From positions 366 through 64,365 of the forward strand of contig JBBIKM010000007.1 of assembly GCA_037445455.1 (NCBI GenBank): DNA of 64,000 bases. The letters run 5' to 3'. The DNA is from a bacterium. Lineage in GTDB: Bacteria > Zhuqueibacterota > Zhuqueibacteria > Zhuqueibacterales > Zhuqueibacteraceae. Under the pieces are notes generated by a model. That model was not told the DNA's origin. It did no database searches and worked only from the letters and a program-made list of their open reading frames with translations. The stretch's first letter is position 1. Each line of letters begins with the position of its first letter. A program made the position numbers and the translations under genes. Shown here piece after piece: positions 1 through 64,000 of this stretch.

Positions 1-828
1 GCCGGCGACAAGATTGAAGATGCCGTGCGCACGGTGCGCGCGCTCAACCAGCGCGGCATGATGGCGACCCTCGACATTCTCGGCGAGCATATTTCCCTGC
101 GCGCGGAGGCGATTGCCACCGCGGATCATTATCTGCAAGCCCTGGAAACCATCGCTCGCGAAAAGCTCGACAGCAACATCTCCCTCAAGTTGACGGCGTT
201 CGGGCTGAAGCTGGATTTTGATTTCTGCGTGGAGAACGTCCGGCGGGTGGTGCAGCGGGCAAAGGAGCTGGGTAATTTTGTCCGCCTCGACATGGAGGAT
301 TCCTCCTGCACCACTGACACGCTGCGCGTGTATGACCTGCTGCGCCGGGAGTTCAGCAACGTCGGCACTGTGATCCAGGCTTATCTGCGGCGTTCGCTGC
401 AGGACGTGCGCCAGTTGGTCGCGGAGGGCAAGCCCACCAACCTGCGCTTGTGCAAAGGCATCTACCTCGAGCCGCGCAGCATTGCCTACAAAAACCGCGA
501 GTTGATCAACAAGAACTTCACCTACCTTTTGCATGAGATGCTGCGCCACGGCGCCTATGTCGGCATTGCCACGCATGACGAGCGCCTGGTGTGGGACGGC
601 ATGCGCCTGGTGGATGAACTCAAACTGCCGCCCACCGCCTATGAATTCCAAATGCTGCTGGGCGTCGACGAAGAACTGCGCGACGTCATCGTGAATGCCG
701 GCCACCGGTTGCGCATCTACGTGCCCTTCGGCCGGCAATGGTACGCCTACTCCGTGCGCCGGCTGCAGGAAAATCCCCAAATCGCCGGCTATGTCGTGCA
801 AAATTTTCTGGGATTGAAATCCACCTGA
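1..828 (+). CDS. Proline dehydrogenase (monofunctional PRODH family), 5'-truncated by the window edge
   Basis: Frame is open from base 1. Motifs SLKLT, VRLDMED, GTVIQAYLRRS, LRLCKGIY, IATHD, EFQMLLGV and RIYVPFG-W-AYSVRRLQENP are typical of PRODH. Confidence 0.93.
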   Translation, partial: AGDKIEDAVRTVRALNQRGMMATLDILGEHISLRAEAIATADHYLQALETIAREKLDSNISLKLTAFGLKLDFDFCVENVRRVVQRAKELGNFVRLDMEDSSCTTDTLRVYDLLRREFSNVGTVIQAYLRRSLQDVRQLVAEGKPTNLRLCKGIYLEPRSIAYKNRELINKNFTYLLHEMLRHGAYVGIATHDERLVWDGMRLVDELKLPPTAYEFQMLLGVDEELRDVIVNAGHRLRIYVPFGRQWYAYSVRRLQENPQIAGYVVQNFLGLKST

Positions 829-869
829 CACTCCCGCACCAGGAGAACCTCTGCGGGAGTGTCAGGTGG
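821..869. terminator. Perfect 18-bp inverted repeat between convergent genes; probable bidirectional terminator
   Basis: CCACCTGACACTCCCGCA (821-838) and TGCGGGAGTGTCAGGTGG (852-869) are exact reverse complements and lie between the stops of PRODH and the symporter. Confidence 0.7.
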
Positions 870-893
870 GGCGCAAGGGCGGCTGCGTTCGGG

Positions 894-2528
894 CTAGGCG
901 AAGATGATCCACAACACGCCAATGACAGCAGCCAGAACCAGCGACAAGATAATGTTGATCTGATGCTGCTTTTTCATACCGGCGCCTGCGCCCGCAGCGC
1001 GGTCCGACGCCGGCGCGCTGGCAAAGGTCAGGCCGGCAATCTGCCCGGCTGCCGGCGGCTTGGTGGCAAGGCTGACGCCGATGAGGATGACGGTGCAGAT
1101 CACGAACAGCAGCACGGCGAAATGCAGGAAATTGATCTCGGCGATCCACGCCCAGAGTGTGCCGTCCGCCAGCCCGGTCTTGTCGGTGCCGTTGGCCAGT
1201 TCCAGAATCAGGCGCAAGGCGCCGAGCACGAAACCGCTCACCAGCGAAGTCACTGCGCCGATGCCGTTCAGCCGCGTGATGAACAGGCCGAAGAGAAAAC
1301 AGGCGGCAATCGGCGGCGCGATGTAAGCCTGCACGCTTTGCAAATAAATGTACAACTGGGAGGAGATGTATTTCATGAACGGCACCCACAGCAGCCCGAG
1401 CACCACCAGCACACCGGTGGCGGTGCGGCCGACCATGACCAGCCGGCGCTCGGTGGCACTGGGATGCAGTTTCTTGTAAAGGTCCCAGGTGATGAGCGTC
1501 GAGCACGAGTTGAACACCGAGCTGAGCGAGCTCATCAGCGCGGCCAGCAAGCCGGCGATGACCAGGCCCTTCAAGCCGATGGGCAGGATGCGGGTGACCA
1601 GCGTGGGAAAGGCGCGGTCGGCAGTCGCCGAGGTGATGTCACTGAACAGCGCCACCGCAATCATGCCGGGCAGCACGAAGATGAACACCGGCAAGATCTT
1701 GAGGAAGCCGGCGAAAATGGTGCCCCGCCGCGCCTCTTCCAGGTTGCGCGCCGCGAGAACTCTTTGCACGATGTATTGGTCCGTGCACCAATACCACAAG
1801 CCCAGAATGGGCGCGCCGAAGATGATGCCGGTCCAGGGAAAATCCGGGTGGCTCACCGGTTTCCACATCGAGAAGAAATCCGCGGGCAGTTTGGCGGTCA
1901 GGCTTTGCCAGCCGCCGATTTCGGCGATCCCCAGGATGGTGAGCGTGACCGAACCGAGAATCAGCACGAAGGTTTGAATCACCTCGGTGTACACCACGGC
2001 GCGCAGGCCGCCGGCGATGGTATAGATGCCGGTGATGATCACCAGGGCGAGGGCGCTGGCCAGCATGTCCATGCCGGTCAACTCGCGAATCACCACGGCA
2101 CCGGCATACAGGGTGACGCTGATCTTGGTGAGCACGTAGCCGACGATCGACACCGAGGCCAGATACCAGCGCGCCGCGGCGTTGTAGCGCTGTTCGAGAA
2201 ACTCGGGCATGGTGTACACACCGCTGCGCAAGTAGAAGGGCACGAACAGCCAGCCCAGCAGCAGCAAAATGAGGCAGGCCAGCCATTCAAAGTGGCCGAC
2301 CGCCAGGCCGCCGGCAGCGCCGGAGCCCGCCAATCCCACCAGATGCTCGCTGCCGATGTTGGAAGCGAACAAGCTGGCGCCCACCACCAGCCAGCCGACA
2401 TCGCGGCCGGCAAGAAAGTAGTCCGCGCTTTCTTCCTTGCCCTTGCGGAATGCCCAGTACCCGATCGCCAGCATGAGGGCAAAGTAGCCGGCAATGATGA
2501 GCACATCGACAACGTGCACAGATCCCAT
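894..2528 (-). CDS. Sodium:solute symporter (SSS/SGLT-like family)
   Basis: 544 aa, about 14 hydrophobic segments. Motifs DYFLAGR, ASLFASNIGSEHLVGLAG, TMPEFLEQRY, WYWCTDQYIVQRVLAA and AALMSSLSSVFNS. Strong RBS (AGGAGGAGG) upstream. Confidence 0.95.
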   Translation of the reverse strand: MGSVHVVDVLIIAGYFALMLAIGYWAFRKGKEESADYFLAGRDVGWLVVGASLFASNIGSEHLVGLAGSGAAGGLAVGHFEWLACLILLLLGWLFVPFYLRSGVYTMPEFLEQRYNAAARWYLASVSIVGYVLTKISVTLYAGAVVIRELTGMDMLASALALVIITGIYTIAGGLRAVVYTEVIQTFVLILGSVTLTILGIAEIGGWQSLTAKLPADFFSMWKPVSHPDFPWTGIIFGAPILGLWYWCTDQYIVQRVLAARNLEEARRGTIFAGFLKILPVFIFVLPGMIAVALFSDITSATADRAFPTLVTRILPIGLKGLVIAGLLAALMSSLSSVFNSCSTLITWDLYKKLHPSATERRLVMVGRTATGVLVVLGLLWVPFMKYISSQLYIYLQSVQAYIAPPIAACFLFGLFITRLNGIGAVTSLVSGFVLGALRLILELANGTDKTGLADGTLWAWIAEINFLHFAVLLFVICTVILIGVSLATKPPAAGQIAGLTFASAPASDRAAGAGAGMKKQHQINIILSLVLAAVIGVLWIIFA

Positions 2529-2959
2529 CTTCTCTCCTCCTCCTTAGTTAGGATTCACTTCCGGTTTTGATGAGCAGAACTGCGGTGTGATGAGTGCGGC
2601 GCCGCGCGAGCGGTGAATTGGCACCGCTTCGGCCGGCACTGGTGGTTTGGGCTGCCGGGCACCTGCAGGCAGGTAGCCCCTTCTGGCAGCCCGGGCGGAG
2701 TTTGGAAAAATGCCAAACTGATTTGACAGATTGCAGCAGGGTAGAAGTGTTTCTTGGGTGGCGACAAGCTAACAAGCGGAAACGAGGAAAGCAAGTGCCG
2801 GGCCTCGGAAAAGCGTCCGCGCGAAACCACCGCCGTCCGCGCGCAGCGTGCCTGCGCGGAGAGAGGTGCATCATCGCCCTTTTATTTTGTTGAATGAAAT
2901 TGTACCATGGAGCCGTTGCTGCCTGAATACCAAAAACCTTGCAGGAGAATATTGCACCC

Positions 2960-3994
2960 ATGACTCAAACACAACTTCCCATTCCGCCGCATTTCAATCC
3001 TCAAAACGTCGGTGAAGTCTGGCGTGTGCCCTACCAAGACCGTGCTCTGAGCGCCGAAGCCTGGGCGCGGCAGCACAACCTGTTGCCGGCGTCGCATGAT
3101 CGTTTTCGCATCTGCCTGTTGCCGGTGGACGTGCAGAATACCTTCTGCATCCCGGGCTTCGAGTTGTATGTCGGTGGCCGCTCGGGCCGGGGCGCGGTGG
3201 AAGACAACCGCCGCCTGTGCGAATTCATCTATCGCAACTTGCACCGCCTGACGCAGATCTGCCCCACCCTGGATACCCACCAGGCCATGCAGATCTTTCA
3301 TGCGATTTTTCTGGTGGATGAGCACGGTGAACATCCCGCGCCTTATACCCTGATTACCGCTGAAGACGTCGCGCAAGGCCGGTGGCGATTCAATCCCGCA
3401 GTGGCGGACAATCTCCATCTCGACGTGCTGGAGGGGCAGCGCCATCTGCAGCATTATGTCGAGGCGCTGCAGCGCGGCGGCAAATACGCGCTGACCATCT
3501 GGCCCTACCACGCGATGCTGGGCGGCATCGGCCATGCCCTGGTTTCCGCAGTGGAGGAGGCCATCTTCTTTCACAGCATTGCGCGCCGCAGCCAGCCGGA
3601 TTTTCAAGTGAAGGGCAACAATCCCCTCACCGAAAATTACTCCGTGTTGCGGCCGGAAGTGCTGACTGGCCCCGGCGGCAAAACCATTGCCCACAAGAAC
3701 ACGCGGCTGATCACCAAGCTGCTGGAGTTCGATCTGGTCATCATCGCCGGCCAGGCCAAGAGCCATTGCGTGGCGTGGACCATCGCGGATTTGCTCAATG
3801 AAATGGTGGTCACCGATCCCACCCTGGTGCGAAAAGTCTACTTGCTGGAGGATTGCACCTCGCCGGTGGTGGTGCCGGGCGTGATCGATTACACCGAAGA
3901 GGCGGACGCCGCCTTCCGTAGATTCGCGCAAGCCGGCATGCACGTGGTGCGTTCCACCGATCCGATTGCGACCTGGCCGGGGATTGCCCCGTGA
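2960..3994 (+). CDS. Isochorismatase/cysteine hydrolase family protein, nicotinamidase (PncA)-like
   Basis: DVQNTFC (catalytic Asp), DTH and WPYH metal ligands, KG motif, AGQAKSHCV (catalytic Cys). Lies near pncB. Start placed at ATG 2960 after CAGGAG. Confidence 0.8.
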
Positions 3995-5295
3995 AGGCCA
4001 TGGTTCTGATCCGCCGGCGCGGCCTGCTGCTTGGCCTCTTTTTGTGGTCGATCGCGGGCGCTGCTCAGGCGCAGAAAGTGGTGGACCTGCGCAGCTTCAC
4101 CGTGCTGCCACGGCTGCCGGCCGCGCCCGACACGCTGGCCCTGCTGCTGGTTGAATTCGACGATGTCACGCACGCGGGGTATGATTCCGCCGGGATTCGC
4201 ATTCCGTACAACCGCGTGCACCGCTGGCGCGATTTCTACTACATGATGGCGTCCCGCGGCGTTTACTCCACCGAACGCACCGGCATGCGTTCGCCCGAGG
4301 GCGAGCCGGTGTTTGGCAGCTTCGTCGATTATTTCGCCGAGATGTCGCGTGGCAAATACGTGCCGGTCGTGCAGATTCTCAACGACTCCACGGCTGCCGG
4401 CCTGCCGCGTTGGATTCCGTTGGGCGCGCCCAAGACCGACTACTTCGGCGCGGCCAATTGGGACAAGCTCTACGCGCATGCCAAGGCCGCTGCCGCCGCC
4501 CACGGCCTGGATGTGCGCATCACGCCGCAGCGCCGCCTCGCCCTCATCTACGCCGGCAACCGCCGCGGCAAGGGCGCCAAACTCTTCGGCGTGTGTGATT
4601 CCCGGCCGCTGCCGGAGTTCTTCTTTTCCTCCGAGCGCTGGACCTTCACCGGCGGCGCCAACGATTACGACGAAGCGCGTCACGCCCGCCTTTCGCACAT
4701 GGGGCCGTTTTGCCATGAAATGAATCACATGCTCGGCGAGATGCACCACGACGTTTCGTTGTGGGACATGATGGGCAACGGCCACAAGAACAGCGTGGAC
4801 GGCGGCTTCGGCAATTGCCCCGCGCCCATCAGCCCGTGGTTTCGCGCGCAACTCGGCTGGCTGGCATTGCATGAAATGCCCTGCAATCGCAGCGTCACGC
4901 TCAAGTATGGCGACGATCGCCACAATTACTATTTGTGGCAAGTTCCGCAGCAGGGCTTTGCGCTGTTGTTCGAGCATCGCCGCTACCATCGCGGTTACGA
5001 TCGCGGCCTGCCCGGCCGCGCCGCGGGTGAGGCAGGCGGTCTGTTGATTTGGCGCATCAGCGGCGGCTACAGCGATCTGCTCGAAGCCGACGGCCGCAGC
5101 GGCGAAGACAATGCCGTGCGCGACATCTTTCGCGTGCCCGCTGCCCGCGCCGATTCCAGCCGCGATGCGCTGGCCACGCGCCACCCCCTGCCGCTGAGCC
5201 GTCTGATCCGGCTGCACAAACCGGTGCCCGGCCTCGCGGTGGAGATTCTGCAGCAGCGTGGCGACAAGCTGAAAATGCGGGTGCAATGCCCCTGA
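3991..5295 (+). CDS. Secreted M6 (immune inhibitor A)-like zinc metalloprotease domain protein
   Basis: Signal peptide (..AGAAQA|QK), [15 protein letters not shown] (HExxH), [22 protein letters not shown]. Overlaps the upstream stop by 4 nt (GTGA). Confidence 0.75.
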
Positions 5296-5502
5296 ATCGG
5301 CTGTTGTTTGCCAGCGGGATTTTCTCTATATTCCGCCGCGCTTGTGCGGTCTTGCCGGCCGTGCGCGGTCCGGCATTGCCACGCTCAAGCGATGTGCCGC
5401 CGGCGAAGGATCTGCCCGGCCCGGCAAGAAAGGATAACCCCTGTCGCTCACCCTCCTGCCGTTGATCCGGCAGGTGCTCATTTCATCAAATGGGATGCGG
5501 CC

Positions 5503-6654
5503 ATGTTTCACCTCGCCTCTGCCGAAGACATTCTCTCCGGCCAGGTTACCGATGTCTATTTCGAGCGTACCCGGCACATGCTTACCGAGCTGGGCAGGGA
5601 TGCGCACGTCGCGGTAGAATTCATTCTGAAGAAATTTCCCCGGCCCAACAACTGGGGCATCTTCGCCGGCCTGGAGGAGGCGATGACGATTCTCAAGCGG
5701 CTGCCGGTGTCGGTTGACGGGCTGCCGGAAGGTTCGCTGTTTTTCGAGGACGAGCCGGTGCTCACCATCGAGGGTCGCTATCTCGATTTTGGGCCTTATG
5801 AAACCGCGCTGCTCGGCCTGCTCAGCCAGGCCACCGGCGTGGCCACGCGCGCGGCGCGCTGCAAGAAAGCCGCCGCCGGCCGGCCGGTGATCAGCTTCGG
5901 CGCGCGGCGCATGCATCCCGCCATCGCGCCCATGATCGAGCGCAATGCCTTCATCGGCGGCTGCGACGGCGTGGCCTCGGTGGCGGCGGCGCAACTGCTC
6001 AATATCAAGCCCTCGGGCACGACGCCGCATGCCTTCATTCTGCTGGTGGGCGATACCGTGGCCGCGGCGCAGGCGTTTGACCGCCACATCGAGCCGGAAG
6101 TGCCGCGCGCGATTCTCATCGACACCTTCAACGACGAAAAATTCGAAGCCCTGCGCGTCGCCGAGGCGCTCGGCGACCATCTCGCCTACATCCGGCTCGA
6201 TACGCCCAGCAACCGCCGTGGTGACTTCGTCAGCCTGGCGCGCGAGATCCGCTGGGAACTCGATCTGCGCGGTTACCATCATGTGAAGATTTTTCTTTCC
6301 GGCGGCATCGATGAGGAAAAGATCCTGCAATACAACGTCATCGCCGATGCCTACGGCGTCGGCACCGCGATTTCCAACGCGCCGGTGATGGATTTTGCCA
6401 TGGACATCGTCGAGATCGACGGCCGGCCCATTGCCAAGCGCGGCAAGAAATCCGGCCGCAAACATCTCTGGCGCAATCGCAAGACCGGCGAGCGCATCGT
6501 GCAGCCGGTGGCGCATGAAATCAACGGCGACATGGAACCGCTCTTTGTCCAAATGATGCGCGCCGGCAAGCTGCTGTACCAGCCGCAGCCGCCCACCGAG
6601 ATTCGCAAGTATGTCTTGCAGCAATTGGAGCGGGTGGAACTGGCCGGCTTCTGA
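5503..6654 (+). CDS. pncB: Nicotinate phosphoribosyltransferase
   Basis: TDVYFERT, FGARRMHP, GTTPHAF (phospho-His), LIDTF, IRLDT, FLSGGIDE, YGVGT, AKRGKKSG. Start placed at ATG 5503. Confidence 0.92.
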   Translation: MFHLASAEDILSGQVTDVYFERTRHMLTELGRDAHVAVEFILKKFPRPNNWGIFAGLEEAMTILKRLPVSVDGLPEGSLFFEDEPVLTIEGRYLDFGPYETALLGLLSQATGVATRAARCKKAAAGRPVISFGARRMHPAIAPMIERNAFIGGCDGVASVAAAQLLNIKPSGTTPHAFILLVGDTVAAAQAFDRHIEPEVPRAILIDTFNDEKFEALRVAEALGDHLAYIRLDTPSNRRGDFVSLAREIRWELDLRGYHHVKIFLSGGIDEEKILQYNVIADAYGVGTAISNAPVMDFAMDIVEIDGRPIAKRGKKSGRKHLWRNRKTGERIVQPVAHEINGDMEPLFVQMMRAGKLLYQPQPPTEIRKYVLQQLERVELAGF

Positions 6655-6846
6655 GGAGCAAGAAATCTGGACGACCCTTTGCGGCAGGGCCTGGCAGCGG
6701 GGATTCTCCTGCCGGAAATCCAAACAGTTGGCGATTTGCAGGAGCGTCATGCGACCCGCATAAATGCAGCCCGAAGTGACGCTCAGTGAACGGCTTCTTG
6801 TGTTTCTGCACGCCTTCGCCTCCCAAGGCGAGAGGAGAGCGGCGTC

Positions 6847-7275
6847 ATGTCAACATCCTCCTCCGGCTTCGAGCCGATTGATCACACCGCGGATGTCGGC
6901 TACCGCCTCCATGCCGCCACCCTGCCGGAACTGTTCATCGTCGCGGCGCGCGCGCTGTTCGACGCCATTACCGATTTGGAAACCGTGCGGCCCGCCTTCG
7001 CGCGCACGATCCATGCAAGCGCCGGCGATGTCGAAGCGCTGCTGGTGGCGTGGCTGGCGGAATTGAATTTCTGCTGCCTCCACGGCCTGGAAGTCTTTTC
7101 ACAATTCGAGATCAAACGGTTTTCACCCACCGCGCTCTCCGCCCTGGCCCGCGGCGAAAAAATCGATCCGCTGCGCCACGAAATCAAAACCGAAATCAAA
7201 GCGGTGACTTATCACGGCCTGTACGTGCGCGAAACCGCCGCCGGCTGGGAGGCGCAGGTGATCTTTGATGTGTGA
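6847..7275 (+). CDS. Archease (RtcB-activating SHS2-domain protein)
   Basis: N-terminal DHTADV, WLAELNF, C-terminal EIKAVTYH and IFDV; 142 aa. Confidence 0.92.
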   Translation: MSTSSSGFEPIDHTADVGYRLHAATLPELFIVAARALFDAITDLETVRPAFARTIHASAGDVEALLVAWLAELNFCCLHGLEVFSQFEIKRFSPTALSALARGEKIDPLRHEIKTEIKAVTYHGLYVRETAAGWEAQVIFDV

Positions 7276-7735
7276 GACGGCGCGTGATGTCATTTTCACT
7301 TGTTAACCCAATCGCCGCCGGCGGGGGGATGCGCGCAGGGGAGTTCCAGATCTTGTCGTTTACGAAGAGAGACGGCATTTTTCAATGAAGCAGGTTTGTG
7401 GGACACGACTTTTCCGCCAGATGTCCTGGACTGCGGTATTGAGGCAACCACAGGCGGCGCACTGCCTGGCAGACTCAGTACCTTGCTCTTATGACGAACC
7501 TGGAACCTCCAATCAAATGAATCGGATGCTGCTGCCCCCAAAAGGACGAAGTGGTCTATATTGTTGAACAATCGTGATGCGGGGGCAATTTGCTTCGAGG
7601 TGCGGCGGCGAGCCCGAATTCGTCAAGCTGAGACAGCATAATCCGATGCCGTCGGCATGGTGGTGGTTTCTTGAACAGATTTCCGCTGAGCAGTTTTTCC
7701 CAGCAGAGACCAGCTCATGAAGTACGGTATCCGAT

Positions 7736-7970
7736 ATGGCAACGGCAGCCCTGGTCAAAGAAATTTTCAAAGCATTGCCTCATCTTCGAAAAGTCGGGCC
7801 AAGAATATGTGGTTTGATTTCGACGATGAAGCGGATGTTTTGTACCTCAGTTTGGAGCGACCCCAATACGCGGCAGACACGAATATACTCGAAGACGTGT
7901 TTTGCTCAGAACGCGCTGCAAGAAAATGGTGGGCATAACGACCACGAATTTCAGCCGTAAATTCCATTAG
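7736..7970 (+). pseudogene. DUF2283-like small protein (putative TA component) with two 1-nt frameshifts
   Basis: Restoring one G near 7798 and one near 7897 gives MATAALVKEIFKALPHLRKVGAKNMWFDFDDEADVLYLSLERPQYAADTNILEDGVLLRTRCKKMVGITTTNFSRKFH*, with the YD-EADVLY-like and G-VGI-like signatures. Confidence 0.7.
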
Positions 7971-8354
7971 TACCATCGTGCTGGTCAGCCGTGTGCCGTG
8001 CAACCCAAAGATCAGAGTGGGAAGAGCTGCCGCCAGCGTTGCGGGTTGTTGCACGCACCCAGTGGCCGCGACTTCTCCAAGCCATTCACCCCGTTGGATA
8101 GTCTTTGGCAAGGGCGCTTTCCTCAAAGGATGGCCTTATCCAACGGGGCTTCCCGTCATTGCCGCGCAAGGCGGCGTCCCCGCCCTGCGCGAAACCGCCT
8201 GCGCCATCGTCGATACCGCCACGTGGTGGCCTTAATGCAAAAAAGACAAAAAGAGAAAAAAGAAAAGGAGCCAAACGGGGTGAGCTAAGGGTAAGTAGCG
8301 TGCCCCATTTGCGAAGCTTTGCAAATTCCCGTTTGCGAATGAGAAAAGAAATCT

Positions 8355-8699
8355 GTGCAATTTTCCGGCAGATCACGGCGAGGCATGTCCATTTTTGGAA
8401 TACAAGAGAAGCTACGCAAGCAGCAACTTGATATTTGCCTGCATGCTCTTGAAGAGGCTGTTGATAATTTCTTATCACGCCATGAGGTGATCGAGGCTCT
8501 GTCGCAGAATGGTGAGATTATCGAAGACGATCCGGCCAGTTTTTGTTGTTTGGCGTGCTGCAAAAGCAAACAATAGCCCGTTCACGTTGCTTTCGATTAT
8601 CATGATTTTATCAAAGGACTCAGCCCCGATCTCGAAATCGTGACGATTTACAAACCCGATCCTGTGCTTTGGATCAACTCCCGCAAACGTAAGAGATAA
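8355..8699 (+). pseudogene. DUF4258-like toxin gene interrupted by an in-frame TAG at 8574-8576
   Basis: HALEEA..LSRHEVIEALSQNGEIIEDDP..CCL, then after the stop the same frame continues PVHVAFDY..LEIVTIYKPDPVLWINSRKRKR* (TAA at 8697-8699), the typical C-terminal half of the family. True start uncertain. Confidence 0.75.
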
Positions 8700-8703
8700 T
8701 TTT

Positions 8704-8937
8704 GTGACAACTTGCTCAAAATGCCGCTCCGCCATGACTCCGGGCATAACCGATGTCAACTTCAGCCGTAACGACTTCCACATTCAAGTCAGAAACCTAC
8801 CGGCTTCGCTTTGCTCGAATGGCGACAATAAGACGCTCGATAGCAGAGTGGCGCTTTGCAGCGATCGCATCGTTCAGGCGATCTTTGCGACGGAACAGCC
8901 GATTCGGATGCGCGAATTGGTGCTCGAAGCCGCTTGA
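8704..8937 (+). CDS. YgiT/MqsA-type zinc-finger antitoxin-like protein (second CxxC degenerate)
   Basis: CSKC at the N-terminus, VRNLPASLCSNG where CxxC is expected. Starts 4 nt after the DUF4258-like stop. Confidence 0.7.
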   Translation: MTTCSKCRSAMTPGITDVNFSRNDFHIQVRNLPASLCSNGDNKTLDSRVALCSDRIVQAIFATEQPIRMRELVLEAA

Positions 8938-9518
8938 CCTCGTTGACATTTTGTGTCGTCTCATTGAGAAAAAAAGCCAGCCGACCTTTTGGAATCTGTT
9001 GGCTTCTTTTGTTTAAAGAGCTGTCGGCCACGTTGTGGGCCTTTGCGCGCAGCAAGCGGTCGCAATCTCTCCATGCCCTCTCGACACGGCGCCCGGTCCC
9101 TGCCGAGCCGTGCAGTGTGCCGGCGCTTCACGAAGCTGCCCACCTGCGGCGTTACTGCCTTTGAACGAAACCTGCGGGCCACCAGTCGGTATGGCTGGCG
9201 GTGGTGGCCGATTGCGAGCTTGCCGCTGTGCCGTTCCGCGCGGCCAGGGCGAGGTTAAGGCGGCGCCGGCTTCGTCCCCACACCAGAATGAATTGCGGCA
9301 GAGTCCCCCGACTTCTTCATCAACAAGATCGATGCCGCATGCCGGCATCGCGACCACGAAAGCCCGACTGGCGGCCAGTCTTCTTCCTGGGTTGCGCGCA
9401 CACCTCCGGCCGCAGAATCGCGTCCGGCCTTCCTGCCGCAGAGCGTTGGACAGGAATTTCTCTGCGCGACTTCCGGTTTCAGGCAATTCACTTCTTATCA
9501 AGTCAAGAAAGGCGTTCG

Positions 9519-10061
9519 ATGAAGTCCTCTCCCGAGATCGCGCGGCCAACAGCCGTCGAGTACGCGCCGTACTACGATCGATATATCTCGCTGGTGCCTG
9601 CCGGCGACGTGCTGCAGCATTTGAGCACGCAGATCAACGCCACGCTGGCCGTGTTGCGCGGCATTACCGAGGCGCAGTCGCTGCGGCGCTATGCGCCGGG
9701 CAAGTGGAGCATCAAGGAAGTGCTCGGCCACGTTTGTGACACGGAGCGCGTCATGAGCTATCGCGCCTTGCGCTTCGGCCGCGGTGATCAAACGCCGCTG
9801 CCCGGGTTCGATGAGAACGACTATGTGCAAGCCGGCAACTGCGATGCCCGCGCCTGGGCGGATTTGATCGGCGAATTTGAAACAGTTCGCGCGGCGACCG
9901 TGTCATTGTTTCGCGGTTTTGAGACGGCGGCAACCGAGCGCCTCGGCACGGCAAACAACACCGCGGTCAGCGTGCGCGCACTCGCGTATATTATCGCGGG
10001 ACACGAGCGCCATCATCTCAAGGTGATCCAGGATCGCTATTTGCCCGTGCTGCAGAGTTGA
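9519..10061 (+). CDS. DinB/YfiT family protein
   Basis: EYAPYYDRYI, RYAPGKWSIKEVLGHVCDTE, LPGFDEN, IAGHERHH. The 9201 ORF extension looks spurious, so the start is placed at 9519. Confidence 0.9.
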   Translation: MKSSPEIARPTAVEYAPYYDRYISLVPAGDVLQHLSTQINATLAVLRGITEAQSLRRYAPGKWSIKEVLGHVCDTERVMSYRALRFGRGDQTPLPGFDENDYVQAGNCDARAWADLIGEFETVRAATVSLFRGFETAATERLGTANNTAVSVRALAYIIAGHERHHLKVIQDRYLPVLQS

Positions 10062-10556
10062 TCTCCTTAAATATCGGCTCCGGCGCGGTTCTGATTTCTC
10101 TCACTGCGGGCACACGCTGCTGTTGTCACGATGGGGAGACGACGTATGATGGCAATGTCGCCACGCCGGCTGGCCAGGAGAGGGCGAGGCCCCACGCGTT
10201 GCAGGGGAGGGGTCGAATCAGGCCGGCTCTGGCAAACGGCAGGCATTACTTTCGCGGCGCGTGCGAGAGCGTCTGCCTCGAGCTCAGGGGGAGGAATTGA
10301 GCCGGGCGGGCATCCCGGCAGATCATGCATGAGTCGCGCGGAACATTCAACCAAGATGAGATGCCAGGCGGCGTGCCCAGTGGGGCTGCCGCTTTTTCAT
10401 TTCAACAAAAACAAAGCCTTTTGCCGATTCGCACGCAACCTGATTTGACGGAATTCTTGCTTGTATCTCTGCGGCGATTTGCCTATTTTCCGCCACTTGC
10501 TCAGAAACAGAGAGTTTCAGCAACACTGCGCAAGCTGAACCGAAAGCTCGATCCTC

Positions 10557-12518
10557 ATGACCCCGATTCGTTCTGAAGCCGACCGCCTGGCGTTACATTC
10601 CCAAATCCGTGAGAAAATCCGCGAAGTTCGCACCAGGGTGAAAATCAAAGCGCCGGAATTTCCGGCGGACGCATCCTGGCTAAATACCGGCCGGCCGCTC
10701 ACGCTCGCCGAGTTGCGTGGCAAGATCGTGCTGCTGGATTTTTGGACGTACTGCTGCATCAATTGCCTGCACGTGATTCCGGACTTGAAATATCTCGAGG
10801 AAAAATACGCCGGCCGTCCATTCGTGGTTATCGGTGTGCATTCAGCGAAATTTCACAACGAGAGGGAAACGGCGCACATTCGCCAGGCGATTTTGCGCTA
10901 TGAGGTTGAACATCCGGTGGTGGTGGATCAGGATTACAAGATCTGGCAGGCGTACACCGTGCGGGCCTGGCCGACGCTCGTCATGATTGATCCGACCGGC
11001 TACTTGCTCGGCGTTTTTTCCGGTGAGGGCAATCGCGAGATTTTGGACAACTACATCGAAGTCGGCTTGTCAATCTTTCAAGAAGAGGGAAAGCTGGACA
11101 ACTCGCCGTTGCCGCTGGTGCCGGAGCAGCCCGACCGGCCGGAAGCCCTGCTGAATTTTCCCGGCAAGATCGTTGCCGAGGCGCGCACGCAGCGTTTGGT
11201 GATCGCGGATTCCGGCCATCATCGTCTGATCGTCTGCAGCCCGGACGGCACAATTCAAGAGATCATCGGCAGCGGCTTGGCGGGCAATGCCGACGGCGAT
11301 TTCGAAACCGCCCATTTCTACCATCCGCAGGGCCTGGCGTGGCATGGGGAAGACTTGATTGTTTGCGACACCGACAATCACTTGCTGCGCCGGGTGGACT
11401 TTGGCGCGCGCAGCGTGACGACCATTGCCGGCACGGGCGAGCAAGGCGGCTACGGCCAGCGCGGTGGTGCCGGCCGCAAGATTGCGCTCAATTCGCCGTG
11501 GGATATCTTCATCTACGGCGACACCGGCTACCTCGCAATGGCAGGGCCGCACCAGATCTGGTCCATCGATTTGAAGACCAACCGTCTGGAACCGTTTGCG
11601 GGCAGCGGCCATGAGGCCCGCCGGGACGGCGAGCGCCTCAACGCCGCGTTCGCGCAGCCCAGCGGCATCACCGGTGAAGTGATTGGCAGGCAACTGCTGC
11701 GCTTGTTCATCGCCGACAGCGAAATTTCTGCAGTGCGCCAGATTGATCTCCGCACCGATAAAGTCAGCACCCTGGTGGGCGGCGATCTGTTTCAGTTCGG
11801 CGATCATGACGGCAGTGACGACAACGTGCGGCTGCAGCATCCGCTGGGCGTTTGTTTTCACGACGGCAAGCTATGGCTTGCCGACACCTACAATCACAAG
11901 ATCAAAGTGCTGGATCCGAATCTGCGCCTGTGCAAAACCCTGGTGGGGGACGGCAAGCCCGGTCTGAAAAACGGCGCGACCGCGCGCTTCTGCGAGCCGT
12001 CGGGTCTGGCCGTGTTGCAGGGCAGGCTTTACGTGGCCGACACCAACAATCATGCGGTGCGGGTGGTGGATCTGCACACAAAAAACACGACGACGCTGCG
12101 GCTCAAACCGCAAGCCCTGCCGGTGACGGATCATTTGGTGGTGATGGGCACGCCGGTGCAGAGATTGCCCGAGCAAACCCTGCAGCCGGGTGAGGCAACG
12201 CTGCTGATCCGGATCGATTTGCCCCCGGCGAGTGGGTTTAATGAAGGTTCGCCGCTGCAGATTTTGGCGCGCAGCCGCAACCAGGCCCTGCGCCTGCGCA
12301 CCGCCGGCGTGACCCTCGCGCAGCCGCAGGCGGAGATCTCGCTGCCGCTGCAGGTTTCCGCAAGCGACGAAGAAGCGGCGCTGCGTGTGGAGTTGGTCTA
12401 CTATTACTGCGATCACGCCAGTGACCTGTGCCTGATGCGGCAGGCGGTTTACGAAATGCCGGTGAGCATTTCCAGCAGCGGCGGCAGCCAACTGTTGATT
12501 TCAGATTCGCCGGCATGA
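10557..12518 (+). CDS. Thioredoxin-like domain plus NHL repeat protein (NHLRC2-like)
   Basis: LLDFWTYCCINC, IGVHSAKF, AWPT, followed by NHL repeats (LNFPGK, HPQG, LNSPWD, AQPSG, LQHPLG, ADTYNHKIK, EPSG, ADTNNH) and a C-terminal Ig-like domain. Confidence 0.92.
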   Translation: MTPIRSEADRLALHSQIREKIREVRTRVKIKAPEFPADASWLNTGRPLTLAELRGKIVLLDFWTYCCINCLHVIPDLKYLEEKYAGRPFVVIGVHSAKFHNERETAHIRQAILRYEVEHPVVVDQDYKIWQAYTVRAWPTLVMIDPTGYLLGVFSGEGNREILDNYIEVGLSIFQEEGKLDNSPLPLVPEQPDRPEALLNFPGKIVAEARTQRLVIADSGHHRLIVCSPDGTIQEIIGSGLAGNADGDFETAHFYHPQGLAWHGEDLIVCDTDNHLLRRVDFGARSVTTIAGTGEQGGYGQRGGAGRKIALNSPWDIFIYGDTGYLAMAGPHQIWSIDLKTNRLEPFAGSGHEARRDGERLNAAFAQPSGITGEVIGRQLLRLFIADSEISAVRQIDLRTDKVSTLVGGDLFQFGDHDGSDDNVRLQHPLGVCFHDGKLWLADTYNHKIKVLDPNLRLCKTLVGDGKPGLKNGATARFCEPSGLAVLQGRLYVADTNNHAVRVVDLHTKNTTTLRLKPQALPVTDHLVVMGTPVQRLPEQTLQPGEATLLIRIDLPPASGFNEGSPLQILARSRNQALRLRTAGVTLAQPQAEISLPLQVSASDEEAALRVELVYYYCDHASDLCLMRQAVYEMPVSISSSGGSQLLISDSPA

Positions 12519-12606
12519 GCAGCGCTGCCACCGCGAGGGGGGTGCGACCGCACACCCAGGCCGGGCCTGGAGCACCAGAAACACAGAGACGATCTCTTCC
12601 TTCGGC

Positions 12607-15600
12607 TTGATGCAAATCAAAAACGGTGAAATACTCGGATTGGCCAGTCAAGAGGCTTACCGGCGCGGCAGGCGCTGGTATGAATCCGGACGCGTGAGTT
12701 TGCTGGAGACGGATGACGATTTTTTTTCCGCCCGGGTGAATGATTTCCCGTCCCAGCTCGTTTCGATCCAGCGCCATGACAACCAGTTTGTCACGAGTTG
12801 CACCTGTTCGCATCCCACGACCTGCGGGCATGTGGTGGCGGCGTTGCTGCAGGCGCGAGACTACTATGCCTCTCCAGACTATGTGAGCCAATCAGAAAAG
12901 AAATCCACCCGTAACGGCAAGCTGGCAGCCGCGCCGGAGTCCAAAAGCTGGCGTGAGCTGATCACCAACGTCCATCATCCCCGCAGGAGCGCGGCACCGT
13001 TGCACCCGGCGCCGGCAACCGAACGCAAGGGTTGGGGCGTTTACTTCACCTTGACCTTGCGGCCGCAGGAATGGCAGATCATTCCGTATCGCGGCCGCCG
13101 GCGCAAGGACGGCTCCTATGGCGCGGCCTATCCCACTTCCATTCATGAGCAGCCCTATTACCGTGTGAACTGCACACAGCGCGAAAATCTGGCGCTGATG
13201 ATGCTGGACAACTTTGGCGAAAAGAGGTACAGCGCGCCGCAATACCCCTTCAACAGTTACAACGATCGGGTGGGCTACACCCTGGGCTACGGTGCGGAAA
13301 TCGGCATGCTGTTCGACTTGCTGCGCGACAGCGAATTCTTCTGGCAGGATGACCTCGAGCGCATCCGGCCGCTGCAAGTGGAAGCCACGCCCAGCCGCTT
13401 TCAGATTCGTCTCGAGAATGTGGAGAACGGCATCCTGCTGCGCCCTGTGCTGATTCGCAACCATGAAGTCCTGGTGATTGGCCCGCGCACCCGGTTGTTG
13501 AGCACGCAGCCCGCCTGGGTGGTGCACGAAGACGAGCTGATCAAGCTGGAGGGCAATCCGCCGCGCGAGTTTCTGCTTTCGCTCGCGGGCAGCAGCGCGG
13601 AGTTGCGCGTGCCGCAGTCCGAGCTGGGTGAGTTCTTTGCCTCGCTCGAGCGCGTTCCCGGACTGCTCCCGCATTTTGTTCTGCCGCAATCCGAAAACAT
13701 CCCGGTGATCGACGACTTCACCGAGAAAAGCCTGCATCTGAGTGAACAGTATGACAACCTGCTGGTGCGCCTGGCTTTCGTTTATGGCGGCAAGGAAGTG
13801 GCATGCCAGACGCCGGAGGAGGCGATGGCCGCGGACGCCGGCACGGAACTGTTGTTGCATCACGGCGAGGGCCTGAATTTCTTGCGCGTGCGCCGCAATC
13901 AGCCGGCAGAAATGGCGGCGCGCGAGGCGCTGGTCGCCTCCGGCGCACGGCAAAGCAGCACGGGCGAGTTTGTGCTGCGGGAAAGCCGGGCGCTGGACTG
14001 GCTGTTGTTCGAGCTGCCCAAGCTGATTGCACAAGGGTTCGTGGTCCACGGGGAAGACCGCCTCAAACAATTTCGCGTGAACCGCGCGCAACCGCAGTTG
14101 CGCATGGCGGTCAATACCGAAATCGACTGGTTCGACTGCCGCCTCGGCATCGATTTCAACGGCATTGCGCTTTCGCTGAAGGAACTGCGCAAATCGCTGG
14201 TGCATCAAACCCGCTACGTCAAGCTGAGTGACGGCAGCACGGCCCTGCTGCCGGAAGACTGGCAGCAGCGCCTGGCGCACATGTTCAACCTCGGCGAAAT
14301 CGAGAGCGACCGGGTCAAGGTCTCACGTCATCATCTCACGCTCATCGATGCCCTGCTCGAGGAGGCGGACAGCCGGGAAACCGACGAGGCCTATCGGGAA
14401 AGCCTGGAGCGGCTGCGCAATTTCAAGGGCATCCAGTCGCAGCCCCTCCCCACGCGCTTTCGCGGCACGCTGCGCATGTATCAGAAGCGGGGGCTGGACT
14501 GGCTCTACTTCCTGCAGGAATTCCGCTTTGGCGGCTGTCTGGCGGACGACATGGGTTTGGGCAAAACCATCCAGGCGCTGGCCCTGCTGCAGAGCGAGAA
14601 GGACCGCGGCATCACCACACCGAGCTTGATCGTGTGCCCCACCTCGGCGCTGTTCAACTGGCAAAACGAGCTGGAGCGCTTCACGCCCGCGCTGCAGGTT
14701 TTGACCCACGCCGGCATGGAGCGCCGCCGCGCCAAGAATTTCGACGGCTATGACGTGGTGCTGATGAGTTACGGCATTCTGCGCCGTGACATCGAGTTTC
14801 TGCAAAACGTCCGGTTTCATTATGCCATTCTCGATGAATCGCAGCACATCAAGAATCCGCTGTCACAGACCGCCAAGGCCGCGCGCATCCTGCAGGCCAG
14901 CCATCGCCTGGTGCTCACGGGCACGCCGGTGGAGAACAACACGCAGGAGTTGTGGAGCCAGTTCAATTTTCTCAATCCCGGCCTGTTGGGCAGTCTCAAT
15001 TATTTCCGCAACGCGTTTGCCCGGCCGATCGAGCGCGAGCGCGACCAGACCGCGGCCAGCCTGTTGCGCCGGCTGATCTTCCCCTTCATTCTGCGCCGCA
15101 CCAAGCAGGAAGTGGCGCAGGAACTGCCGGCCAAGGTCGAGAATCTTTTCTACTGCGACATGCTGCCGGAGCAGCGCAAGCTCTATGAACGCTGGCGCGA
15201 TTACTATCGCGCGCACGTGATGCACCAGATCGATCTGCAGGGGCTGGAGCGTTCGCGCATGTACGTGTTGGAGGGCCTGGTGCGGTTGCGGCAGATTTGC
15301 TGCCATCCTTCGCTCATCGACCAGCAGGTGGCGCCGGCGTCGGGCAAGTTCGATGCGCTCAATGACCTGTTGGAGAACATTTTGGCCGAGGATCATAAAG
15401 TCTTGGTGTTTTCCCAATTTGTGCGTATGTTGCGGATCATCTGCCAGCGGCTCGACGCACAGGGCATTCCCTACGCCTATCTCGACGGCCACACGCGTGA
15501 CCGCCAGGCGCAGGTCGACCGGTTCCAGAATGACCCCAAGACGCGGGTGTTTCTCATCAGCCTCAAGGCCGGTGGGTTCAGCCTGAATTTGACGGCGGCG

Positions 15601-15846
15601 GATTATGTGATTTTGTATGACCCCTGGTGGAATCCGGCGGCGGAGGCCCAGGCGATCGACCGCACCCACCGCATCGGCCAGGAGAAGAAGGTGTTCGCTT
15701 ACAAGCTCATTGTGCGCAATTCGGTCGAGGAGAAGATTTTGCAGTTGCAGGAACGGAAACGGGCCATAGTCGCGGATTTGATCACGACCGATGCCGGCTT
15801 GTTCAAGCAACTGAGCGCCGAGGATATCGAAGTTCTGTTCAGCTAA
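12607..15846 (+). CDS. SWIM zinc finger / SNF2-family helicase
   Basis: CTCSHPTTCGH (SWIM), LADDMGLGKT, DESQ, LTGTPVEN, LRRTK, FSQF, YLDG, ISLKAGG, DPWWNP, QAIDRTHRIGQ. Confidence 0.95.
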   Translation: MMQIKNGEILGLASQEAYRRGRRWYESGRVSLLETDDDFFSARVNDFPSQLVSIQRHDNQFVTSCTCSHPTTCGHVVAALLQARDYYASPDYVSQSEKKSTRNGKLAAAPESKSWRELITNVHHPRRSAAPLHPAPATERKGWGVYFTLTLRPQEWQIIPYRGRRRKDGSYGAAYPTSIHEQPYYRVNCTQRENLALMMLDNFGEKRYSAPQYPFNSYNDRVGYTLGYGAEIGMLFDLLRDSEFFWQDDLERIRPLQVEATPSRFQIRLENVENGILLRPVLIRNHEVLVIGPRTRLLSTQPAWVVHEDELIKLEGNPPREFLLSLAGSSAELRVPQSELGEFFASLERVPGLLPHFVLPQSENIPVIDDFTEKSLHLSEQYDNLLVRLAFVYGGKEVACQTPEEAMAADAGTELLLHHGEGLNFLRVRRNQPAEMAAREALVASGARQSSTGEFVLRESRALDWLLFELPKLIAQGFVVHGEDRLKQFRVNRAQPQLRMAVNTEIDWFDCRLGIDFNGIALSLKELRKSLVHQTRYVKLSDGSTALLPEDWQQRLAHMFNLGEIESDRVKVSRHHLTLIDALLEEADSRETDEAYRESLERLRNFKGIQSQPLPTRFRGTLRMYQKRGLDWLYFLQEFRFGGCLADDMGLGKTIQALALLQSEKDRGITTPSLIVCPTSALFNWQNELERFTPALQVLTHAGMERRRAKNFDGYDVVLMSYGILRRDIEFLQNVRFHYAILDESQHIKNPLSQTAKAARILQASHRLVLTGTPVENNTQELWSQFNFLNPGLLGSLNYFRNAFARPIERERDQTAASLLRRLIFPFILRRTKQEVAQELPAKVENLFYCDMLPEQRKLYERWRDYYRAHVMHQIDLQGLERSRMYVLEGLVRLRQICCHPSLIDQQVAPASGKFDALNDLLENILAEDHKVLVFSQFVRMLRIICQRLDAQGIPYAYLDGHTRDRQAQVDRFQNDPKTRVFLISLKAGGFSLNLTAADYVILYDPWWNPAAEAQAIDRTHRIGQEKKVFAYKLIVRNSVEEKILQLQERKRAIVADLITTDAGLFKQLSAEDIEVLFS

Positions 15847-16067
15847 AAGACGTTGCGGCTGCCGGGCTGCTTGTGAATTGATGAGCCGGCGGCCGTTGCA
15901 CCGCATGCCGCAACGAGATCTAACCCACTCCCGCTCATCAGTTCGTCCCGACCTGTTTCGCGAGTCAGTTGCACCGACGCGTCGCGATGTAACCCGAGAA
16001 TGCGGGCTGATTCATCCACTCGCCCTCCCGGCGAGTGGCGACCTATTAATCAATGGAGTCTGGTACC

Positions 16068-16412
16068 GTGAACATCTACGTAGGCAACATCGCACGGTCG
16101 GTGACGGAAGATGAGCTTCGCGATGCTTTTGCAGCGCATGGCGAGGTGGCTTCGGTGACGCTTATCAAGGACAAGTTCACCGGAGAGCCGCGCGGCTTCG
16201 CCTTTGTCGAGATGCCCTCGAAGGCGCAGGCCATGGCGGCGATGAAGGAGATGGACGGCAAGGAATTGCAGGGCCGCTCCTTGATCGTGAACGAAGCCCG
16301 TCCCAAGACTGACAAGCGCAGTGGCGGTGGCGGCGGTGGCCGGGGCACGGGCGGTGGCCGCGGTGGTCGTGGCGGCGGTGGCGGCCGGGGCGGCTTCGGC
16401 GGCCGGTTCTAA
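16068..16412 (+). CDS. RRM RNA-binding protein with Gly/Arg-rich (RGG) tail
   Basis: RNP2 IYVGNI, RNP1 RGFAFVEM, VNEARPK, then GGRGG repeats. GTG start at 16068 after TGGAG. Confidence 0.93.
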   Translation: MNIYVGNIARSVTEDELRDAFAAHGEVASVTLIKDKFTGEPRGFAFVEMPSKAQAMAAMKEMDGKELQGRSLIVNEARPKTDKRSGGGGGGRGTGGGRGGRGGGGGRGGFGGRF

Positions 16413-16507
16413 TCACCTTGATTTCTCGCCAACTCGACGGTTGCTCTGCTTTGGCTGCAGGGCTTGCACTGACCGGCACCTGAAGGCACCCTTCACGCGC
16501 ATCTGTC

Positions 16508-17689
16508 ATGCTCCAGATCGTTGCTGACGAGAACATTCCCTTTGTCCAGTCGGCATTCGAGACGCTGGGCTCGGTTCGTCTCCTGCCTGGCCGCGCCATC
16601 ACGGCTGCGGTTCTGCAGGAGGCGGACCTGTTGCTGGTGCGCTCGATCACGCCGGTTAATGCCGGCTTGTTGCATGGCACGCGGGTAAAGTTCGTGGCCA
16701 CGGCGACGATCGGCGCGGACCACGTCGATCGTGAATACCTGCAGCAGCGAAACATCCAATTCGCCACGGCTGCCGGCTGCAATGCCAACGCCGTGGCGGA
16801 ATATGTTTGCTGCGCATTGCTGCACTGGGCCGTGCAGCGGGAGCTTGCGCTCACGCGGCTGACCATCGGCATTGTGGGTGTCGGCAACGTCGGCTCCCGG
16901 GTCGCGCAAAAGGCGCGCGCGCTGGGCCTGCAAGTTTTGCTCAACGACCCACCGCGCGCCCGTGCCGAAAAAAACTCTGCTGCGTCTGCCGCCCCTGCCT
17001 TTCTTCCCCTGACGGAATTGCTGCAGGCGGATATTCTCACCCTGCACACGCCGTTGACGCGCAACGGCCCTGATCCCACCTTTCATCTCATCAATGAGAA
17101 AATTCTGCGGCAAATGCGGCCCCCAAGCCTGCTGATCAACACCGCGCGCGGGCCGGTGGTTGACAATCGCGCTCTCCGTGAGAGTCTGCAGCGCGGCCGG
17201 CTCGCCGGCGCGATCCTCGATGTGTGGGAGGGTGAGCCGCAGATTGATGCGGAATTGGTGAGACGCACGACCCTGGCCACGCCGCACATTGCCGGATATT
17301 CTTTCGAAGGCAAGCTGCGCGCCACGCTGATGATCTATGAAGCGGCCTGCCGCTTTCTCGGTGTGGCGCCGGCCTGGAACGTGGCGCCTTTTGTGCCGCC
17401 GGTCCCTGCGCCCCGCATTGAAATGGCAGAACCGGCGCAGCCCACCGTCGAGCGCCAACTGCAGGCCGTCGTTCGCCGGGTGTATGATATTCGCGATGAT
17501 GATGCCCGCCTGCGCCAGGGCTTTGCCGACCCGCATGCCACTCCGGACGAGCAGGGCCGCTGGTTCGACAAATTGCGCCACGACTACAACTACCGCCGGG
17601 AGTTTGCCAACTATCGCGTGGCCGCCCGCGGCCTGTCGTCCGCAGTGCTGGAGAAACTGCGGGGAATCGGCTTCACCATCGAGCAATAA
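16508..17689 (+). CDS. pdxB: Erythronate-4-phosphate dehydrogenase
   Basis: IVADENIP, LLVRSIT, ATATIGADHVD, GCNANAVAEY, GVGNVG, LHTPL, LDVWEGEP, TPHIAGYS, C-terminal YDIR-DD and LRHDYNYRREF. Confidence 0.93.
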   Translation: MLQIVADENIPFVQSAFETLGSVRLLPGRAITAAVLQEADLLLVRSITPVNAGLLHGTRVKFVATATIGADHVDREYLQQRNIQFATAAGCNANAVAEYVCCALLHWAVQRELALTRLTIGIVGVGNVGSRVAQKARALGLQVLLNDPPRARAEKNSAASAAPAFLPLTELLQADILTLHTPLTRNGPDPTFHLINEKILRQMRPPSLLINTARGPVVDNRALRESLQRGRLAGAILDVWEGEPQIDAELVRRTTLATPHIAGYSFEGKLRATLMIYEAACRFLGVAPAWNVAPFVPPVPAPRIEMAEPAQPTVERQLQAVVRRVYDIRDDDARLRQGFADPHATPDEQGRWFDKLRHDYNYRREFANYRVAARGLSSAVLEKLRGIGFTIEQ

Positions 17690-18479
17690 ACGTTTGAGTT
17701 CAACTCGCCTGGAACCAGTTGTCGCTCTTTTTGGGGTGAAATCGCTGCTTTGAAAGCAAAAGCTATTTTTTCCAACCGATCGCAACAGCCCGGTCAAGTT
17801 GGAAGTTTGTCCATGTTGCCACCACACTCGAAGTCTTGGGAACCCCGGCTTCGCCAGGAGGGGAGCATTTTCGAGCAGACTCTGGGAATCAAGCGTGGTG
17901 AAAAGACCGGGCTGGGCGACGGGAGTCAGGAGGAGAGGTGGCAGGGATCGCGCAAGAGCTTCTTGAATTGCGCAGAGATTTGTCTTGACAATGCCGGCAA
18001 ATTTTGCTATAAACACGCCACGCGAAAAGCAAGGCTGTTTGATTTTACGCAATGCCGTTTCCCCGCCTCGTATGCAGTTGCAGGACGCATAGAAATTCCG
18101 ATCCAAAAATTCTGAGGGCAGCAGCCTGTTGGTTGCAGCGCCGTTGCGAGCCAAGGCTCTTTCTTAGCCAAAATGCAGTTGGGTGAAGGGCGTATTTCGC
18201 CCGCGCCGGTGTAATGCCGTTTTCTGCTTTTTCAGTGTGCAGCGCTGTGCCGATCTTGCTGCAGTAAAACAAGAAAGGCTACCGACGGACCGCCAAGTCA
18301 AGCGTCGATAGCCTCAAGTTCTGCGAAAACGAAGCCGCCTTTTGGATTCGCCCCGCTTCCTTTTTGTGCTGCACTGAAGGAAACCGGGCGTTACGCCAGG
18401 CTTTTTCGTTTCCGCTGGTAAGACGAACTGCCCACAGAAAAGGTTGCAGCAAATTTTGACTTTCTTTTGGGAAGTTTCT

Positions 18480-19835
18480 ATGGACAAAATCAAATTACCA
18501 GTCCTGCTGTGCATTTTGATGCCGCTTTTGCCGTGGCGCGTGCTGGCCCAGTTCGAAGACCCCGACAATGCACTCGGCATCGTCTCGCAGCGATTTTTTG
18601 CCCGCTCGCGTGACCGGCAATTTGAGCTGAACTTCCGTCGGGCGGGTGCAGCGGCCCTGGGAATGGGCGGCGCCTATGCCGCCAGTACCCGTTCCTTGGA
18701 TGCCATGGTCTGGAATCCCGCCGGTTTGACGCAGTTGTCCGGCCTCAACCTCTCTTTCAATGGCAGTTTCAATCTCAACGGCCAGGAGGTCGGCGTGCAG
18801 CCTCTCGCCGGCCGCAAAGTCGTATCGGAGATTGATCCCCGGCTGTTGCCCACCTTTGCCGGTGCGGCCTATTCCTTCAGCCTGGGCGAGCGCCGGGTGA
18901 CGGCCGGTGCGGCCTATCATCGCATGAGCCCGCTGGCACAAAAGACTACCGACACTTTTTATATCTATCCCGCCGGCACGTACGCCGCGGTGGAAATTCC
19001 TTCCGGCAGCCTTTACGCCTTCACGCCTGCGCTGGCCGTCGACCTGTTGCCGCAGCTCAGCCTGGGTGCCAGCCTTCACGTGCTCGATGGTTTTTCGAAG
19101 TACAAACTCGAGCTCAAGTCCACGTTTCTCGATGAAACAGTCTTCTATGCCTTTGGCGACGAGGAATCGTACTCCGGTTCGTTTGCGACCGTCGGCATGC
19201 AAGCCCGGCCGGCCGCATGGTTGGCACTGGGTGCCACGCTCACGCCCGGCTGGCAGTTCAAAATCGCGGAGCAGCGCGAGTTCGTGTATTTCACTGCCGC
19301 CGGCCTCAACACCGGCGAACCCGGCGAAACCTATGACACACCGGCCAGCCAGCTCAACGAGTTCAAACTGGATATTCCACTATTTTATACGCTGGGCATC
19401 GCCCTCAAGCCGAAGCCGCAGTTGACGCTGGCGTTTGACTATGAAGCCAAACCCTGGGCCGCAGCACGGGTGTCGATTGACGGCGCCCGGCAGGAAGCCG
19501 GCCTGCTCGACGGCAACGCGATTCACCTGGGGTTGGAATATCTCGCGGCCACGCGGTGGGCCGAGTTTCCTCTGCGTTTCGGATTCTACACCGATCCCAG
19601 CCCTTACAAGGATCGCTACTTCCAGGGGCGCTACTTGGGCGAGCAAATTAAAGCCAACGTGATGACCTTCGGCATTGGCTTGCGTAAAGCCTCCTGGAGT
19701 GTGGAGGCAGCCTTCGAGCGCGGCAAGCGGGAGATGGAATGGTGGCTCGACTCCGGCGATTTCTACAACGATCGGCCTTCCACCACCGAGCAGAGATTCA
19801 ACGAGATCACCTTTGCCATCACCCACGGTTTTTGA
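18480..19835 (+). CDS. OmpP1/FadL-family outer-membrane beta-barrel protein
   Basis: Signal peptide, GAAALGMGGAY..AMVWNPAGL motif, amphipathic strands, C-terminal aromatic residue (..ITHGF). Confidence 0.8.
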   Translation: MDKIKLPVLLCILMPLLPWRVLAQFEDPDNALGIVSQRFFARSRDRQFELNFRRAGAAALGMGGAYAASTRSLDAMVWNPAGLTQLSGLNLSFNGSFNLNGQEVGVQPLAGRKVVSEIDPRLLPTFAGAAYSFSLGERRVTAGAAYHRMSPLAQKTTDTFYIYPAGTYAAVEIPSGSLYAFTPALAVDLLPQLSLGASLHVLDGFSKYKLELKSTFLDETVFYAFGDEESYSGSFATVGMQARPAAWLALGATLTPGWQFKIAEQREFVYFTAAGLNTGEPGETYDTPASQLNEFKLDIPLFYTLGIALKPKPQLTLAFDYEAKPWAAARVSIDGARQEAGLLDGNAIHLGLEYLAATRWAEFPLRFGFYTDPSPYKDRYFQGRYLGEQIKANVMTFGIGLRKASWSVEAAFERGKREMEWWLDSGDFYNDRPSTTEQRFNEITFAITHGF

Positions 19836-19982
19836 TTTGTGAAAGAGTGAGGCTGGCATGACGCCCGCGGCCGGCAGTGCGGATCAAGAGACAGCCCGCG
19901 CGAGCGGGCGGACGGGGCCGCTGCCTACCGCCGGATTTTTCGCATGCGTCTGAATTCGCTCCAAGAGAGTGGAGGTTGAACT

Positions 19983-22775
19983 ATGAAACAAATCTTGCGC
20001 ACGCTTTCCGCCGCTACGCTGGTGTTGTTGTCGTCCGGCAGTCTGCTTCTTGCCGGAACCACCGGCAAAATTGCCGGCCGCATCATCGACAAGCAAACCG
20101 GCGAGCCCCTGGCTGGCGCCAGCGTCATGATCGTTGGCACAACCATGGGCGCTGCGGCCGATCGCAGCGGTTACTACTTCATTTTGCAGGTCCCGCCCGG
20201 CACTTATTCCGTACGCGCCACCGTGATCGGTTTCGAATCCCTGACCGTGACCAAAGTGAAGGTGGCGGCTGACCTGACCACCAAAGTGGATTTCTCGCTG
20301 CTGCCGACCGTGCTGGAAATCAGCGAAGGCATGACGGTGGTGGCCGACCGGCCGATCATCGAGAAGGACGTCACCTTCAGTTCGCATCGCCTGAATTCGG
20401 AACGGATCGCGAACATGCCGACCGTCGCGGATGTGCGCGATTTGGTCGCACGCCAGCCGGGCGTGGTGGGCGAAGGCCTGCACATCAACGTGCGCGGCGG
20501 CCGCACCGGCGAAATGCTGTACGTGGTCGACGGCGTGTCTTCGCGCGACCCGCATTTCAACCAGGCCACCCGCACCACCGCGGAGCAAGTCGGGCAGTTC
20601 ACCTCCAACCCGGTGGATGAGTTGACCGCGCGCAGCGGCGGCTTGTCGGTTCCGGCCAACGCGATTTCGGAAGTGGAAGTCATCACCGGCGGCTTCAATG
20701 CCGAATACGGGAATGCCATGTCGGGCATCGTCAACGTCGTCACCAAAGAGGGCGGCTCCCGGCACACCGGCCGCTTGATGTATCTGACCGATGATTTCGG
20801 CGTTGGCCGCTTCAAAACACCCTATGGGGACGGCACGCAATTGCGCACCTATTCCCACAACACCGACCGCCTCGAACTCAGCTTTGGCGGCCCGGAGCCG
20901 CTCACCACCCACCTCCTGCCGCGCCTGGGCATCAAATTGCCGGTGCAGGAAATCACCTACTTCATAGCCGGCTCGGGCAACTTCACCGATCTCACCTCGC
21001 CGTTCGATCTCGCCTACTATGCGCCCACCGGCGAGGACCGTTCCGAAGAAATTCGTGAGCTGAACCTGCTGGGTCTGAATCTGCTGCGCCTGGGGCTGCC
21101 CAATCGCATGGACAACCGCTACAATTCCCTCTCGAATTTGAGCGTGCGTTTCTCCCCGCGCATGAAGCTGACCTACAGCTATCAAACCGATCGCAGCTAT
21201 TACGACGAGTACAATCACGCCTTCTCCCGCATTCCGGAGAATTTCTGGCAGCGCGACGAGCGTTCCTTCGGCCATTCGCTGAAATGGACGCACACGCTGA
21301 GCGACAAGACGTTTTATGATCTCGTGTTGAGTTATTCCGACCAGGACTACCTGCTCACGCCCGGCGGCCTGTTGCCGCCGGAGGTGCGCCAGCTTTATCT
21401 CGATCTGGGCGGTGTCACGGTGCGCGATGATGATCAGGATGGCTTCTACGAAGCCGGCTTCCCGGCGCGCGGCACCTATCACCATCGCCACACCAAAACC
21501 TCGTCCATGAAAATGGACTTGACCAGCCAGTTGCACCGCCGCCACCAGCTCAAGACCGGCTTCGAGCTGGCCTACTACGAGATGTTTCTGGGCGAGATCA
21601 AGTATCCTTATCGTTACAACGAGCGCTGGGACCCGGCGGCCGGCGGCACGCCCGTCGACAATGGACCGTGGCCGGCATTGGGCGCCTTCCGTGACTTCTA
21701 CACGCGCACGCCCACGAATGCCGCTTTCTACGTGCAGGACAAGATCGAATACGAAAGCCTGATCGTCAATGTCGGCATGCGCTGGGACCTGTGGACCCCG
21801 GGCGCGCAGGTGGAAGACAAAGTGGATGAAGGCACCGATCTCTTCGGCCGCAAGGTCAAGATCACCTTCAATCCCCGCCTCGGCATTTCACACCCGGTGA
21901 CCGACAAGGACATTCTCTATTTTCAATTCGGCCGCTTCACCCAGCAGGTGGATTATCAATTCCTGTTCATTCAGGATACCCAGTCCTCCGGCGCGCTGCA
22001 GTTGCTCGGCAATCCCAATCTCGGTTCGGAAGAAACCACGCAGTATGAGTTGGGTGTCAAGCATGCCTTCGGCGAGGAAGTGCGGTTGGGCGCGACCGCC
22101 TTTTTCAAGGACTACAACGGCCTGCTCAACACCGAAACCCGCGGCCGGGAGCCGTTTACCTACAGTGTCTACATCAATCGTGATTTCGGCAGCGCGCGCG
22201 GCCTGGAGTTCTCACTGGAGAAGCGCTACAGTCACTTCACCTCCGGTTTCATCAACTACACGCTGTCCTATGCCACCGGCAAGAGCTCGAGCTATCGCCA
22301 GGGATACGACTTCGGGGCGCGCGGCCAGCCCATCCCGATTCGCGAGTGGCCGCTGGATTGGGACGTGCGGCATTCGCTCAATGTCAATTTCGATTTTCGG
22401 GTGACCTCGGGCGCGCGGCCTTCCTTCTTCGGCGTGCGCATGCCGGCCGACATGGGGGTGAATTTGGTGTGGCGCTTTGAATCGGGTAAACCCTATACGC
22501 CCACCGGCCGCTCCAGCGATCAGTTCACCACGCGCAACTCGGCGCGCCTGCCTTATCGCACCTGGGTGGATGTGCGCGCCAACAAAGATTTCCGCTACTG
22601 GGGCTTGAAAACCTCGGTGCTGCTCGAAGTGAAGAACCTCACCAACCGCCGCAACGCCCGCGCGATTTATGAAGAAACCGGCCAGGTGCTGGCCTTCTAC
22701 CGGCCGCAGGATTTAAACCCCTCGGCGTTCACGCCCGGCCGCAATATTCTCATGGGTCTGGCGGTGGAATGGTGA
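19983..22775 (+). CDS. TonB-dependent receptor A with N-terminal carboxypeptidase-regulatory-like domain
   Basis: Signal peptide|GTTGKIAG, plug motifs INVRGGR and YVVDGV, ITGGFNAEYG..SGIVNVVTK, GNPNL, DWDVRH, C-terminal PGRNILMGLAVEW. Confidence 0.93.
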   Translation: MKQILRTLSAATLVLLSSGSLLLAGTTGKIAGRIIDKQTGEPLAGASVMIVGTTMGAAADRSGYYFILQVPPGTYSVRATVIGFESLTVTKVKVAADLTTKVDFSLLPTVLEISEGMTVVADRPIIEKDVTFSSHRLNSERIANMPTVADVRDLVARQPGVVGEGLHINVRGGRTGEMLYVVDGVSSRDPHFNQATRTTAEQVGQFTSNPVDELTARSGGLSVPANAISEVEVITGGFNAEYGNAMSGIVNVVTKEGGSRHTGRLMYLTDDFGVGRFKTPYGDGTQLRTYSHNTDRLELSFGGPEPLTTHLLPRLGIKLPVQEITYFIAGSGNFTDLTSPFDLAYYAPTGEDRSEEIRELNLLGLNLLRLGLPNRMDNRYNSLSNLSVRFSPRMKLTYSYQTDRSYYDEYNHAFSRIPENFWQRDERSFGHSLKWTHTLSDKTFYDLVLSYSDQDYLLTPGGLLPPEVRQLYLDLGGVTVRDDDQDGFYEAGFPARGTYHHRHTKTSSMKMDLTSQLHRRHQLKTGFELAYYEMFLGEIKYPYRYNERWDPAAGGTPVDNGPWPALGAFRDFYTRTPTNAAFYVQDKIEYESLIVNVGMRWDLWTPGAQVEDKVDEGTDLFGRKVKITFNPRLGISHPVTDKDILYFQFGRFTQQVDYQFLFIQDTQSSGALQLLGNPNLGSEETTQYELGVKHAFGEEVRLGATAFFKDYNGLLNTETRGREPFTYSVYINRDFGSARGLEFSLEKRYSHFTSGFINYTLSYATGKSSSYRQGYDFGARGQPIPIREWPLDWDVRHSLNVNFDFRVTSGARPSFFGVRMPADMGVNLVWRFESGKPYTPTGRSSDQFTTRNSARLPYRTWVDVRANKDFRYWGLKTSVLLEVKNLTNRRNARAIYEETGQVLAFYRPQDLNPSAFTPGRNILMGLAVEW

Positions 22776-22869
22776 AATCATAACGATGTTTCGCGCCGGA
22801 ATTGCCAGGCGAATGAAGGAAAAAATTTCAGGGTTCTGACACCTTTATGTGATAAGGGGGATTGACGCC

Positions 22870-24840
22870 ATGAAGAGGAATTTGGCGTTGATGATCATCG
22901 CGGCGGGCTTGATGGCCGGAGTCAGCACGGGCACGGACAAAGCCGCGAAAAGCTATCGCCGGGGTGGCGTGGCACCGGCCCAAAGCCCGGCGCAGACGCC
23001 CTTTACTCAAAACAAAGTGCATGATGTGGGAAACCTCAGACTGATTGTGAGCAACTACGGCCAATTCGGCTCCGATACGGAGAACGGGTGTGAGTTCCCC
23101 GCCAACTCCAATGTGAATTACCTCTATGTCGGTGCGATTTGGATCGGCGCCCTGGTGGATCGGCCCGGCGGCGGCGTCGATACCCTCGTCTCCTTCGGTT
23201 TTGACGGCGCCCAAATTTGGCGCGAGCTGTTTCCCGGCACTGCCGCCGCAGACTCGCTGCTGGAACTCAGCAATCAGCCGGGGTCTCCCAACTACGATGC
23301 GGCAGCGGTTTCCGAACAGGATTTCATCGCGGTCTACACCGATACCAACACCACCTTCGCCTGGGAAGGGCATCAAAAGCCGCTGGGCGTGAAGGTCACG
23401 CAGAAGAGTTATGCCTGGAGCTATTCCTACGCCGAGGATTTCGTCATCTTCGATTACTTTATCACGAACATCTCCCGCACCATCGGCGCGCCGCGCACCT
23501 TCCGTAAACTTTTCATGGGTGTTTACATCGACGGCGACTGCGGCCTGACCAGTATTTCCGGCTATCCTTATGACGACATCACCGGCTTCATGCGGGTGAA
23601 TGATGACGGCGACACCGTCAACGTCGCGTGGATCAAGGACAATGACGGCGACAACGGCGCCACCCCGGGCGTGACCGGCGTGCGCGTGCTTTTCCCGGAT
23701 CCAAAGACCATTTCATTCAACTGGTGGGACCCGCAGCCCCAGAACAACTGGGGTCCCACCAATCCCAACAACCCGTACGACTATTCCGGCCATCCAGACA
23801 CCGACGCCAAGAAATATCGCATCATGTCGAACGGCGAGATCGATCCTGATCAAACGCAGTCGAATCCGCCGCCGGGCATTGATCCCTCCGGCATGGACAC
23901 GCGCTACTTTCTCTCCTTTGGTCCGTTCGAGGTGCCGCCCGACAGCACGCTCAAGCTGACGCTGGCGTACGTTGGCGGATTGCCGGAAGGCGAAAAGAGT
24001 GAATTCGCAGATTTGGCGATCAATGCCCGCTGGGCGCGTGACGTTTATGACAACCCGCCGGCAGACGGCATACCGGATTTTGCCGGCCCGCCGCCACCGC
24101 CCGCGCCCAACATGGAAGTCATTCCCAGCGACAAGACCGTGACCATCCGCTGGGACAATTTCGCCGAAAGCACAGTCGATCGTTTCACCGGCAAGCAGGA
24201 TTTTCAGGGCTATCGTGTCTATCGCAGCCGCAGTGGGGTGAAGGGGGAGTGGCAGTTGTTGGCGGCGTTCGACCAAATTGACGGCTTCGGCGCTGACACT
24301 GGCTTTGACGAGCTTGTGCCATCCCGCGACCCGGGCAGCAGCAGAGTGTGGTACACCTACGTGGATCGCGGCCTCACCAATGGCGAGCTCTTCTACTATT
24401 CCGTCACGGCCTTTGACAGCGGCTACGGGCCGACCGGCTTGGAGCCCCTGGAAAGCAGTCCGCTCTCCAACATGAAACGGGTGGCACCCTCTGCCGGCCC
24501 GGCAGCGCAAGAGCCACTCGACGAAATCCTGGTCGTGCCCAATCCTTATCGCCTGAGTGAGAACTATTCGGCGATCGGCTGGGAGCGCGGCACTGCCGAC
24601 ACAGATCGGCGCATCGACTTCACCAACTTGCCGCCACAGTGCACCATTCGAATTTATTCCCTCGCGGGTGATTTGCTGGCGACCCTCGAGCACGATTACC
24701 CCACCCGCAGCGCAGTCAAGCACAGTGAATCGTGGAACATGGTGACGCGCAACATTCAAGCGATTGCCAGCGGGATTTATCTGTTTGCCGTCACCTCGGC
24801 GCAGGGTAAATATGCCGGCAAGTTTGCCGTCATCTATTGA
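22870..24840 (+). CDS. Secreted X-family protein 1 (unknown N-terminal domain, FN3-like domain, VVPNPY-type C-terminal sorting-like domain)
   Basis: Signal peptide; HDVGNL..SNYGQFG..CEFP..YLYVG-IWIGA; P-PP-P linker; VTIRWD..FQGYRVYR..YTYVD..YYYSVTAFD (FN3-like); VVPNPY..IDFTNLP..IRIYSLAGDL..IASGIY..GKFAVI. Confidence 0.8.
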   Translation: MKRNLALMIIAAGLMAGVSTGTDKAAKSYRRGGVAPAQSPAQTPFTQNKVHDVGNLRLIVSNYGQFGSDTENGCEFPANSNVNYLYVGAIWIGALVDRPGGGVDTLVSFGFDGAQIWRELFPGTAAADSLLELSNQPGSPNYDAAAVSEQDFIAVYTDTNTTFAWEGHQKPLGVKVTQKSYAWSYSYAEDFVIFDYFITNISRTIGAPRTFRKLFMGVYIDGDCGLTSISGYPYDDITGFMRVNDDGDTVNVAWIKDNDGDNGATPGVTGVRVLFPDPKTISFNWWDPQPQNNWGPTNPNNPYDYSGHPDTDAKKYRIMSNGEIDPDQTQSNPPPGIDPSGMDTRYFLSFGPFEVPPDSTLKLTLAYVGGLPEGEKSEFADLAINARWARDVYDNPPADGIPDFAGPPPPPAPNMEVIPSDKTVTIRWDNFAESTVDRFTGKQDFQGYRVYRSRSGVKGEWQLLAAFDQIDGFGADTGFDELVPSRDPGSSRVWYTYVDRGLTNGELFYYSVTAFDSGYGPTGLEPLESSPLSNMKRVAPSAGPAAQEPLDEILVVPNPYRLSENYSAIGWERGTADTDRRIDFTNLPPQCTIRIYSLAGDLLATLEHDYPTRSAVKHSESWNMVTRNIQAIASGIYLFAVTSAQGKYAGKFAVIY

Positions 24841-25135
24841 TGAGAGATTGCCACGTTGGCAATGACAAGCGCCTGGCCGCGGCAGAGGCAGGCTCGTGAG
24901 CTTGGGCTGCGCGGCGCGCTTGATTCGGCACTCAGACATGTGTTCCTCGTGGGAGCGGGCGCGCCGTCCGCAGGAGGGAGGCTGTTGCGGCCCTGGCGAA
25001 AGTGGTCAGGGCAATCTGCCGCAATCCGCAAGCCTGACGGCTGTCAAGAAAAAATGATGGAATGACTTCACCTTGAAACGGTCGACGGAGCTCGAGGATG
25101 AGTCCGGCGCGATCATTCTGTGAAGGGATGGAGAC

Positions 25136-27106
25136 ATGAAAAAGACTCTCCTGTTGACATTGCTGTTGAGTGTGGCTGCCGGGCTGGCCTTTGCCGGCGA
25201 TAAAGCGCGGCATGAGGCTGCCCGGCGCGGCCGGCAGCCGGCGCCGGCCAAGAGCATGGCGCTGCCGCCATTTACCCAAACCAAAGCCCATCAGGTGGGC
25301 AACATCTGGCTGTCGGTCACCAATTTCGGCGAGTTCGGCTCGCGCGGCCGGCGGCCGAGCTGCGAATTCCCCGCCAACTCGAACATCGAATATCTCTTCG
25401 TCGGCTCGATTTGGATCGGCGCTTTGGTCGACAAACCGGAGGGCGGCCTGGACACGCTGGTGTCCTTCGGCTTCGACGGCTGGCAATCATGGAACGAGCT
25501 GTTCCCCGGCTTTTCCGAATCTGACTCGATCCTCGAATTCACCAACCGCCCCGGCGCCCCAAACTACAGGCCGGACGCCATTTCTGAGCAGGATTTCGTT
25601 GCGGTTTACACCGACACCAATACCACTTTTGCCTGGGAAGGCCATCAAAAGCCGCTGGGCGTCAAAATCACGCAGAAGAGTTATGCCTGGAGCTATTCCT
25701 ACGCGGAGGATTTTGTCATCTTCGACTACCTGATCGAGAACATCTCCCGCTCGATCGGCAAGGCCCGCACGTTCAAGAAACTCTACATGGGCGTTTACAT
25801 TGACGGCGATTGCGGCTTGACGACTATCCCCAATTACTATGCCGATGATATCACCGGTTTCTTGCGGGTGAATGATGATGGGGACACCGTCAACGTCGCG
25901 TGGATCAAGGACAATGACGGCGACAACGGCGCAACCCCGGGCGTGACCGGTGTGCGCGTGCTCTTCCCCGATCCCAAGACCATTTCTTACAACTGGTGGG
26001 ATCCGCCCACGGACTGGGGGCCCACCAATCCCAACAATCCGCTCGATTATTCCGGCCATCCCGACACCGATGCCAAGAAGTATCGCATCATGTCGAACGG
26101 GGAAATCGATCCTGATCAAACGCAGTCGAATCCGCCGGCGGGCATTGATCCCTCCGGCATGGACACGCGCTATTTTCTCTCCTTCGGTCCCTTCGAGGTG
26201 CCGCCCGACAGCACGCTCAAGCTCACGCTGGCTTACCTGGGCGGCACGCCGGAAGGCGAAAATGACGAGTTCGATGATTTGGGCATCAACGCCCGCTGGG
26301 CGCGTGATGTTTATGACAACCCGCCGGCAGACGGCATACCGGATTTTGCCGGCCCGCCGCCACCACCTGCACCCAACATGGAAGTCATTCCCAGCGACAA
26401 GACCGTCACCATTCGCTGGGACAATTCGGCCGAAAGCACGGTCGATCGCTTCAGCCGGCTGCAGGACTTTCAGGGCTATCGCATCTACCGCAGCCGCAGC
26501 GGCGTGTTGAATGAGATGGAAATGCTGGGCGAGTATGATCAAGTCGATGGCTTCGGCTATGATTTCGGCTACAGCGCGTTGAATCCGACCACGGATGCTG
26601 CCACCGGCAAAGTGTGGTACACCTACGTGGATCGCGGCCTCACCAACGGTGAGTTTCTTTACTACGCGGTAACGGCGTTTGACAGCGGTTACGGGCCGAC
26701 CGGCCTGGAATCGCTCGAAAGCAGCCCGGTCATCAATTTGAAAAAGGTGGCGCCTTCGGCCGGACCGGACGGGACGCAAGCCATCAGCGAAGTGCTGGTG
26801 GTGCCCAATCCCTATCGCCTGAGTGAGAACTATTCGGCAATCGGCTGGGAGCGCGGCACTGCCGACACCGACCGGCGCATCGACTTCACCAACCTGCCGC
26901 CGCAGTGCACCATTCGCATCTATTCGCTCGCGGGGGACTTGCTGGCCACGCTCGAGCACGATTATCCCCGCCGCAGCGCGATCAAGCACAGCGAATCATG
27001 GAACATGGTGACGCGCAACATCCAGGCAATCGCGAGCGGCGTGTATCTCTTTTCCGTCACCTCTGCGCAAGGCACGTATGTCGGCAAATTTGCCGTCATC
27101 TACTAA
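25136..27106 (+). CDS. Secreted X-family protein 2, tandem paralog of X1
   Basis: Collinear with 22870-24840, with long identical peptide blocks such as NTTFAWEGHQKPLGVK, VNVAWIKDNDGDNGATPGVTGVRV and GWERGTADTDRRIDFTNLPP. Confidence 0.85.
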   Translation: MKKTLLLTLLLSVAAGLAFAGDKARHEAARRGRQPAPAKSMALPPFTQTKAHQVGNIWLSVTNFGEFGSRGRRPSCEFPANSNIEYLFVGSIWIGALVDKPEGGLDTLVSFGFDGWQSWNELFPGFSESDSILEFTNRPGAPNYRPDAISEQDFVAVYTDTNTTFAWEGHQKPLGVKITQKSYAWSYSYAEDFVIFDYLIENISRSIGKARTFKKLYMGVYIDGDCGLTTIPNYYADDITGFLRVNDDGDTVNVAWIKDNDGDNGATPGVTGVRVLFPDPKTISYNWWDPPTDWGPTNPNNPLDYSGHPDTDAKKYRIMSNGEIDPDQTQSNPPAGIDPSGMDTRYFLSFGPFEVPPDSTLKLTLAYLGGTPEGENDEFDDLGINARWARDVYDNPPADGIPDFAGPPPPPAPNMEVIPSDKTVTIRWDNSAESTVDRFSRLQDFQGYRIYRSRSGVLNEMEMLGEYDQVDGFGYDFGYSALNPTTDAATGKVWYTYVDRGLTNGEFLYYAVTAFDSGYGPTGLESLESSPVINLKKVAPSAGPDGTQAISEVLVVPNPYRLSENYSAIGWERGTADTDRRIDFTNLPPQCTIRIYSLAGDLLATLEHDYPRRSAIKHSESWNMVTRNIQAIASGVYLFSVTSAQGTYVGKFAVIY

Positions 27107-27117
27107 GGGAGCTTGTC

Positions 27118-28107
27118 ATGGTTGCGAAGAAAATCGTTCTGCTCATGTGCGCCGCACTCCTGCCGGCGGCCGCCGTGCTGGCGCAGGATCGTGACCTCGA
27201 GCTGCGCGACACGGCCGGCCGCGGCAAGGTGGGCACCACCGGCATGCAGTTTCTCAAAATCGGCGTGGGCGCCCGCGCCGTCGGCATGGCCGAATCGTTT
27301 GTGGCGCTGGCCAATGACGCCAGCGCGATCTACTACAATCCCGCTGGCCTCACCGCGCTCGATCAAAAAGCGGTGCTGCTGAGCCACGTGGAATGGCCGG
27401 CGGACATCAACTACGAGTTTGGCGCGGCTGTTCTGCCGGTGGCGGGGGTGGGCGTGCTGGGCGTGCAGATCGGCATGCTTGCCACCGGCGACATGAAAGT
27501 CACCCTGCCCTATCAGGGCTGGACCGGCGGTTATTTCAATGCCAGCGACTGGATGGTGGGTGCCACCTTTGCGCGCCGGCTGACCAACCGCTTTTCCTTC
27601 GGCGGCACCGTGAAGTACCTCCGCGAATATCTCGGCAGCGCCGGCGTGAGCACCGTGGCGCTCGATCTCGGCACCTTGTTTGACATCGGCGTGCGCGGCA
27701 TGAAATTCGGAATGAACATCAGCAATTTCGGGCCGGATGCCAGGTACTTCCGCGAACAATTTTCCCTGCCCATCGATTTCCGCCTTGGCGCGATGATGGA
27801 TCTCTATCGCAACGAGTTCAACAGCCTGGTTGTCACCGTGCAGGGCAACCATCCCAATGACAACATCGAACAGCTCGCGTTGGGATTGGAGTACAACCTG
27901 AAAGAGCTGGTCGCGTTGCGCGCCGGCTATCGCACCAACCTGGAGCTGGAAAAACTCGACAAGGTCGATGAGCCGTTCGAAGGCTTCTCGTTTGGCGCCG
28001 GCGCCGCCTTCGGGCTTTCGGGCGTGCGCGGCCGCCTTGATTATGCCTATTCTGACTTTGGCTTTCTCGAATCGGCGCAACGCTTCACCCTCGCCCTGGA
28101 GTTCTAA
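27118..28107 (+). CDS. PorV/PorQ (UPF0164)-like outer-membrane barrel A
   Basis: Signal peptide, FLKIGVGARAVGM, NDASAIYYNPAGL, ALDLG, FGMNISNFG, LP..FRLG, GLEY, LRAGY, DYAY, C-terminal ALEF. Start placed at 27118. Confidence 0.88.
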   Translation: MVAKKIVLLMCAALLPAAAVLAQDRDLELRDTAGRGKVGTTGMQFLKIGVGARAVGMAESFVALANDASAIYYNPAGLTALDQKAVLLSHVEWPADINYEFGAAVLPVAGVGVLGVQIGMLATGDMKVTLPYQGWTGGYFNASDWMVGATFARRLTNRFSFGGTVKYLREYLGSAGVSTVALDLGTLFDIGVRGMKFGMNISNFGPDARYFREQFSLPIDFRLGAMMDLYRNEFNSLVVTVQGNHPNDNIEQLALGLEYNLKELVALRAGYRTNLELEKLDKVDEPFEGFSFGAGAAFGLSGVRGRLDYAYSDFGFLESAQRFTLALEF

Positions 28108-28199
28108 TCACTACCGCCATGCTGTTGCCGCGGCGCCGCCAAGCAGCGAGATCAGCCCGGTGCCCCGCAGCAGCAGGAAGAAAACTCGGAGTTACCGCC

Positions 28200-29312
28200 A
28201 TGCCGGCGTTCCGCAAATTTTGGTTGGTCATGAGCTGGCCGTTGGGGCTGGCGGCGTTGTTCCTGGGTTGCGGCAGCGGTGAATTACCCACCGCGGTGCA
28301 GCAACCGCAGGAGCTTTACGCCCCCTTTGTCAAGCAAGGCCCGGTGCTCGATGGCCGCGGTCTCGACGAAGTCTGGCAAAAGTCCACCGGCTATCGTGTT
28401 TTTCTCGATGCCAAAACCGGCGGTGTGAATCTGCCGGCGGAGGGGTTGTTGATCGAGTTCAAAGCAGTGTGGTGGCAGGAAACACAAATCGACACGGCGC
28501 GGCAGGACACGCTGGAGGTGGCGTACGTCGGCTTTCTGGCAACCTGGCCGGATGCCAGCAAGAGCCTGAGCCGCAAAACCTGGACTTTCAATCCCGCGGA
28601 CGCGCGCTGGTCGCGCAATGAGCAGGGTTCCGACTGGCTGTTGCTGTATTGGTACGGTCTCACCAAAGACACGGATATTTGGCTGTGGGATGCCGCCACC
28701 ACCAATCCCATGGGCTATTTTCAAGACATGACCGTCGAAGGCTTTCAAAGCGGCCGCACCTTCGAGCCTTATCTGGTGCGCGTGGATGGTTTGAATTTCT
28801 ACAACGACACCGCCACCAGCCGCAACACCTGGGATGAGAACTACGATGACAACCGCACACCGCGCGATCCGAGTGACGACCGGCCGCGCTTCGCCTGGAA
28901 AATCGATCCTGCCACAACGCCGCCAGGTCTGCCGCCGGTTTACTCTGACGCCAGTGAGAACGCGTTTTTTCTCATGGAGACCGAGGCCGCGACCCTGGCC
29001 ACCAGCGCTTATGCCGCGCCGCGCGCCGCGGTGACGGTGCCCGGCTACCTGCTGCAAGCGCCGAAGGGTGGGTCGGCCGACATCCGTTGTTTTGGCCGCC
29101 ACGAAAACGGCCGCTGGACGCTCGAGTTTGTGCGCAAGGCCACTGGCTCCGATGTCAGCGACATTCCCTTCAATCCCAAGGCACGCTTCTTCTCGCAAGT
29201 CTTTTCGGTGGTGCTGGGCAACGAGGCCTTGATGCCTTTTGAAGAGGGCGCCACAGCCTTCAACATCACCAACACCGTGCAACTGACGTTTCAGTTCGTG
29301 TTCGAGGAATAA
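28200..29312 (+). CDS. Lipoprotein with DOMON-like (ethylbenzene dehydrogenase EB_dh-like) domain
   Basis: Lipobox FLG|C; PVLDG..DEVW, FKAVW, FLATWPD, DIWLW, G-HENGRWTLEFVRK..D.PF resemble EB_dh/DOMON folds. Confidence 0.6.
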   Translation: MPAFRKFWLVMSWPLGLAALFLGCGSGELPTAVQQPQELYAPFVKQGPVLDGRGLDEVWQKSTGYRVFLDAKTGGVNLPAEGLLIEFKAVWWQETQIDTARQDTLEVAYVGFLATWPDASKSLSRKTWTFNPADARWSRNEQGSDWLLLYWYGLTKDTDIWLWDAATTNPMGYFQDMTVEGFQSGRTFEPYLVRVDGLNFYNDTATSRNTWDENYDDNRTPRDPSDDRPRFAWKIDPATTPPGLPPVYSDASENAFFLMETEAATLATSAYAAPRAAVTVPGYLLQAPKGGSADIRCFGRHENGRWTLEFVRKATGSDVSDIPFNPKARFFSQVFSVVLGNEALMPFEEGATAFNITNTVQLTFQFVFEE

Positions 29313-29315
29313 ACC

Positions 29316-30524
29316 ATGATGCGAATGCTGCGCTCGATTTTCACCGCCGGCGCGCCGGCAGCGCTCGCGGGCCTGCTGCTGTCCTGCAACAATCAGCCGA
29401 CGGAGCAGGGCATGCTCGGCAGCAGCCAGCCGCCGGAAACCGCCTTTGCGCCCACGCCGCTCGACGGCTCGCAGAACAACGCCTTCAAGCTGCGGCTGGA
29501 ATGGCACGGCAATGATGCCGACGGCATCATTCAAGGTTATGAATACCGCGTGGCCGGTCCCCTGTTCGACAACTCCTGGCAATTCACCAAATCGTTTTTT
29601 GTGAATTTCAAATTCCGCGACGGCTGGTACACCGTGGAAGTGCGCGCGGTGGACAACACCGGCACTGTGGATCCCACGCCGGCGCGGCTGCGCTTTCACG
29701 TCGCCGGCCCGACGTTCGATCGCGGCATCCTGCTGCTGGATGATGACCCCAACGGCAATCTCGAGCAGGCATCGGATGCCTTCTATGACTCGCTTATGAT
29801 CGCCGCCGGCTATCGCAACTACACGTTTTGGGATTATCAAGCCCGCTTTGCTGCGCGCAAGCCGCCGTTCGTGACCACACCCAGTGATACCGACGCCACC
29901 GGCGCGCCGAGCCTCGGGCTGGGCGCGTTCTCCACCATCATCTGGTGCACCAACCCCGCCGGCAATTTGGGTTTGAATGAACGGCTGGTGCAGGACTATC
30001 TGGACATGGGCGGCAATCTCTGGGTCGCTGGCACGGATCCGCTGCAATCCCTCTCGGGTAAATCGCCCACCGGTCTCGATCTGGCGCCCAACAGTACGGG
30101 GTACAAATATTTCCACGTGCTGCGCGCCAAGGCAGCGGAACTCAATGTCGACTGGCTGCTGGGCACCGACAACCGCTTCCCGGACTTGGCGACCAGCTAC
30201 CAGGTGCCGCGCACGACGATTTTCCAATACCTCAAGGGCGTGGTCAATCAAGTCATTCCGCAGCCAGATGCCCGCGCCGTCTATCGCTTCAGCGAAAACT
30301 ACTTTCGGGATGCCAGCCGTGCGATTGACGTAAACAGTGAAGAGTTTGCCGGCACACCGTGTGCGATTCTCTATTCCGGCAGCACCTACAAAGCCGCCTT
30401 GTTCGGCTTCCCGTTGGTTGCGGCGGTGCGGGTCGGCTCCGCCACGGTCAATCTCGTCAACACCAGGGCCATGGCGCAGACGGTAGCGCATATCCTGGCC
30501 AACGAGTTCGGCGAGCCGCGCTGA
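29316..30524 (+). CDS. Lipoprotein A (Ig/FN3-like N-terminal domain plus conserved GILLLDDD C-terminal domain)
   Basis: Lipobox LLS|C; PPET..W-G-D-DG-I-GY-Y..VRAVDN-G-VDPTPA; C-terminal domain homologous to 39333-41093. Confidence 0.75.
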   Translation: MMRMLRSIFTAGAPAALAGLLLSCNNQPTEQGMLGSSQPPETAFAPTPLDGSQNNAFKLRLEWHGNDADGIIQGYEYRVAGPLFDNSWQFTKSFFVNFKFRDGWYTVEVRAVDNTGTVDPTPARLRFHVAGPTFDRGILLLDDDPNGNLEQASDAFYDSLMIAAGYRNYTFWDYQARFAARKPPFVTTPSDTDATGAPSLGLGAFSTIIWCTNPAGNLGLNERLVQDYLDMGGNLWVAGTDPLQSLSGKSPTGLDLAPNSTGYKYFHVLRAKAAELNVDWLLGTDNRFPDLATSYQVPRTTIFQYLKGVVNQVIPQPDARAVYRFSENYFRDASRAIDVNSEEFAGTPCAILYSGSTYKAALFGFPLVAAVRVGSATVNLVNTRAMAQTVAHILANEFGEPR

Positions 30525-30660
30525 AACCGTCAGCGCGACGGGCGCCGGCTTGCCAATCAAACCACCCTGGAGCGGCGGTGCAGAAGCGCCCCAGCAAATG
30601 GCGTGCGGCCTTCCGCGCCACCTGAGGGGGTCACCTTCTTGTACCGCAAGCGCAGTCCCT

Positions 30661-32097
30661 ATGCTTGGGAAGATACTTCGCAGCATGACAAGCCCGGTTG
30701 ATTCTCTTTCACCCCATGATGAAGCGCCACGCGCTGCTGCCGGACGCGGGCAGAGGGCGTGGCCGGCACTTCTTCTCGTGCTGGCGGCAGGTGTTCTCTG
30801 CCAACTCACGGCTGCAGAATTGCCCGTGCGCAGTCAGGGCGGTTTGTTGTTCTATCTGGATACGGCCTCATTCCGCGGGGAGGAAGGCCGCGTGCTGCAA
30901 GAGTTCTATTCCGAAATTTCCTTCGAACAGTTAACCTTCCGCCCGGCGCCGCACGGATGGCAGAGCGACTGCCGAACCGCGGTGGAGATTGCGGACAGTG
31001 CCGGCAACGTCTTGCTGCGCGATGAATGGACGCAATCCGTCACCGCGCGCAGCCCCGAGGAAATCGCGGGGCGCGTGCTGCCGAACCAATTCGAGTTACC
31101 GCTGGCGCCCGGCTTCTACACGCTGGCCCTCACGCTCACCGATCTGCACTCGCACAATGCCGGCCGCGCTGAGATCCGCTTCCAGGCGCGCGCCCTGCCC
31201 CCGCACACGCTGGCGCTCAGCGATTTGCAGTTGGCCACCAGCATCCAGGTGGACACCGCCGGCGGCAAATTTGCCAAGCACGGTCTCAACGTCATGCCGC
31301 ATGCCAGCGCCACGTTCAGCAGCAGCCTGCCACTGCTCTATTTTTATTTCGAGATCTACAACCTCGCAGCGGCGGACAGCTACGAAGTGCAATACGCCGT
31401 TATCAACGGCCGTGGCGAGTCGCTGCGCACGTTGCCGGCAAAGTGGGCGCGCGCGCCCGGTGCGGCCAGCATCGAAGCCGGTGGGATTCATGTCGGCATG
31501 CTGCCGGATTCGGTTTGCTGGTTGTCCGTGCGCGTGCGGGCGCGCAGCACCGGCGCCGTTGCGACGCAGACGAAGCCGTTTTACGTCGAGGGGCGCACGC
31601 CGGAGAGCGGCACGGATTCGGTAATTGCCCGGCTGCCGGAGCGCGCGTTCGAACGGCACGTCGAGCAGATGCAGTATGTACTCAACGACCATGACAAGCT
31701 GATGCTGAAGTCGCTGCCACCGGACGCCCAGCGCGCATACGTCAGCCAGATTTGGCGGCGCTTCGATCCCGAGCCGGCAACGCCGGTCAATGAATTTCGC
31801 GAGGAATATTTTCGGCGCGTGCAATATGCCGAGGCGCAATTCTCCGCGGGATTCAGCGCGGGCTGGCAAACCGATCGCGGCCGGGTGGCGATCAAATTCG
31901 GCATACCCAATGAAGTCGAACGCTTTCCCGCGCGCCCGCACGCCCCGCCTTATGAAGTGTGGACTTATTTTCAAGAAGGCCGCAAGCAATTCATCTTCGC
32001 GGATCTCGACGGCTTTGGCAAGTATGAATTGATCTACTCGAGCGACGAGCGGGAACTAACCCGGCCCGATTGGAAAACCATCATCGACACGCGCTGA
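30661..32097 (+). CDS. GWxTD domain-containing protein
   Basis: IWRRFDPEP-TPVNEFREEYFRRVQYA..GWQTDRGRVAIKFG-P..YEVW-Y..FIFAD. N-terminal hydrophobic signal or anchor. Start uncertain (30661 or 30685). Confidence 0.88.
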   Translation: MLGKILRSMTSPVDSLSPHDEAPRAAAGRGQRAWPALLLVLAAGVLCQLTAAELPVRSQGGLLFYLDTASFRGEEGRVLQEFYSEISFEQLTFRPAPHGWQSDCRTAVEIADSAGNVLLRDEWTQSVTARSPEEIAGRVLPNQFELPLAPGFYTLALTLTDLHSHNAGRAEIRFQARALPPHTLALSDLQLATSIQVDTAGGKFAKHGLNVMPHASATFSSSLPLLYFYFEIYNLAAADSYEVQYAVINGRGESLRTLPAKWARAPGAASIEAGGIHVGMLPDSVCWLSVRVRARSTGAVATQTKPFYVEGRTPESGTDSVIARLPERAFERHVEQMQYVLNDHDKLMLKSLPPDAQRAYVSQIWRRFDPEPATPVNEFREEYFRRVQYAEAQFSAGFSAGWQTDRGRVAIKFGIPNEVERFPARPHAPPYEVWTYFQEGRKQFIFADLDGFGKYELIYSSDERELTRPDWKTIIDTR

Positions 32098-32438
32098 ACG
32101 GCGTTCACTCCTGCTCCGCCGGCATGTCCCGCGAAATGAGAATGGCAAACGCCTGAGTGAAATTCATCTCCGGTGCGCCCACCTGTCTGTGACAGAGATT
32201 GATTTGTCCGCGTGATTCCCGCCGCTACTCCCGACCGGGAGGAAATTCCAAATTATGCAAAATCGTTCCCAAATCTGGTAAAGATTTGCACCGCCGCTGA
32301 AGCGGGAAAATTGCTGAAGAAATTTGCTGCTGGATTTTGGGTCAACCCGGGTCGAAATTCAAAGACTTATGGCTGAAGAAGGCCGCATGCCTGCCCGTCA
32401 GAACCGCAATAGGTTCATGTGAGACACGGTGCCGCATA

Positions 32439-32454
32439 TGGTACAGTCTTTGCA
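32439..32454 (+). promoter_or_regulatory. Putative sigma-54 (-24/-12) promoter of cassette B
   Basis: TGGTAC-AGTCT-TTGCA has exact GG-N10-GC spacing and lies about 110 nt before the ATG at 32563. Confidence 0.6.
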
Positions 32455-32562
32455 TTTTGAAGGACTTCGCGAGTTGAGAAGTGATTTTATTCTGTGAGTT
32501 TATCTCCCCTTGGGCGAATCCAAATTTCGTAGGTCCAAAATAACGTTGCGGAGGAGTTTCCT

Positions 32563-35500
32563 ATGAAACATGCGCGTTTACGTAGTGTCATGGTCATTTT
32601 GACTATGCTTCTGGTGGGCGCCGCCGCAGTATTTGCCGGCACTACTGGAAAGATCGCCGGCAAGGTGATCGATCGTGAGACGGGCTTCCCGTTGCCCTCG
32701 GCGACCGTGATTCTGGTCGGCACAACCCTGGGTGCCGCCACTGACATCAACGGCGAGTATTTCATTCTGAATATTCCGCCGGGTGTGTATGATGTCAGAG
32801 CTTCGATCATTGGTTACACCGCGGTTGTGGACAAAGGGGTGCGGGTCTCGGCGGACTTGACGACCACCAAGGATTTCGCGCTGTCTTCCGAAACCCTGCA
32901 ACTGGGCGATGTCGTCGAAGTCATCGCCGAACGGCCTTTGATTCAGAAAGATGTCACGGGCTCTTCCAAGGTTTCCACCAGCGATCAAATTCAATCGCTG
33001 CCCATTACCACCGTGAATGATGCGGTGGCGCTGAGCGCCGGCACGCAGGGCCAGGGCAACAACCTGCACATTCGCGGCGGCCGCGCCGGTGAAGCCGCCT
33101 ACCTGGTCGACGGCGTAAGCATCGAAGATCCGCAAACTCGCACCATCGGCTTGACCGTCGGCCGCTCCGCGCTGAGCGAGCTGCAGATCATCTCCGGCGG
33201 TTTCAATGCGGAATACGGCAATGCGCAGTCGGGCATCATCCTGCTCAACACGCAAGAGGCGAAACGCGAATATTCCGGCCACGTCTTCATGCAGACCGAC
33301 CGCATCGGCGACAGTGGCATTGGCGAGAGCGCGCAGAACTTCGACTGGCTGGAAGCCAGCATCGGCGGTCCGGAACCCATCACCACCAACCTGCTGCCGC
33401 AACTCGGTCTCAAGATCCCCGGCTACATGACGCTGTTCCTGCAGGGCGAAACCCGCATGGATGATCGCGCCAATTTCCATCCCGAGGCCATTTCTCGCCT
33501 CAATGCCAATTCGGCCATCAAGGAATCCCCCAAGCTCAACACCTCGGACGCGCTGCGCAACGAAACCTTGTTCGGCAAGCTCTTTGGCGTGGGCGGCAAC
33601 CGGGAATCCGTGCGCAACAACTGGGAATCCAAGCTGCTCTGGCAAATGGCGCCCAACAAGAAATTGACCTTCGGCTTCCGCGGCAACTCCGACAAAACCC
33701 ATCCGTGGACCTTCCGCTTCGGCCGCGACGTGCGTGAGGTCGTCGCGGAAAGCCATCGCCTCGGCATCAGCGACATGGTGGACCAGGACAACGACGGCAG
33801 CCGCGATGAAGAGCTGCTCGACGGCCTCGACAACGATGGCGACGGCCGCATCGACGAGGACACCAATCTTGCCCCCAACTATTACCTGGGTGACTTTGCC
33901 TGGGGCATTGACAACGATAACGACGGCCGCACCGACGAAGAAGCGCTCAATGACATTGATGACGATGGCGACGGCCGCGTCGACGAAGACCTGCAGCCCT
34001 ATGATTGGAAGGGCTACGACCACAACTGGCGCAACGAGTTCCGCGCCAACCAGTTCAGCCTCAACTGGACGCACACCCTCAACCCGAAGACCTTCTACGA
34101 AGTCAAAGTCGGCCGCTTCTACACCTTCTCCGGCTCGCTGCCGAAACTCGGGCAGGACGGCCGCTCGCGTTCCAGCTTCGAAGAGTTGGAGGCCTGGGTG
34201 GCGGAATATGACCGCATCGTGGCACTCTACGGCCAGGGCCGCGTGCCGGAGTTCATGGAGCCTTATCGCGGCTTCGGCACCCCGGCCGAACGCTTCACCG
34301 ACCTGAACGGCAACGGTGACTATGATGCCGGCGAACCGTTCCAGGACTATGACGGCGACGGCCTCTATGATTTGAACAACGACCCCGACCGCCGCAATGC
34401 CAACCAAAACTGGTTCCTGGAAGGCGCCACGCATCCCTTCCGCGGCCAGAATATTAACGGCGGCTATTGGGCGAATGATCGCGCCGGCTTCAACAAGCGT
34501 TCCTCGACCACCTACTCCTTGAAGTTCGATCTCACCAGCCAGGTCACCAAGAATCACCAGATCAAGACCGGTATCGAGGCCAACTATTTCGAGCTGAAGA
34601 ACCGGAGCCGGCAGTTGCTCGGGCCCTATGACGGTCGCGGCCTGTTCGGCAATTCCTACTCCGTCTTCCCCAACTGGCAGGCGGGCTACATTCAAGACAA
34701 GATGGAGTTCAGCTCGGCCATTGTGAACCTGGGCGTGCGCTTCGAGCGCTTCGACCAGGGCGAGCAGGTGGCAGTGCAGGACACCTCGGTGGGCGTGCCG
34801 CGCTTCGAAACGCCAACCACCAAGTGGAGCGTGCTGCCGCGCGTCGGCTTCTCCTTCCCGGTGACTGACCGCGACATGTTCTACTTCAGCTACGGCCATT
34901 TCTTCCAGCGGCCGCAGTTGACCAACGTGTTCAACCAGGTCAACCAGCGCATCGACAGCCCGAACTCGATCGTCGGCAATCCCAATCTCGATCCCGAGCA
35001 GACGATTCAGTACGAATTCGGCATTCGGCGCCAGTTCGGCCTGAACACCCTGTTCTCGGTCACCGGCTTCTTCAAGGACATCGACAATCTGCTGCAGATC
35101 CGGCAGGAGTTCGACGTGGCGGGCAATACCTTCTTCACCTATCAGAATGACACCTACGGCACGGTGAAGGGCCTGGAGCTGTCGCTGCAGCAACGCGCCG
35201 GCCGGTTCTTCTCGGGCGACGCCACCTATACCTTCCAGGTGGCGAAGGCGACGCACTCCGATCCGCGCGACACCTATGACACGCTCGACATCATCGACGG
35301 CGTGGAATTTCCGGCGGATTGGGATCAGCGCCATCGCGTGGTGCTGAACCTCGATTTCCACTACGGCCAGGGCGAAGGCCCAAAGCTGGGCAACTTCCGG
35401 CTGCTGGAGAATTGGAACGTGAATTTTCTGGCGCAATACGGCACCGGCATGCCCTACACTCCACAGACGTTGACCGGTTCCCCTCTGGTTCCGCTCACCA

Positions 35501-35796
35501 ACTCCAAGCGCTACCCCGAGACCTTCAACGTCGATATGCGCATGCGCCGCTTCTTCAACCTGACGTCTGGTGTGCGCGCCGGCCTCATCTTCGAAGTGCA
35601 GAACCTGTTCAACCGTCTCAATCCCATTTCGCCGGATGACGGCGGCATCGTGGATGCCTACCGCGACCTGATCGGTTTCACCAACGCCGGCACCTCACGC
35701 ACGCGCAACTATGGCGGGTTTGCGAATTCGGCGCCGAATCCGGCGGCATGGCAGAACGGCCGCATGATTCGTATCGGTTTCACCACCGAGTTCTAA
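32563..35796 (+). CDS. TonB-dependent receptor B with Asp-rich Ca-binding-like insertions
   Basis: Signal peptide|GTTGKIAG, LHIRGGR, YLVDGV, ISGGFNAEYG..SGII, GNPNLDPE, DWDQRH, C-terminal IGFTTEF. Contains DxDxDGxxDEE/D repeats. Confidence 0.93.
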   Translation: MKHARLRSVMVILTMLLVGAAAVFAGTTGKIAGKVIDRETGFPLPSATVILVGTTLGAATDINGEYFILNIPPGVYDVRASIIGYTAVVDKGVRVSADLTTTKDFALSSETLQLGDVVEVIAERPLIQKDVTGSSKVSTSDQIQSLPITTVNDAVALSAGTQGQGNNLHIRGGRAGEAAYLVDGVSIEDPQTRTIGLTVGRSALSELQIISGGFNAEYGNAQSGIILLNTQEAKREYSGHVFMQTDRIGDSGIGESAQNFDWLEASIGGPEPITTNLLPQLGLKIPGYMTLFLQGETRMDDRANFHPEAISRLNANSAIKESPKLNTSDALRNETLFGKLFGVGGNRESVRNNWESKLLWQMAPNKKLTFGFRGNSDKTHPWTFRFGRDVREVVAESHRLGISDMVDQDNDGSRDEELLDGLDNDGDGRIDEDTNLAPNYYLGDFAWGIDNDNDGRTDEEALNDIDDDGDGRVDEDLQPYDWKGYDHNWRNEFRANQFSLNWTHTLNPKTFYEVKVGRFYTFSGSLPKLGQDGRSRSSFEELEAWVAEYDRIVALYGQGRVPEFMEPYRGFGTPAERFTDLNGNGDYDAGEPFQDYDGDGLYDLNNDPDRRNANQNWFLEGATHPFRGQNINGGYWANDRAGFNKRSSTTYSLKFDLTSQVTKNHQIKTGIEANYFELKNRSRQLLGPYDGRGLFGNSYSVFPNWQAGYIQDKMEFSSAIVNLGVRFERFDQGEQVAVQDTSVGVPRFETPTTKWSVLPRVGFSFPVTDRDMFYFSYGHFFQRPQLTNVFNQVNQRIDSPNSIVGNPNLDPEQTIQYEFGIRRQFGLNTLFSVTGFFKDIDNLLQIRQEFDVAGNTFFTYQNDTYGTVKGLELSLQQRAGRFFSGDATYTFQVAKATHSDPRDTYDTLDIIDGVEFPADWDQRHRVVLNLDFHYGQGEGPKLGNFRLLENWNVNFLAQYGTGMPYTPQTLTGSPLVPLTNSKRYPETFNVDMRMRRFFNLTSGVRAGLIFEVQNLFNRLNPISPDDGGIVDAYRDLIGFTNAGTSRTRNYGGFANSAPNPAAWQNGRMIRIGFTTEF

Positions 35797-35812
35797 TACG
35801 ATCCATTTTCCA

Positions 35813-35844
35813 CGCGCCCCGGTGTGCTAGACGGCCGGGGCGCG
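35813..35844 (+). other. 10-bp GC stem-loop between receptor B and X3 (internal terminator or mRNA stabiliser)
   Basis: CGCGCCCCGG (35813-35822) pairs with CCGGGGCGCG (35835-35844); no U tail. Confidence 0.45.
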
Positions 35845-35872
35845 CAGGTTATATCAGACGGAAGGAGACTTC

Positions 35873-38071
35873 ATGAGAGTGCAAAAAGTTTTTGGCATCA
35901 TCGCGGTCTCTCTGCTCGCGCTGGCGGTGGTTGGCTCCAGTGAGGCCTTTGGCCGCGAGCGCAAAGAGAGAAAATCCCGCGACCACCAGGTGCGCATCAT
36001 TCAACCGCAGGAGGTGTTCGGCCTGCTGAAGCCGAATGCCATCGTTGCCAACCGCTTCGCGGTGCATGACAAGGGCCTGCAGTGGTTGATGATGGCCAAC
36101 TTCGGCGAACTCGCCAACCCCGATGACCGGCCGGCCGGCCCGCCGACCCCGTTCCACCCCGCCTCCTCGCAGCTTGCGCCCAAACTGGAATACCCCGGCG
36201 GCACCGGCACGCGCTTTCTTTTCTCCGGTGGCCTGTGGGTGGGCGCCATCAAGAACAATCAGCGCATCGTTTCCACGGTGACTGACGGTGACAACGGCAC
36301 CGGCGAATTCGGCGCCTTGTCCTCCTGGCTGTATCAATCCACCGATGACGGCGCCAAGGAAAACGACGACGATGGCGACTGGAACGCGGCCACCGATGAT
36401 CTCAACGGCGACGGCTCGCCCAGCAATGACTGGGACGGCCCCAGCGCCGATGCCAACGGTGACGGCATCTTCAATTACGATCCTGAGCCGCGCATCGACG
36501 AGGATCCGGTGGGTGACATGTCCGCCGATTTTCTCGACAATGATTTTGACGGCCTGATTGACAGCGACGATCCCGATCTCGACGGCGACAAAGTTCCGGG
36601 CTCGCTGGATGATGACGGCGACGGCAAGGAGGACGAAGACACCATCGCGCGCGGCGGCCAGGAATGGTACACCACTTATGTTGACACCTGCGCCGCCTGC
36701 TTGAGCAACGCTGATGCCGACGGCTTCACGCCCCTGGGGGTGCGCGTGGTGCAGCATTCGTTTCAATGGTCGGAGACCTTCCGCGACGATTTTCTCATCT
36801 TCGAATACTTCGTGACCAACATCGGCACCGAGGTGCTGCGCGAGGTCTACCTCGGCACCTTCTTCGATTTCGATGTGCAGACCGACGCGCAAGGCCGCCC
36901 GGGCTCGGAGGATGACATTACGTTTTACATCGATTCGCTGGCCACCGCCATCGGCGGTGATGATGACGGCGATGGCTTGGAAGCGCAGTTCTTCGGCGTG
37001 CGGGTGTTGAAAACCCCGTTGCCCAGCGTCGGCTCGACCTACTTGAATTTCAACCGCCTCACCGGCGGCGACCCCAATGACAATGTCGAAAAGTACGTCA
37101 AGATGTCGAGCGGCGTGCGCGACCCTGATCAGTTCGTGAACGGCGACTGGCGTTTCGTCTTCTCCTTTGGCTCGCTCGGCGACTTGCAGCCCGGCCAGAC
37201 CCTGCCGGTGACCCTGGCGATCATCAACGGCGGCCGCGCCGGTCTGAGCCGTGCGGAGAACATCGAGTTGATCGCGCAGAACTCCCGCCAGGCGCTGTCC
37301 CTGTTCCAGAATGACTTCCGCGGCCCGACCGCGCCCGATGCGCCCAACTTTACGCTCGAGCCGTTGGAGCGCGCGGTGCGCATCACCTGGGATCGGCGCG
37401 CGGAGAACTCGATCGACCCGATTGCCAAGAAACCGGATTTCGAAGGCTACCGCATTTGGCGCAGTCTGGACGGTGTCAAATTCACCCTGGTGGCGGATTT
37501 TGACGTGGTCAATGGCCTCGGTTTCGATCGCGGCCTGCCGCCGTTGAACGCCCAGGGCAGATATGAATACGTCGACCAGGGCGTGCCGCCGCTGGTGCAA
37601 ATTAAATATGTCGTCACTTCCTATGACAATGGCGACAACGGCGACGGCATCAACCATCCGGAGAATGACCGCACGATCGGCGGTGTCGGCGTCTTGGAAA
37701 GCTCGCGCGGCATTGCCCGGCAGAAGATCGCGGTGGCCAATTCCGCCACCAAATCGACTCTGGATGAGGTTTACGTGGTGCCCAACCCCTACGTCGGCAG
37801 CTCGGAGTTCGAGCAATTCGGCCGGTTTAACGAGGTCGGCGACCGCAACTTCCCCAAGGCGATTCAATTCGTAAACCTGCCGGAGCAGGCCTCGATTCAG
37901 ATCTTCACCCTTGCCGGTGATTTGGTGCAGGAGATTCGGCACAGCGGCTCGGGCGTGGCGATCTGGGATTTGCGCACGCGCCTCAGCCAGGAAGTGACGG
38001 CGGGCATCTATTTGTACCGTGTCTCCGCCAATGGCGAGGAGAAAATCGGCAAGTTCATCGTGGTGAAATAA
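35873..38071 (+). CDS. Secreted X-family protein 3 with Asp-rich repeats and VVPNPY-type C-terminal domain
   Basis: Signal peptide; HDKG..ANFG..LEYP..FLFSGGLWVGA; LGVRVVQ-SFQWS..FLIFEY-VTN; FEGYRIWRS..YEYVD; VVPNPY..IQFVNLP..IFTLAGDL..TAGIYLY..GKFIVVK. Confidence 0.8.
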   Translation: MRVQKVFGIIAVSLLALAVVGSSEAFGRERKERKSRDHQVRIIQPQEVFGLLKPNAIVANRFAVHDKGLQWLMMANFGELANPDDRPAGPPTPFHPASSQLAPKLEYPGGTGTRFLFSGGLWVGAIKNNQRIVSTVTDGDNGTGEFGALSSWLYQSTDDGAKENDDDGDWNAATDDLNGDGSPSNDWDGPSADANGDGIFNYDPEPRIDEDPVGDMSADFLDNDFDGLIDSDDPDLDGDKVPGSLDDDGDGKEDEDTIARGGQEWYTTYVDTCAACLSNADADGFTPLGVRVVQHSFQWSETFRDDFLIFEYFVTNIGTEVLREVYLGTFFDFDVQTDAQGRPGSEDDITFYIDSLATAIGGDDDGDGLEAQFFGVRVLKTPLPSVGSTYLNFNRLTGGDPNDNVEKYVKMSSGVRDPDQFVNGDWRFVFSFGSLGDLQPGQTLPVTLAIINGGRAGLSRAENIELIAQNSRQALSLFQNDFRGPTAPDAPNFTLEPLERAVRITWDRRAENSIDPIAKKPDFEGYRIWRSLDGVKFTLVADFDVVNGLGFDRGLPPLNAQGRYEYVDQGVPPLVQIKYVVTSYDNGDNGDGINHPENDRTIGGVGVLESSRGIARQKIAVANSATKSTLDEVYVVPNPYVGSSEFEQFGRFNEVGDRNFPKAIQFVNLPEQASIQIFTLAGDLVQEIRHSGSGVAIWDLRTRLSQEVTAGIYLYRVSANGEEKIGKFIVVK

Positions 38072-38072
38072 C

Positions 38073-38177
38073 CAGTGGTCAGGTGTCAGTGAGCAGTCAT
38101 CAGGCCTCAGCCTGCTGCTCACTGGCCACCGATCGCTGATCGCTGATCACTGATCACAGGTCATTGATCACTGATTG
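38073..38177. repeat. Heptamer short tandem repeats arranged as two inverted arms
   Basis: Left arm CAGTGGT-CAGGTGT-CAGTGAG-CAGTCAT. Right arm CTGCTCA-CTGGCCA-CCGATCG-CTGATCG-CTGATCA-CTGATCA-CAGGTCA-TTGATCA-CTGATTG. Confidence 0.75.
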
Positions 38178-38188
38178 CTTCCGGAGAA

Positions 38189-39223
38189 ATGAAAATGAAA
38201 AAACACTTTGCGCATATTCTCGTGTTGCTCATCCTGCCGATGACCGTGCTGGGAATCGAGCGGGTGGGCACCACCTCCTTTCAGTTCTTGAAAATCCCGG
38301 TGGGCGTGCGCGGCATCGGCATGGGCAACGCCTTTGTCGCGGGCGCGGTTGATGCCTCGGCGGTCTACTGGAATCCCGCCGGCCTGGGCTGGGCCTCCAA
38401 GAAGGAAGTCATGCTCACCCACATCAACATGCCGGCCGACATCAACTATGACAATGTTGCGTTGGTCCTGCCCATCTCCACCTCCCTGGGCTCGTTTGGG
38501 TTGAATATCGGCGTGTTGCATATGGACGATCTGATCGTGCGCACGCCCTCCCGGCCGGAGGGCACCGGCGAATTGATCACGGCTTCCGACATCGCGGTGG
38601 GCCTGTCCTACTCCCGTCAGGTGAGCAACCGCTTCACCTTCGGCGTGCAGGCGCGCTACATCCGCGAGGAACTGGCCAACTTCGTCTCCAGCGGTGTGAG
38701 CTTCGATGCCGGCCTGCAGTATCAAACCGATTTCCGGTCGCTGCGCCTGGGCATGGTGATCCAAAACTTCGGCGCCGACACCAAGTTTGATGGCGGCTTC
38801 CTGGACTATCGCACCGCCAGCACCACCGGCGGCCAGCCGCGCCGCCAGGATTTCGACTCCGCCCCCCTGCCGATCACGTTCAAGACCGGCGTGATGGCGG
38901 ATCTGGAATCGATGGTGGGCGTGGATCTGGGAGAAAGCCTCAAAGGCAACCTCGCCGCCCAGTTCGAGCATCCGGCAGACAACAAGGAACGCCTGAACGG
39001 CGGCCTGGAGCTGACCTTCAGCGAGCGCTTCTCGCTGCGGGGCGGCTATAACTACAACTATGATACCGACGGCTTCACGCTGGGCTTTGGCGTCAACGTG
39101 CCGTTCAGCGCGGAGAAGAACCTGCTGCGCGTGGATTATGCCTACGCCGATCTCGGCAATCTCACGGACACCAGTTCCTTTATGAATCAGCCGCACCGGT
39201 TTTCGCTGTCGTTTCAGTTTTGA
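38189..39223 (+). CDS. PorV/PorQ (UPF0164)-like outer-membrane barrel B
   Basis: FLKIPVGVRGIGMGNA, DASAVYWNPAGL, SFDAG, LGMVIQNFG, LP-TFKTG, GLE, LRGGY, DYAY, C-terminal SFQF. Paralog of 27118-28107. Confidence 0.88.
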   Translation: MKMKKHFAHILVLLILPMTVLGIERVGTTSFQFLKIPVGVRGIGMGNAFVAGAVDASAVYWNPAGLGWASKKEVMLTHINMPADINYDNVALVLPISTSLGSFGLNIGVLHMDDLIVRTPSRPEGTGELITASDIAVGLSYSRQVSNRFTFGVQARYIREELANFVSSGVSFDAGLQYQTDFRSLRLGMVIQNFGADTKFDGGFLDYRTASTTGGQPRRQDFDSAPLPITFKTGVMADLESMVGVDLGESLKGNLAAQFEHPADNKERLNGGLELTFSERFSLRGGYNYNYDTDGFTLGFGVNVPFSAEKNLLRVDYAYADLGNLTDTSSFMNQPHRFSLSFQF

Positions 39224-39332
39224 GCTTCGTCATGGCGCTGGCAGGCGCAGCGGCCTGCAGGCGTGCGCGCCTCCAAAGCGCCAGCGATGATCATGTCAGA
39301 TAATCTTGAAACTTCGCATATAGCGGGAGGAT

Positions 39333-41093
39333 TTGATGAAATCAGGCAGCTTTAAACATGCCCTGCGGCCGGCCGGCGTCTTGAGCCTGGCGTTGCTGGC
39401 ATTGACAGGATGCGGCTTGGTCGATCCCGGCGACTACACGCTCAAGACCAACGAGCCGCCGGACACTGAGATCACCTCCGGGCCAAAATCCGGCAGTACC
39501 AGCAGCTACTTTGTCACCATCGCCTGGAACGGCAAGGATCAAGACGGTGTGGTGAAGGGCTATACCGTTACCGTGGATGGCAACACCGTCTTCACGACCT
39601 CGACCGATTCCACCTTTCGCTTCACCGCCGCCAATCGGGATGAACAGCACAGCGTGTCGGTGGCCGCGCGTGACAACGACGGCGCCGACGACCCCACCCC
39701 GGCAACGCTGACATTTACAGCGACCAACGTCGTGCCCAACACCGAGATTCAAGTGGTGGGCAACCCCAGCCAGGGCGCGACCTTTGGCCAGGGCGCGATT
39801 TTCACCGTCGTGGCGGTGGATGACCCGGACAATGGGCCGGAGTACACCTATCGCTACAAGATCGATGCCGGCGGCCAGTGGTCCGCATGGCAGTCGAATC
39901 CGGTGTTTGAATTCAGCCTGACCTCGCCACTTGGCCTGCTGCCGGAAGGCGCGCATACTTTCTTTGCGCAGGCGCGTGACAACGCACTGGCCGTCGACGA
40001 GTCGCCGGCTGAATTCCAGTTTGTTGCCTCGGCCGCGGTCAAGCCGGGCGTGGTATTGAGCGCGCTGAAGAACGGCGCCGCCTTCTATGCCGACAGTTCC
40101 GCCTTCTCGCTCGCCAGCGGCAACACCGTATCGTTCAGTTGGGCCCCGACGTTCAACTATGCCGGCGGCGCTTCCACCGGCAGCCGTTATCGCATCGACG
40201 GCGGCGCGTGGACGGAATTCTCAACCGCGGTCTCCTCACTAGACTTGACCAACGTCACGCCGGGCACGCACACGTTCGAAGTGCAATACCGCGATCTCGC
40301 CGGCAAGCTCAGTGACATTGCGCTGTATCGCTATGATATCGTGGCCGCGACCTTGAGTGCCGGCGTGCTGGTGGTGGATGACGGCAACGGCCAGTTGGCC
40401 GGCCGGCCGCCGGCCACCGGCGACGCCAATGTCGACAATTTTTATTCGCAGGTGCTCACTGCGGCGGGCGCGCGTTTCACCTTGTGGGATTATCTCACTC
40501 AGGGCGCACCCACCCCCAAGAAGGGCTTCGGCAACTATTCCACCGTCATCTGGCAAAGTGATGAGGCCACCGCGACGAACATCCCGCGCCAGATTCAGCT
40601 TCTGACTGACTATCTCACCGTGGGCGGCAAGCTCTGGCTGACCGGCTGGCGGCATATCAACCAGATTGCCACCACGACACCGGTTGCCAACTTCGATCCC
40701 ACGCAGGCCACGGCACTGCCTTCCTATGCTTTCGTGTGGAACTATCTCAGGATTGCCTCCACGCGCCAGACGCCGGGCAACTTGTTCGACTTCAATGGCG
40801 CCACCGGCCAGGCGGGCTATCCCAATGTCAACGTCGATCTGGCGAAAAATCCGATTCCGAACCGGCCGGGTCTTTCCCCCATTGATGTGTATACCCTGCG
40901 CGAAGGTGCCGAGGCGATCTATACGTTCAACTCTGCCAGCGGCAATCAGGATTGGCAGGGCGCAATCGTGGGTGTGAAGTACATCGGCACCGGCTTCCGG
41001 ACGGCGGTGTTCGGCTTCCCGCTTTACCACTTGAATGCCGGTGATGCCGAGGCTGCGGCGCGCAAGATTCTGTCTGACTTCGGCGAGATCTGA
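39333..41093 (+). CDS. Lipoprotein B (three Ig/FN3-like modules plus GVLVVDD C-terminal domain)
   Basis: Lipobox LTG|C; PPDTEI..W-G-D-DG-V-GY..DPTPA; C-terminal GVLVVDDG..D-FY..WDY..YSTVIW..YL--GG-LW..GFP, homologous to lipoprotein A. Confidence 0.78.
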   Translation: MMKSGSFKHALRPAGVLSLALLALTGCGLVDPGDYTLKTNEPPDTEITSGPKSGSTSSYFVTIAWNGKDQDGVVKGYTVTVDGNTVFTTSTDSTFRFTAANRDEQHSVSVAARDNDGADDPTPATLTFTATNVVPNTEIQVVGNPSQGATFGQGAIFTVVAVDDPDNGPEYTYRYKIDAGGQWSAWQSNPVFEFSLTSPLGLLPEGAHTFFAQARDNALAVDESPAEFQFVASAAVKPGVVLSALKNGAAFYADSSAFSLASGNTVSFSWAPTFNYAGGASTGSRYRIDGGAWTEFSTAVSSLDLTNVTPGTHTFEVQYRDLAGKLSDIALYRYDIVAATLSAGVLVVDDGNGQLAGRPPATGDANVDNFYSQVLTAAGARFTLWDYLTQGAPTPKKGFGNYSTVIWQSDEATATNIPRQIQLLTDYLTVGGKLWLTGWRHINQIATTTPVANFDPTQATALPSYAFVWNYLRIASTRQTPGNLFDFNGATGQAGYPNVNVDLAKNPIPNRPGLSPIDVYTLREGAEAIYTFNSASGNQDWQGAIVGVKYIGTGFRTAVFGFPLYHLNAGDAEAAARKILSDFGEI

Positions 41094-41121
41094 TCGCTGC
41101 GCAATTGCGTTGGCGAGCCTG

Positions 41122-41323
41122 GTAGTCCCCGCCCCTTGTGGGCGGCTGTCATGGCAATGATCGTAGTCCCCGCCCCTCGTGGGCGGCTGTCGTGGCAATG
41201 ATCGTAGTCCCTGCCCTCGTGGGCGGCTGTCGTGGCAATGATCGTAGTCCCTGCCCTCGTGGGCGGCTGTCGTGAAAATTTGTGCCGTGCCATGACAATG
41301 CCCCGCCAGGGGGCAGGGCCATG
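41122..41323. repeat. GTAG-type REP cluster: four direct 40-41-bp units plus one inverted REP (BIME-like)
   Basis: Units start at 41122, 41163, 41204 and 41244 (last partial), consensus GTAGTCCCCGCCCCTCGTGGGCGGCTGTCGTGGCAATGATC. An inverted copy (stem TGCCCC/GGGGCA) lies at 41299-41323. Confidence 0.85.
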
Positions 41324-41396
41324 ATGGGCTTTGCCAGGCAAACTTTGACAGAAGTGACGTGACCATGGAGTTGTTGCACCCGGAAGTGCGCTGCAG

Positions 41397-41428
41397 AGGG
41401 AAGGCCGGCCGGCGGCCTTCCCTTTTTT
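41397..41428 (+). terminator. Rho-independent terminator downstream of cassette B
   Basis: AGGGAAGGCCG / CGGCCTTCCCT 11-bp stem followed by a T run. Confidence 0.75.
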
Positions 41429-41780
41429 GCAGGGAAACTTTTCAGCGGCGCCCGAAAAAACTGCTGGACAAAGTTGATAGGAGTGTTTATTTTCGACAAC
41501 TTCTTCAAGAAGAGAGAACCGGCAAGCTGGCAGGACCGCGCGCGACGTTGCTTGACGGATTTCCTCACCAGCAATTGCCATACGTTGTTCACGCCTCAAT
41601 CCCAAGCGGAAGCGGCCCGGCGTCGCGAACCGGACCGGCAGTCGAATTGCTCCGATCCCTCCCGCCTCTTGATTCCTGAAGGGAGGTGATGCTGTCCTCT
41701 GAGATGAGCATCGGCTTTTGCATTTCGGCCACAATTACAACTCACATCATCCACCAATCACTCTGTGGAGGGTAGTACCC

Positions 41781-43550
41781 ATGCGTAAACTTTTTACCGC
41801 TATGCTGTGTTTGTGCTTTGCCGCGGCGGTGTTTGCTGGCACGGGCGCCAAGCAAGACCTGCACAAAATCGACAAAGCCAAGCGGCAGCAACTGATTCGC
41901 GGCGATGAACCGATCCCGGCGGTCGAGACGGGGCGAGTTTTGCACAAGACCAATGCCGTTGGGCCGGGCGTGTTGTTGATGGAATCGACCTATGATTATG
42001 GTTCCAATGGCGGCGTGTTGAGTAACCTCGTCGACTATGGCGATGGCACCCTGGCTGTCGGCCGCATGGGTGCCACCGATGCCGGCACGACCGATCGTGG
42101 CACTTATTTTTCCTATTTTGACGGCACCACCTGGTCGCCGATGACGAAAGTCGAGCAGGTGCGCCGCGGCTGGTCCAGCATTGCGGCGCTGGCGGACGGC
42201 CGCAGCGTCACGCTCTCCCACGTTGCCAACGAGGTGAACATCGACGCGCTCAAAGGCCTCGGCATTTGGACCAGCAGCATCACCGGTAATATCGGCGCAG
42301 CGGCGGATCAATGGCCGCGTTTGACCGTGGACGGCAAGAATAATATCATTATCTGCTCCACCACCAACGCCACGATTAACGGCGTGGCCCTGATCAAGAG
42401 CATTGCCGTGTCGCGCGATGAAGGCGCTACCTGGTCCTTCCAATACCTCTGGCCTGACACCAGCACCCGCAAACCCGGCTTCAGTGCGGATGATCAAGAC
42501 ATTGCCAGCCAGGGTGATAATGTTGCGGTGGTTGTGGCCGAGACCGGAAACGACATTCATCTGTGGACCAGTTCTGACAATGCCACGACCTGGACCTACC
42601 AGAATCTGACCAACAACCCGACAACCTTGCCCCCTGGCACTTCGGCTGACTTGCCCGCCGGCTCCTGTGATGTGCTGTACGACAACAACGGCAATCTCCA
42701 CATCTTCTGGGAGAGCTACACCGGATTGCCGGACTCCGCCGGCACGTCCATTGATCTCTTCGAAAGCGGCTCGGCCGGCATCTACCATTGGAGTGCCGCC
42801 ACCGGCATCACCGAAGTCGTCGACTTCAGCGATATCCCGGGCTCGGATCAGGAAATCGGCCTCTTCTCTGGCAACCTCGGTGCCTTCGATCAGCACAACG
42901 TGGATGGCAACGTTGTGTGCCAGCCCTCCGCCGGCGTGGATGCCGACAACAATCTGTATTTGTTGTTCGCTACTTTCCGTCCCAATGATTTCGATCCGGA
43001 TAGCGCACACTATACCGATGTCTATGCCATTGGCTCGGCCAACGGTGGCGCAAGCTGGGGTCCGGTGACCAACCTCACCGACACGCCGCAATCCGAAGAC
43101 TTGTGGGCCTCGCTGGCCCCCAATGTGGGCGACAGCCTGCGCTTCGTCTATTCCTCCGACGGCAGCACCGGCAACAGCATTCAGGGCGGCGGCACGGCAC
43201 CGACGAGCTATCTCTACTATGCCGTGCCGAAGAGCAAAATCGTGCTCACCGGTGTGAACGATCGCCCGGTCTCCAGTGTGCCGGCCTCGTTTGCGTTGCA
43301 TCAGAATTTCCCGAACCCGTTCAATCCCGCGACCAACCTCACCTTCGAAGTGAGCAAACCGGCGGAAGTCAACCTGAGCGTCTATGACGTGAATGGCAAG
43401 CTGGTGGCCACGCTGGTGAATGGCCTGGTGCAAGCGGGCAAACACAATGTCACCTGGAATCCCGCGAAGAACGTGTCTTCCGGCGTTTATTTTGCCAAGT
43501 TGAAGAGCGCCGGCTTTTCGCAGGTGACCAAAATGACGTTGATGAAGTAG
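41781..43550 (+). CDS. Secreted Asp-box (BNR-like) protein 1 with T9SS type A-like / FlgD-Ig C-terminal domain
   Basis: Signal peptide; SRDEGATW, SSDNATTW and SANGGASW Asp-boxes; FALHQNFPNPFNP-T..VYDVNG..SSGVYF..KMTLMK. Start placed at 41781. Confidence 0.8.
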   Translation: MRKLFTAMLCLCFAAAVFAGTGAKQDLHKIDKAKRQQLIRGDEPIPAVETGRVLHKTNAVGPGVLLMESTYDYGSNGGVLSNLVDYGDGTLAVGRMGATDAGTTDRGTYFSYFDGTTWSPMTKVEQVRRGWSSIAALADGRSVTLSHVANEVNIDALKGLGIWTSSITGNIGAAADQWPRLTVDGKNNIIICSTTNATINGVALIKSIAVSRDEGATWSFQYLWPDTSTRKPGFSADDQDIASQGDNVAVVVAETGNDIHLWTSSDNATTWTYQNLTNNPTTLPPGTSADLPAGSCDVLYDNNGNLHIFWESYTGLPDSAGTSIDLFESGSAGIYHWSAATGITEVVDFSDIPGSDQEIGLFSGNLGAFDQHNVDGNVVCQPSAGVDADNNLYLLFATFRPNDFDPDSAHYTDVYAIGSANGGASWGPVTNLTDTPQSEDLWASLAPNVGDSLRFVYSSDGSTGNSIQGGGTAPTSYLYYAVPKSKIVLTGVNDRPVSSVPASFALHQNFPNPFNPATNLTFEVSKPAEVNLSVYDVNGKLVATLVNGLVQAGKHNVTWNPAKNVSSGVYFAKLKSAGFSQVTKMTLMK

Positions 43551-43593
43551 GCCGGTATCGCACCGGACTGTCGTCTTCGCGTTTGAGATTCCC

Positions 43594-43636
43594 GCGCGTT
43601 GGGAGTGCCAGGCGGGAACAGGCACTCCCAACGCGC
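43594..43636. other. Perfect 16-bp inverted repeat between the two Asp-box genes
   Basis: GCGCGTTGGGAGTGCC (43594-43609) pairs with GGCACTCCCAACGCGC (43621-43636). Confidence 0.6.
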
Positions 43637-43670
43637 AGTATTCACACCGGTCATAATCTTCTGTGAGGTA

Positions 43671-45563
43671 ATGGCGATGCAAAATCTCCTTTTGACGAAG
43701 AGGGAATGCCGCAGGTTGTTCCAGGCGGTTCGTTACGCCGCAGTCTTTTGTCTGATGTTCGCAGTCGCCGCCTCTGCTATCGACCGCAAATCAGACAAGA
43801 GAATTCAAAAAGTAAAACGCGTCCCCGCTGTCGGCGCGCAGGACCTTCTGGCTGCTCAGGCGCAGCCCAAGACGCTGCGCAAGTCCGCAGCCAAAGCCGG
43901 CCCGGGTCTGCAACTGATCGAATCGACTTATGATTTCATGACCAACAACAACATGGGCCGGCACATTTACAATTATGGTGAGGGTATTCTGGCGGTTGCG
44001 CGCACCGCCTCAGAAGGTGCGATCGGCACCTGGCCCGATCGTGGAACTTTCTTTGCCTACAATGACGGCAATGGTTTCTTGCTGCCGATGACCAAGATCG
44101 AAACCGCCCGCGCCGGCTGGGGCAACATTTCGGCGACTGCCGACGGCCGGAGTGTCGTTGTTTCACATGGTGGTCTGCAGGTCAATGTCGATGCCCTGCA
44201 GGGCTTGGGCATCTGGACAGCATTCACGACCGGCAATTTCCCCTCAGGCTCAGATCTGACCTGGCCGCGCATCGCGGTTGATGGCAAGGACTATTTTCAC
44301 GTGGTGGTGACCCATTTCTCCTTTGACCCATTCCCGGGACTGGGCGGCGGCCAGTATCCGATCTACGGCCGTTCCACCGACGGCGGCATCACCTGGGAAT
44401 TCCGTTTCGCGTTTCAGAAACCCGGCGCGGCCGCCGGTGACCCGCCCGATACCACCAATGGCCTGTGGGTGGGCGGCGGTGATGCCGATGCCTATGCCAT
44501 CGACGCCTGGGGCGACAAGGTCGGTATTGCCGCGTTTGCCTCGTATGACGCCGGCTTTAACAGCAACGAGATTCTCTTTGCCGAGTCCACCGACAATGGC
44601 GCGACCTGGACGTGGACAAACATCACCAACGTCGGCAAGGGTGTGCCGCCCGCCGAAGGTGATTTTCGGCCCAACGGCCATCTCGATTTGATCTACGACA
44701 ACAACGGCATGCCGCACATCGTGTTCGAGAATTTCCTGGTGCTGCCGGATTCTGCCGGCACCGCGCCGGAATCTTTCCTGTACACCTTGTCGCCGCTGCT
44801 TCACTGGACTCCGACCCTCGGGGTCACGGAAGTGGCAACCCGCGCCGACATCGTTGGCGGTGAAGGCACCGGCTTCCCCAGCTCGGCAAACTGGGGCCGC
44901 GGTTTGGGCAGCGGTTTGTACTGGCCCTCCATCGGCGTGGATGCCAACAATGTTCTGTACGTTGCTTTCAGCGCGCCGACCCCGAATGACACGGATGCCG
45001 TGGGCTTGAATTATCTGGACATCTACGCCACTGGTTCCGCGGATGGCGGCGCCACCTGGGGCTCGCCGGTGGTGAACCTCACGGACTCCCGCGGCACCGA
45101 GGACAAATACGTGTCGGTGGCCAAGCGCGTGGACGAAAACCTGCACTTCGTCTACGGCTCGGATGATGTCAACGGCGGCGCCGTGCAGCCGGGTAATCAA
45201 ACGACGCCGACCTTCATGATGTACTACAGCTTCCCGGCCGCGCAGATTCCAACGACGCGCAGCAGTGTCTCCGATCGTGATCCCAGCGCGGGCCTGCCGG
45301 CGGATTATGCCCTGGCGCAAAACTTCCCGAATCCCTTCAATCCCGCTACGGCGATTTCGTTCAACCTGCCGGCAAGCGTGAAGGTGAAGTTGGAAATCTT
45401 CAACGCCATCGGACAGAAGGTTGCGACGCTGGTCAACAGCAAGCTTCCGGCAGGCAGCCATACCGCCACCTGGAATGCCGCGAACATGCCCTCCGGCATT
45501 TATTTCTACAAACTGCAAGCGGGCAACTTCAACCAGACCCGGAAGATGGTCTTGGCGAAATAA
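43671..45563 (+). CDS. Secreted Asp-box (BNR-like) protein 2 with T9SS type A-like C-terminal domain; paralog of 41781-43550
   Basis: Signal peptide; STDGGITW, STDNGATW and SADGGATW; YALAQNFPNPFNP-T..PSGIYFY..KMVLAK. Confidence 0.8.
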   Translation: MAMQNLLLTKRECRRLFQAVRYAAVFCLMFAVAASAIDRKSDKRIQKVKRVPAVGAQDLLAAQAQPKTLRKSAAKAGPGLQLIESTYDFMTNNNMGRHIYNYGEGILAVARTASEGAIGTWPDRGTFFAYNDGNGFLLPMTKIETARAGWGNISATADGRSVVVSHGGLQVNVDALQGLGIWTAFTTGNFPSGSDLTWPRIAVDGKDYFHVVVTHFSFDPFPGLGGGQYPIYGRSTDGGITWEFRFAFQKPGAAAGDPPDTTNGLWVGGGDADAYAIDAWGDKVGIAAFASYDAGFNSNEILFAESTDNGATWTWTNITNVGKGVPPAEGDFRPNGHLDLIYDNNGMPHIVFENFLVLPDSAGTAPESFLYTLSPLLHWTPTLGVTEVATRADIVGGEGTGFPSSANWGRGLGSGLYWPSIGVDANNVLYVAFSAPTPNDTDAVGLNYLDIYATGSADGGATWGSPVVNLTDSRGTEDKYVSVAKRVDENLHFVYGSDDVNGGAVQPGNQTTPTFMMYYSFPAAQIPTTRSSVSDRDPSAGLPADYALAQNFPNPFNPATAISFNLPASVKVKLEIFNAIGQKVATLVNSKLPAGSHTATWNAANMPSGIYFYKLQAGNFNQTRKMVLAK

Positions 45564-45593
45564 CCGCCGGCGCCAGTTCTTTTGGATGCAACC

Positions 45594-45632
45594 GCAAAGC
45601 CCCGGGCACCACGTATTGGCCCGGGGCTTTGC
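45594..45632 (+). terminator. 14-bp stem-loop after Asp-box protein 2
   Basis: GCAAAGCCCCGGGC pairs with GCCCGGGGCTTTGC. Confidence 0.65.
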
Positions 45633-45816
45633 TGTCTTAATGATGAAATCTTCCTGCGACGGCCTGGCCGATGCAGTGAAAACCTCGGCGTTTCCGCGGA
45701 GCCTGAAATGTCGGAAATCTCGACGCAGTCGACGCTGGAACTTTTTCGGAATCTTCGATAATGACGGCGAGCATTGTCAGATTGTATCGTGAACCCATCC
45801 GTCCTCATTTCACCCG

Positions 45817-47076
45817 GTGAATCCTGCCACCTCACAATGCCATCGCGCCTTGCTTGCGACTCTTTTGCTGCCGGCCTTGCTGCTGGCGCTGGCCTGGCCT
45901 GAGCCGGCTCGAGCACAGGCCAAAATCAAACTGCAAAGCGCGCACGCGGGCGAGATCAAGAAGCTGCTGTTGGTTTACACGTGGTCCGCAGAGATGGGCA
46001 TGCTGTCGCTGGTGGATATTCTCACCGCGCTGCCCGAGGCCGAGGCGCTCATCATCAGCCAGTTTGCGCCGGGATCCGAATCGTTTCGCGTATTTACCTC
46101 CGGCTTGACGCGCGGCGGCTTGGGCCGCAATCGCCACGGCCAGCCGCGGCTGCAATTCGTGCAGGACGCCAGCGCCTATGGCCCGTGGCCGCGCGACCAG
46201 GCGCTGGTGGACACCGGCGGCACCATGTGGGTCAGCCCCTCGGACAATCACCGCCTGCGCGCGATCTTCACCGCGCTGGACGAGAGCTACGGCTTGCGCC
46301 AGGCAGCGGCGGCGGTGGCCTTCACCGGTGCCAATCTCATTCCGTTCGCCAACCTGGTGCTGTGCCCCGATCGGCTGGATACGCTGGCGCTCTCCACCTT
46401 CTTGCAGGGGCCATTTCTCACTCTGCCCTCGCCGCCGCCACCTGCGCCATTTCATCTCGATCTGCTGGTGATGCCGCTTTCGGAAACCGTGATCGCGGTG
46501 GGTGATGATGAGCTGGCGCGGTCGCGCCTGCTGGCGCTCAGCGTTGCGGAACAAAAGCGCCTCCTGGCGCAGTGGGCGGTGGAATTTGCGGCCTCCGGCC
46601 ACAATCTCGCAGTCAAAGCTGCGGGCAACTCGTTCCGTTTTCAAGCCGTGCCGCGGCCGCATTTGATCCTGCCGGCATTGTTGCAGGAAAAATTGCAGAT
46701 TCTCACCGACCTGGCCAAGCCCGGCGCATTTCGCGCCGCCGTGCTGGCGGAGCCGGCGTATCACTGGGATGATCGCATTGCCGCGGCCTTGCACCGGCGC
46801 GGATTCAAGGTCGTGCGCGTGCCTTTCTGGCCGGGCGTCGCTGGCACGGTGGCCGGCAAGAAATCCGGCGGCCTGCCCATGCTGTGTTACGCCAACAGCC
46901 TGGTGTGGGAGAAGGGGTTGCTCATGCCGGTTTACGGCATTGCCAGCCTGGATCAACTCGCGCGTGACACGCTGGCGGCTGCTTCCGGCAAGCCGGTGTT
47001 TGCCGTGCGTGGCGGCGCTTTGCTGGGTTACGGCAATTCCGGGCCGCATTGCCTGACGCTGGAATTCCGCCAGTGA
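45817..47076 (+). CDS. Secreted pentein-superfamily (agmatine/peptidylarginine deiminase-like) protein
   Basis: Signal peptide (..PARA|Q); WPRD, FTGANL, HLD, YANSL and C-terminal GNSGPHCLT match pentein catalytic motifs (WxRD, His-x-Asp, GxxHC). Confidence 0.65.
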   Translation: MNPATSQCHRALLATLLLPALLLALAWPEPARAQAKIKLQSAHAGEIKKLLLVYTWSAEMGMLSLVDILTALPEAEALIISQFAPGSESFRVFTSGLTRGGLGRNRHGQPRLQFVQDASAYGPWPRDQALVDTGGTMWVSPSDNHRLRAIFTALDESYGLRQAAAAVAFTGANLIPFANLVLCPDRLDTLALSTFLQGPFLTLPSPPPPAPFHLDLLVMPLSETVIAVGDDELARSRLLALSVAEQKRLLAQWAVEFAASGHNLAVKAAGNSFRFQAVPRPHLILPALLQEKLQILTDLAKPGAFRAAVLAEPAYHWDDRIAAALHRRGFKVVRVPFWPGVAGTVAGKKSGGLPMLCYANSLVWEKGLLMPVYGIASLDQLARDTLAAASGKPVFAVRGGALLGYGNSGPHCLTLEFRQ

Positions 47077-47373
47077 AATGGCGGTTTTGTTCCATTCCTC
47101 CCCGACGAGCCGCACTCCAAAACAATCGCTCCGGCTGCCCCTCACACTGTCCGAATTCACCACCGGACGGGCCACCTTCCGGTGCTGGGTAGAAACCAAT
47201 CGCGGGATTTGCCCCAAATCATTTGCCTTCCTGACTTGCCCCTGGTGCTTGTTCAATCCTGAAACAGATGTTCGGCGGAAACACATAATTCTGGCCGAAA
47301 CCAGCCTGTTTGGCCCAAATTAACAGTCTGATAATTCAAGCGTTGCCGTGGCGATGTCACCTTCGCGCGTCAC

Positions 47374-47388
47374 TGGCATATGCTTTGC
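47374..47388 (+). promoter_or_regulatory. Putative sigma-54 (-24/-12) promoter of the giant surface protein
   Basis: TGGCAT-ATGCT-TTGC has GG-N10-GC spacing and lies about 105 nt upstream of the ATG at 47493. Confidence 0.6.
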
Positions 47389-47492
47389 GCTAGGCGTTGC
47401 CGTTATTGCGCACAGGAATGGCGGCCGCACTTCAAGTTGTGCAAACCGGAAGCGGCACAGGCGTACGAATCAAAATTTTCAGGCGATGAAAA

Positions 47493-50400
47493 ATGGTACC
47501 GATGAATTCCAAGCTGTGGCTGCGGCGGGTGTGGTGGTTGGGATTGATGGTGGCGGTCTTTGGCTTCGGCGCCGCCCAAGCCCAGACGAAAATCATGCCG
47601 CTGGGCAACTCGATCACCGAGGGCACCGGCTCCTCAAATAATGCCGGTTTTCGTTACTTTCTCTTCAATCTCCTGAGCAATGCCGGAACTTCGTTTGATT
47701 TTGTCGGCTCGCTGCAAGACGGCAGCGGTTTCCCGGACACCGAGCATGAGGGCCACAGCGGCTTTCGCGCCGAACAGTTGGACGTGACCACTTATCTCAC
47801 GCAACACAACCCCGACTACGTCCTGCTGGAAGTCGGCACCAATGACATTTCGCAAAATGACACGCCGGCGCAAGTGCGGGACGACATCGCCGCGATCCTG
47901 GACGCCATCCACGCCTACAATCCCGCCATCCGCACCTATCTTTCCACCGTGGTGCCGCGCAAGGACAATGCAGCGAAAGAGACGGCCACGCAAAACCTCA
48001 ATGCCCTGCTGCCCGCGCTGGTGAGCGCCAAAGTTGCCGCCGGGCACCAGGTGGTGTTGGTCGACAATCACGATCGCCTGACTGCCGATCCAAACTGGCA
48101 GACCACGCTCATGGCCGACAACCTTCATCCCAATGATGGCGGCTATGAGCTGATGGCCACCGAGTTCTTCAACGCCATCCAGGGCTATCAACCCGGGGTC
48201 GATGATTTTGCCGACGATTTCAACAGCGGTGTATTGAGCACGAACTGGACGGCGCATCCCGGTTTCCAGGTGCAAAGCAATCAACTCGTGAATACTTCCA
48301 CAGTCGACGCCTGGAACAACCACCTCGCCATCCCCAATGTCATCACCAATCCCAACGTTGTGGAATTCACCTACGGCAGTCTCTCCAATGCCGAGGGCCG
48401 CTATTTCACCGGCGTGGCGCTGCTGCTGGACAAGGCGGCCACGGATGCCAGCGGTTATCTGCTGTTGCGCAATGAAACCAGCGTGCGGTTGTTCACGATC
48501 GTGAACGGCGTGCCGGGCGCGAGCGTGGCAACTGTGGCCGGCACCGTGGCGACGCCGCCACAGGCCGGCGACCGGCTGCGGGTGGAATGGCGCAGCGATA
48601 GCAACGGCCATCACTTTGTCGTTTATCTGAACGATCAACTCGATGCGGTGGTGGACGACCCTGCCAGATTGCAGGGCAACGCGGTGACCACCTATGCCGG
48701 CATGATGGTGCACGGCAACACCACCGACGGCGTGGATGATTTTCATCTGTTCAAGCAGACCGACTCGACACCGCCGGCTTTTGTTTCGGATTTGTCTGCG
48801 ATCAACGTGACCTCCGCGACCGTGGAACTGCGCTGGCGCGCGCCGGGCGACGACGGTGACACCGGCACCGCCCGCTCCTATGACCTGCGTTACTCGACGG
48901 CGTTGATCACCGAAAGCAATTTCAACAGCGCCACACCAGTGGCCGGCGTGGGCAATCCCAAACCCGCGGGCAGCGTGGAGAATTTTACCGTGGGTGGCCT
49001 GCAGAGCGGCACGCGTTATTACTTTGCGCTGAAAAGCTCCGACGAAGTCGGCAACACCTCCGGCTTGTCAAATGTCGTGGCGGCGACGACGACTGCGCTG
49101 ACGCTGAGCAGCGACACGTTCGACCGGCCCGGCCCGAGTTTGGGCGCCAATTGGGCGGCAGATGCGCGGCTGCAGATCATCAACAACGAAGTGCAGCACA
49201 CCGCCACGATCGACATTTGGACGCCGGCCGTGTTCAAACTGGGCCGCAACGCGCAGGAAGTCAGCATCGTGTGGGGCGGGAATGCCACGGTCTACGGCGC
49301 GAATTTTTCCGGCGTGCTGGTGCTGGCCGACAGCTTCAACACCCGGCCGAACGGTTACATGATCCAGCACTCGAACGAGCGCGGCAAAACGCGGTTGTGG
49401 CGCATGCAAAACGGCAACCTGACGACGATGCTCGATGAGGGCAACGCCTTCGGTCCGAACACCAGGGCGGGCAGCGAGATGAAAGTCATCATCCGCAGGG
49501 AAGCCGCGGCGCACTTCTTTGATGTTTACATCAACGGCGTGTTTGACCGCACGCTCTCCGATCCCGCCAAGTTGGAGAACGGCTCGTACTCCGGTTTTGT
49601 GCTGGAGAGCACGCTGGGCGCGGAGAATGCCATCACGCGTTTTGCAGTCGGCGTGCTGCCGAGTTCGCCGGCCAAACTGCTGGTGGTGAGCGGCAACAAC
49701 CAGACGGGCCGGGTCAGACAGAAGCTGGCGAATCCTCTGAAGGTTTCGTTGTACGACAGCTTTGACAATCCCGTGCCGGGCGCAGAAGTCAACTTCACCG
49801 CGACGGTGGGGCAGGCCAGCTTCAGCCGGGCGGACAACAATATTCGCATCGAGGCAGAATCCGGCCAGATAACCGCGCCGATCGTGGTGCAGGATGATCC
49901 CGAAGCCTCAGGCGGCAAGTACATCGTATATCCGGTGCCACAAAATGAAGCCGGCTCGGCCGTGTACACGTTCAACATTCCGGTGAGCGGCACTTACTAC
50001 ATCTGGGCGCGCAATCTGACCCCGGGTGAGAGCGGCGCCAACTCCTGGACCGTGAGCGTCGATGGCGGCAATCCTTTCATCTATGACGTGTTTCAAGGCC
50101 AGCGTTCCAACACCTGGAAATGGGATTTGCTCAGCGAGCGCGGCACCGGCAATCCCTCCAATCCGCAATTCGACCCCAAGACTTTCGATTGGGCTGCCGG
50201 CACGCACACGCTCGTGGTCGAAGGCCGCTTCGATCGCGCCCGGCTCGACAAGTTCCTGATCACGCGCGACGCGAGCTACATTCCGCAAGACAAGGAGGAA
50301 GGCGGCAGCCGTACGGATGAAAACGGCATTGCCAGCACCGAGGTCATGCTCGGCACGCTCGCCGGTCCCATCAAAGTGGAGGCCCAGTTCGGCGGCCTGC

Positions 50401-53400
50401 TGCCGGCCCTGTTCAATTTGACCGCGCAGCCGGGCTTTCCGGGTGGCTTGGCACAGGCAACTGGCAGCGGGCAATCCGGCCCGGCCGGCCAGTTGCTGGC
50501 GCAGCCCTTCACGGTGGTGGTGACGGACAGTTTTGGCAATCCCACAGCGAACGGCCGCGTCTCCTGGGTCGTCACGGAAGGGAACGGCCAGCTTTCGAGC
50601 TATCGTGCCACCAGCGATTCCACCGGCAAAGTCGAAGTCGGTTTCGCGCCCGGCAACGGCAGCAGCCAGAACAAAGTGGTTGCGGCAGCGGCCTTCACCA
50701 ATCAACGCTTTGAGTTCACCGCGCAGACCACCAGCGGCGTGGCAACAGCCGCAGAGTTGGTGAGCGGTTCCAATCAAACCGGCGGCGTCGCCAGCACTTT
50801 GCCGGCGCCATTGGTGATGCGCGTTGCGGATGCCGGTGGCCAGCCAGTTGCGGGTTTTCCGGTTGAGTTTGAAACCGTGCGCGGCGGCGGCACGACCACC
50901 GGCCACAATGCCGTGGCGAACGGTGGCTTTGAGCGCGGGAATAATAATCTGCCCGGCCAGTGGACGCTGGAAGGCAGTCCCACCACCGACGAAGTCCGGC
51001 TGAATCCCAGCAACCCGCAAGCGGGCAGCCGCAGCGTGCTGGTCAATGCCAACCGCAATGCCGTGGGCGTGTCGCAGGTGATTTCGTACGCCGCCAACAC
51101 CAGCTACACGCTGACGTTTTGGGCAAAAGTCGACAGCGGCGTGCTGCGCGTGACCTGGCGCATGAATGATGCGGCCGGCAATCTGCAGGACACCATCGTC
51201 GATGTGACGCCGGAGGCCACCGCCGGCGCGTGGCGTCGCTACATGGTCACGGCCACCAATCAAGCGGCAGCCAATCGTCCGCTGTTTTTCCGCACGTTGA
51301 ACAGCGGAGAATTTCGTGTGGATGAAGTCAGCGTGGTGCGCAATACCGGCGCCGACGGCCGCCTGGCGGTGAACTGGACTTTGGGTGACACGGTGGGAAC
51401 GCAGCAGGTACGTGCCATGGCGCGCAATGCCAGCGGCACCAACTTGAGCGGCTCGCCGGTGTTGTTCACGGCCCAGGCCACGGTGGGCGCAGCCGCAAAG
51501 CTGGTGGAAGTTGGCGGCAACAATCAATTGGGCACCGCCGGTCAGCCGTTGGGTGCACCCCTGGTGGTGAAGGTGACGGACGTGGTGGGTAATCCCGTTT
51601 CCAACATCAGCGTGTTGTTTGAGGTGATTCAAGGGGGCGGCAATCTCGCCGGCGCAGCCACGGCCAATGCGGTGACCGATGCCCAGGGCCTGGCTCAGGC
51701 GGTTCTTACGCTGGGCACCAATCCGGCGGTGAGCAATCAGGTGCGCGCCAGCGCGACCGGCTTGACGGGCAGCCCGATCATCTTCACGGCGAGCATCGGC
51801 ACACCGGCCAGGCTTGCCAAGATCTCGGGCGACAATCAGGTGGGTACTGCTGGTTCTGCGGCGCCTGCCAATCTCGTGGTGAAGATCACAGATGCCGGCA
51901 ACAAAGCCATCTCAGGCGCCTCGGTGACGTTCACGGTGCAGCAGGGCAACGGTACGATTAACGGCAACAGCAACGCAATCCTGCGCACGGATGGCAACGG
52001 CGAGGCGCGCGCGACCTTTGTCCTCGGCCCGCTGGCCGGCGGTGAAAACCGCGTGCGGGCATCGGCCGAGTTCAACGGCCAGGCTTTGCAAGGCTCCCCG
52101 CAGAATTTTGTGGTGAAGGCGGCGGCGCTCAAGGAGATGGTGATCGCGGACGGGAACAATCAAGTTGGCCTCGCCGGCGAGCCGCTGGCGAATCCCCTGC
52201 GCGTCACGTTGCTGGATACCCTCAATCACGGCGTGCCGCAACAGCAGGTGACATTCACCGTGATCGAAGGCGGTGGCAAGCTCGACAACGGCAGCACCGC
52301 CAGCACGGTCAGCACGGATTCCACCGGCCGGGCGCAGGTGCGGCTCACGCTGGGTTCGCAAATCGGTACGAATAACAACAAAGTGCGGGCGCAGGCAGCG
52401 CTTCCGGTGCCGGGCTCCCCGCAGATTTTCCAGGCCAGCGCCCAAGTCGGCCCGCCGGCAGTGTTGAAGAAGATCGACGGTGACAGTCTCTCCGGTGTGG
52501 TGAACAATCCCCTGCCCAAGCCACTCGTGGTACAGGTGACGGATCGCGCCGGCAACCCGTTGTTCGGCGTCAATGTGGTCTTTGAGGTGCTGGAGGGCGG
52601 CGGCAATTTTGACGGCGTGACCAAAGACACGGTGACCACCAATGATCTCGGCCGCGCGCAAGTCACGCTGACGTTGGGCGCCACTTCGGGCCTGTACAAC
52701 AACAAAGTGCGGGCGCGTGCGTTCAACGGCTCGCTCGAGCTGCAAAACTCGCCGATGCTGTTCGTGGCCACGGCCGCGCCCAGCAGGGCGCGCGTGCTGG
52801 CGATCACGGCAGGCAACCGGCAGCAAGGGTTGGCGGGCGAGCCGCTGGCTGAGCCGTTGCGCGTGCGCGTGCTCGACATTCAGGGCAATCCGATCAAGGA
52901 TCATCCCGTGCGCTTCCGTTCCAGCGGCGCAGCCAACGGCACTTTTAGCGCCACCGGCACAACCGACACCACGGCCATCACCAATGCCAATGGCATCGCC
53001 GCCGTGACGTGGATCCTCGGCCGCTCGATCCTGCCGGACAGCCAGACGGTGATCGCAACCGCCAACGACGGTCTGCAGAACCTGCAAGGCTCGCCGGCAA
53101 CGTTCAAAGCAGCGGCTGTTGCCGGGCTGCCCAGCGCTGCAACGTCCAGCATCACCGCCACCGGGCCGGTGCCGGCCAACGGCCAGAGCCGCTCCACCAT
53201 CACCGTCACGGTGAAGGACAAGTTCGGCAATGTGATTGCAAACCAGCCGGTACAACTCATCGTCTCCGGCTCGAACAACAACATTCAACAAACCGGCAAC
53301 ACCGACGCGCAGGGTCGCGCCACCGGCTCGCTGGCCTCGACCAAAGCCGAGCTTAAGATCATCACCGCCAAAGTGGCCGGTGTGTATGAAATCAAGCCCG

Positions 53401-55790
53401 GCACCAGCGTGCGCTTCAACCCGCTGGCCGCCACGCAAATGGCGATTCGCAGCGGCCACAGCCAGACCGGCAACGTCAACACGGCGCTGTTGGAGCCGCT
53501 GAGCGTGCTGGTGACGGACCAATTCAACAACGGCGTGCCCAATGTGGCGGTGGAATTCAACGTCGAGGCCGGCGAGGGCCGTCTGCTCGGCCCGAACACG
53601 GTGGTGACCGACACCAATGGCGTGGCGGCGATCCAGTACGTGCTCGGCCCAAGCGTGACCGAGAATCGCGTGCGCGCCACTTCCACCGGCTTGCGGAATT
53701 CGCCGCTCATCTTCGTGCTTAATGCCGTCAACAATCCGGCGCGCAGCCTGCAACTGATTTCCGGCAACGGCCAAACCGGCGTGGTGCTGGAAGATCTGCT
53801 GCAGCCGCTGGTGGTGGGCGTGGTGGACAAGGACAACCGTCCGGTGGCCGGCAAGACCATCAAATTCGAAGTGACGTTCGGCGGCGGCCAGGTCAATGGC
53901 GGCCAGAGCGCGAACGTGAGCAGTGATGAATTTGGCCTGGCGAAAGTGGTCTGGCGCCTCGGGCCCAGTGCGGGCTTGAACGTTGCACGCGCGAGTGGCT
54001 CCAACTTGAACAATTCGCCGCTCGATTTCCAGGCGCAGGCGCGCACCGGCCGGCCCACCAGCCTCGTGCAAGTGAGCGGTGACGGCGCCGCCGGGCCGGT
54101 CAATCAGACTCTGGCCACGGCGCTGGTGGTGCGCGTGGTGGATGCCAACAGCAACGGCATCGACGGCGTGCCGGTGATTTTCGAGCTGATTCAGGGCACG
54201 GGCCAGCTTGCCAACGGCTTCGTCAACACCGCCAATGGCGGCTTTGCTTCCACGCAAATCACCTTTGATGGCGTGAGCGGCCCGCGCAAAATTCGCGCGA
54301 GTTCCAACGGGTTGACCAACTCACCGTTGTACTTCACGGTGACTGCCACGCCGAGCGCCGCCAGCCGGATGCAGGTGGTGGCGCGCACCAACAACCAGAG
54401 CGGTACCGCCGGTCTGCCGTTGAATTTTCCGCTGCAGACCAAGGTCACCGACGCGTACGGCAATGCGATTGCCGGCGTGCCGATCAGCTATGTGGTGAAG
54501 AAAGGCGGCGGCAATTTTGCGGGACAGGCGGCGGCCACGGTCATGACCAATGCGCAAGGCCTCGCGCAAATCCCGTGGACCGTTGGCCCCGGCGCCAATG
54601 AAGCCGAAGCCATCGGCACCGGCCTGACCGGCTCGCCGATCGAATTCAAGGCCACCGGCGTGATCGGCAACAACTTCCCGATCATCGTCGACGTGCCGGA
54701 TCAGCAAGCCGTGGAAGGCACGCGCATCGAATTTGTGATCAGTGCGGCGGATGCGGACAACGAGGCCATTCGCTACCGCGCGGCCAATCTGCCGCCCGGT
54801 GCGGTGTTCGACTCGCTCGGCACCCGCATCTTCACCTGGCAAACTGATCTCACCAGCGCCGGCCGTTATGAAGTCAGCTTCTTTGCGCGCGACTTGCGCG
54901 GCGGCCAGGACGAAGAGATCGTCGTCATCGAGGTGGCGAACCGCAATCAACCGCCGGTGATCGTCAGCCGCATTCCGGTCGGCGTGCCGGGCGCGCCGCA
55001 GGACACCACGGTGCTGAGCGGCAAGCTCACCATGCGCGTCAACGCGGTTGACCCCGACGGCGACGTGTTGAGCTATCGCTGGTACTTGAACGGCGAGCTG
55101 ACCAGCGCCATTACCAACACCTTTGAGTTCGACAGCAAGATTAAACTCAATGCGGTGGAAGCCTGGGTGTTCGATCTGGAAGACACGGTGCGCACGCGCT
55201 GGACGGTGCGCACGCCGGTGCAGCTCGAAACCTTCACCGCCACCGCGGTGGAGGGCAAGGGCGTGCGCCTGGAATGGGTCACCGCCGGCGAGACTGAGAA
55301 CGCCGGGTTCAACTTGCTGCGCAGCCGCAGCCGCGAGGGTGAGTATGAAAGCATCAATGTGCAGATCATTACCCCGAGCCTGGACGGCCGTTATTCCTAC
55401 CTCGACACCGAGGTCGAAGTCAACGCCCGTTACTTCTACAAGCTTGAGGACATCGATCTCAACGGCAACATTACCGTGCACGGCCCGGTGGAGATCACCG
55501 TGGCGCCGCCCGCGCGCTTCGACTTGGCGCAGAATTACCCGAACCCGTTCAACCCGTCCACCAACATCCGCTATCAACTGCCGCAGGAAACCCGGGTCAA
55601 GCTCGTGATCTACAACCTGATCGGTCAGGAAGTGCGCGAGCTGGTGAACACCATCATGCCGGCAGGTTATCACACCGCGGTGTGGGACGGCCGCGACCAG
55701 CGCGGCAAGCTGGTGCCCTCGGGCATCTACTACTATCGCCTCGAGGCCGGCGGCCAGGTGATGGTGAAACGCATGACGTTGCTGAAGTAA
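47493..55790 (+). CDS. Giant (2765 aa) secreted SGNH esterase / lectin-like / FN3 / Big_1 Ig-repeat protein with T9SS type A-like C-terminal domain
   Basis: Signal peptide; SGNH blocks GNSIT, HEGHSG, GTND and DNLH; two beta-sandwich modules; FN3; about 13 SG-NQ-G..L--PL-V-V-D--GNPV repeats; cadherin/He_PIG-like module; PVQLETF; LAQNYPNPFNPST..KRMTLLK. Confidence 0.9.
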   Translation: MVPMNSKLWLRRVWWLGLMVAVFGFGAAQAQTKIMPLGNSITEGTGSSNNAGFRYFLFNLLSNAGTSFDFVGSLQDGSGFPDTEHEGHSGFRAEQLDVTTYLTQHNPDYVLLEVGTNDISQNDTPAQVRDDIAAILDAIHAYNPAIRTYLSTVVPRKDNAAKETATQNLNALLPALVSAKVAAGHQVVLVDNHDRLTADPNWQTTLMADNLHPNDGGYELMATEFFNAIQGYQPGVDDFADDFNSGVLSTNWTAHPGFQVQSNQLVNTSTVDAWNNHLAIPNVITNPNVVEFTYGSLSNAEGRYFTGVALLLDKAATDASGYLLLRNETSVRLFTIVNGVPGASVATVAGTVATPPQAGDRLRVEWRSDSNGHHFVVYLNDQLDAVVDDPARLQGNAVTTYAGMMVHGNTTDGVDDFHLFKQTDSTPPAFVSDLSAINVTSATVELRWRAPGDDGDTGTARSYDLRYSTALITESNFNSATPVAGVGNPKPAGSVENFTVGGLQSGTRYYFALKSSDEVGNTSGLSNVVAATTTALTLSSDTFDRPGPSLGANWAADARLQIINNEVQHTATIDIWTPAVFKLGRNAQEVSIVWGGNATVYGANFSGVLVLADSFNTRPNGYMIQHSNERGKTRLWRMQNGNLTTMLDEGNAFGPNTRAGSEMKVIIRREAAAHFFDVYINGVFDRTLSDPAKLENGSYSGFVLESTLGAENAITRFAVGVLPSSPAKLLVVSGNNQTGRVRQKLANPLKVSLYDSFDNPVPGAEVNFTATVGQASFSRADNNIRIEAESGQITAPIVVQDDPEASGGKYIVYPVPQNEAGSAVYTFNIPVSGTYYIWARNLTPGESGANSWTVSVDGGNPFIYDVFQGQRSNTWKWDLLSERGTGNPSNPQFDPKTFDWAAGTHTLVVEGRFDRARLDKFLITRDASYIPQDKEEGGSRTDENGIASTEVMLGTLAGPIKVEAQFGGLLPALFNLTAQPGFPGGLAQATGSGQSGPAGQLLAQPFTVVVTDSFGNPTANGRVSWVVTEGNGQLSSYRATSDSTGKVEVGFAPGNGSSQNKVVAAAAFTNQRFEFTAQTTSGVATAAELVSGSNQTGGVASTLPAPLVMRVADAGGQPVAGFPVEFETVRGGGTTTGHNAVANGGFERGNNNLPGQWTLEGSPTTDEVRLNPSNPQAGSRSVLVNANRNAVGVSQVISYAANTSYTLTFWAKVDSGVLRVTWRMNDAAGNLQDTIVDVTPEATAGAWRRYMVTATNQAAANRPLFFRTLNSGEFRVDEVSVVRNTGADGRLAVNWTLGDTVGTQQVRAMARNASGTNLSGSPVLFTAQATVGAAAKLVEVGGNNQLGTAGQPLGAPLVVKVTDVVGNPVSNISVLFEVIQGGGNLAGAATANAVTDAQGLAQAVLTLGTNPAVSNQVRASATGLTGSPIIFTASIGTPARLAKISGDNQVGTAGSAAPANLVVKITDAGNKAISGASVTFTVQQGNGTINGNSNAILRTDGNGEARATFVLGPLAGGENRVRASAEFNGQALQGSPQNFVVKAAALKEMVIADGNNQVGLAGEPLANPLRVTLLDTLNHGVPQQQVTFTVIEGGGKLDNGSTASTVSTDSTGRAQVRLTLGSQIGTNNNKVRAQAALPVPGSPQIFQASAQVGPPAVLKKIDGDSLSGVVNNPLPKPLVVQVTDRAGNPLFGVNVVFEVLEGGGNFDGVTKDTVTTNDLGRAQVTLTLGATSGLYNNKVRARAFNGSLELQNSPMLFVATAAPSRARVLAITAGNRQQGLAGEPLAEPLRVRVLDIQGNPIKDHPVRFRSSGAANGTFSATGTTDTTAITNANGIAAVTWILGRSILPDSQTVIATANDGLQNLQGSPATFKAAAVAGLPSAATSSITATGPVPANGQSRSTITVTVKDKFGNVIANQPVQLIVSGSNNNIQQTGNTDAQGRATGSLASTKAELKIITAKVAGVYEIKPGTSVRFNPLAATQMAIRSGHSQTGNVNTALLEPLSVLVTDQFNNGVPNVAVEFNVEAGEGRLLGPNTVVTDTNGVAAIQYVLGPSVTENRVRATSTGLRNSPLIFVLNAVNNPARSLQLISGNGQTGVVLEDLLQPLVVGVVDKDNRPVAGKTIKFEVTFGGGQVNGGQSANVSSDEFGLAKVVWRLGPSAGLNVARASGSNLNNSPLDFQAQARTGRPTSLVQVSGDGAAGPVNQTLATALVVRVVDANSNGIDGVPVIFELIQGTGQLANGFVNTANGGFASTQITFDGVSGPRKIRASSNGLTNSPLYFTVTATPSAASRMQVVARTNNQSGTAGLPLNFPLQTKVTDAYGNAIAGVPISYVVKKGGGNFAGQAAATVMTNAQGLAQIPWTVGPGANEAEAIGTGLTGSPIEFKATGVIGNNFPIIVDVPDQQAVEGTRIEFVISAADADNEAIRYRAANLPPGAVFDSLGTRIFTWQTDLTSAGRYEVSFFARDLRGGQDEEIVVIEVANRNQPPVIVSRIPVGVPGAPQDTTVLSGKLTMRVNAVDPDGDVLSYRWYLNGELTSAITNTFEFDSKIKLNAVEAWVFDLEDTVRTRWTVRTPVQLETFTATAVEGKGVRLEWVTAGETENAGFNLLRSRSREGEYESINVQIITPSLDGRYSYLDTEVEVNARYFYKLEDIDLNGNITVHGPVEITVAPPARFDLAQNYPNPFNPSTNIRYQLPQETRVKLVIYNLIGQEVRELVNTIMPAGYHTAVWDGRDQRGKLVPSGIYYYRLEAGGQVMVKRMTLLK

Positions 55791-55814
55791 TTCGCCGGCT
55801 CATCCTTTCACATC

Positions 55815-55860
55815 AAAAGAAAATCCCACCGCAGCTTCGGTTGCGGTGGGATTTTCTTTT
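55815..55860. terminator. Bidirectional rho-independent terminator
   Basis: AAAAGAAAATCCCACCGCA / TGCGGTGGGATTTTCTTTT with A/T tails on both sides, between convergent genes. Confidence 0.9.
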
Positions 55861-56194
55861 GTGAAGCGAGAAATGTTTGAGTTTTGCCGTTACAGGAGGG
55901 AAGCTCTTCAGCGTCGGATCGATAGCCATCGCCCGGGCGCTGACTTGTGGCGGAAATTGCCGCTCAGGAACGACTTGCATCTGCCCGGCGAGCGCGTGTG
56001 CGGGGCTTGTTGTGCGCACGGTTTGCCGGGCGCGCAAACGATGTCCGCCGGCAACCAAAACCATCGGCGCGGACGACACGAGAAAAACCAGCAGGCGTGG
56101 CCTTGCGCGCAACCTTGCCGCCTGCGCTGGCTGCCCTGAGCAACGGCAGCAGATGGCAGCCTGCAACGTTCGAGAACAAACCGCTGCGGCGCGC

Positions 56195-58558
56195 CTACTT
56201 GGTCAGCAGCATGCGCTTGGTGAGCACTTGCGCGCCGAAGCGCAGGCGGTAGAAATAGACACCCGAAGCCAGCGCAGAGCCGTCAAAGGGGACTTCATGA
56301 CGGCCGGCAACCAGATGCTCATCAACCAACACCGCGATTTCCTGCCCCAGCGTGTTGTAGATCGCCAGGCGCGCGGCGCCGTTCGCCGGCAGGTTGAAGA
56401 CGATGATGGTAACAGGATTGAACGGGTTGGGATAATTCTGCTCCAGGCTGAATTGCTGCGGGATTTCCGGATTTTCCGCCACCGCGGTGCCGCTGCCGGT
56501 CTTGAAGCGCCAGGCCTCCGACCACAAGCCGACACCGATGGCATTTGTTGCCCGCACGCGCCAAAAGTAGAAACGATTTGCTTCCAGGCCGCTGGCCGCA
56601 AATGAGGTATCGCTCAGACTGCTTTCAGCGACCACCAAAGCGGTCGAATCGAAGGTCAGGCTGCGCGCGACCTGCAGGTCATAGGAACTTGCCGCAGCAG
56701 AACGCCGCCACTGAAACACCGGATTCAGCGCAATCTCGCCGGTGTTGTTTGCCGGAGAAACCAGCAAGGGCGCGGCCGGGAATCCCGTGGTAAAACTGAA
56801 AGCCTGCGAGAAGAAACTCGTGCCCCCGGCATTGCTCGCGCTGACCCGCCAGAAGTACTTGGTCTGTCCCGCCAGCCCGGTGATGGTTTTGAAGGTATCC
56901 ACCACCCCGGTTTCATTCACCAGCAGCGCGGTTGCAAAGCTGGAATCGCTGGCCACCTGCACGTGATAGGAGGTTGCGGTTGCCGGGGCATACCAGCGCA
57001 ACGTGACGTTCGGCGCCAGGTCGAGTGCGCCATTCGCGGGCAAAGCCAGCAGCGGCACAGCCGGCGGCAGCACCTGAATCACATTGCTCATTTCGCTTTC
57101 GTTGAAATTGCGATCGAGCGCCGTCACCACGTAGTAGTGCGGACCATTGTCCGACGGCGTCGGCAACAGCGCGGCGTTCTCACCGACAACTGCCGCGATC
57201 TTGCTCGGATCCTCCAAGTCGGCGGGACTGACATTGGGTGTAGTGAAATGATAGACGGCGTAACGCGAAGCGGTATCGCCGTCGCCGGCCGGCGGCGGCG
57301 CCTCCCAGCGCAGCGCGGCGGGGCCGCCGGCGGCCAGGCGTTCATAGCGCAAATTCTGTGGGGCATTGGGCAGCACGCTGTCCTTCCACGCCATCACCGG
57401 CGGCAAGGCGGGATAGCGAAAGAGATCGGTGCGCAGGCTGTCGGCGAAGCCCTTGGCATTGTCGCGGAAAAACAGCGCGCGGAACATGATGCTGCCCTGC
57501 ACCTCGGGATTGGCGCGATTGGCGCGCACCTGCCGCGGGATTTCGTTGGCCGGCCAGTTGGCGGCGCGATAGATGGCCTGGCCGGGATAGAAATGCCGGC
57601 TGTTGCGTTGCGAGGCCCACCACGGCATGAGCTTGCCGTAATCCTGGCCGCCGCCGAAGGGCCAGTAGAGCTGCGGGGTGATGTAATCGACGATCTGCCG
57701 CTGCAGCCAGGCCACCGCGTCGCAATAGATCGTGCTGTAGGCATCCAGGCCGGTGATGCCGGCAGGCACGCCGTTCTTCCAAATGCCGAACGGGCTCATG
57801 CCGAATTTCACGTGCGGCTTGACCGCTTGAATGCTGTCGTGAATCGTTTGAATGAGCAGATTGACGTTGTCGCGCCGCCAGTCGGCAAGGTTGGTGAAGC
57901 CGCGGCTGTAATTCGCAAAAGTCGCGGCGTCTTGATTGCCGATTTGATTGGGCGGATAAGGATAGAAATAATCGTCGAAGTGGACGCCGTCAACATCGTA
58001 GCGGCTTACCACGTCCATCACCACGTTGGTGATGTGCTGGCGCGCCTGCGGCAGGCCGGGATCGAGAATCTTGATCGTGCTGATCTGAATCACCCAGTCC
58101 GGATGCTGCACGGAAACATGGCGGGGATCATTGGGATAGTTGCCCACTTCCCGCGAGACGCGATAGGGATTGAACCAGGCATGCAGTTCCATGCCGCGCT
58201 GGTGCGCCTCCTGAATCGCGAATTCCAGCGGATCATAGAAGGGCGAAGGCGCCAAACCCTGGCCGCCGGTCAGCCAGAATGACCAGGGCTCAAGCGTCGA
58301 GGGGTACATGGCATCCGCTTCGGAGCGGACTTGAAAAATCACGGCATTCACATGATGGGTCTGCAGCTCATCCAGCAGCCGCACCAGCTCGGCGCGCTGC
58401 GCGGCGGGCGTGAGATAGGGCGAGCTGGGCCAGTCGAGATTGATCACCGTGGCGATCCACGCACCGCGAAACTCACGCTTGGGCGGCAGGGATTGCGCGG
58501 AGGCGGAAAAGGACGCGGTGAGCAAAAGCAGCGAGCAGAGCAGGAGCAATTTCTTCAT
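56195..58558 (-). CDS. GHL10 (DUF187, YddW/DigH-like) glycoside hydrolase with FN3 repeats and T9SS type A-like C-terminal domain
   Basis: REFRGAWIATV-NLDWP, FQVR..DAMYPS, HAWFNPYR, YDVDGVHFDDYFYPY, FGMSPFGIW, DYITPQLYW; FN3 modules; LEQNYPNPFNP..KRMLLTK. Confidence 0.92.
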   Translation of the reverse strand: MKKLLLLCSLLLLTASFSASAQSLPPKREFRGAWIATVINLDWPSSPYLTPAAQRAELVRLLDELQTHHVNAVIFQVRSEADAMYPSTLEPWSFWLTGGQGLAPSPFYDPLEFAIQEAHQRGMELHAWFNPYRVSREVGNYPNDPRHVSVQHPDWVIQISTIKILDPGLPQARQHITNVVMDVVSRYDVDGVHFDDYFYPYPPNQIGNQDAATFANYSRGFTNLADWRRDNVNLLIQTIHDSIQAVKPHVKFGMSPFGIWKNGVPAGITGLDAYSTIYCDAVAWLQRQIVDYITPQLYWPFGGGQDYGKLMPWWASQRNSRHFYPGQAIYRAANWPANEIPRQVRANRANPEVQGSIMFRALFFRDNAKGFADSLRTDLFRYPALPPVMAWKDSVLPNAPQNLRYERLAAGGPAALRWEAPPPAGDGDTASRYAVYHFTTPNVSPADLEDPSKIAAVVGENAALLPTPSDNGPHYYVVTALDRNFNESEMSNVIQVLPPAVPLLALPANGALDLAPNVTLRWYAPATATSYHVQVASDSSFATALLVNETGVVDTFKTITGLAGQTKYFWRVSASNAGGTSFFSQAFSFTTGFPAAPLLVSPANNTGEIALNPVFQWRRSAAASSYDLQVARSLTFDSTALVVAESSLSDTSFAASGLEANRFYFWRVRATNAIGVGLWSEAWRFKTGSGTAVAENPEIPQQFSLEQNYPNPFNPVTIIVFNLPANGAARLAIYNTLGQEIAVLVDEHLVAGRHEVPFDGSALASGVYFYRLRFGAQVLTKRMLLTK

Positions 58559-58566
58559 GACACCTC

Positions 58567-59467
58567 TCAGGATTTTATGTTTGCAAGCCAGTACCGTGCC
58601 GGCTGTCGCAGGAACTCTTCCAGCGCAATGCCCTCCGGGCCGATCAGCAAAGTTTTTGCCGGCGCAAAGGCGTGCCGTGCCACTTTTGCAGGCCTTTGAT
58701 CAACCCGGCGCCTTCCAGCAGATGTTGATAATGCGCCAGCGTCGTCGTGATGCCGGCATCCAGAAACTGTCCCAACTGTTTTTGATAAGAAACGATCTGG
58801 CTGGAATATACGGCAGCCATGACGAATAGCAGCCGCAACAGCGCCGGTTTTTCGATGCGGGTGAGCAGCAAAATGTCCTTGCTCAATGTGGTTTCGATCA
58901 ACGATTCACGCACATATTGCGCCCACCACTGCTCATCCCCGATCAAGGCCGCCATTCCGGTATAGCCGCCGAAGTACAAATACTGATCGAGATTCCAGCC
59001 AAAGGCCGCCTGACATTCGGGCCAGGACCAATGTGAGGCATGCAACTGCTCGAAACGGCCGGCCAGGCTCTCGGTCAATCCTGCTTGCATGAGCAGCGCG
59101 GAGGAGCCCAAAATGACCACGCGAATATCACGCCCCGCCCGGGTGTCCTCATCCCAGCAGCGTTTAACTGTCTCCGACCAGCGCGTGATTTTCTGTGCTT
59201 CATCCAAAACCAGCAGCACGGGAGGGGCCGTTTGCGCTTGAAGGCGTGCAAGTTGCCACTGGTGTTTGATCCCATGTGGCTCCGGGGGGCGGTCAAATCG
59301 GCGGTGGCGTAATGCGAAGCGCCCTGCCAGCTTTGCAACACTTGCTGCGCCACGGTAGTCTTGCCGACTTGCCGGGGGCCAGTTATGACCTGCATGAATC
59401 GTCGCGGCTCGTGTAATCTATCCAGAAGTGTGCCGGCAATAGATCTTTGATAATCAGAAGGATGCAT
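58567..59467 (-). pseudogene. AAA_14/DUF4143-type ATP-binding protein pseudogene (frameshift plus probable internal deletion)
   Basis: Walker A GPRQVGKT. A 1-nt loss in the G6 run at 59284-59289 shifts into the frame with LVLDEAQK (Walker B), GSS, ESLAGRF and GGY. The family-type tail FAPAKTLLIGPEGIALEEFL..* survives in another frame and ends at 58567. Confidence 0.8.
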
Positions 59468-59529
59468 GGTGGCTCGCAAATTTACTCAATGCTTTGAGCA
59501 AAAATAGACAGATCACCGCGCAGAAGCAG

Positions 59530-59579
59530 GCGCCCCACTGCAGCAACGAAAAGGGCGCGGGGGGATTCCCCTCGCGCCC
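59530..59579 (-). repeat. 50-bp direct repeat copy 1 (contains a minus-strand terminator)
   Basis: GCGCCCCACTGCAGCAACGAAAAGGGCGCGGGGGGATTCCCCTCGCGCCC, identical to 60289-60338. Confidence 0.92.
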
Positions 59580-59624
59580 ACGAAAAATTGCCCGCCAGTG
59601 CAAGGCGCTCGCCCTTTCTTTGAG

Positions 59625-59882
59625 TCACATGATCAGGGCCAATTCTTCAATCCGCGATTGCAGGGGACGAAGTTTCTTTATTTTGACGAAAACGACGCGT
59701 TGCCCAGGATCCGCCTGCTGTTGCGCCATTTGCCGGCTCCATTCATTGAAAGCGTCATCATCTTCGATTGCCATCGCTACCAATGCGCCCTGGGGGATGG
59801 ACTCTGCAAAATCGGGGTTTTCGAGGATATAGCGATCAAACTCTGTCACAAGCTGGGCATTTTTTTGCTCAAAGATATTCAT
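59625..59882 (-). CDS. Small DUF5647-like protein (putative antitoxin-like partner)
   Basis: MNIFEQKNAQLVTEFDRYILENPDF..IP-GA-V..FNEW. The ATG overlaps the upstream TGA (ATGA). Confidence 0.6.
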   Translation of the reverse strand: MNIFEQKNAQLVTEFDRYILENPDFAESIPQGALVAMAIEDDDAFNEWSRQMAQQQADPGQRVVFVKIKKLRPLQSRIEELALIM

Positions 59883-60190
59883 GGGAAAAGCCCTCGCATA
59901 AACCGTTCTTTGTATTCTTCCCAATTCTTGTTGATTCCGGCATCTGCATAAGTCAACGTTTCTGCAAAGGTCAGGCTCAACATTTCCTTGCGTTGCTTTC
60001 CCGCGAGATTGAAGCGATCAACATGTGAAAAACCATGAGTGGAATCATAGCGCAGAATCGGTGTCCACTTACCCTGATGTTGAATCTCCAACTGCACCAT
60101 GAAAGCTGTCACTCGTCCTTTGTCCGTTTCGTGCCAATGCCGTTTTCGGGCATGAAGACCCAACAACAGCATGTATTCTTTGGTGCTCAT
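59879..60190 (-). CDS. Small DUF7718-like protein (putative toxin-like)
   Basis: 103 aa; VQLEI..W-PILRYDSTHGFSHVDRF motif (RYD--HG--H). AT-richer than the flanking genes. Confidence 0.6.
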   Translation of the reverse strand: MSTKEYMLLLGLHARKRHWHETDKGRVTAFMVQLEIQHQGKWTPILRYDSTHGFSHVDRFNLAGKQRKEMLSLTFAETLTYADAGINKNWEEYKERFMRGLFP

Positions 60191-60213
60191 TGTTCCCCTG
60201 CAATCCGCTGTCG

Positions 60214-60242
60214 ATGATACACAGTATTCAAAAAGTATTCAA
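60214..60242 (-). promoter_or_regulatory. Sigma-70-like promoter with an overlapping 9-bp direct-repeat operator
   Basis: Minus strand TTGAAT-N17-TATCAT. TTGAATACT occurs twice with an 11-bp period (plus-strand 60223-60231 and 60234-60242). Confidence 0.6.
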
Positions 60243-60288
60243 GGAATTTTTTCTGGGTTGAATAATTCGAAACGTTGTACCAGAGCAA

Positions 60289-60338
60289 GCGCCCCACTGC
60301 AGCAACGAAAAGGGCGCGGGGGGATTCCCCTCGCGCCC
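60289..60338 (-). repeat. 50-bp direct repeat copy 2; terminator of the 60373-62625 gene
   Basis: Minus strand GGGCGCG-A-GGGG-AAT-CCCC-C-CGCGCCC followed by TTTT. Identical to 59530-59579. Confidence 0.92.
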
Positions 60339-60372
60339 TGGGGTAAGGCCTGAATTGCTTTCCATCGCCTCG

Positions 60373-62625
60373 CTATTTCACAAACAGCATGCGCTTGGTG
60401 AGAACTTCGTTCTCGAATTTCAGGCGATAGTAGTAGGTGCCGGTGGCCAGGCCGGTGGCGTCAAACTTCAGGTTGTGGTTGCCGGGCGCCATCATCTGAT
60501 CAACCAGAGTGGCGACCTGGCGGCCCATCATGTCGAACACCACCACTTGCACGCGCCCCTGCTTCTGCAAGCTGAAGGGGATCGTGGTCTGCGGGTTGAA
60601 CGGGTTGGGATAGTTCTGGAACAACTGGAAGGTTTCCACATAGGCCCAGTTGCTCTCCCGGCCTTCCACGCTGGTGCCCACGCGCATGAACTTCTGCACG
60701 ATCGGATAGTCGCTGGCGCCGAAGCAGAGCACATAGGCAATGTTGCGATTCGGGCTGAAGGCAATGCCGCGCGGCCGTTCATTGGCGTTCATGGGCGTGT
60801 TGAACTGCCATTCAATCCAATCGACGATCTCATTGGTCGCCGGATCATAGGCATACCAAACGTTTGGCTTCCAGAAAGTCGTCGCGCCCGGGAAACGATT
60901 GGGCAGATCGTTGTAGGAGCCGGCGCTGAACCAGAGCTGGGTGCCGTTGGGATCCCACACCACGGATTCGCAGTCAAAGCCCTTCAACAGCGTGTCAGTG
61001 ACGGCGAAGGCCGAAAACTCGTCCGGACGGGTGTACTTGTAAACTGCGTGAGTGGTGTAACCGCACCAGTAGATGGTGTTACCATCCTTGGAAACTTCAA
61101 AGCTGCGGGAGAAGCCCACCGAGCTGTCCACCGCATTGCCCAGGAAATTGAAATCCTTGTCAAAAATCTTGATGGCGTTTGGAGGAATCACTGGTGCGGT
61201 GAAGAGATTGCCCTGGGCATCCACTGCCGGCGCGGTGAGCGTGACGCCTGCCGTCGGTATCACTTTGGCCAAGCCGGCACCGGTCTTGTAGTCGATCCGA
61301 TAAACTGCATCGAAATGAACCGCCAAGATGTTGCCGTCATAATCCGTGCGCAGGCCGCGGGCGCTGTTGTACAGCGTGTCGGTCACGCCACCGACGGTGA
61401 TGGTCTTGATCGGTGAGAACGGCGCCGGCGTGCCGTCGGGGGTGAAGACGTTGAGCACGCGCGTAGCGCGCTTGTTGCCAGCCGCGGTGGTGATACTGTC
61501 ACTGGCGCCGAAGAATTGCACCCAGACTTTGCCGTCCGGGTCGACCGCGATGCCGTGGCCGCCCGAGAAGCCCTTGAAATTGTCGTTGGGGAAATTGCTC
61601 TTCGAAGTGGCCGGGAAACTGCTTTGCAGGCGCTCGAACTTCTGCACGATTGGATAATCGCTGGCGCCGAAGCAAGTCACGTACGCGGTGTTGCCATCCG
61701 GGCTGAAGGCGATGCCGCGCGGCCGCTCATTGGCGTTCATGGGCGTGTTGAACTTCCACTCGATCTTGTCCACCACTTTGTTGTTCACCGGATCGTAGGC
61801 GTACCAGGTGTTGGGCTTCCAGTAGGTGGTGGCGCCCGGGAAGCGATTGGGCAGATCGTTGTAGGAGCCGGCACTGAACCAAAGCAGGGTGCCGGTCGGG
61901 TCCCACACCACGGATTCGCAGTCAAAGCCCTTCAACAGCGTGTCAGTGACGGCGAAGGCCGAAAACTCGTCCGGACGGGTGTACTTGTAAACTGCGTGAG
62001 TGGTGTAACCGCACCAGTAGATGGTGTTACCATCCTTGGAAACTTCAAAGCTGCGGGAGAAGCCCACCGAGCTGTCCACCGCATTGCCCAGGAAATTGAA
62101 ATCCTTGTCAAAAATCTTGATGGCGTTTGGAGGAATCACTGGTGCGGTGAAGAGATTGCCCTGGGCATCCACTGCCGGCGCGGTGAGCGTGACGCCTGCC
62201 GTCGGTATCACTTTGGCCAAGCCGGCACCGGTCTTGTAGTCGATCCGATAAACTGCATCGAAATGAACCGCCAAGATGTTGCCGTCATAATCCGTGCGCA
62301 GGCCGCGGGCGCTGTTGTACAGCGTGTCGGTCACGCCACCGACGGTGATGGTCTTGATCGGTGAGAACGGCGCCGGCGTGCCGTCGGGGGTGAAGACGTT
62401 GAGCACGCGCGTAGCGCGCTTGTTGCCAGCCGCGGTGGTGATACTGTCACTGGCGCCGAAGAATTGCACCCAGACTTTGCCGTCCGGGTCGACCGCAATG
62501 CCGTGGCCGCCCGAGAAGCCCTTGAAATTGTCGTTGGGAAAATTGCCGGCGAATTTCCATTGCGCCTGGCTGCTGGTTGCCGCCAGCGCGAGAACGACGA
62601 CCAAGGCTGATAGCCATTTAGACAT
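60373..62625 (-). CDS. Secreted tandem beta-propeller-like protein (two 316-aa repeats) with T9SS type A-like C-terminal domain
   Basis: Signal peptide; the unit GHGIAVDPDGKVW..RPRGIAFSP occurs twice; FQNYPNPFNPQT..KRMLFVK. Confidence 0.85.
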   Translation of the reverse strand: MSKWLSALVVVLALAATSSQAQWKFAGNFPNDNFKGFSGGHGIAVDPDGKVWVQFFGASDSITTAAGNKRATRVLNVFTPDGTPAPFSPIKTITVGGVTDTLYNSARGLRTDYDGNILAVHFDAVYRIDYKTGAGLAKVIPTAGVTLTAPAVDAQGNLFTAPVIPPNAIKIFDKDFNFLGNAVDSSVGFSRSFEVSKDGNTIYWCGYTTHAVYKYTRPDEFSAFAVTDTLLKGFDCESVVWDPTGTLLWFSAGSYNDLPNRFPGATTYWKPNTWYAYDPVNNKVVDKIEWKFNTPMNANERPRGIAFSPDGNTAYVTCFGASDYPIVQKFERLQSSFPATSKSNFPNDNFKGFSGGHGIAVDPDGKVWVQFFGASDSITTAAGNKRATRVLNVFTPDGTPAPFSPIKTITVGGVTDTLYNSARGLRTDYDGNILAVHFDAVYRIDYKTGAGLAKVIPTAGVTLTAPAVDAQGNLFTAPVIPPNAIKIFDKDFNFLGNAVDSSVGFSRSFEVSKDGNTIYWCGYTTHAVYKYTRPDEFSAFAVTDTLLKGFDCESVVWDPNGTQLWFSAGSYNDLPNRFPGATTFWKPNVWYAYDPATNEIVDWIEWQFNTPMNANERPRGIAFSPNRNIAYVLCFGASDYPIVQKFMRVGTSVEGRESNWAYVETFQLFQNYPNPFNPQTTIPFSLQKQGRVQVVVFDMMGRQVATLVDQMMAPGNHNLKFDATGLATGTYYYRLKFENEVLTKRMLFVK

Positions 62626-62772
62626 AACTTTCTCCCTTCACGAAGATGAATTGGATGGATACTGCTGAAGAATTATGAGACGCAGCAAACGTTTTTTTTG
62701 CTCGGCCTCCTTTCACGATTGCGTGGATCAAATGAGTCCGAAGAGGTCGTGCTCCCTTGCGGGGCGCTCTTT

Positions 62773-62988
62773 GTAGTCCCGATCCCTGGTGGATCGCTGT
62801 TGAAGCCAATGAACTCACGGGTTGGAGCAATGCCCCACCAGGGGGCAAGGCTACGAAATCTTCATTCTGTGCAATCCCGATCCTTCGTGGGTCGTTCTTA
62901 GTGGTCCCGATCCCTGGTGGATCGCTGTTGAAGCCAATGAACTCACGGGTTGGAGCAAAGCCCCACCCGGGGGCAGGGCTGCGAAGTC
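62773..62988. repeat. Two about 88-bp REPIN-like doublets of the GTAG REP family
   Basis: 62773-62860 and 62901-62988 are near-identical. Each has a forward GT(A/G)G-TCCCGATCC-CTGGT-GGATCG REP and an inverted G(T/C)AG-CC-TGCCCC-..-GGGGC REP. A degenerate fifth REP lies at 62871-62898. Confidence 0.85.
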
Positions 62989-63002
62989 ACGGTAACAGAG
63001 CG

Positions 63003-64000
63003 CTAGTTGTCGCCGCGGCCGTAATAGGGGGCGCTGGCTTTCACGAGGTTGATCTTGAGCAGGGCTTGCGTGCTGCCGCCGCTGGCCTCCCGGATCGCGT
63101 ACAGGAATGTGCTGTTATCCCAGCCAAAGCTCAAGGTCTTGGGTTGAAACAAGCCGGGATAGAGCGCTTCCGCGGTTTTGTTGGGATGCACCACCACTAC
63201 GCCCTCCGGCGCATCCGTGCCGATATACATGTCGCCGTCAGCGGCAAAGGTAATCGCGAAGACACTGGCGCCACCCGCACCGAAGGGCGAAGCCGAGAAA
63301 TTGAAATACTCCTCCTCCGGGCCCAACTGGTCGGCCGAGACAATCGGGAAGCGCCAGACTTTCTCGGCGCCGTCACGGTTGCCGGCCAGGTAGAGATGAT
63401 CGCTGAACACGCGCACCGAGCGCACATTTGCCACAAACGGAAAGTTGCGCACGCTCTTGTCCTGCTTGACGCGATAAATCTCCGGGTTGTTGCCGCCCAG
63501 CCACAGGTTGCCCTCGCGGTCGAAATCCATGTCATAAAGCCGTGTGGTCGTGGTGGGCAGCACCACCCAGTTGGTGGGGCTGCCGCCCGCCGCCGGAATT
63601 TGAATGATGCGGCGCTCCAGCGTCAGGCCGTAGAGAAAGCCGCCCGGCCCAACCTTGAGGGAAGTGTAGCGCGTCGGCGTGCCGGTGGGCTTGGGAGAAA
63701 AGCTGCTGCGCGTGCCGTCCGGCGTAAACTTCGCAACGCCGGACTGGCTGGCGACATTGTTGTTCACGAACGAAACATAGGCATTGCCCTGCGCATCGAA
63801 TGTGACGGCCCAGGGCGATTCTGCTTTGTCAAGCAGCTTGAACTCGCTGACCGCCTCCAGCAGCCGGTAGGAGATGATGTTGCTGAACTTGTCGGCATGC
63901 AAAACCGCGATTTTCAAGTTGATGTTGTCTTTCGGCAGGTTGGGCGCCCTCACCTTCAGCAAGGTGGCGGAAGCCTCCAGCACCGTGCCGAGTGCAGCAT
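63003..64000 (-). CDS. Beta-propeller (NHL/SMP-30-like) protein, probably preceded by an IPT/TIG-like segment; 5' end outside the window
   Basis: Frame is open to the window edge (..AALGTVLEASATLLKVRAP). Repeated FDAQGNAYV, DFDREGNLW and FAADGDMY blades. Confidence 0.7.
   Translation of the reverse strand, partial: AALGTVLEASATLLKVRAPNLPKDNINLKIAVLHADKFSNIISYRLLEAVSEFKLLDKAESPWAVTFDAQGNAYVSFVNNNVASQSGVAKFTPDGTRSSFSPKPTGTPTRYTSLKVGPGGFLYGLTLERRIIQIPAAGGSPTNWVVLPTTTTRLYDMDFDREGNLWLGGNNPEIYRVKQDKSVRNFPFVANVRSVRVFSDHLYLAGNRDGAEKVWRFPIVSADQLGPEEEYFNFSASPFGAGGASVFAITFAADGDMYIGTDAPEGVVVVHPNKTAEALYPGLFQPKTLSFGWDNSTFLYAIREASGGSTQALLKINLVKASAPYYGRGDN

Follow-up and report, generated by a model that had tools for sequence, protein, structure and literature searches.

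A putatively T9SS-exported protein family with PorZ-like tails, encoded with TonB-dependent receptors and PorQ-like barrels in Zhuqueibacterota

On the general PorV-PorU route of the T9SS, the C-terminal tail is cleaved and the cargo is attached to LPS. Other exported proteins keep their tails: in the PorZ-PorQ and PorU-PorV pairs of Porphyromonas gingivalis, the C-terminal domain is retained and the protein is held by a barrel of the PorV/PorQ family; cognate-barrel binding without cleavage is established or proposed for both domains (PMC10202324, PMC10947112), and uncleaved PorZ/PorU tails are 96-108 aa long, against 67-88 aa for cleaved tails (PMC11285876). Proteins with type B C-terminal domains (for example in the SprB-SprF and PG1035-PorP pairs) also combine a distinct tail class with a clustered gene for a dedicated outer-membrane barrel, the presumed anchor of the uncleaved protein (PMC10202324). 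Surface partnerships of another kind are found in SusC/SusD (RagA/RagB) systems and utilisomes of Bacteroidota, in which a TonB-dependent transporter with a CarboxypepD_reg-type extension stands beside a surface partner. SusD or surface glycan-binding lipoproteins are the capture or lid partners of SusC.

Two cassettes with receptor, X and barrel genes

The window analyzed here, a 64,000-nt stretch from a member of the Zhuqueibacteraceae, contains two cassettes in which a TonB-dependent receptor, a protein that we call X, and a barrel are encoded in this order. Cassette a possibly starts with a gene for a FadL/Toluene_X-like outer-membrane protein (18444..19835, + strand; PF03349 26.0 bits, below the cut-off of 29.7), which lies 147 nt upstream of TBDR1 (19983..22775, +). 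TBDR1, one of ~20 paralogues in the genome, has a CarboxypepD_reg domain at its N-terminus (PF13620 65 bits), followed by a Plug (PF07715 34.7 bits) and a barrel (OMP_b-brl_4 46 bits). It is followed by the tandem paralogues X1 (22870..24840, +; 656 aa) and X2 (25136..27106, +), which are 79% identical overall, ~90% in the tail and 57% in the first 150 aa, and by PorQ-like barrel 1 (27118..28107, +). The cassette ends with Lip1 (28200..29312, +), a lipoprotein that occurs nowhere else in the genome, has an LGC lipobox and weakly resembles ethylbenzene dehydrogenase in fold; a second lipoprotein, Lip2 (29316..30524, +); and a GWxTD-domain protein (30550..32097, +; TIGR04514 101 bits) whose start codon is uncertain. 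Cassette b consists of TBDR2 (32563..35796, +; CarboxypepD_reg domain, PF00593 113 bits, Plug PF07715 33.7 bits), X3 (35873..38071, +; 732 aa), PorQ-like barrel 2 (38189..39223, +) and Lip3 (39333..41093, +), a lipoprotein with an LTGC lipobox and FN3/Ig-like N-terminal domains that forms one family with Lip2 (phmmer 3.9e-24).

With a Plug plus a barrel domain each, TBDR1 and TBDR2 are TonB-dependent receptors, yet on the SusC/RagA model TIGR04056 they reach only 48.5 and 55.5 bits, far under the cut-off of 368. As in SusC/SusD systems, the pairs in these modules exist as numerous paralogues, and genes for secreted hydrolases often lie next to them. However, a SusD-like protein is absent (none of the neighboring genes has a Pfam or NCBIfam match to one), and X, which is not a lipoprotein, is a putative T9SS substrate that comes with a barrel of its own.

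X1, X2 and X3 form one family of Sec-exported surface proteins. X1 carries a signal peptide and matches no Pfam family; the parts of the family run from an N-terminal beta region through Asp-rich Ca-binding-like loops, a beta-sandwich and an FN3 domain to the C-terminal domain, and the AF2 model of X3 (pLDDT 75) has the signal peptide, loops, beta-sandwich, FN3 and tail in the same order. This body is unlike those of the known barrel-held proteins: PorZ is a double beta-propeller and PorU a C25 peptidase, whereas the X3 model contains no propellers. Is the tail, then, a tag carried by varied cargo? This idea fails: with the tail removed, 17 of the 19 carriers in this genome still belong to one protein family, set in the fixed module of receptor, X and barrel.

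Tail class and barrel family

All eight tail-bearing proteins of the window lie where the original prediction had placed them. Five carry ordinary T9SS type A tails, as had been claimed, and score 32.6-44.4 bits on TIGR04183 (cut-off 23): two BNR-repeat proteins (41781..43550, +, tail 43296-43547, 43.2 bits; 43671..45563, +, tail 45309-45560, 44.4 bits); a protein of 2765 aa that combines a GDSL esterase domain with Big_1 repeats and CBM4_9 (47493..55790, +, 32.6 bits); a GHL10 glycosyl-hydrolase-like protein (56195..58558, - strand, PF02638 237 bits, TIGR04183 37.5 bits); and an NHL/beta-propeller protein (60373..62625, -, 38.0 bits). These five end in QN(Y/F)PNPFNP...SG.Y(F/Y)..L...K(R)M.L.K, and the three X proteins (tails at 24523-24837, 26789-27103 and 37766-38068) in VVPNPY...(I/F).F.NLP..(C/A).I(R/Q)I(Y/F)(S/T)LAGDL...(S/A)GIYL(F/Y).V....GKF.V(I/V). 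The two classes are separable: a profile built for either class scores 50-136 bits on its own members and at most 30 on those of the other (X1 tail, 120 bits on the X-tail profile vs 18 on the type A profile).

Separable does not mean unrelated. The X tail shares the Ig-like beta-sandwich fold of the ordinary type A domain (TIGR04183/PF18962), and the two agree in core motifs that are homologous (PNP(F/Y), G.Y.Y, basic C-terminus). The X tail differs by an extra loop of 15-25 residues after PNPY and by its end, which is GKFAV(I/V)K where type A tails have K(R)M.L.K. On TIGR04183, the scores of VVPNPY tails are marginal, and X3 reaches the cut-off of 23: as whole proteins, X3 scores 23.2 bits, X2 17.3, and X1 has no match; the isolated X3 tail scores 28.7 bits, and weak matches come from 12/12 X tails. 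On PF18962, the best X tail reaches 19 bits (cut-off 27). Some close homologues are already named 'T9SS type A sorting domain-containing protein' by the NCBI pipeline. A type B assignment is rejected: TIGR04131 matches one of the 12 tails weakly (E 9.5e-4), CHU_C (PF13585) matches nine, every one below its cut-off of 27 bits, and the adjoining barrel belongs to the PorV/PorQ (FadL-like) family, not to PorP/SprF. Nor is the X tail an unrelated third type: profile-profile comparison with the window type A tails gives a 97% probability over 53 columns. Within the type A fold, it forms a PorZ-like branch.

The nearest relatives of the X tail are the C-terminal domains of PorZ and PorU, the two tails known to be uncleaved and barrel-bound. 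Each of the 12 tested X tails matches NF052228, the PorZ model, in its C-terminal part (best E 5.9e-9; X3 tail, 31 bits). Among PDB sequences, PorZ (5M11, E 3.4e-6) and PorU (6ZA2, E 3e-3) are the sole matches of the X-tail profile; the window type A profile retrieves FlgD, substrate tails of F. johnsoniae and RgpB, with neither PorZ nor PorU among its matches. PorZ (E 2.3e-5, TM 0.68) heads the fold matches of the AF2 model of the X tail (pLDDT 81); T9SS substrate tails and PorU come next. The resemblance to PorZ is modest (~24% identity, 27-35 bits), and X proteins are not PorZ equivalogs: only their last ~100 residues match NF052228, at 31-35 bits, where at least 260 bits over the full length, with two beta-propeller domains ahead of the tail, are called for. 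The X tail is longer than the type A tails; its 101-105 aa fall within the size range of the uncleaved PorZ and PorU tails. It reads VVPNPY, a variable loop, NLP..CTIRI and GKFAVIK; the loop, bounded by VVPNPY and NLP, is conserved in orthologues from 20 genomes and variable across paralogues, a sequence pattern compatible with a specificity region.

The PorV-like genes next to X are real. Barrels 1 and 2 score 214 and 204 bits on the PorV/PorQ family model NF033709 (cut-off 90), with matches spanning model positions 1-326; on the PorV family PF19572 (cut-off 27), they reach 39.6 and 34.1 bits. As UPF0164 proteins (PF03687) they are rejected at 18.3 and 16.6 bits (cut-off 21.4). Within the family, both are nearer to PorQ than to PorV: on the PorQ model NF033711 (cut-off 220) and the PorV model NF033710 (cut-off 250), barrel 1 scores 93 and 77 bits and barrel 2 102 and 69 bits, all under the equivalog cut-offs. 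The best PorV-like locus elsewhere in the genome is C3:44857-45821 (168 + 63 bits, across two frames), and the best PorQ-like locus lies on contig C202 (177 bits).

Linkage of tail, barrel and receptor

That each X gene directly precedes a barrel gene is true of X2 (gap of 11 nt) and X3 (117 nt) but not of X1, which lies upstream of its tandem paralogue X2; X1 and X2 therefore share one barrel, in keeping with tails that are far more alike than their first 150 residues. None of the five type A genes of the window adjoins a barrel, as had been noted; the nearest, downstream of barrel 2, is separated from it by 2.5 kb that include a lipoprotein gene. The enrichment of VVPNPY carriers directly upstream of PorV/PorQ-family genes holds well beyond the window. 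In the whole genome, such a gene lies directly downstream of 15/17 assessable X-tail genes vs 3/215 type A genes (Fisher p = 7e-19), a pattern that is not due to chance, and an X gene lies directly upstream of 15 of the 16 assessable cassette-type barrels, making the linkage nearly one-to-one. Normally, the barrel gene is the next one after the tail-bearing gene, 11-200 nt away; in P. gingivalis, the porU-porV order is presumably the same, tail-bearing gene first. The receptor-X-barrel trio occurs ~18 times in the genome, so that in place of the single PorZ-PorQ pair there are ~18 pairs, each coupled to a TonB-dependent receptor.

The trio is present in every one of 20 genomes sampled from the phylum, and many other FCB phyla have it too. 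Its gene order is not fixed: two of the 20 loci in the phylum sample read receptor, barrel, X. Among loci from other phyla, which were picked by similarity to X3 or by top score and are not an unbiased census, the barrel is adjacent in 31/54 assessable X-tail genes vs 0/24 type A genes, and in a complete Rhodothermales chromosome in 11/14. The remaining 23 of the 54 have no adjacent barrel; such orphans include many X-tail genes in Krumholzibacteria and Eisenbacteria, and the Rhodothermales genome has one tandem array of them. Thus, a private barrel in cis is not obligatory.

Could two tail classes be a sampling artifact of a single type A family, with the adjacency a coincidence of recent local duplication? 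X1 and X2 are indeed recent duplicates and X3 does reach the TIGR04183 cut-off, but cassette paralogues differ at ~65% of positions in both tail and barrel, and the pattern spans at least eight phylum-level lineages and ~5,000 clusters at 50% identity; together, the profile, other-phyla, 20-genome and Fisher results already refute this idea, to which we give next to no credence.

X genes without a barrel in cis would suit a less stoichiometric, catalytic role, in which the PorV-like barrel is a private shuttle rather than an anchor, collecting X transiently at the translocon and handing it to PorU for cleavage and LPS linkage or release. The barrels are in PorV's own family (NF033709), type A tails, which are cleavable, are homologues of the X tail, and a PorU orthologue is encoded in the genome (883 bits). 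However, the closest tail relatives are specifically the uncleaved PorZ and PorU rather than cleaved tails, and ~18 one-to-one barrels are hard to explain when one general PorV serves the more than 200 type A cargo proteins of the same genome. A shuttle is thus an unlikely role for the barrel.

If the barrel belongs with X, why does it co-vary so closely with the receptor? Mantel correlations among tail, barrel, receptor and X body range from 0.72 to 0.88, and the highest is that of barrel and receptor; co-divergence fails to single out the tail-barrel pair. The barrel could be a FadL-type channel or a structural partner of the receptor, with the X tail set apart from type A only by the age and divergence of the X family, and with X following the general T9SS route. 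On contig C137, the barrel comes directly after the receptor, with X 7 kb upstream; a FadL-like gene precedes TBDR1; and FadL-like barrels can serve as docking subunits of other outer-membrane machines, for example BamG in the BAM of Bacteroidota (PMC12578637). This account seems rather improbable, since the usual place of the barrel is immediately after the tail-bearing gene and since tail and barrel stay together when the receptor is missing: four other divergent-tail proteins with unrelated N-terminal domains (contigs C12, a BNR propeller; C65, NHL; C259; C126) are each encoded upstream of a divergent PorV/PorQ barrel, with no receptor nearby. The converse is provided by a natural swap, in which the barrel is gone where a member of the X family carries an ordinary type A tail: two such homologues in this genome (C280, C285) and nine loci in other phyla adjoin neither a barrel nor a receptor.

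A proposed role for X

The reading that we favor, with a probability of roughly 0.55, is that X is captured by the PorQ-like barrel through an uncleaved PorZ-like tail and works with the TonB-dependent receptor. The genome has a T9SS, as its PorU orthologue and more than 200 type A cargo proteins show. In the X tail, the type A sorting domain would take a PorZ-like form, and X would be exported through the T9SS translocon; X would then bypass the general PorV-PorU route, and its tail, left uncleaved, would be captured by the barrel encoded directly downstream and keep X on the cell surface non-covalently, as PorQ does with PorZ. Held there, X may act as an extracellular capture or lid partner of the receptor encoded directly upstream. 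Retention of the tail, its contact with the barrel and the cooperation of X with the receptor are what we infer from these data; that the adjacent barrel reads the tail, as the original prediction had it, is suggested by analogy and by gene linkage.

A description of the receptor-X-barrel module was not found in the literature, and the module looks like an undescribed mode of mounting a capture protein beside an importer in relatives of Bacteroidota. Its carriers belong to non-Bacteroidota FCB phyla, unlike PorZ-PorQ, and the scores of its proteins lie far below the PorZ and PorQ equivalog cut-offs. Tentatively, the module may represent a general plan for TonB-dependent nutrient importers across KSB1/Calditrichota-like bacteria, Cloacimonadota, Zixibacteria, Eisenbacteria, Krumholzibacteria, Ignavibacteria and Rhodothermales: a T9SS-delivered capture protein would dock through its PorZ-type uncleaved tail to a dedicated PorQ-like barrel, with the variable loop of the tail encoding which one. 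If this is true, the single PorZ-PorQ pair in the attachment complex of Bacteroidota would represent a specialized offshoot of an older and far more numerous module.

Two gene sets around a receptor, a surface protein and a barrel

The contig, with a G+C content of about 60% and named homologues that suggest an FCB-group member from candidate division KSB1 or the Calditrichota-like bacteria, carries two collinear gene sets on the forward strand between 18.4 and 41.1 kb of the window, with intergenic gaps of 3-295 nt inside each cassette. Cassette a comprises a gene for a 463-aa FadL/Toluene_X-like outer-membrane protein (18444-19835, +; 26 bits, below cut-off), the TonB-dependent receptor TBDR1 (19983-22775, +), the surface proteins X1 (22870-24840, +) and X2 (25136-27106, +), the PorV/PorQ-family barrel 1 (27118-28107, +), the lipoproteins Lip1 and Lip2 (29316-30524, +) and, as its last gene, a GWxTD-domain protein (30550-32097, +; TIGR04514, 101 bits). 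Because the weak FadL/Toluene_X-like gene sits 147 nt upstream of TBDR1, this cassette may contain two FadL-superfamily barrels. Cassette b consists of the receptor TBDR2 (32563-35796, +), X3 (35873-38071, +), barrel 2 (38189-39223, +) and the lipoprotein Lip3 (39333-41093, +). Both cassettes have a Lip2/Lip3-family lipoprotein gene downstream of the barrel; GWxTD paralogues number 11 in the genome, two of them beside other cassette genes (contigs C174 and C115).

Downstream of the cassettes, exactly where the original prediction had placed them, lie five proteins with ordinary type A sorting domains: BNR proteins, a GDSL-esterase/Big_1/CBM protein, a GHL10 hydrolase-like protein and an NHL propeller. 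The GDSL-esterase protein (47493-55790, +; 2765 aa) combines its N-terminal esterase with FN3, CBM4_9, at least nine Big_1 repeats and the type A tail.

A PorZ-like sorting tail and an expanded barrel subfamily

What kind of sorting domain is the X tail? The type A model TIGR04183 gives the five window type A tails 33-44 bits; among the X proteins, only X3 (23.2 bits) reaches the cut-off of 23, X2 scores 17.3 and X1 has no match. With class profiles built separately from this genome's sequences, tails of the X class receive 50-136 bits from the X profile and at most 30 bits from the type A profile; for type A tails the pattern is the opposite. Yet the two profiles align with 97% probability over 53 core columns (hhalign), so that the classes are, by profile comparison, homologous. 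The X tail is set apart by an insert loop of 15-25 residues that separates its PNPY and “I.F.NLP” strands, by a strand “CTIRI(F/Y)T”, and by the terminus “GKFAV(I/V)K”; comparison with the type B profile rejected membership in that class. The proposed third tail class holds insofar as class profiles separate it, but it is homologous to type A and narrows to a PorZ-like subclass. The insert loop is kept among orthologues (20 genomes) and varies among paralogues; a role as specificity determinant would fit. X-tail proteins are currently labeled “hypothetical” or pooled with type A cargo, and the X-tail profile offers a practical annotation marker.

The kinship to PorZ emerges from several comparisons. 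In the PorZ model NF052228, the ~90 positions at the C-terminus are matched by 12/12 X tails tested (best E 5.9e-9) and, at E ≤ 0.001, by none of the five window type A proteins. A search of PDB sequences with the X profile yields PorZ (5M11, E 3.4e-6, ending in RFAVIR) and PorU (6ZA2, E 3e-3) and nothing else; with the type A profile, both are missing, and the matches are FlgD, RgpB and Flavobacterium substrate tails. When the X tail is modeled with AF2 (pLDDT 81), its top fold match is PorZ (E 2.3e-5, TM 0.68); next come substrate tails seen bound in structures of the T9SS translocon, and PorU. PorZ and PorU are the uncleaved T9SS tails, with 96-108 aa vs 67-88 aa for cleaved ones (PMC11285876); X tails measure 101-105 aa. 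Could X be PorZ or PorU itself? This was rejected: X has neither a propeller nor a C25 domain, and the true PorU is encoded on contig C131 (883 bits). A second PorU-like gene on contig C100 (9323-13963, +) scores 251 + 98 bits on NF033707, below cut-off.

Reviews have proposed, both for PorZ-PorQ and for PorP with type B tails, that a cognate PorV-like barrel protects the uncleaved tail and anchors it (PMC10202324). One main rival to such a role for the cassette barrels makes the private barrel only a shuttle, which would hand X to PorU. The two window barrels are clear members of the PorV/PorQ family (204-214 bits on model NF033709); on the PorQ model they reach 93-102 bits, more than the 69-77 bits on the PorV model, and both ranges are far under the equivalog cut-offs. 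The genome's most PorQ-like gene is on contig C202, a PorV2-like gene is on contig C10, and its top PorV-like locus (C3:44857-45821, -; 168 + 63 bits) is split over two frames, being either an assembly frameshift or a pseudogene. Given the scores below equivalog level and the location of the best PorV-, PorQ- and PorV2-like genes elsewhere, the cassette barrels form an additional, expanded subfamily. The C3 locus adjoins a T9SS-dependent M6-like inactivated metalloprotease (663 bits).

Linkage of tail, barrel and receptor

Six-frame ORFs of the assembly (6.4 Mb, 351 contigs) yield 215 type A tails and 21 ORFs assigned to X, the profile with the better score deciding; 18 of the 21 reach ≥50 bits. 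A PorV/PorQ-family gene lies directly downstream on the same strand of 15/17 assessable clear X-tail genes vs 3/215 type A genes (Fisher p = 7e-19), bearing out the original prediction that carriers of this domain are enriched beside PorV-family genes. The exceptions are X1, which precedes X2, and a gene on contig C137, where the order is rearranged and the genes still form one cluster; the three barrel-adjacent type A genes have unusually low type A scores and divergent barrels as neighbors. Viewed from the other side, an X gene is directly upstream of 15/16 assessable cassette-type barrels, and a CarboxypepD_reg TonB-dependent receptor is ahead of X in nearly every case, giving about 18 trios of receptor, X and barrel; complete cassettes number 13 in the genome.

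Is the tail the reason for this linkage? The other main rival holds that the barrel partners the receptor rather than the tail. In Mantel tests, divergence is correlated throughout the cassette, for tail, barrel, receptor and X body alike (r 0.72-0.88, p = 2e-4), showing that cassettes duplicate as units; the tail-barrel signal is no stronger than that of other cassette gene pairs, so the tail-barrel contact is not singled out. Tail-barrel linkage also reaches past the receptor module: in four cases, a protein with an unrelated body and a divergent T9SS tail precedes a divergent PorV/PorQ barrel, and no receptor lies close by. The bodies are a BNR propeller (contig C12), an NHL protein (C65) and two others (C259 and C126). 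The C12 pair (11480-13980, -) consists of a 478-aa BNR/Ycf48-like β-propeller protein and, encoded directly downstream of it, a 303-aa PorQ-like barrel; the tail of the propeller protein matches the PorZ model weakly and has low scores with either class profile (29 bits for X, 49 for type A), and the two may be the functional counterpart of PorZ-PorQ in this organism. Of the other three barrels, those at C65:7262-9229 and C126:411-3629 are fused to C-terminal OmpA-like peptidoglycan-binding domains, and that at C259:3281-5266 has a long helical C-terminal extension.

An iterated profile search with the last 110 residues removed places 17/19 X-tail carriers in one protein family; the X tail is not a general tag. 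The X3 model predicts Asp-rich Ca-binding-like loops, a well-predicted β-sandwich, an FN3 domain and the tail; a fold search with full-length X3 returned only low-TM multi-domain matches (PorZ via the tail, GH116/GH94-type β-sandwich domains, FN3 arrays) and suggested no specific function for the X body. X1 and X2, which share barrel 1, have tails ~90% identical and first 150 residues 57% identical, with a mosaic between (87-92% in the middle, 66% at alignment positions 450-550); this suggests that an N-terminal, possibly ligand-facing, region diversified while the shared barrel interface was kept. Nature has also swapped the tails: on contigs C280 and C285, each only ~5.5 kb long, X-family members end in ordinary type A tails, with no barrel or receptor adjoining, and the same combination occurs in nine loci of other phyla.

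Beyond this genome, searching 1.84 billion representatives with the X-tail profile (E ≤ 1e-10) gives 5,174 clusters at 50% identity; single-stretch matches among those listed are nearly all at the extreme C-terminus. Some very long public proteins of 1,400-3,900 aa (P0121-P0128) contain 8-21 internal copies of a domain matched by the profile, and therefore the X-tail fold also serves as a repeated internal Ig-like module. X-tail matches are present in 61/61 genomes sampled in this phylum, and the trio is found in 20/20 genomes, ordered receptor-X-barrel in 18 and receptor-barrel-X in 2, in flanks taken around top-scoring matches that may represent one orthologous cassette. Among 80 loci from other phyla, a sample biased to X3 relatives because it was found with the full-length X3 family alignment, many have the trio (Cloacimonadota, Zixibacteria, Eisenbacteria, Krumholzibacteria, Ignavibacteria, Rhodothermales and others), and a barrel is directly downstream of 31/54 assessable X-tail genes vs 0/24 type A genes (p = 4e-7). 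In a complete Rhodothermales chromosome, a barrel follows 11/14 X tails, the remaining three forming one tandem array; in Krumholzibacteria and Eisenbacteria, it follows only about one-third of X-tail genes. The Krumholzibacteria loci have arrays in which X alternates with a lipoprotein distantly resembling Lip2/Lip3 that matches no Pfam family, one of them (G065) with a single barrel after the last X; in loci L015, L038, L053 and L059 the pattern is X-Lip-X-Lip, and neither a barrel nor a receptor is close by. Where X lacks a barrel, the gene after it (750-900 aa) had no match in a Pfam search; phmmer identifies those in Krumholzibacteria loci as a lipoprotein distantly related to Lip2/Lip3. 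The X-barrel linkage is thus strong but not obligatory in cis.

A proposed private anchor for receptor partners

How might the trio work? X would be exported by the T9SS, would keep its PorZ-like tail, and would be held through it by a private PorQ-like barrel; thus anchored, X could serve as a surface partner for the neighboring TonB-dependent receptor. The best reading, in our analysis, is that this scheme represents the PorZ-PorQ proposal multiplied and coupled to importers. A literature search found no description of the receptor-X-barrel trio, although absence there is no proof of absence; the trio is an interesting, testable extension of T9SS sorting and transporter architecture.

If the tail-barrel pairing is physical, T9SS sorting would be more than a two- or three-class system and would include a large set of cognate tail/PorQ-like barrel pairs (~5,000 clusters at 50% identity), which would make a widespread principle of what is so far one known case, PorZ-PorQ. 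The way in which a substrate avoids cleavage by PorU and reaches its own barrel would become directly testable through numerous natural variants and a loop that is a candidate for specificity. The pairing would also show how abundant uncultured SusD-less degraders give their TonB-dependent transporters surface partners, and would bear on inferring polysaccharide and protein utilization from metagenomes.

Follow-up and report, generated by a model that had tools for sequence, protein, structure and literature searches.

Carbohydrate-binding-like modules interrupt two Big_1 stalk repeats at the same loop in a giant surface protein of Zhuqueibacterota

Two of the 13 Big_1 repeats in a giant cell-surface protein from an uncultured hot-spring bacterium (phylum Zhuqueibacterota/KSB1) were found to be interrupted at the same loop, each by a different module resembling carbohydrate-binding domains. 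The protein (2765 aa) is the product of a stop-free ORF at 47493-55790 on the + strand of the window, i.e. the whole stretch of 64,000 nucleotides analysed here; all features given below lie on the same strand. Both interrupted repeats display a complete Big_1 profile once their two halves are considered together. The modules would branch sideways from the stalk, close to its putative enzymatic head.

According to ORF, translation, Pfam and NCBIfam data, this secreted surface protein is composed of a signal peptide, an esterase head, two unassigned beta-rich regions, an fn3 domain, the 13 Big_1 repeats, He_PIG/Big_9/cadherin-like domains and a T9SS sorting domain. The head (aa 34-224, 47592-48164) displayed all four SGNH blocks (GNSIT, GHSG, GTND and DNLHP, as read in the translation) and matched Lipase_GDSL_2 in Pfam with 84.9 bits (cutoff 32.9). 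Its nearest solved structure was 2vpt_A (E 4.4e-26), a CE3 enzyme, followed by acetyl esterase 5b5s/5b5l (E about 1e-12). These blocks and the similarity to a CE3 structure identify the head, at the level of sequence, as a predicted SGNH/GDSL hydrolase of the CE3-like carbohydrate esterase type. The whole protein scored 256.9 bits with Big_1 (PF02369) and 58.3 bits with Invasin_D3. Repeats 4-13 (aa 1331-2391, 51483-54665) formed an uninterrupted rod with HMM scores of 70-121 bits each, among which repeat 9 was divergent in the repeat identity matrix. The C-terminal sorting domain (aa 2682-2761, 55536-55775) was assigned to T9SS type A by TIGR04183 (32.6 bits, cutoff 23) and FlgD_ig (39.9 bits), Por_Secre_tail being sub-threshold. 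The N-terminus is hydrophobic and ends with AQA-Q, which was read from the translation as a Sec signal peptide; together with the type A sorting domain, it designates the protein as T9SS type A cargo. Neighbours in the window included T9SS cargo, several genes with such C-terminal domains, a PorV-like gene and an adjacent GHL10 glycosidase-like gene. Two further paralogs with an equal layout were encoded elsewhere in the same genome.

When the 13 repeats were aligned with MAFFT, one shared gap block held both long insertions (aa 781-938 in repeat 1, aa 1134-1282 in repeat 3), located after '..V.F.V..GgG..' and before '.TD..G.A'. An earlier note on this DNA had proposed that modules were inserted twice at the same loop, and the common gap block bears this out. 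The strings quoted in that note were likewise encountered where it had placed them, namely IRIEAESG at aa 784 (49842), DKFLIT at aa 919 and SRTDENGIAST at aa 939 (50307) for repeat 1, and NAVANGGFE at aa 1139 (50907), FRVDEVSV at aa 1274 and RNTGADGRLA at aa 1283 (51339) for repeat 3. Split repeat 1 thereby spans aa 723-979 with a 158-aa module, and split repeat 3 spans aa 1081-1330 with a 149-aa module.

A leave-out HMM composed of the 11 intact repeats, from which repeats 1 and 3 were excluded, matched each of these two repeats twice. For repeat 1, the N-half (aa 723-780, 49659-49832; strands A, A', B, C and a short C' according to alignment, leave-out HMM and AF2) was matched at model positions 2-77 with 43.6 bits, the last ~20 model columns overrunning into the insert, and the C-half (aa 939-979, 50307-50429; strands D, E, F and G according to leave-out HMM, AF2 and covariation) at 64-94 with 6.7 bits (iE 5e-4). 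For repeat 3, the matches covered model positions 2-60 (38.9 bits) and 34-106 (25.0 bits), corresponding to the N-half (aa 1081-1133, 50733-50891; leave-out HMM and alignment) and the C-half (aa 1283-1330, 51339-51482; leave-out HMM and covariation). Intact repeat 2, which separates them (aa 980-1080, 50430-50732), was matched over positions 1-105 with 96.9 bits. The Big_1 profile was thus covered over its whole length by complementary N- and C-halves in both split repeats, and the flanking pieces are the two parts of one repeat, as had been anticipated, instead of extra domains. Split Ig-like domains, as defined for RTX adhesins, are interrupted in primary sequence by a complete foreign domain, and such an interruption was observed in repeats 1 and 3.

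Insert 1 (aa 781-938, 49833-50306) was identified as a CBM35/CBM6-like beta-jelly-roll from Foldseek and from the Pfam matches of its relatives. Target-normalised Foldseek TM-scores (TMt) against CBM35 and CBM6 structures and the GH115 C-domain (6nps) ranged from 0.66 to 0.75 over about 150 residues; they reached 0.74-0.75 for CBM35 2w47_A/2wz8/2w1w_A and 0.75 for CBM6 5fui, with a probability of 1.00. The modelled jelly-roll therefore appears superposable on the CBM6/35 fold shared by these glycoside hydrolase modules, at sequence identities of only 16-23 %. Neither CBM_6 nor CBM_35 nor any other Pfam CBM threshold was exceeded by insert 1 (sub-threshold PPC, 22.6 bits; Golvesin_C, 19 bits), and a PDB sequence search with it gave no match. 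Its relatives matched Pfam GH115_C and, in P0129 from a neighbouring stretch, CBM_6. The EAE of its first strand and the D of its last strand correspond to CBM6/35 motifs of the structural Ca site. The sequence family of insert 1 comprised 3285 representative proteins at E<=1e-3; most of the 150 members listed displayed two to four matched stretches per protein and no loop insertion. Insert 1 is best called CBM35/6-like, a putative sugar binder of the galactose-binding-domain-like superfamily, so that the former CBM6/35-like designation holds by fold.

Insert 2 (aa 1134-1282, 50892-51338) was assigned to CBM_4_9 by Pfam and phmmer. Once excised, it scored 33.6 bits with Pfam CBM_4_9 (PF02018), above the gathering threshold of 25.9 and in agreement with the CBM4/9-like nature proposed in the earlier note; the whole protein scored 27.8 bits. 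The module was weakly matched by phmmer to CBM16 entries 2zew/2zey. The model of the whole piece displayed a TMt of 0.77 with CBM16-1 structures 3oea_A/2zew_A in a Foldseek table that lacked query coordinates, and this fold match probably belongs to insert 2, as the weak sequence match suggests.

Halves that are complementary in sequence may either close into one domain or persist as decayed remnants or linkers that share no Ig fold, in which case the modules would be ordinary end-to-end domains. The latter reading could draw on the C-half of repeat 1, which scored so low with the leave-out HMM, and on covariation over all cross-half pairs, for which the repeat 3 signal was weak (z 1.7) and both split repeats remained below held-out intact repeats (z 9-14). 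It is nevertheless highly improbable in view of the following. Model coverage of the halves was exactly complementary, and strands B, C, E, F and G had kept their core residues. AF2 models had a pLDDT of 92.7 and a pTM of 0.71 for aa 718-1436, and of 90.0 and 0.69 for aa 718-985. Strands were predicted at 9-16, 21-23, 32-38, 48-55 and 58-62 in the N-half of repeat 1 (block pLDDT 86-98) and at 229-236, 241-248 and 255-262 in its C-half (89-98), a pattern identical to that of intact repeats. The strongest couplings in mfDCA, trained on 1227 intact repeats and without the split ones, were cross-half, linking strands B-E (27-75, 28-72), C-F (53-85, 49-88) and A-G (9-99); a single half would therefore be unable to close the sandwich alone. 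When native pairs of N- and C-halves were compared with shuffled orthologous pairs over the top-30 contacts, native pairs scored better (z 10.3 for repeat 1, z 6.0 for repeat 3), and their value was not attained in any of 5000 shuffles of either repeat. The gain per pair, 0.13 in repeat 1 and 0.05 in repeat 3, was restricted to contacts, with about 0.001 for non-contacts. The halves of split repeats thus still co-evolve, specifically at contact positions. Unlike decayed linkers, they were also retained for as long as the family has existed, in homologs as distant as 38 % identity. Topology, AF2 confidence values and covariation together lend indirect but consistent support to folding of each pair of halves as one domain. 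Given such one-domain halves, sideways projection of the modules would follow from the same topology, since the chain enters and leaves each module via one loop and the rod continues from strand G; with a pTM of about 0.7, the orientation of the modules relative to the rod is only moderately confident.

The architecture that we regard as clearly probable is an enzyme-tipped T9SS rod, whose head-proximal split Ig-like repeats bear CBMs as side branches. The protein would be exported by T9SS and probably anchored at the surface, its 13 Big_1 repeats keeping the CE3-like acetyl-esterase head off the cell. In repeats 1 and 3, the nearest to the head, the chain would exit after the short strand C', form a self-contained jelly-roll module and re-enter to complete strands D to G, each split domain remaining a complete beta-sandwich. 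The side branches would supply binding sites beside the enzyme, with stalk length unchanged and no extra joint, and the insertion loop could serve as a reusable socket. The ligands would probably be acetylated hemicellulose-like glycans. The same architecture might instead hold jelly-rolls that bind protein or mineral, or that buttress the head-proximal rod. This is rather improbable: fold neighbours were overwhelmingly sugar-bound CBM35, CBM6 and CBM16 structures, insert 2 exceeded the CBM_4_9 threshold, malectin, a glycan-binding domain, replaces insert 1 in some homologs, the same protein carries a CE3-like carbohydrate-esterase head, and a GHL10 gene is adjacent. In its favour, insert 1 matched no curated CBM family, its relatives occurred in beta-helix, cadherin-like and PKD proteins devoid of an obvious glycosidase, and similar jelly-roll folds are known in non-lectin roles. 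The loop itself might also be purely permissive, as the most indel-tolerant site of the repeat and a position of no functional advantage. The insertion loop, at positions 55-61, was the most length-variable one in the 1227 intact repeats (insertions up to 15 aa, deletions 30-43 %). As only three loops per repeat tolerate indels, two independent insertions would share a loop with a chance of roughly 1 in 3, which is not improbable in itself. Moreover, repeat 4 of P0108, P0111 and P0119 contained a CBM4_9-like module in another variable loop, F-G, and the scaffolds of repeats 1 and 3 are not sister repeats in the identity matrix. Such permissiveness, which is compatible with the side-branch architecture and not opposed to it, is nonetheless considered unlikely as a full account; the position and its short linkers were retained in about 100 proteins and malectin replaced the module at the same site, which points to selection on the geometry. 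What goes beyond chance is that the insertions were conserved for so long and that a third type of module came to occupy this loop. Only tentatively, and at slightly less than even probability, T9SS surface rods of the FCB group may in general possess an evolvable socket in the loop that follows strand C' of their Big_1 stalk repeats. It is about as doubtful that lectin modules (CBM35/6-like, CBM4_9, malectin, two in tandem) were generally inserted there, long kept and exchanged with the rod undisturbed. If true, a lineage could direct its enzyme-tipped fibre to other glycans by cassette replacement.

The two-module layout is a clear case with a precedent in a different adhesin class. Split Ig-like domains are already known in T1SS RTX adhesins, namely MpIBP of Marinomonas primoryensis, with PA14, and FrhA of Vibrio cholerae, the latter with peptide-binding and sugar-binding inserts (PMC10865825). 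Shared features are a sequence-discontinuous Ig-like rod domain, an inserted beta-sandwich for ligand binding (predicted here), and placement of this module far out on a very long rod of repeats, in its ligand-binding region (PMC10865825). The RTX adhesin insert projects off the adhesin axis with its termini on one side and the binding site opposite (PMC10865825), a projection that would apply here as well. In contrast to RTX adhesins, the protein belongs to phylum Zhuqueibacterota/KSB1 and has a T9SS type A C-terminal domain, its scaffold is an ordinary Big_1 stalk repeat recognisable by sequence, its inserts are CBM35/6-like, CBM4_9 or malectin, and its rod has an esterase head. Membership among RTX adhesins was rejected on account of the T9SS type A sorting domain and since Pfam and NCBIfam scans of the 2765-aa protein revealed neither RTX repeats nor RTX families; homology between the protein and RTX adhesins was not detected. 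By analogy, the protein would work like RTX adhesins although it is not a member.

The stalk belongs to the repeat family of the Big_1 rods of invasin and intimin (Big_1 and Invasin_D3 matches). These are type Ve autotransporters and not T9SS cargo, with a lectin-like binding domain at the distal end, placed end to end after the last Ig domain; to our knowledge, they display no module insertion within a repeat. A beta-sandwich is also interrupted by a whole functional domain in Gram-positive pilus adhesins (RrgA) and, as CUB/TED or MG6, in alpha-2-macroglobulin/C3. MG-type domains were present among Foldseek and Pfam neighbours of the 2765-aa protein, but this comparison rests on incidental matches, and these cases are unrelated in protein family, in the domain inserted and in function.

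Other proteins with insertions at this loop, a search suggested beforehand, amounted to about 100 homologs. The repeat 1 insertion was present in 99 out of 99 family members in the tree, which was restricted to proteins of 2400 aa or more in which a repeat 1 module could be recognised. Both insertions were kept in one clade of about 70 homologs (layout S-F-S-F x10, again down to 38 % identity); since these and the two paralogs show the same layout, it is no accident of assembly or of a single sequence. Malectin occupied the loop in three homologs (P0092, P0097 and P0118; E 4e-32). Overall, the homologs formed a series that ran from an absent or a short insert through one and two modules to another module type or another loop. 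The split Ig-like principle, described so far for T1SS RTX adhesins of Proteobacteria, hence extends to an unrelated family of T9SS-exported, esterase-tipped Big_1 rods from the uncultured phylum Zhuqueibacterota/KSB1. The mechanism is conventional and opens no long-standing question, but a scaffold found in about 100 homologs provides an unusually clear natural series. It should help to annotate giant surface proteins in which domain finders give broken Big_1 matches, inform on CBM placement beside a surface-tethered carbohydrate esterase, and offer a template when Ig-like rods are to be equipped with grafted binding modules. Some members of the family carried a Calditrichota label.

Alignment of the 13 Big_1 Ig-like repeats of the giant protein (R1 to R13, delimited over aa 723-2391) with MAFFT revealed one long insertion each in R1 and R3, both falling in a shared gap block situated downstream of '..V.F.V..GgG..' and upstream of '.TD..G.A'. 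Insert 1, in R1, covered aa 781-938 (158 aa; window 49833-50306) and insert 2, in R3, covered aa 1134-1282 (149 aa; window 50892-51338). A repeat HMM trained on the 11 intact repeats, with R1 and R3 excluded, produced two matches per split repeat with complementary coverage of the model. The N-half of R1 matched model positions 2-77 (43.6 bits, the last ~20 columns overrunning into the insert) and its C-half positions 64-94 (iE 5e-4), while the halves of R3 matched positions 2-60 (38.9 bits) and 34-106 (25.0 bits), respectively. The insertion observation is correct because each split repeat is matched twice in this complementary way; together with the common gap block, this confirmed the claim of the earlier note that modules sit within Ig repeats at the same loop, twice. 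All motifs quoted there were found where it had placed them.

The host gene (47493-55790, + strand) is a single ORF encoding 2765 aa. The N-terminus displayed a hydrophobic signal peptide with AQA-Q at its end, followed by an SGNH/GDSL hydrolase head (aa 34-224, 84.9 bits in Pfam/NCBIfam scans) carrying all of the GNSIT, GHSG, GTND and DNLHP blocks. By sequence similarity the best structural relative of this head was 2vpt_A (E 4.4e-26), along with the acetyl esterases 5b5s/5b5l, all of which we take to be CE3 carbohydrate esterases. A Pfam fn3 domain (aa 431-529) preceded the long Big_1 array (Pfam Big_1, 256.9 bits), which was followed by He_PIG/Big_9/cadherin-like domains (Pfam/NCBIfam). At the C-terminus lay a T9SS type A sorting domain, which scored 32.6 bits with TIGR04183 (cutoff 23) and 39.9 bits with FlgD_ig. 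The fn3 domain was bracketed by two beta-rich regions resembling each other (aa 236-426, window 48198-48770, and aa 540-721, window 49110-49655), both starting with D.F.....LG..W and ending with ..HF..VY.N...D. Neither gave any Pfam match; they may be concanavalin/LamG-type lectin domains. R9 (aa 1877-1977, window 53121-53423) was an outlier, with just 17-26% identity to the other repeats; it was also the best-scoring Invasin_D3/Big_1 Pfam stretch and kept its divergent character across homologs. R9 might serve as a hinge or be specialised in some other way.

Whether the two halves of each split repeat make one Ig domain was addressed with structure prediction and covariation. Two AF2 runs with family alignments (a 62-row alignment being used for structure prediction) gave mean pLDDT 92.7 and pTM 0.71 for aa 718-1436, and 90.0 and 0.69 for aa 718-985; the N- and C-halves of R1 and R3 reached block pLDDT values of ~86-98. 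DSSP strands of the split repeats matched those of intact R2 and R4 one-to-one, in the order A, A', B, C, short C', insert, D, E, F, G. The AlphaFold check proposed in the earlier note, as judged by pLDDT, pTM and DSSP, hence yielded confident models in which the strands of the halves are those of an intact repeat. The 1227 intact repeats of the 121 family proteins (Meff 803) were analysed by mean-field DCA. The top couplings linked N- and C-half positions and ran antiparallel as in an Ig sandwich, namely B-E (27-75, 28-72, 28-70), C-F (53-85, 49-88, 47-90) and A-G (9-99); since they cross the halves, a half-repeat alone would be unable to close the sandwich.

Native combinations of N- and C-halves were then compared with halves shuffled among orthologs, the scored split repeats lying outside the DCA training set. 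Over all 2451 pairs, the cross-half Potts energy favoured the native combinations clearly for R1 (z 6.4) and marginally for R3 (z 1.7), held-out intact controls giving z 14 (R2) and z 9 (R4) on the same score. Restricted to the top-30 predicted contacts, z rose to 10.3 for R1 and 6.0 for R3, the native value being reached in 0 of 5000 shuffles. A lineage artefact is disfavoured because the native advantage was restricted to contact pairs, amounting to 0.13 (R1) and 0.05 (R3) per contact pair against ~0.001 in the bottom half of pairs. From the AF2 models and covariation, R1 and R3 each very probably form a single Ig-like domain. If so, side-branching of the modules is topologically necessary. 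The strand order would place the insertion point part-way along the edge segment that returns down the sandwich after the GGG turn. The split-domain interpretation is supported by these predictions, with a three-dimensional geometry that is inferred.

Insert 2 matched Pfam CBM_4_9 with 33.6 bits (threshold 25.9), so that the label 'CBM4/9-like' proposed for it is sound. Foldseek searches with the 719-aa model mostly returned meaningless long multi-domain alignments (rmsd 25-65 Å), the matches to CBM16-1 structures (TMt 0.77) alone being usable; these came without query coordinates and were assigned to insert 2 by inference, because insert 2 alone weakly matches the same entries by sequence. 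Excised inserts 1 and 2 gave no significant match to PDB sequences. For insert 1, Pfam returned sub-threshold PPC and Golvesin_C matches and nothing else. The AF2 model of R1 matched CBM35 structures 2w47, 2wz8 and 2w1w (TMt 0.74-0.75), CBM6 structures 5fui (TMt 0.75) and 1uxz (TMt 0.71), and a GH115 C-terminal region in Foldseek; the suggested 'CBM6/35-like' identity accordingly holds by fold only. Exhaustive phmmer searches (E<=1e-3) detected the insert 1 module in 3285 representative proteins, and most of the 150 listed among these displayed two to four matched stretches per protein. Sampled relatives matched Pfam GH115_C, and one also had CBM_6/CBM_35 domains on a neighbouring stretch.

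Both inserts, with R1 and R3 interrupted and R2 and R4 onward intact, were found in ~70 of the 120 full-length homologs listed, down to 38% identity; ~30 more of these 120 displayed the R1 insertion without that of R3. The host genome itself encodes two further tandem paralogs on another contig (C60; stretches 8178-8972 in a 2635-aa frame, locus L003, and 16982-17758 in a 2826-aa frame, locus L002), which share the layout and both inserts and display 48% identity over repeat 1. An assembly or frameshift artefact was ruled out by this conservation in homologs and paralogs. A tree of 99 family members, each at least 2400 aa long and with a repeat-1 module, was built from their C-terminal 1100 aa. 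This selection puts the R1 insertion in every tip; the R3 insertion was confined to one clade. Within this clade, among members with the usual R1 module, are nested three proteins (P0092, P0097, P0118) that carry a malectin domain in the R1 loop instead (Pfam E 4e-32 and 8e-30 in the two tested; repeat 1 of P0092 at ~aa 735-992) and a divergent module without Pfam match at the R3 site. Their nested position points to module replacement.

An origin of R3 as a duplicate of an already split R1 was ruled out. In seven proteins with a clean 13-repeat pattern, scaffold identity was 31.8% for R1-R3, no closer than for other repeat pairs, versus 38% for R3-R4; R1 and R3 are therefore not sister repeats, and the two insertions look independent. 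Three homologs displayed a CBM4_9-like module in the F-G loop of repeat 4, just before 'LPGSPVNFNATA' (P0108, aa 1247-1521; P0111, aa 1234-1544; P0119, aa 1233-1537), and in repeat 3 these three and their sister P0112 had just ~25 aa inserted in the usual loop. In intact repeats, length varied most in the loop at positions 55-61, with the E-F and F-G loops next. The modules thus occupy loops in which the fold can accommodate indels. The search for other proteins with insertions at this loop, also proposed in the earlier note, yielded family homologs, paralogs and P0246, a 920-aa protein of otherwise unrelated architecture from the representative search. It displayed two tandem CBM35/6-like modules between Big_1 halves 31-70 and 381-420, and one module inside a second split repeat (halves 537-590 and 746-784).

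A Big_1 rod is also present in invasin and intimin, with a distal binding domain placed end to end, in contrast to the in-loop modules described here. The nearest known counterpart is the split Ig-like domain found in RTX adhesins, which projects a PA14 domain in MpIBP and peptide- and sugar-binding domains in FrhA; the split domain is argued there to turn the binding module off-axis and to keep its termini on one side (PMC10865825). The giant protein works in the same way, binding modules being inserted in discontinuous Ig-like domains. It differs in having a T9SS signal in place of a T1SS one, no RTX repeats in Pfam and NCBIfam scans, an ordinary Big_1 stalk repeat as scaffold and CBM or malectin modules as inserts, and in belonging to another phylum; it is not a member of the RTX adhesin family. 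Searching the literature for Ig-like domains with inserted CBMs gave nothing relevant, and the searched text of a paper on the phylum gave CAZyme counts with no mention of secretion or adhesins.

The analysis uncovered a T9SS cargo signature, an esterase head, head-adjacent split repeats, lectin-type insert folds, conservation and module replacement. After export the protein would be anchored at the outer membrane by its C-terminus, and its 13-repeat rod, probably tens of nanometres long, would present the head distally. The two modules would stick out sideways just below the head and hold acetylated polysaccharide for the esterase, a placement that would neither lengthen the rod nor add a flexible joint. 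In paralogs without the SGNH head, the modules would serve plain adhesion. In T9SS surface rods, the insertion loop may serve as a reusable socket for lectin cassettes.

Homologs of the giant protein were labelled 'candidate division KSB1 bacterium', and the closest named genome was that of Candidatus Coneutiohabitans thermophilus (Zhuqueibacterota; 91% identity). A scan of genome contigs returned one close relative and one weak match, and nothing else. The gene is surrounded by a secretome island (window 38189-39223 and 41718-45563, + strand; 56195-58558 and 60373-62625, - strand) comprising a PorV-like protein, several other carriers of T9SS sorting domains and, just downstream on the opposite strand, a glycosidase-like protein of the GHL10 family that bears fn3 and a CTD. 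A TonB-dependent receptor is also encoded among the neighbouring genes. Like the paralogs on contig C60, same-contig pairs of the giant protein also occurred among homologs (e.g. P0035/P0056 and P0014/P0026); in both of these pairs the SGNH head is present in one partner and absent from the other.
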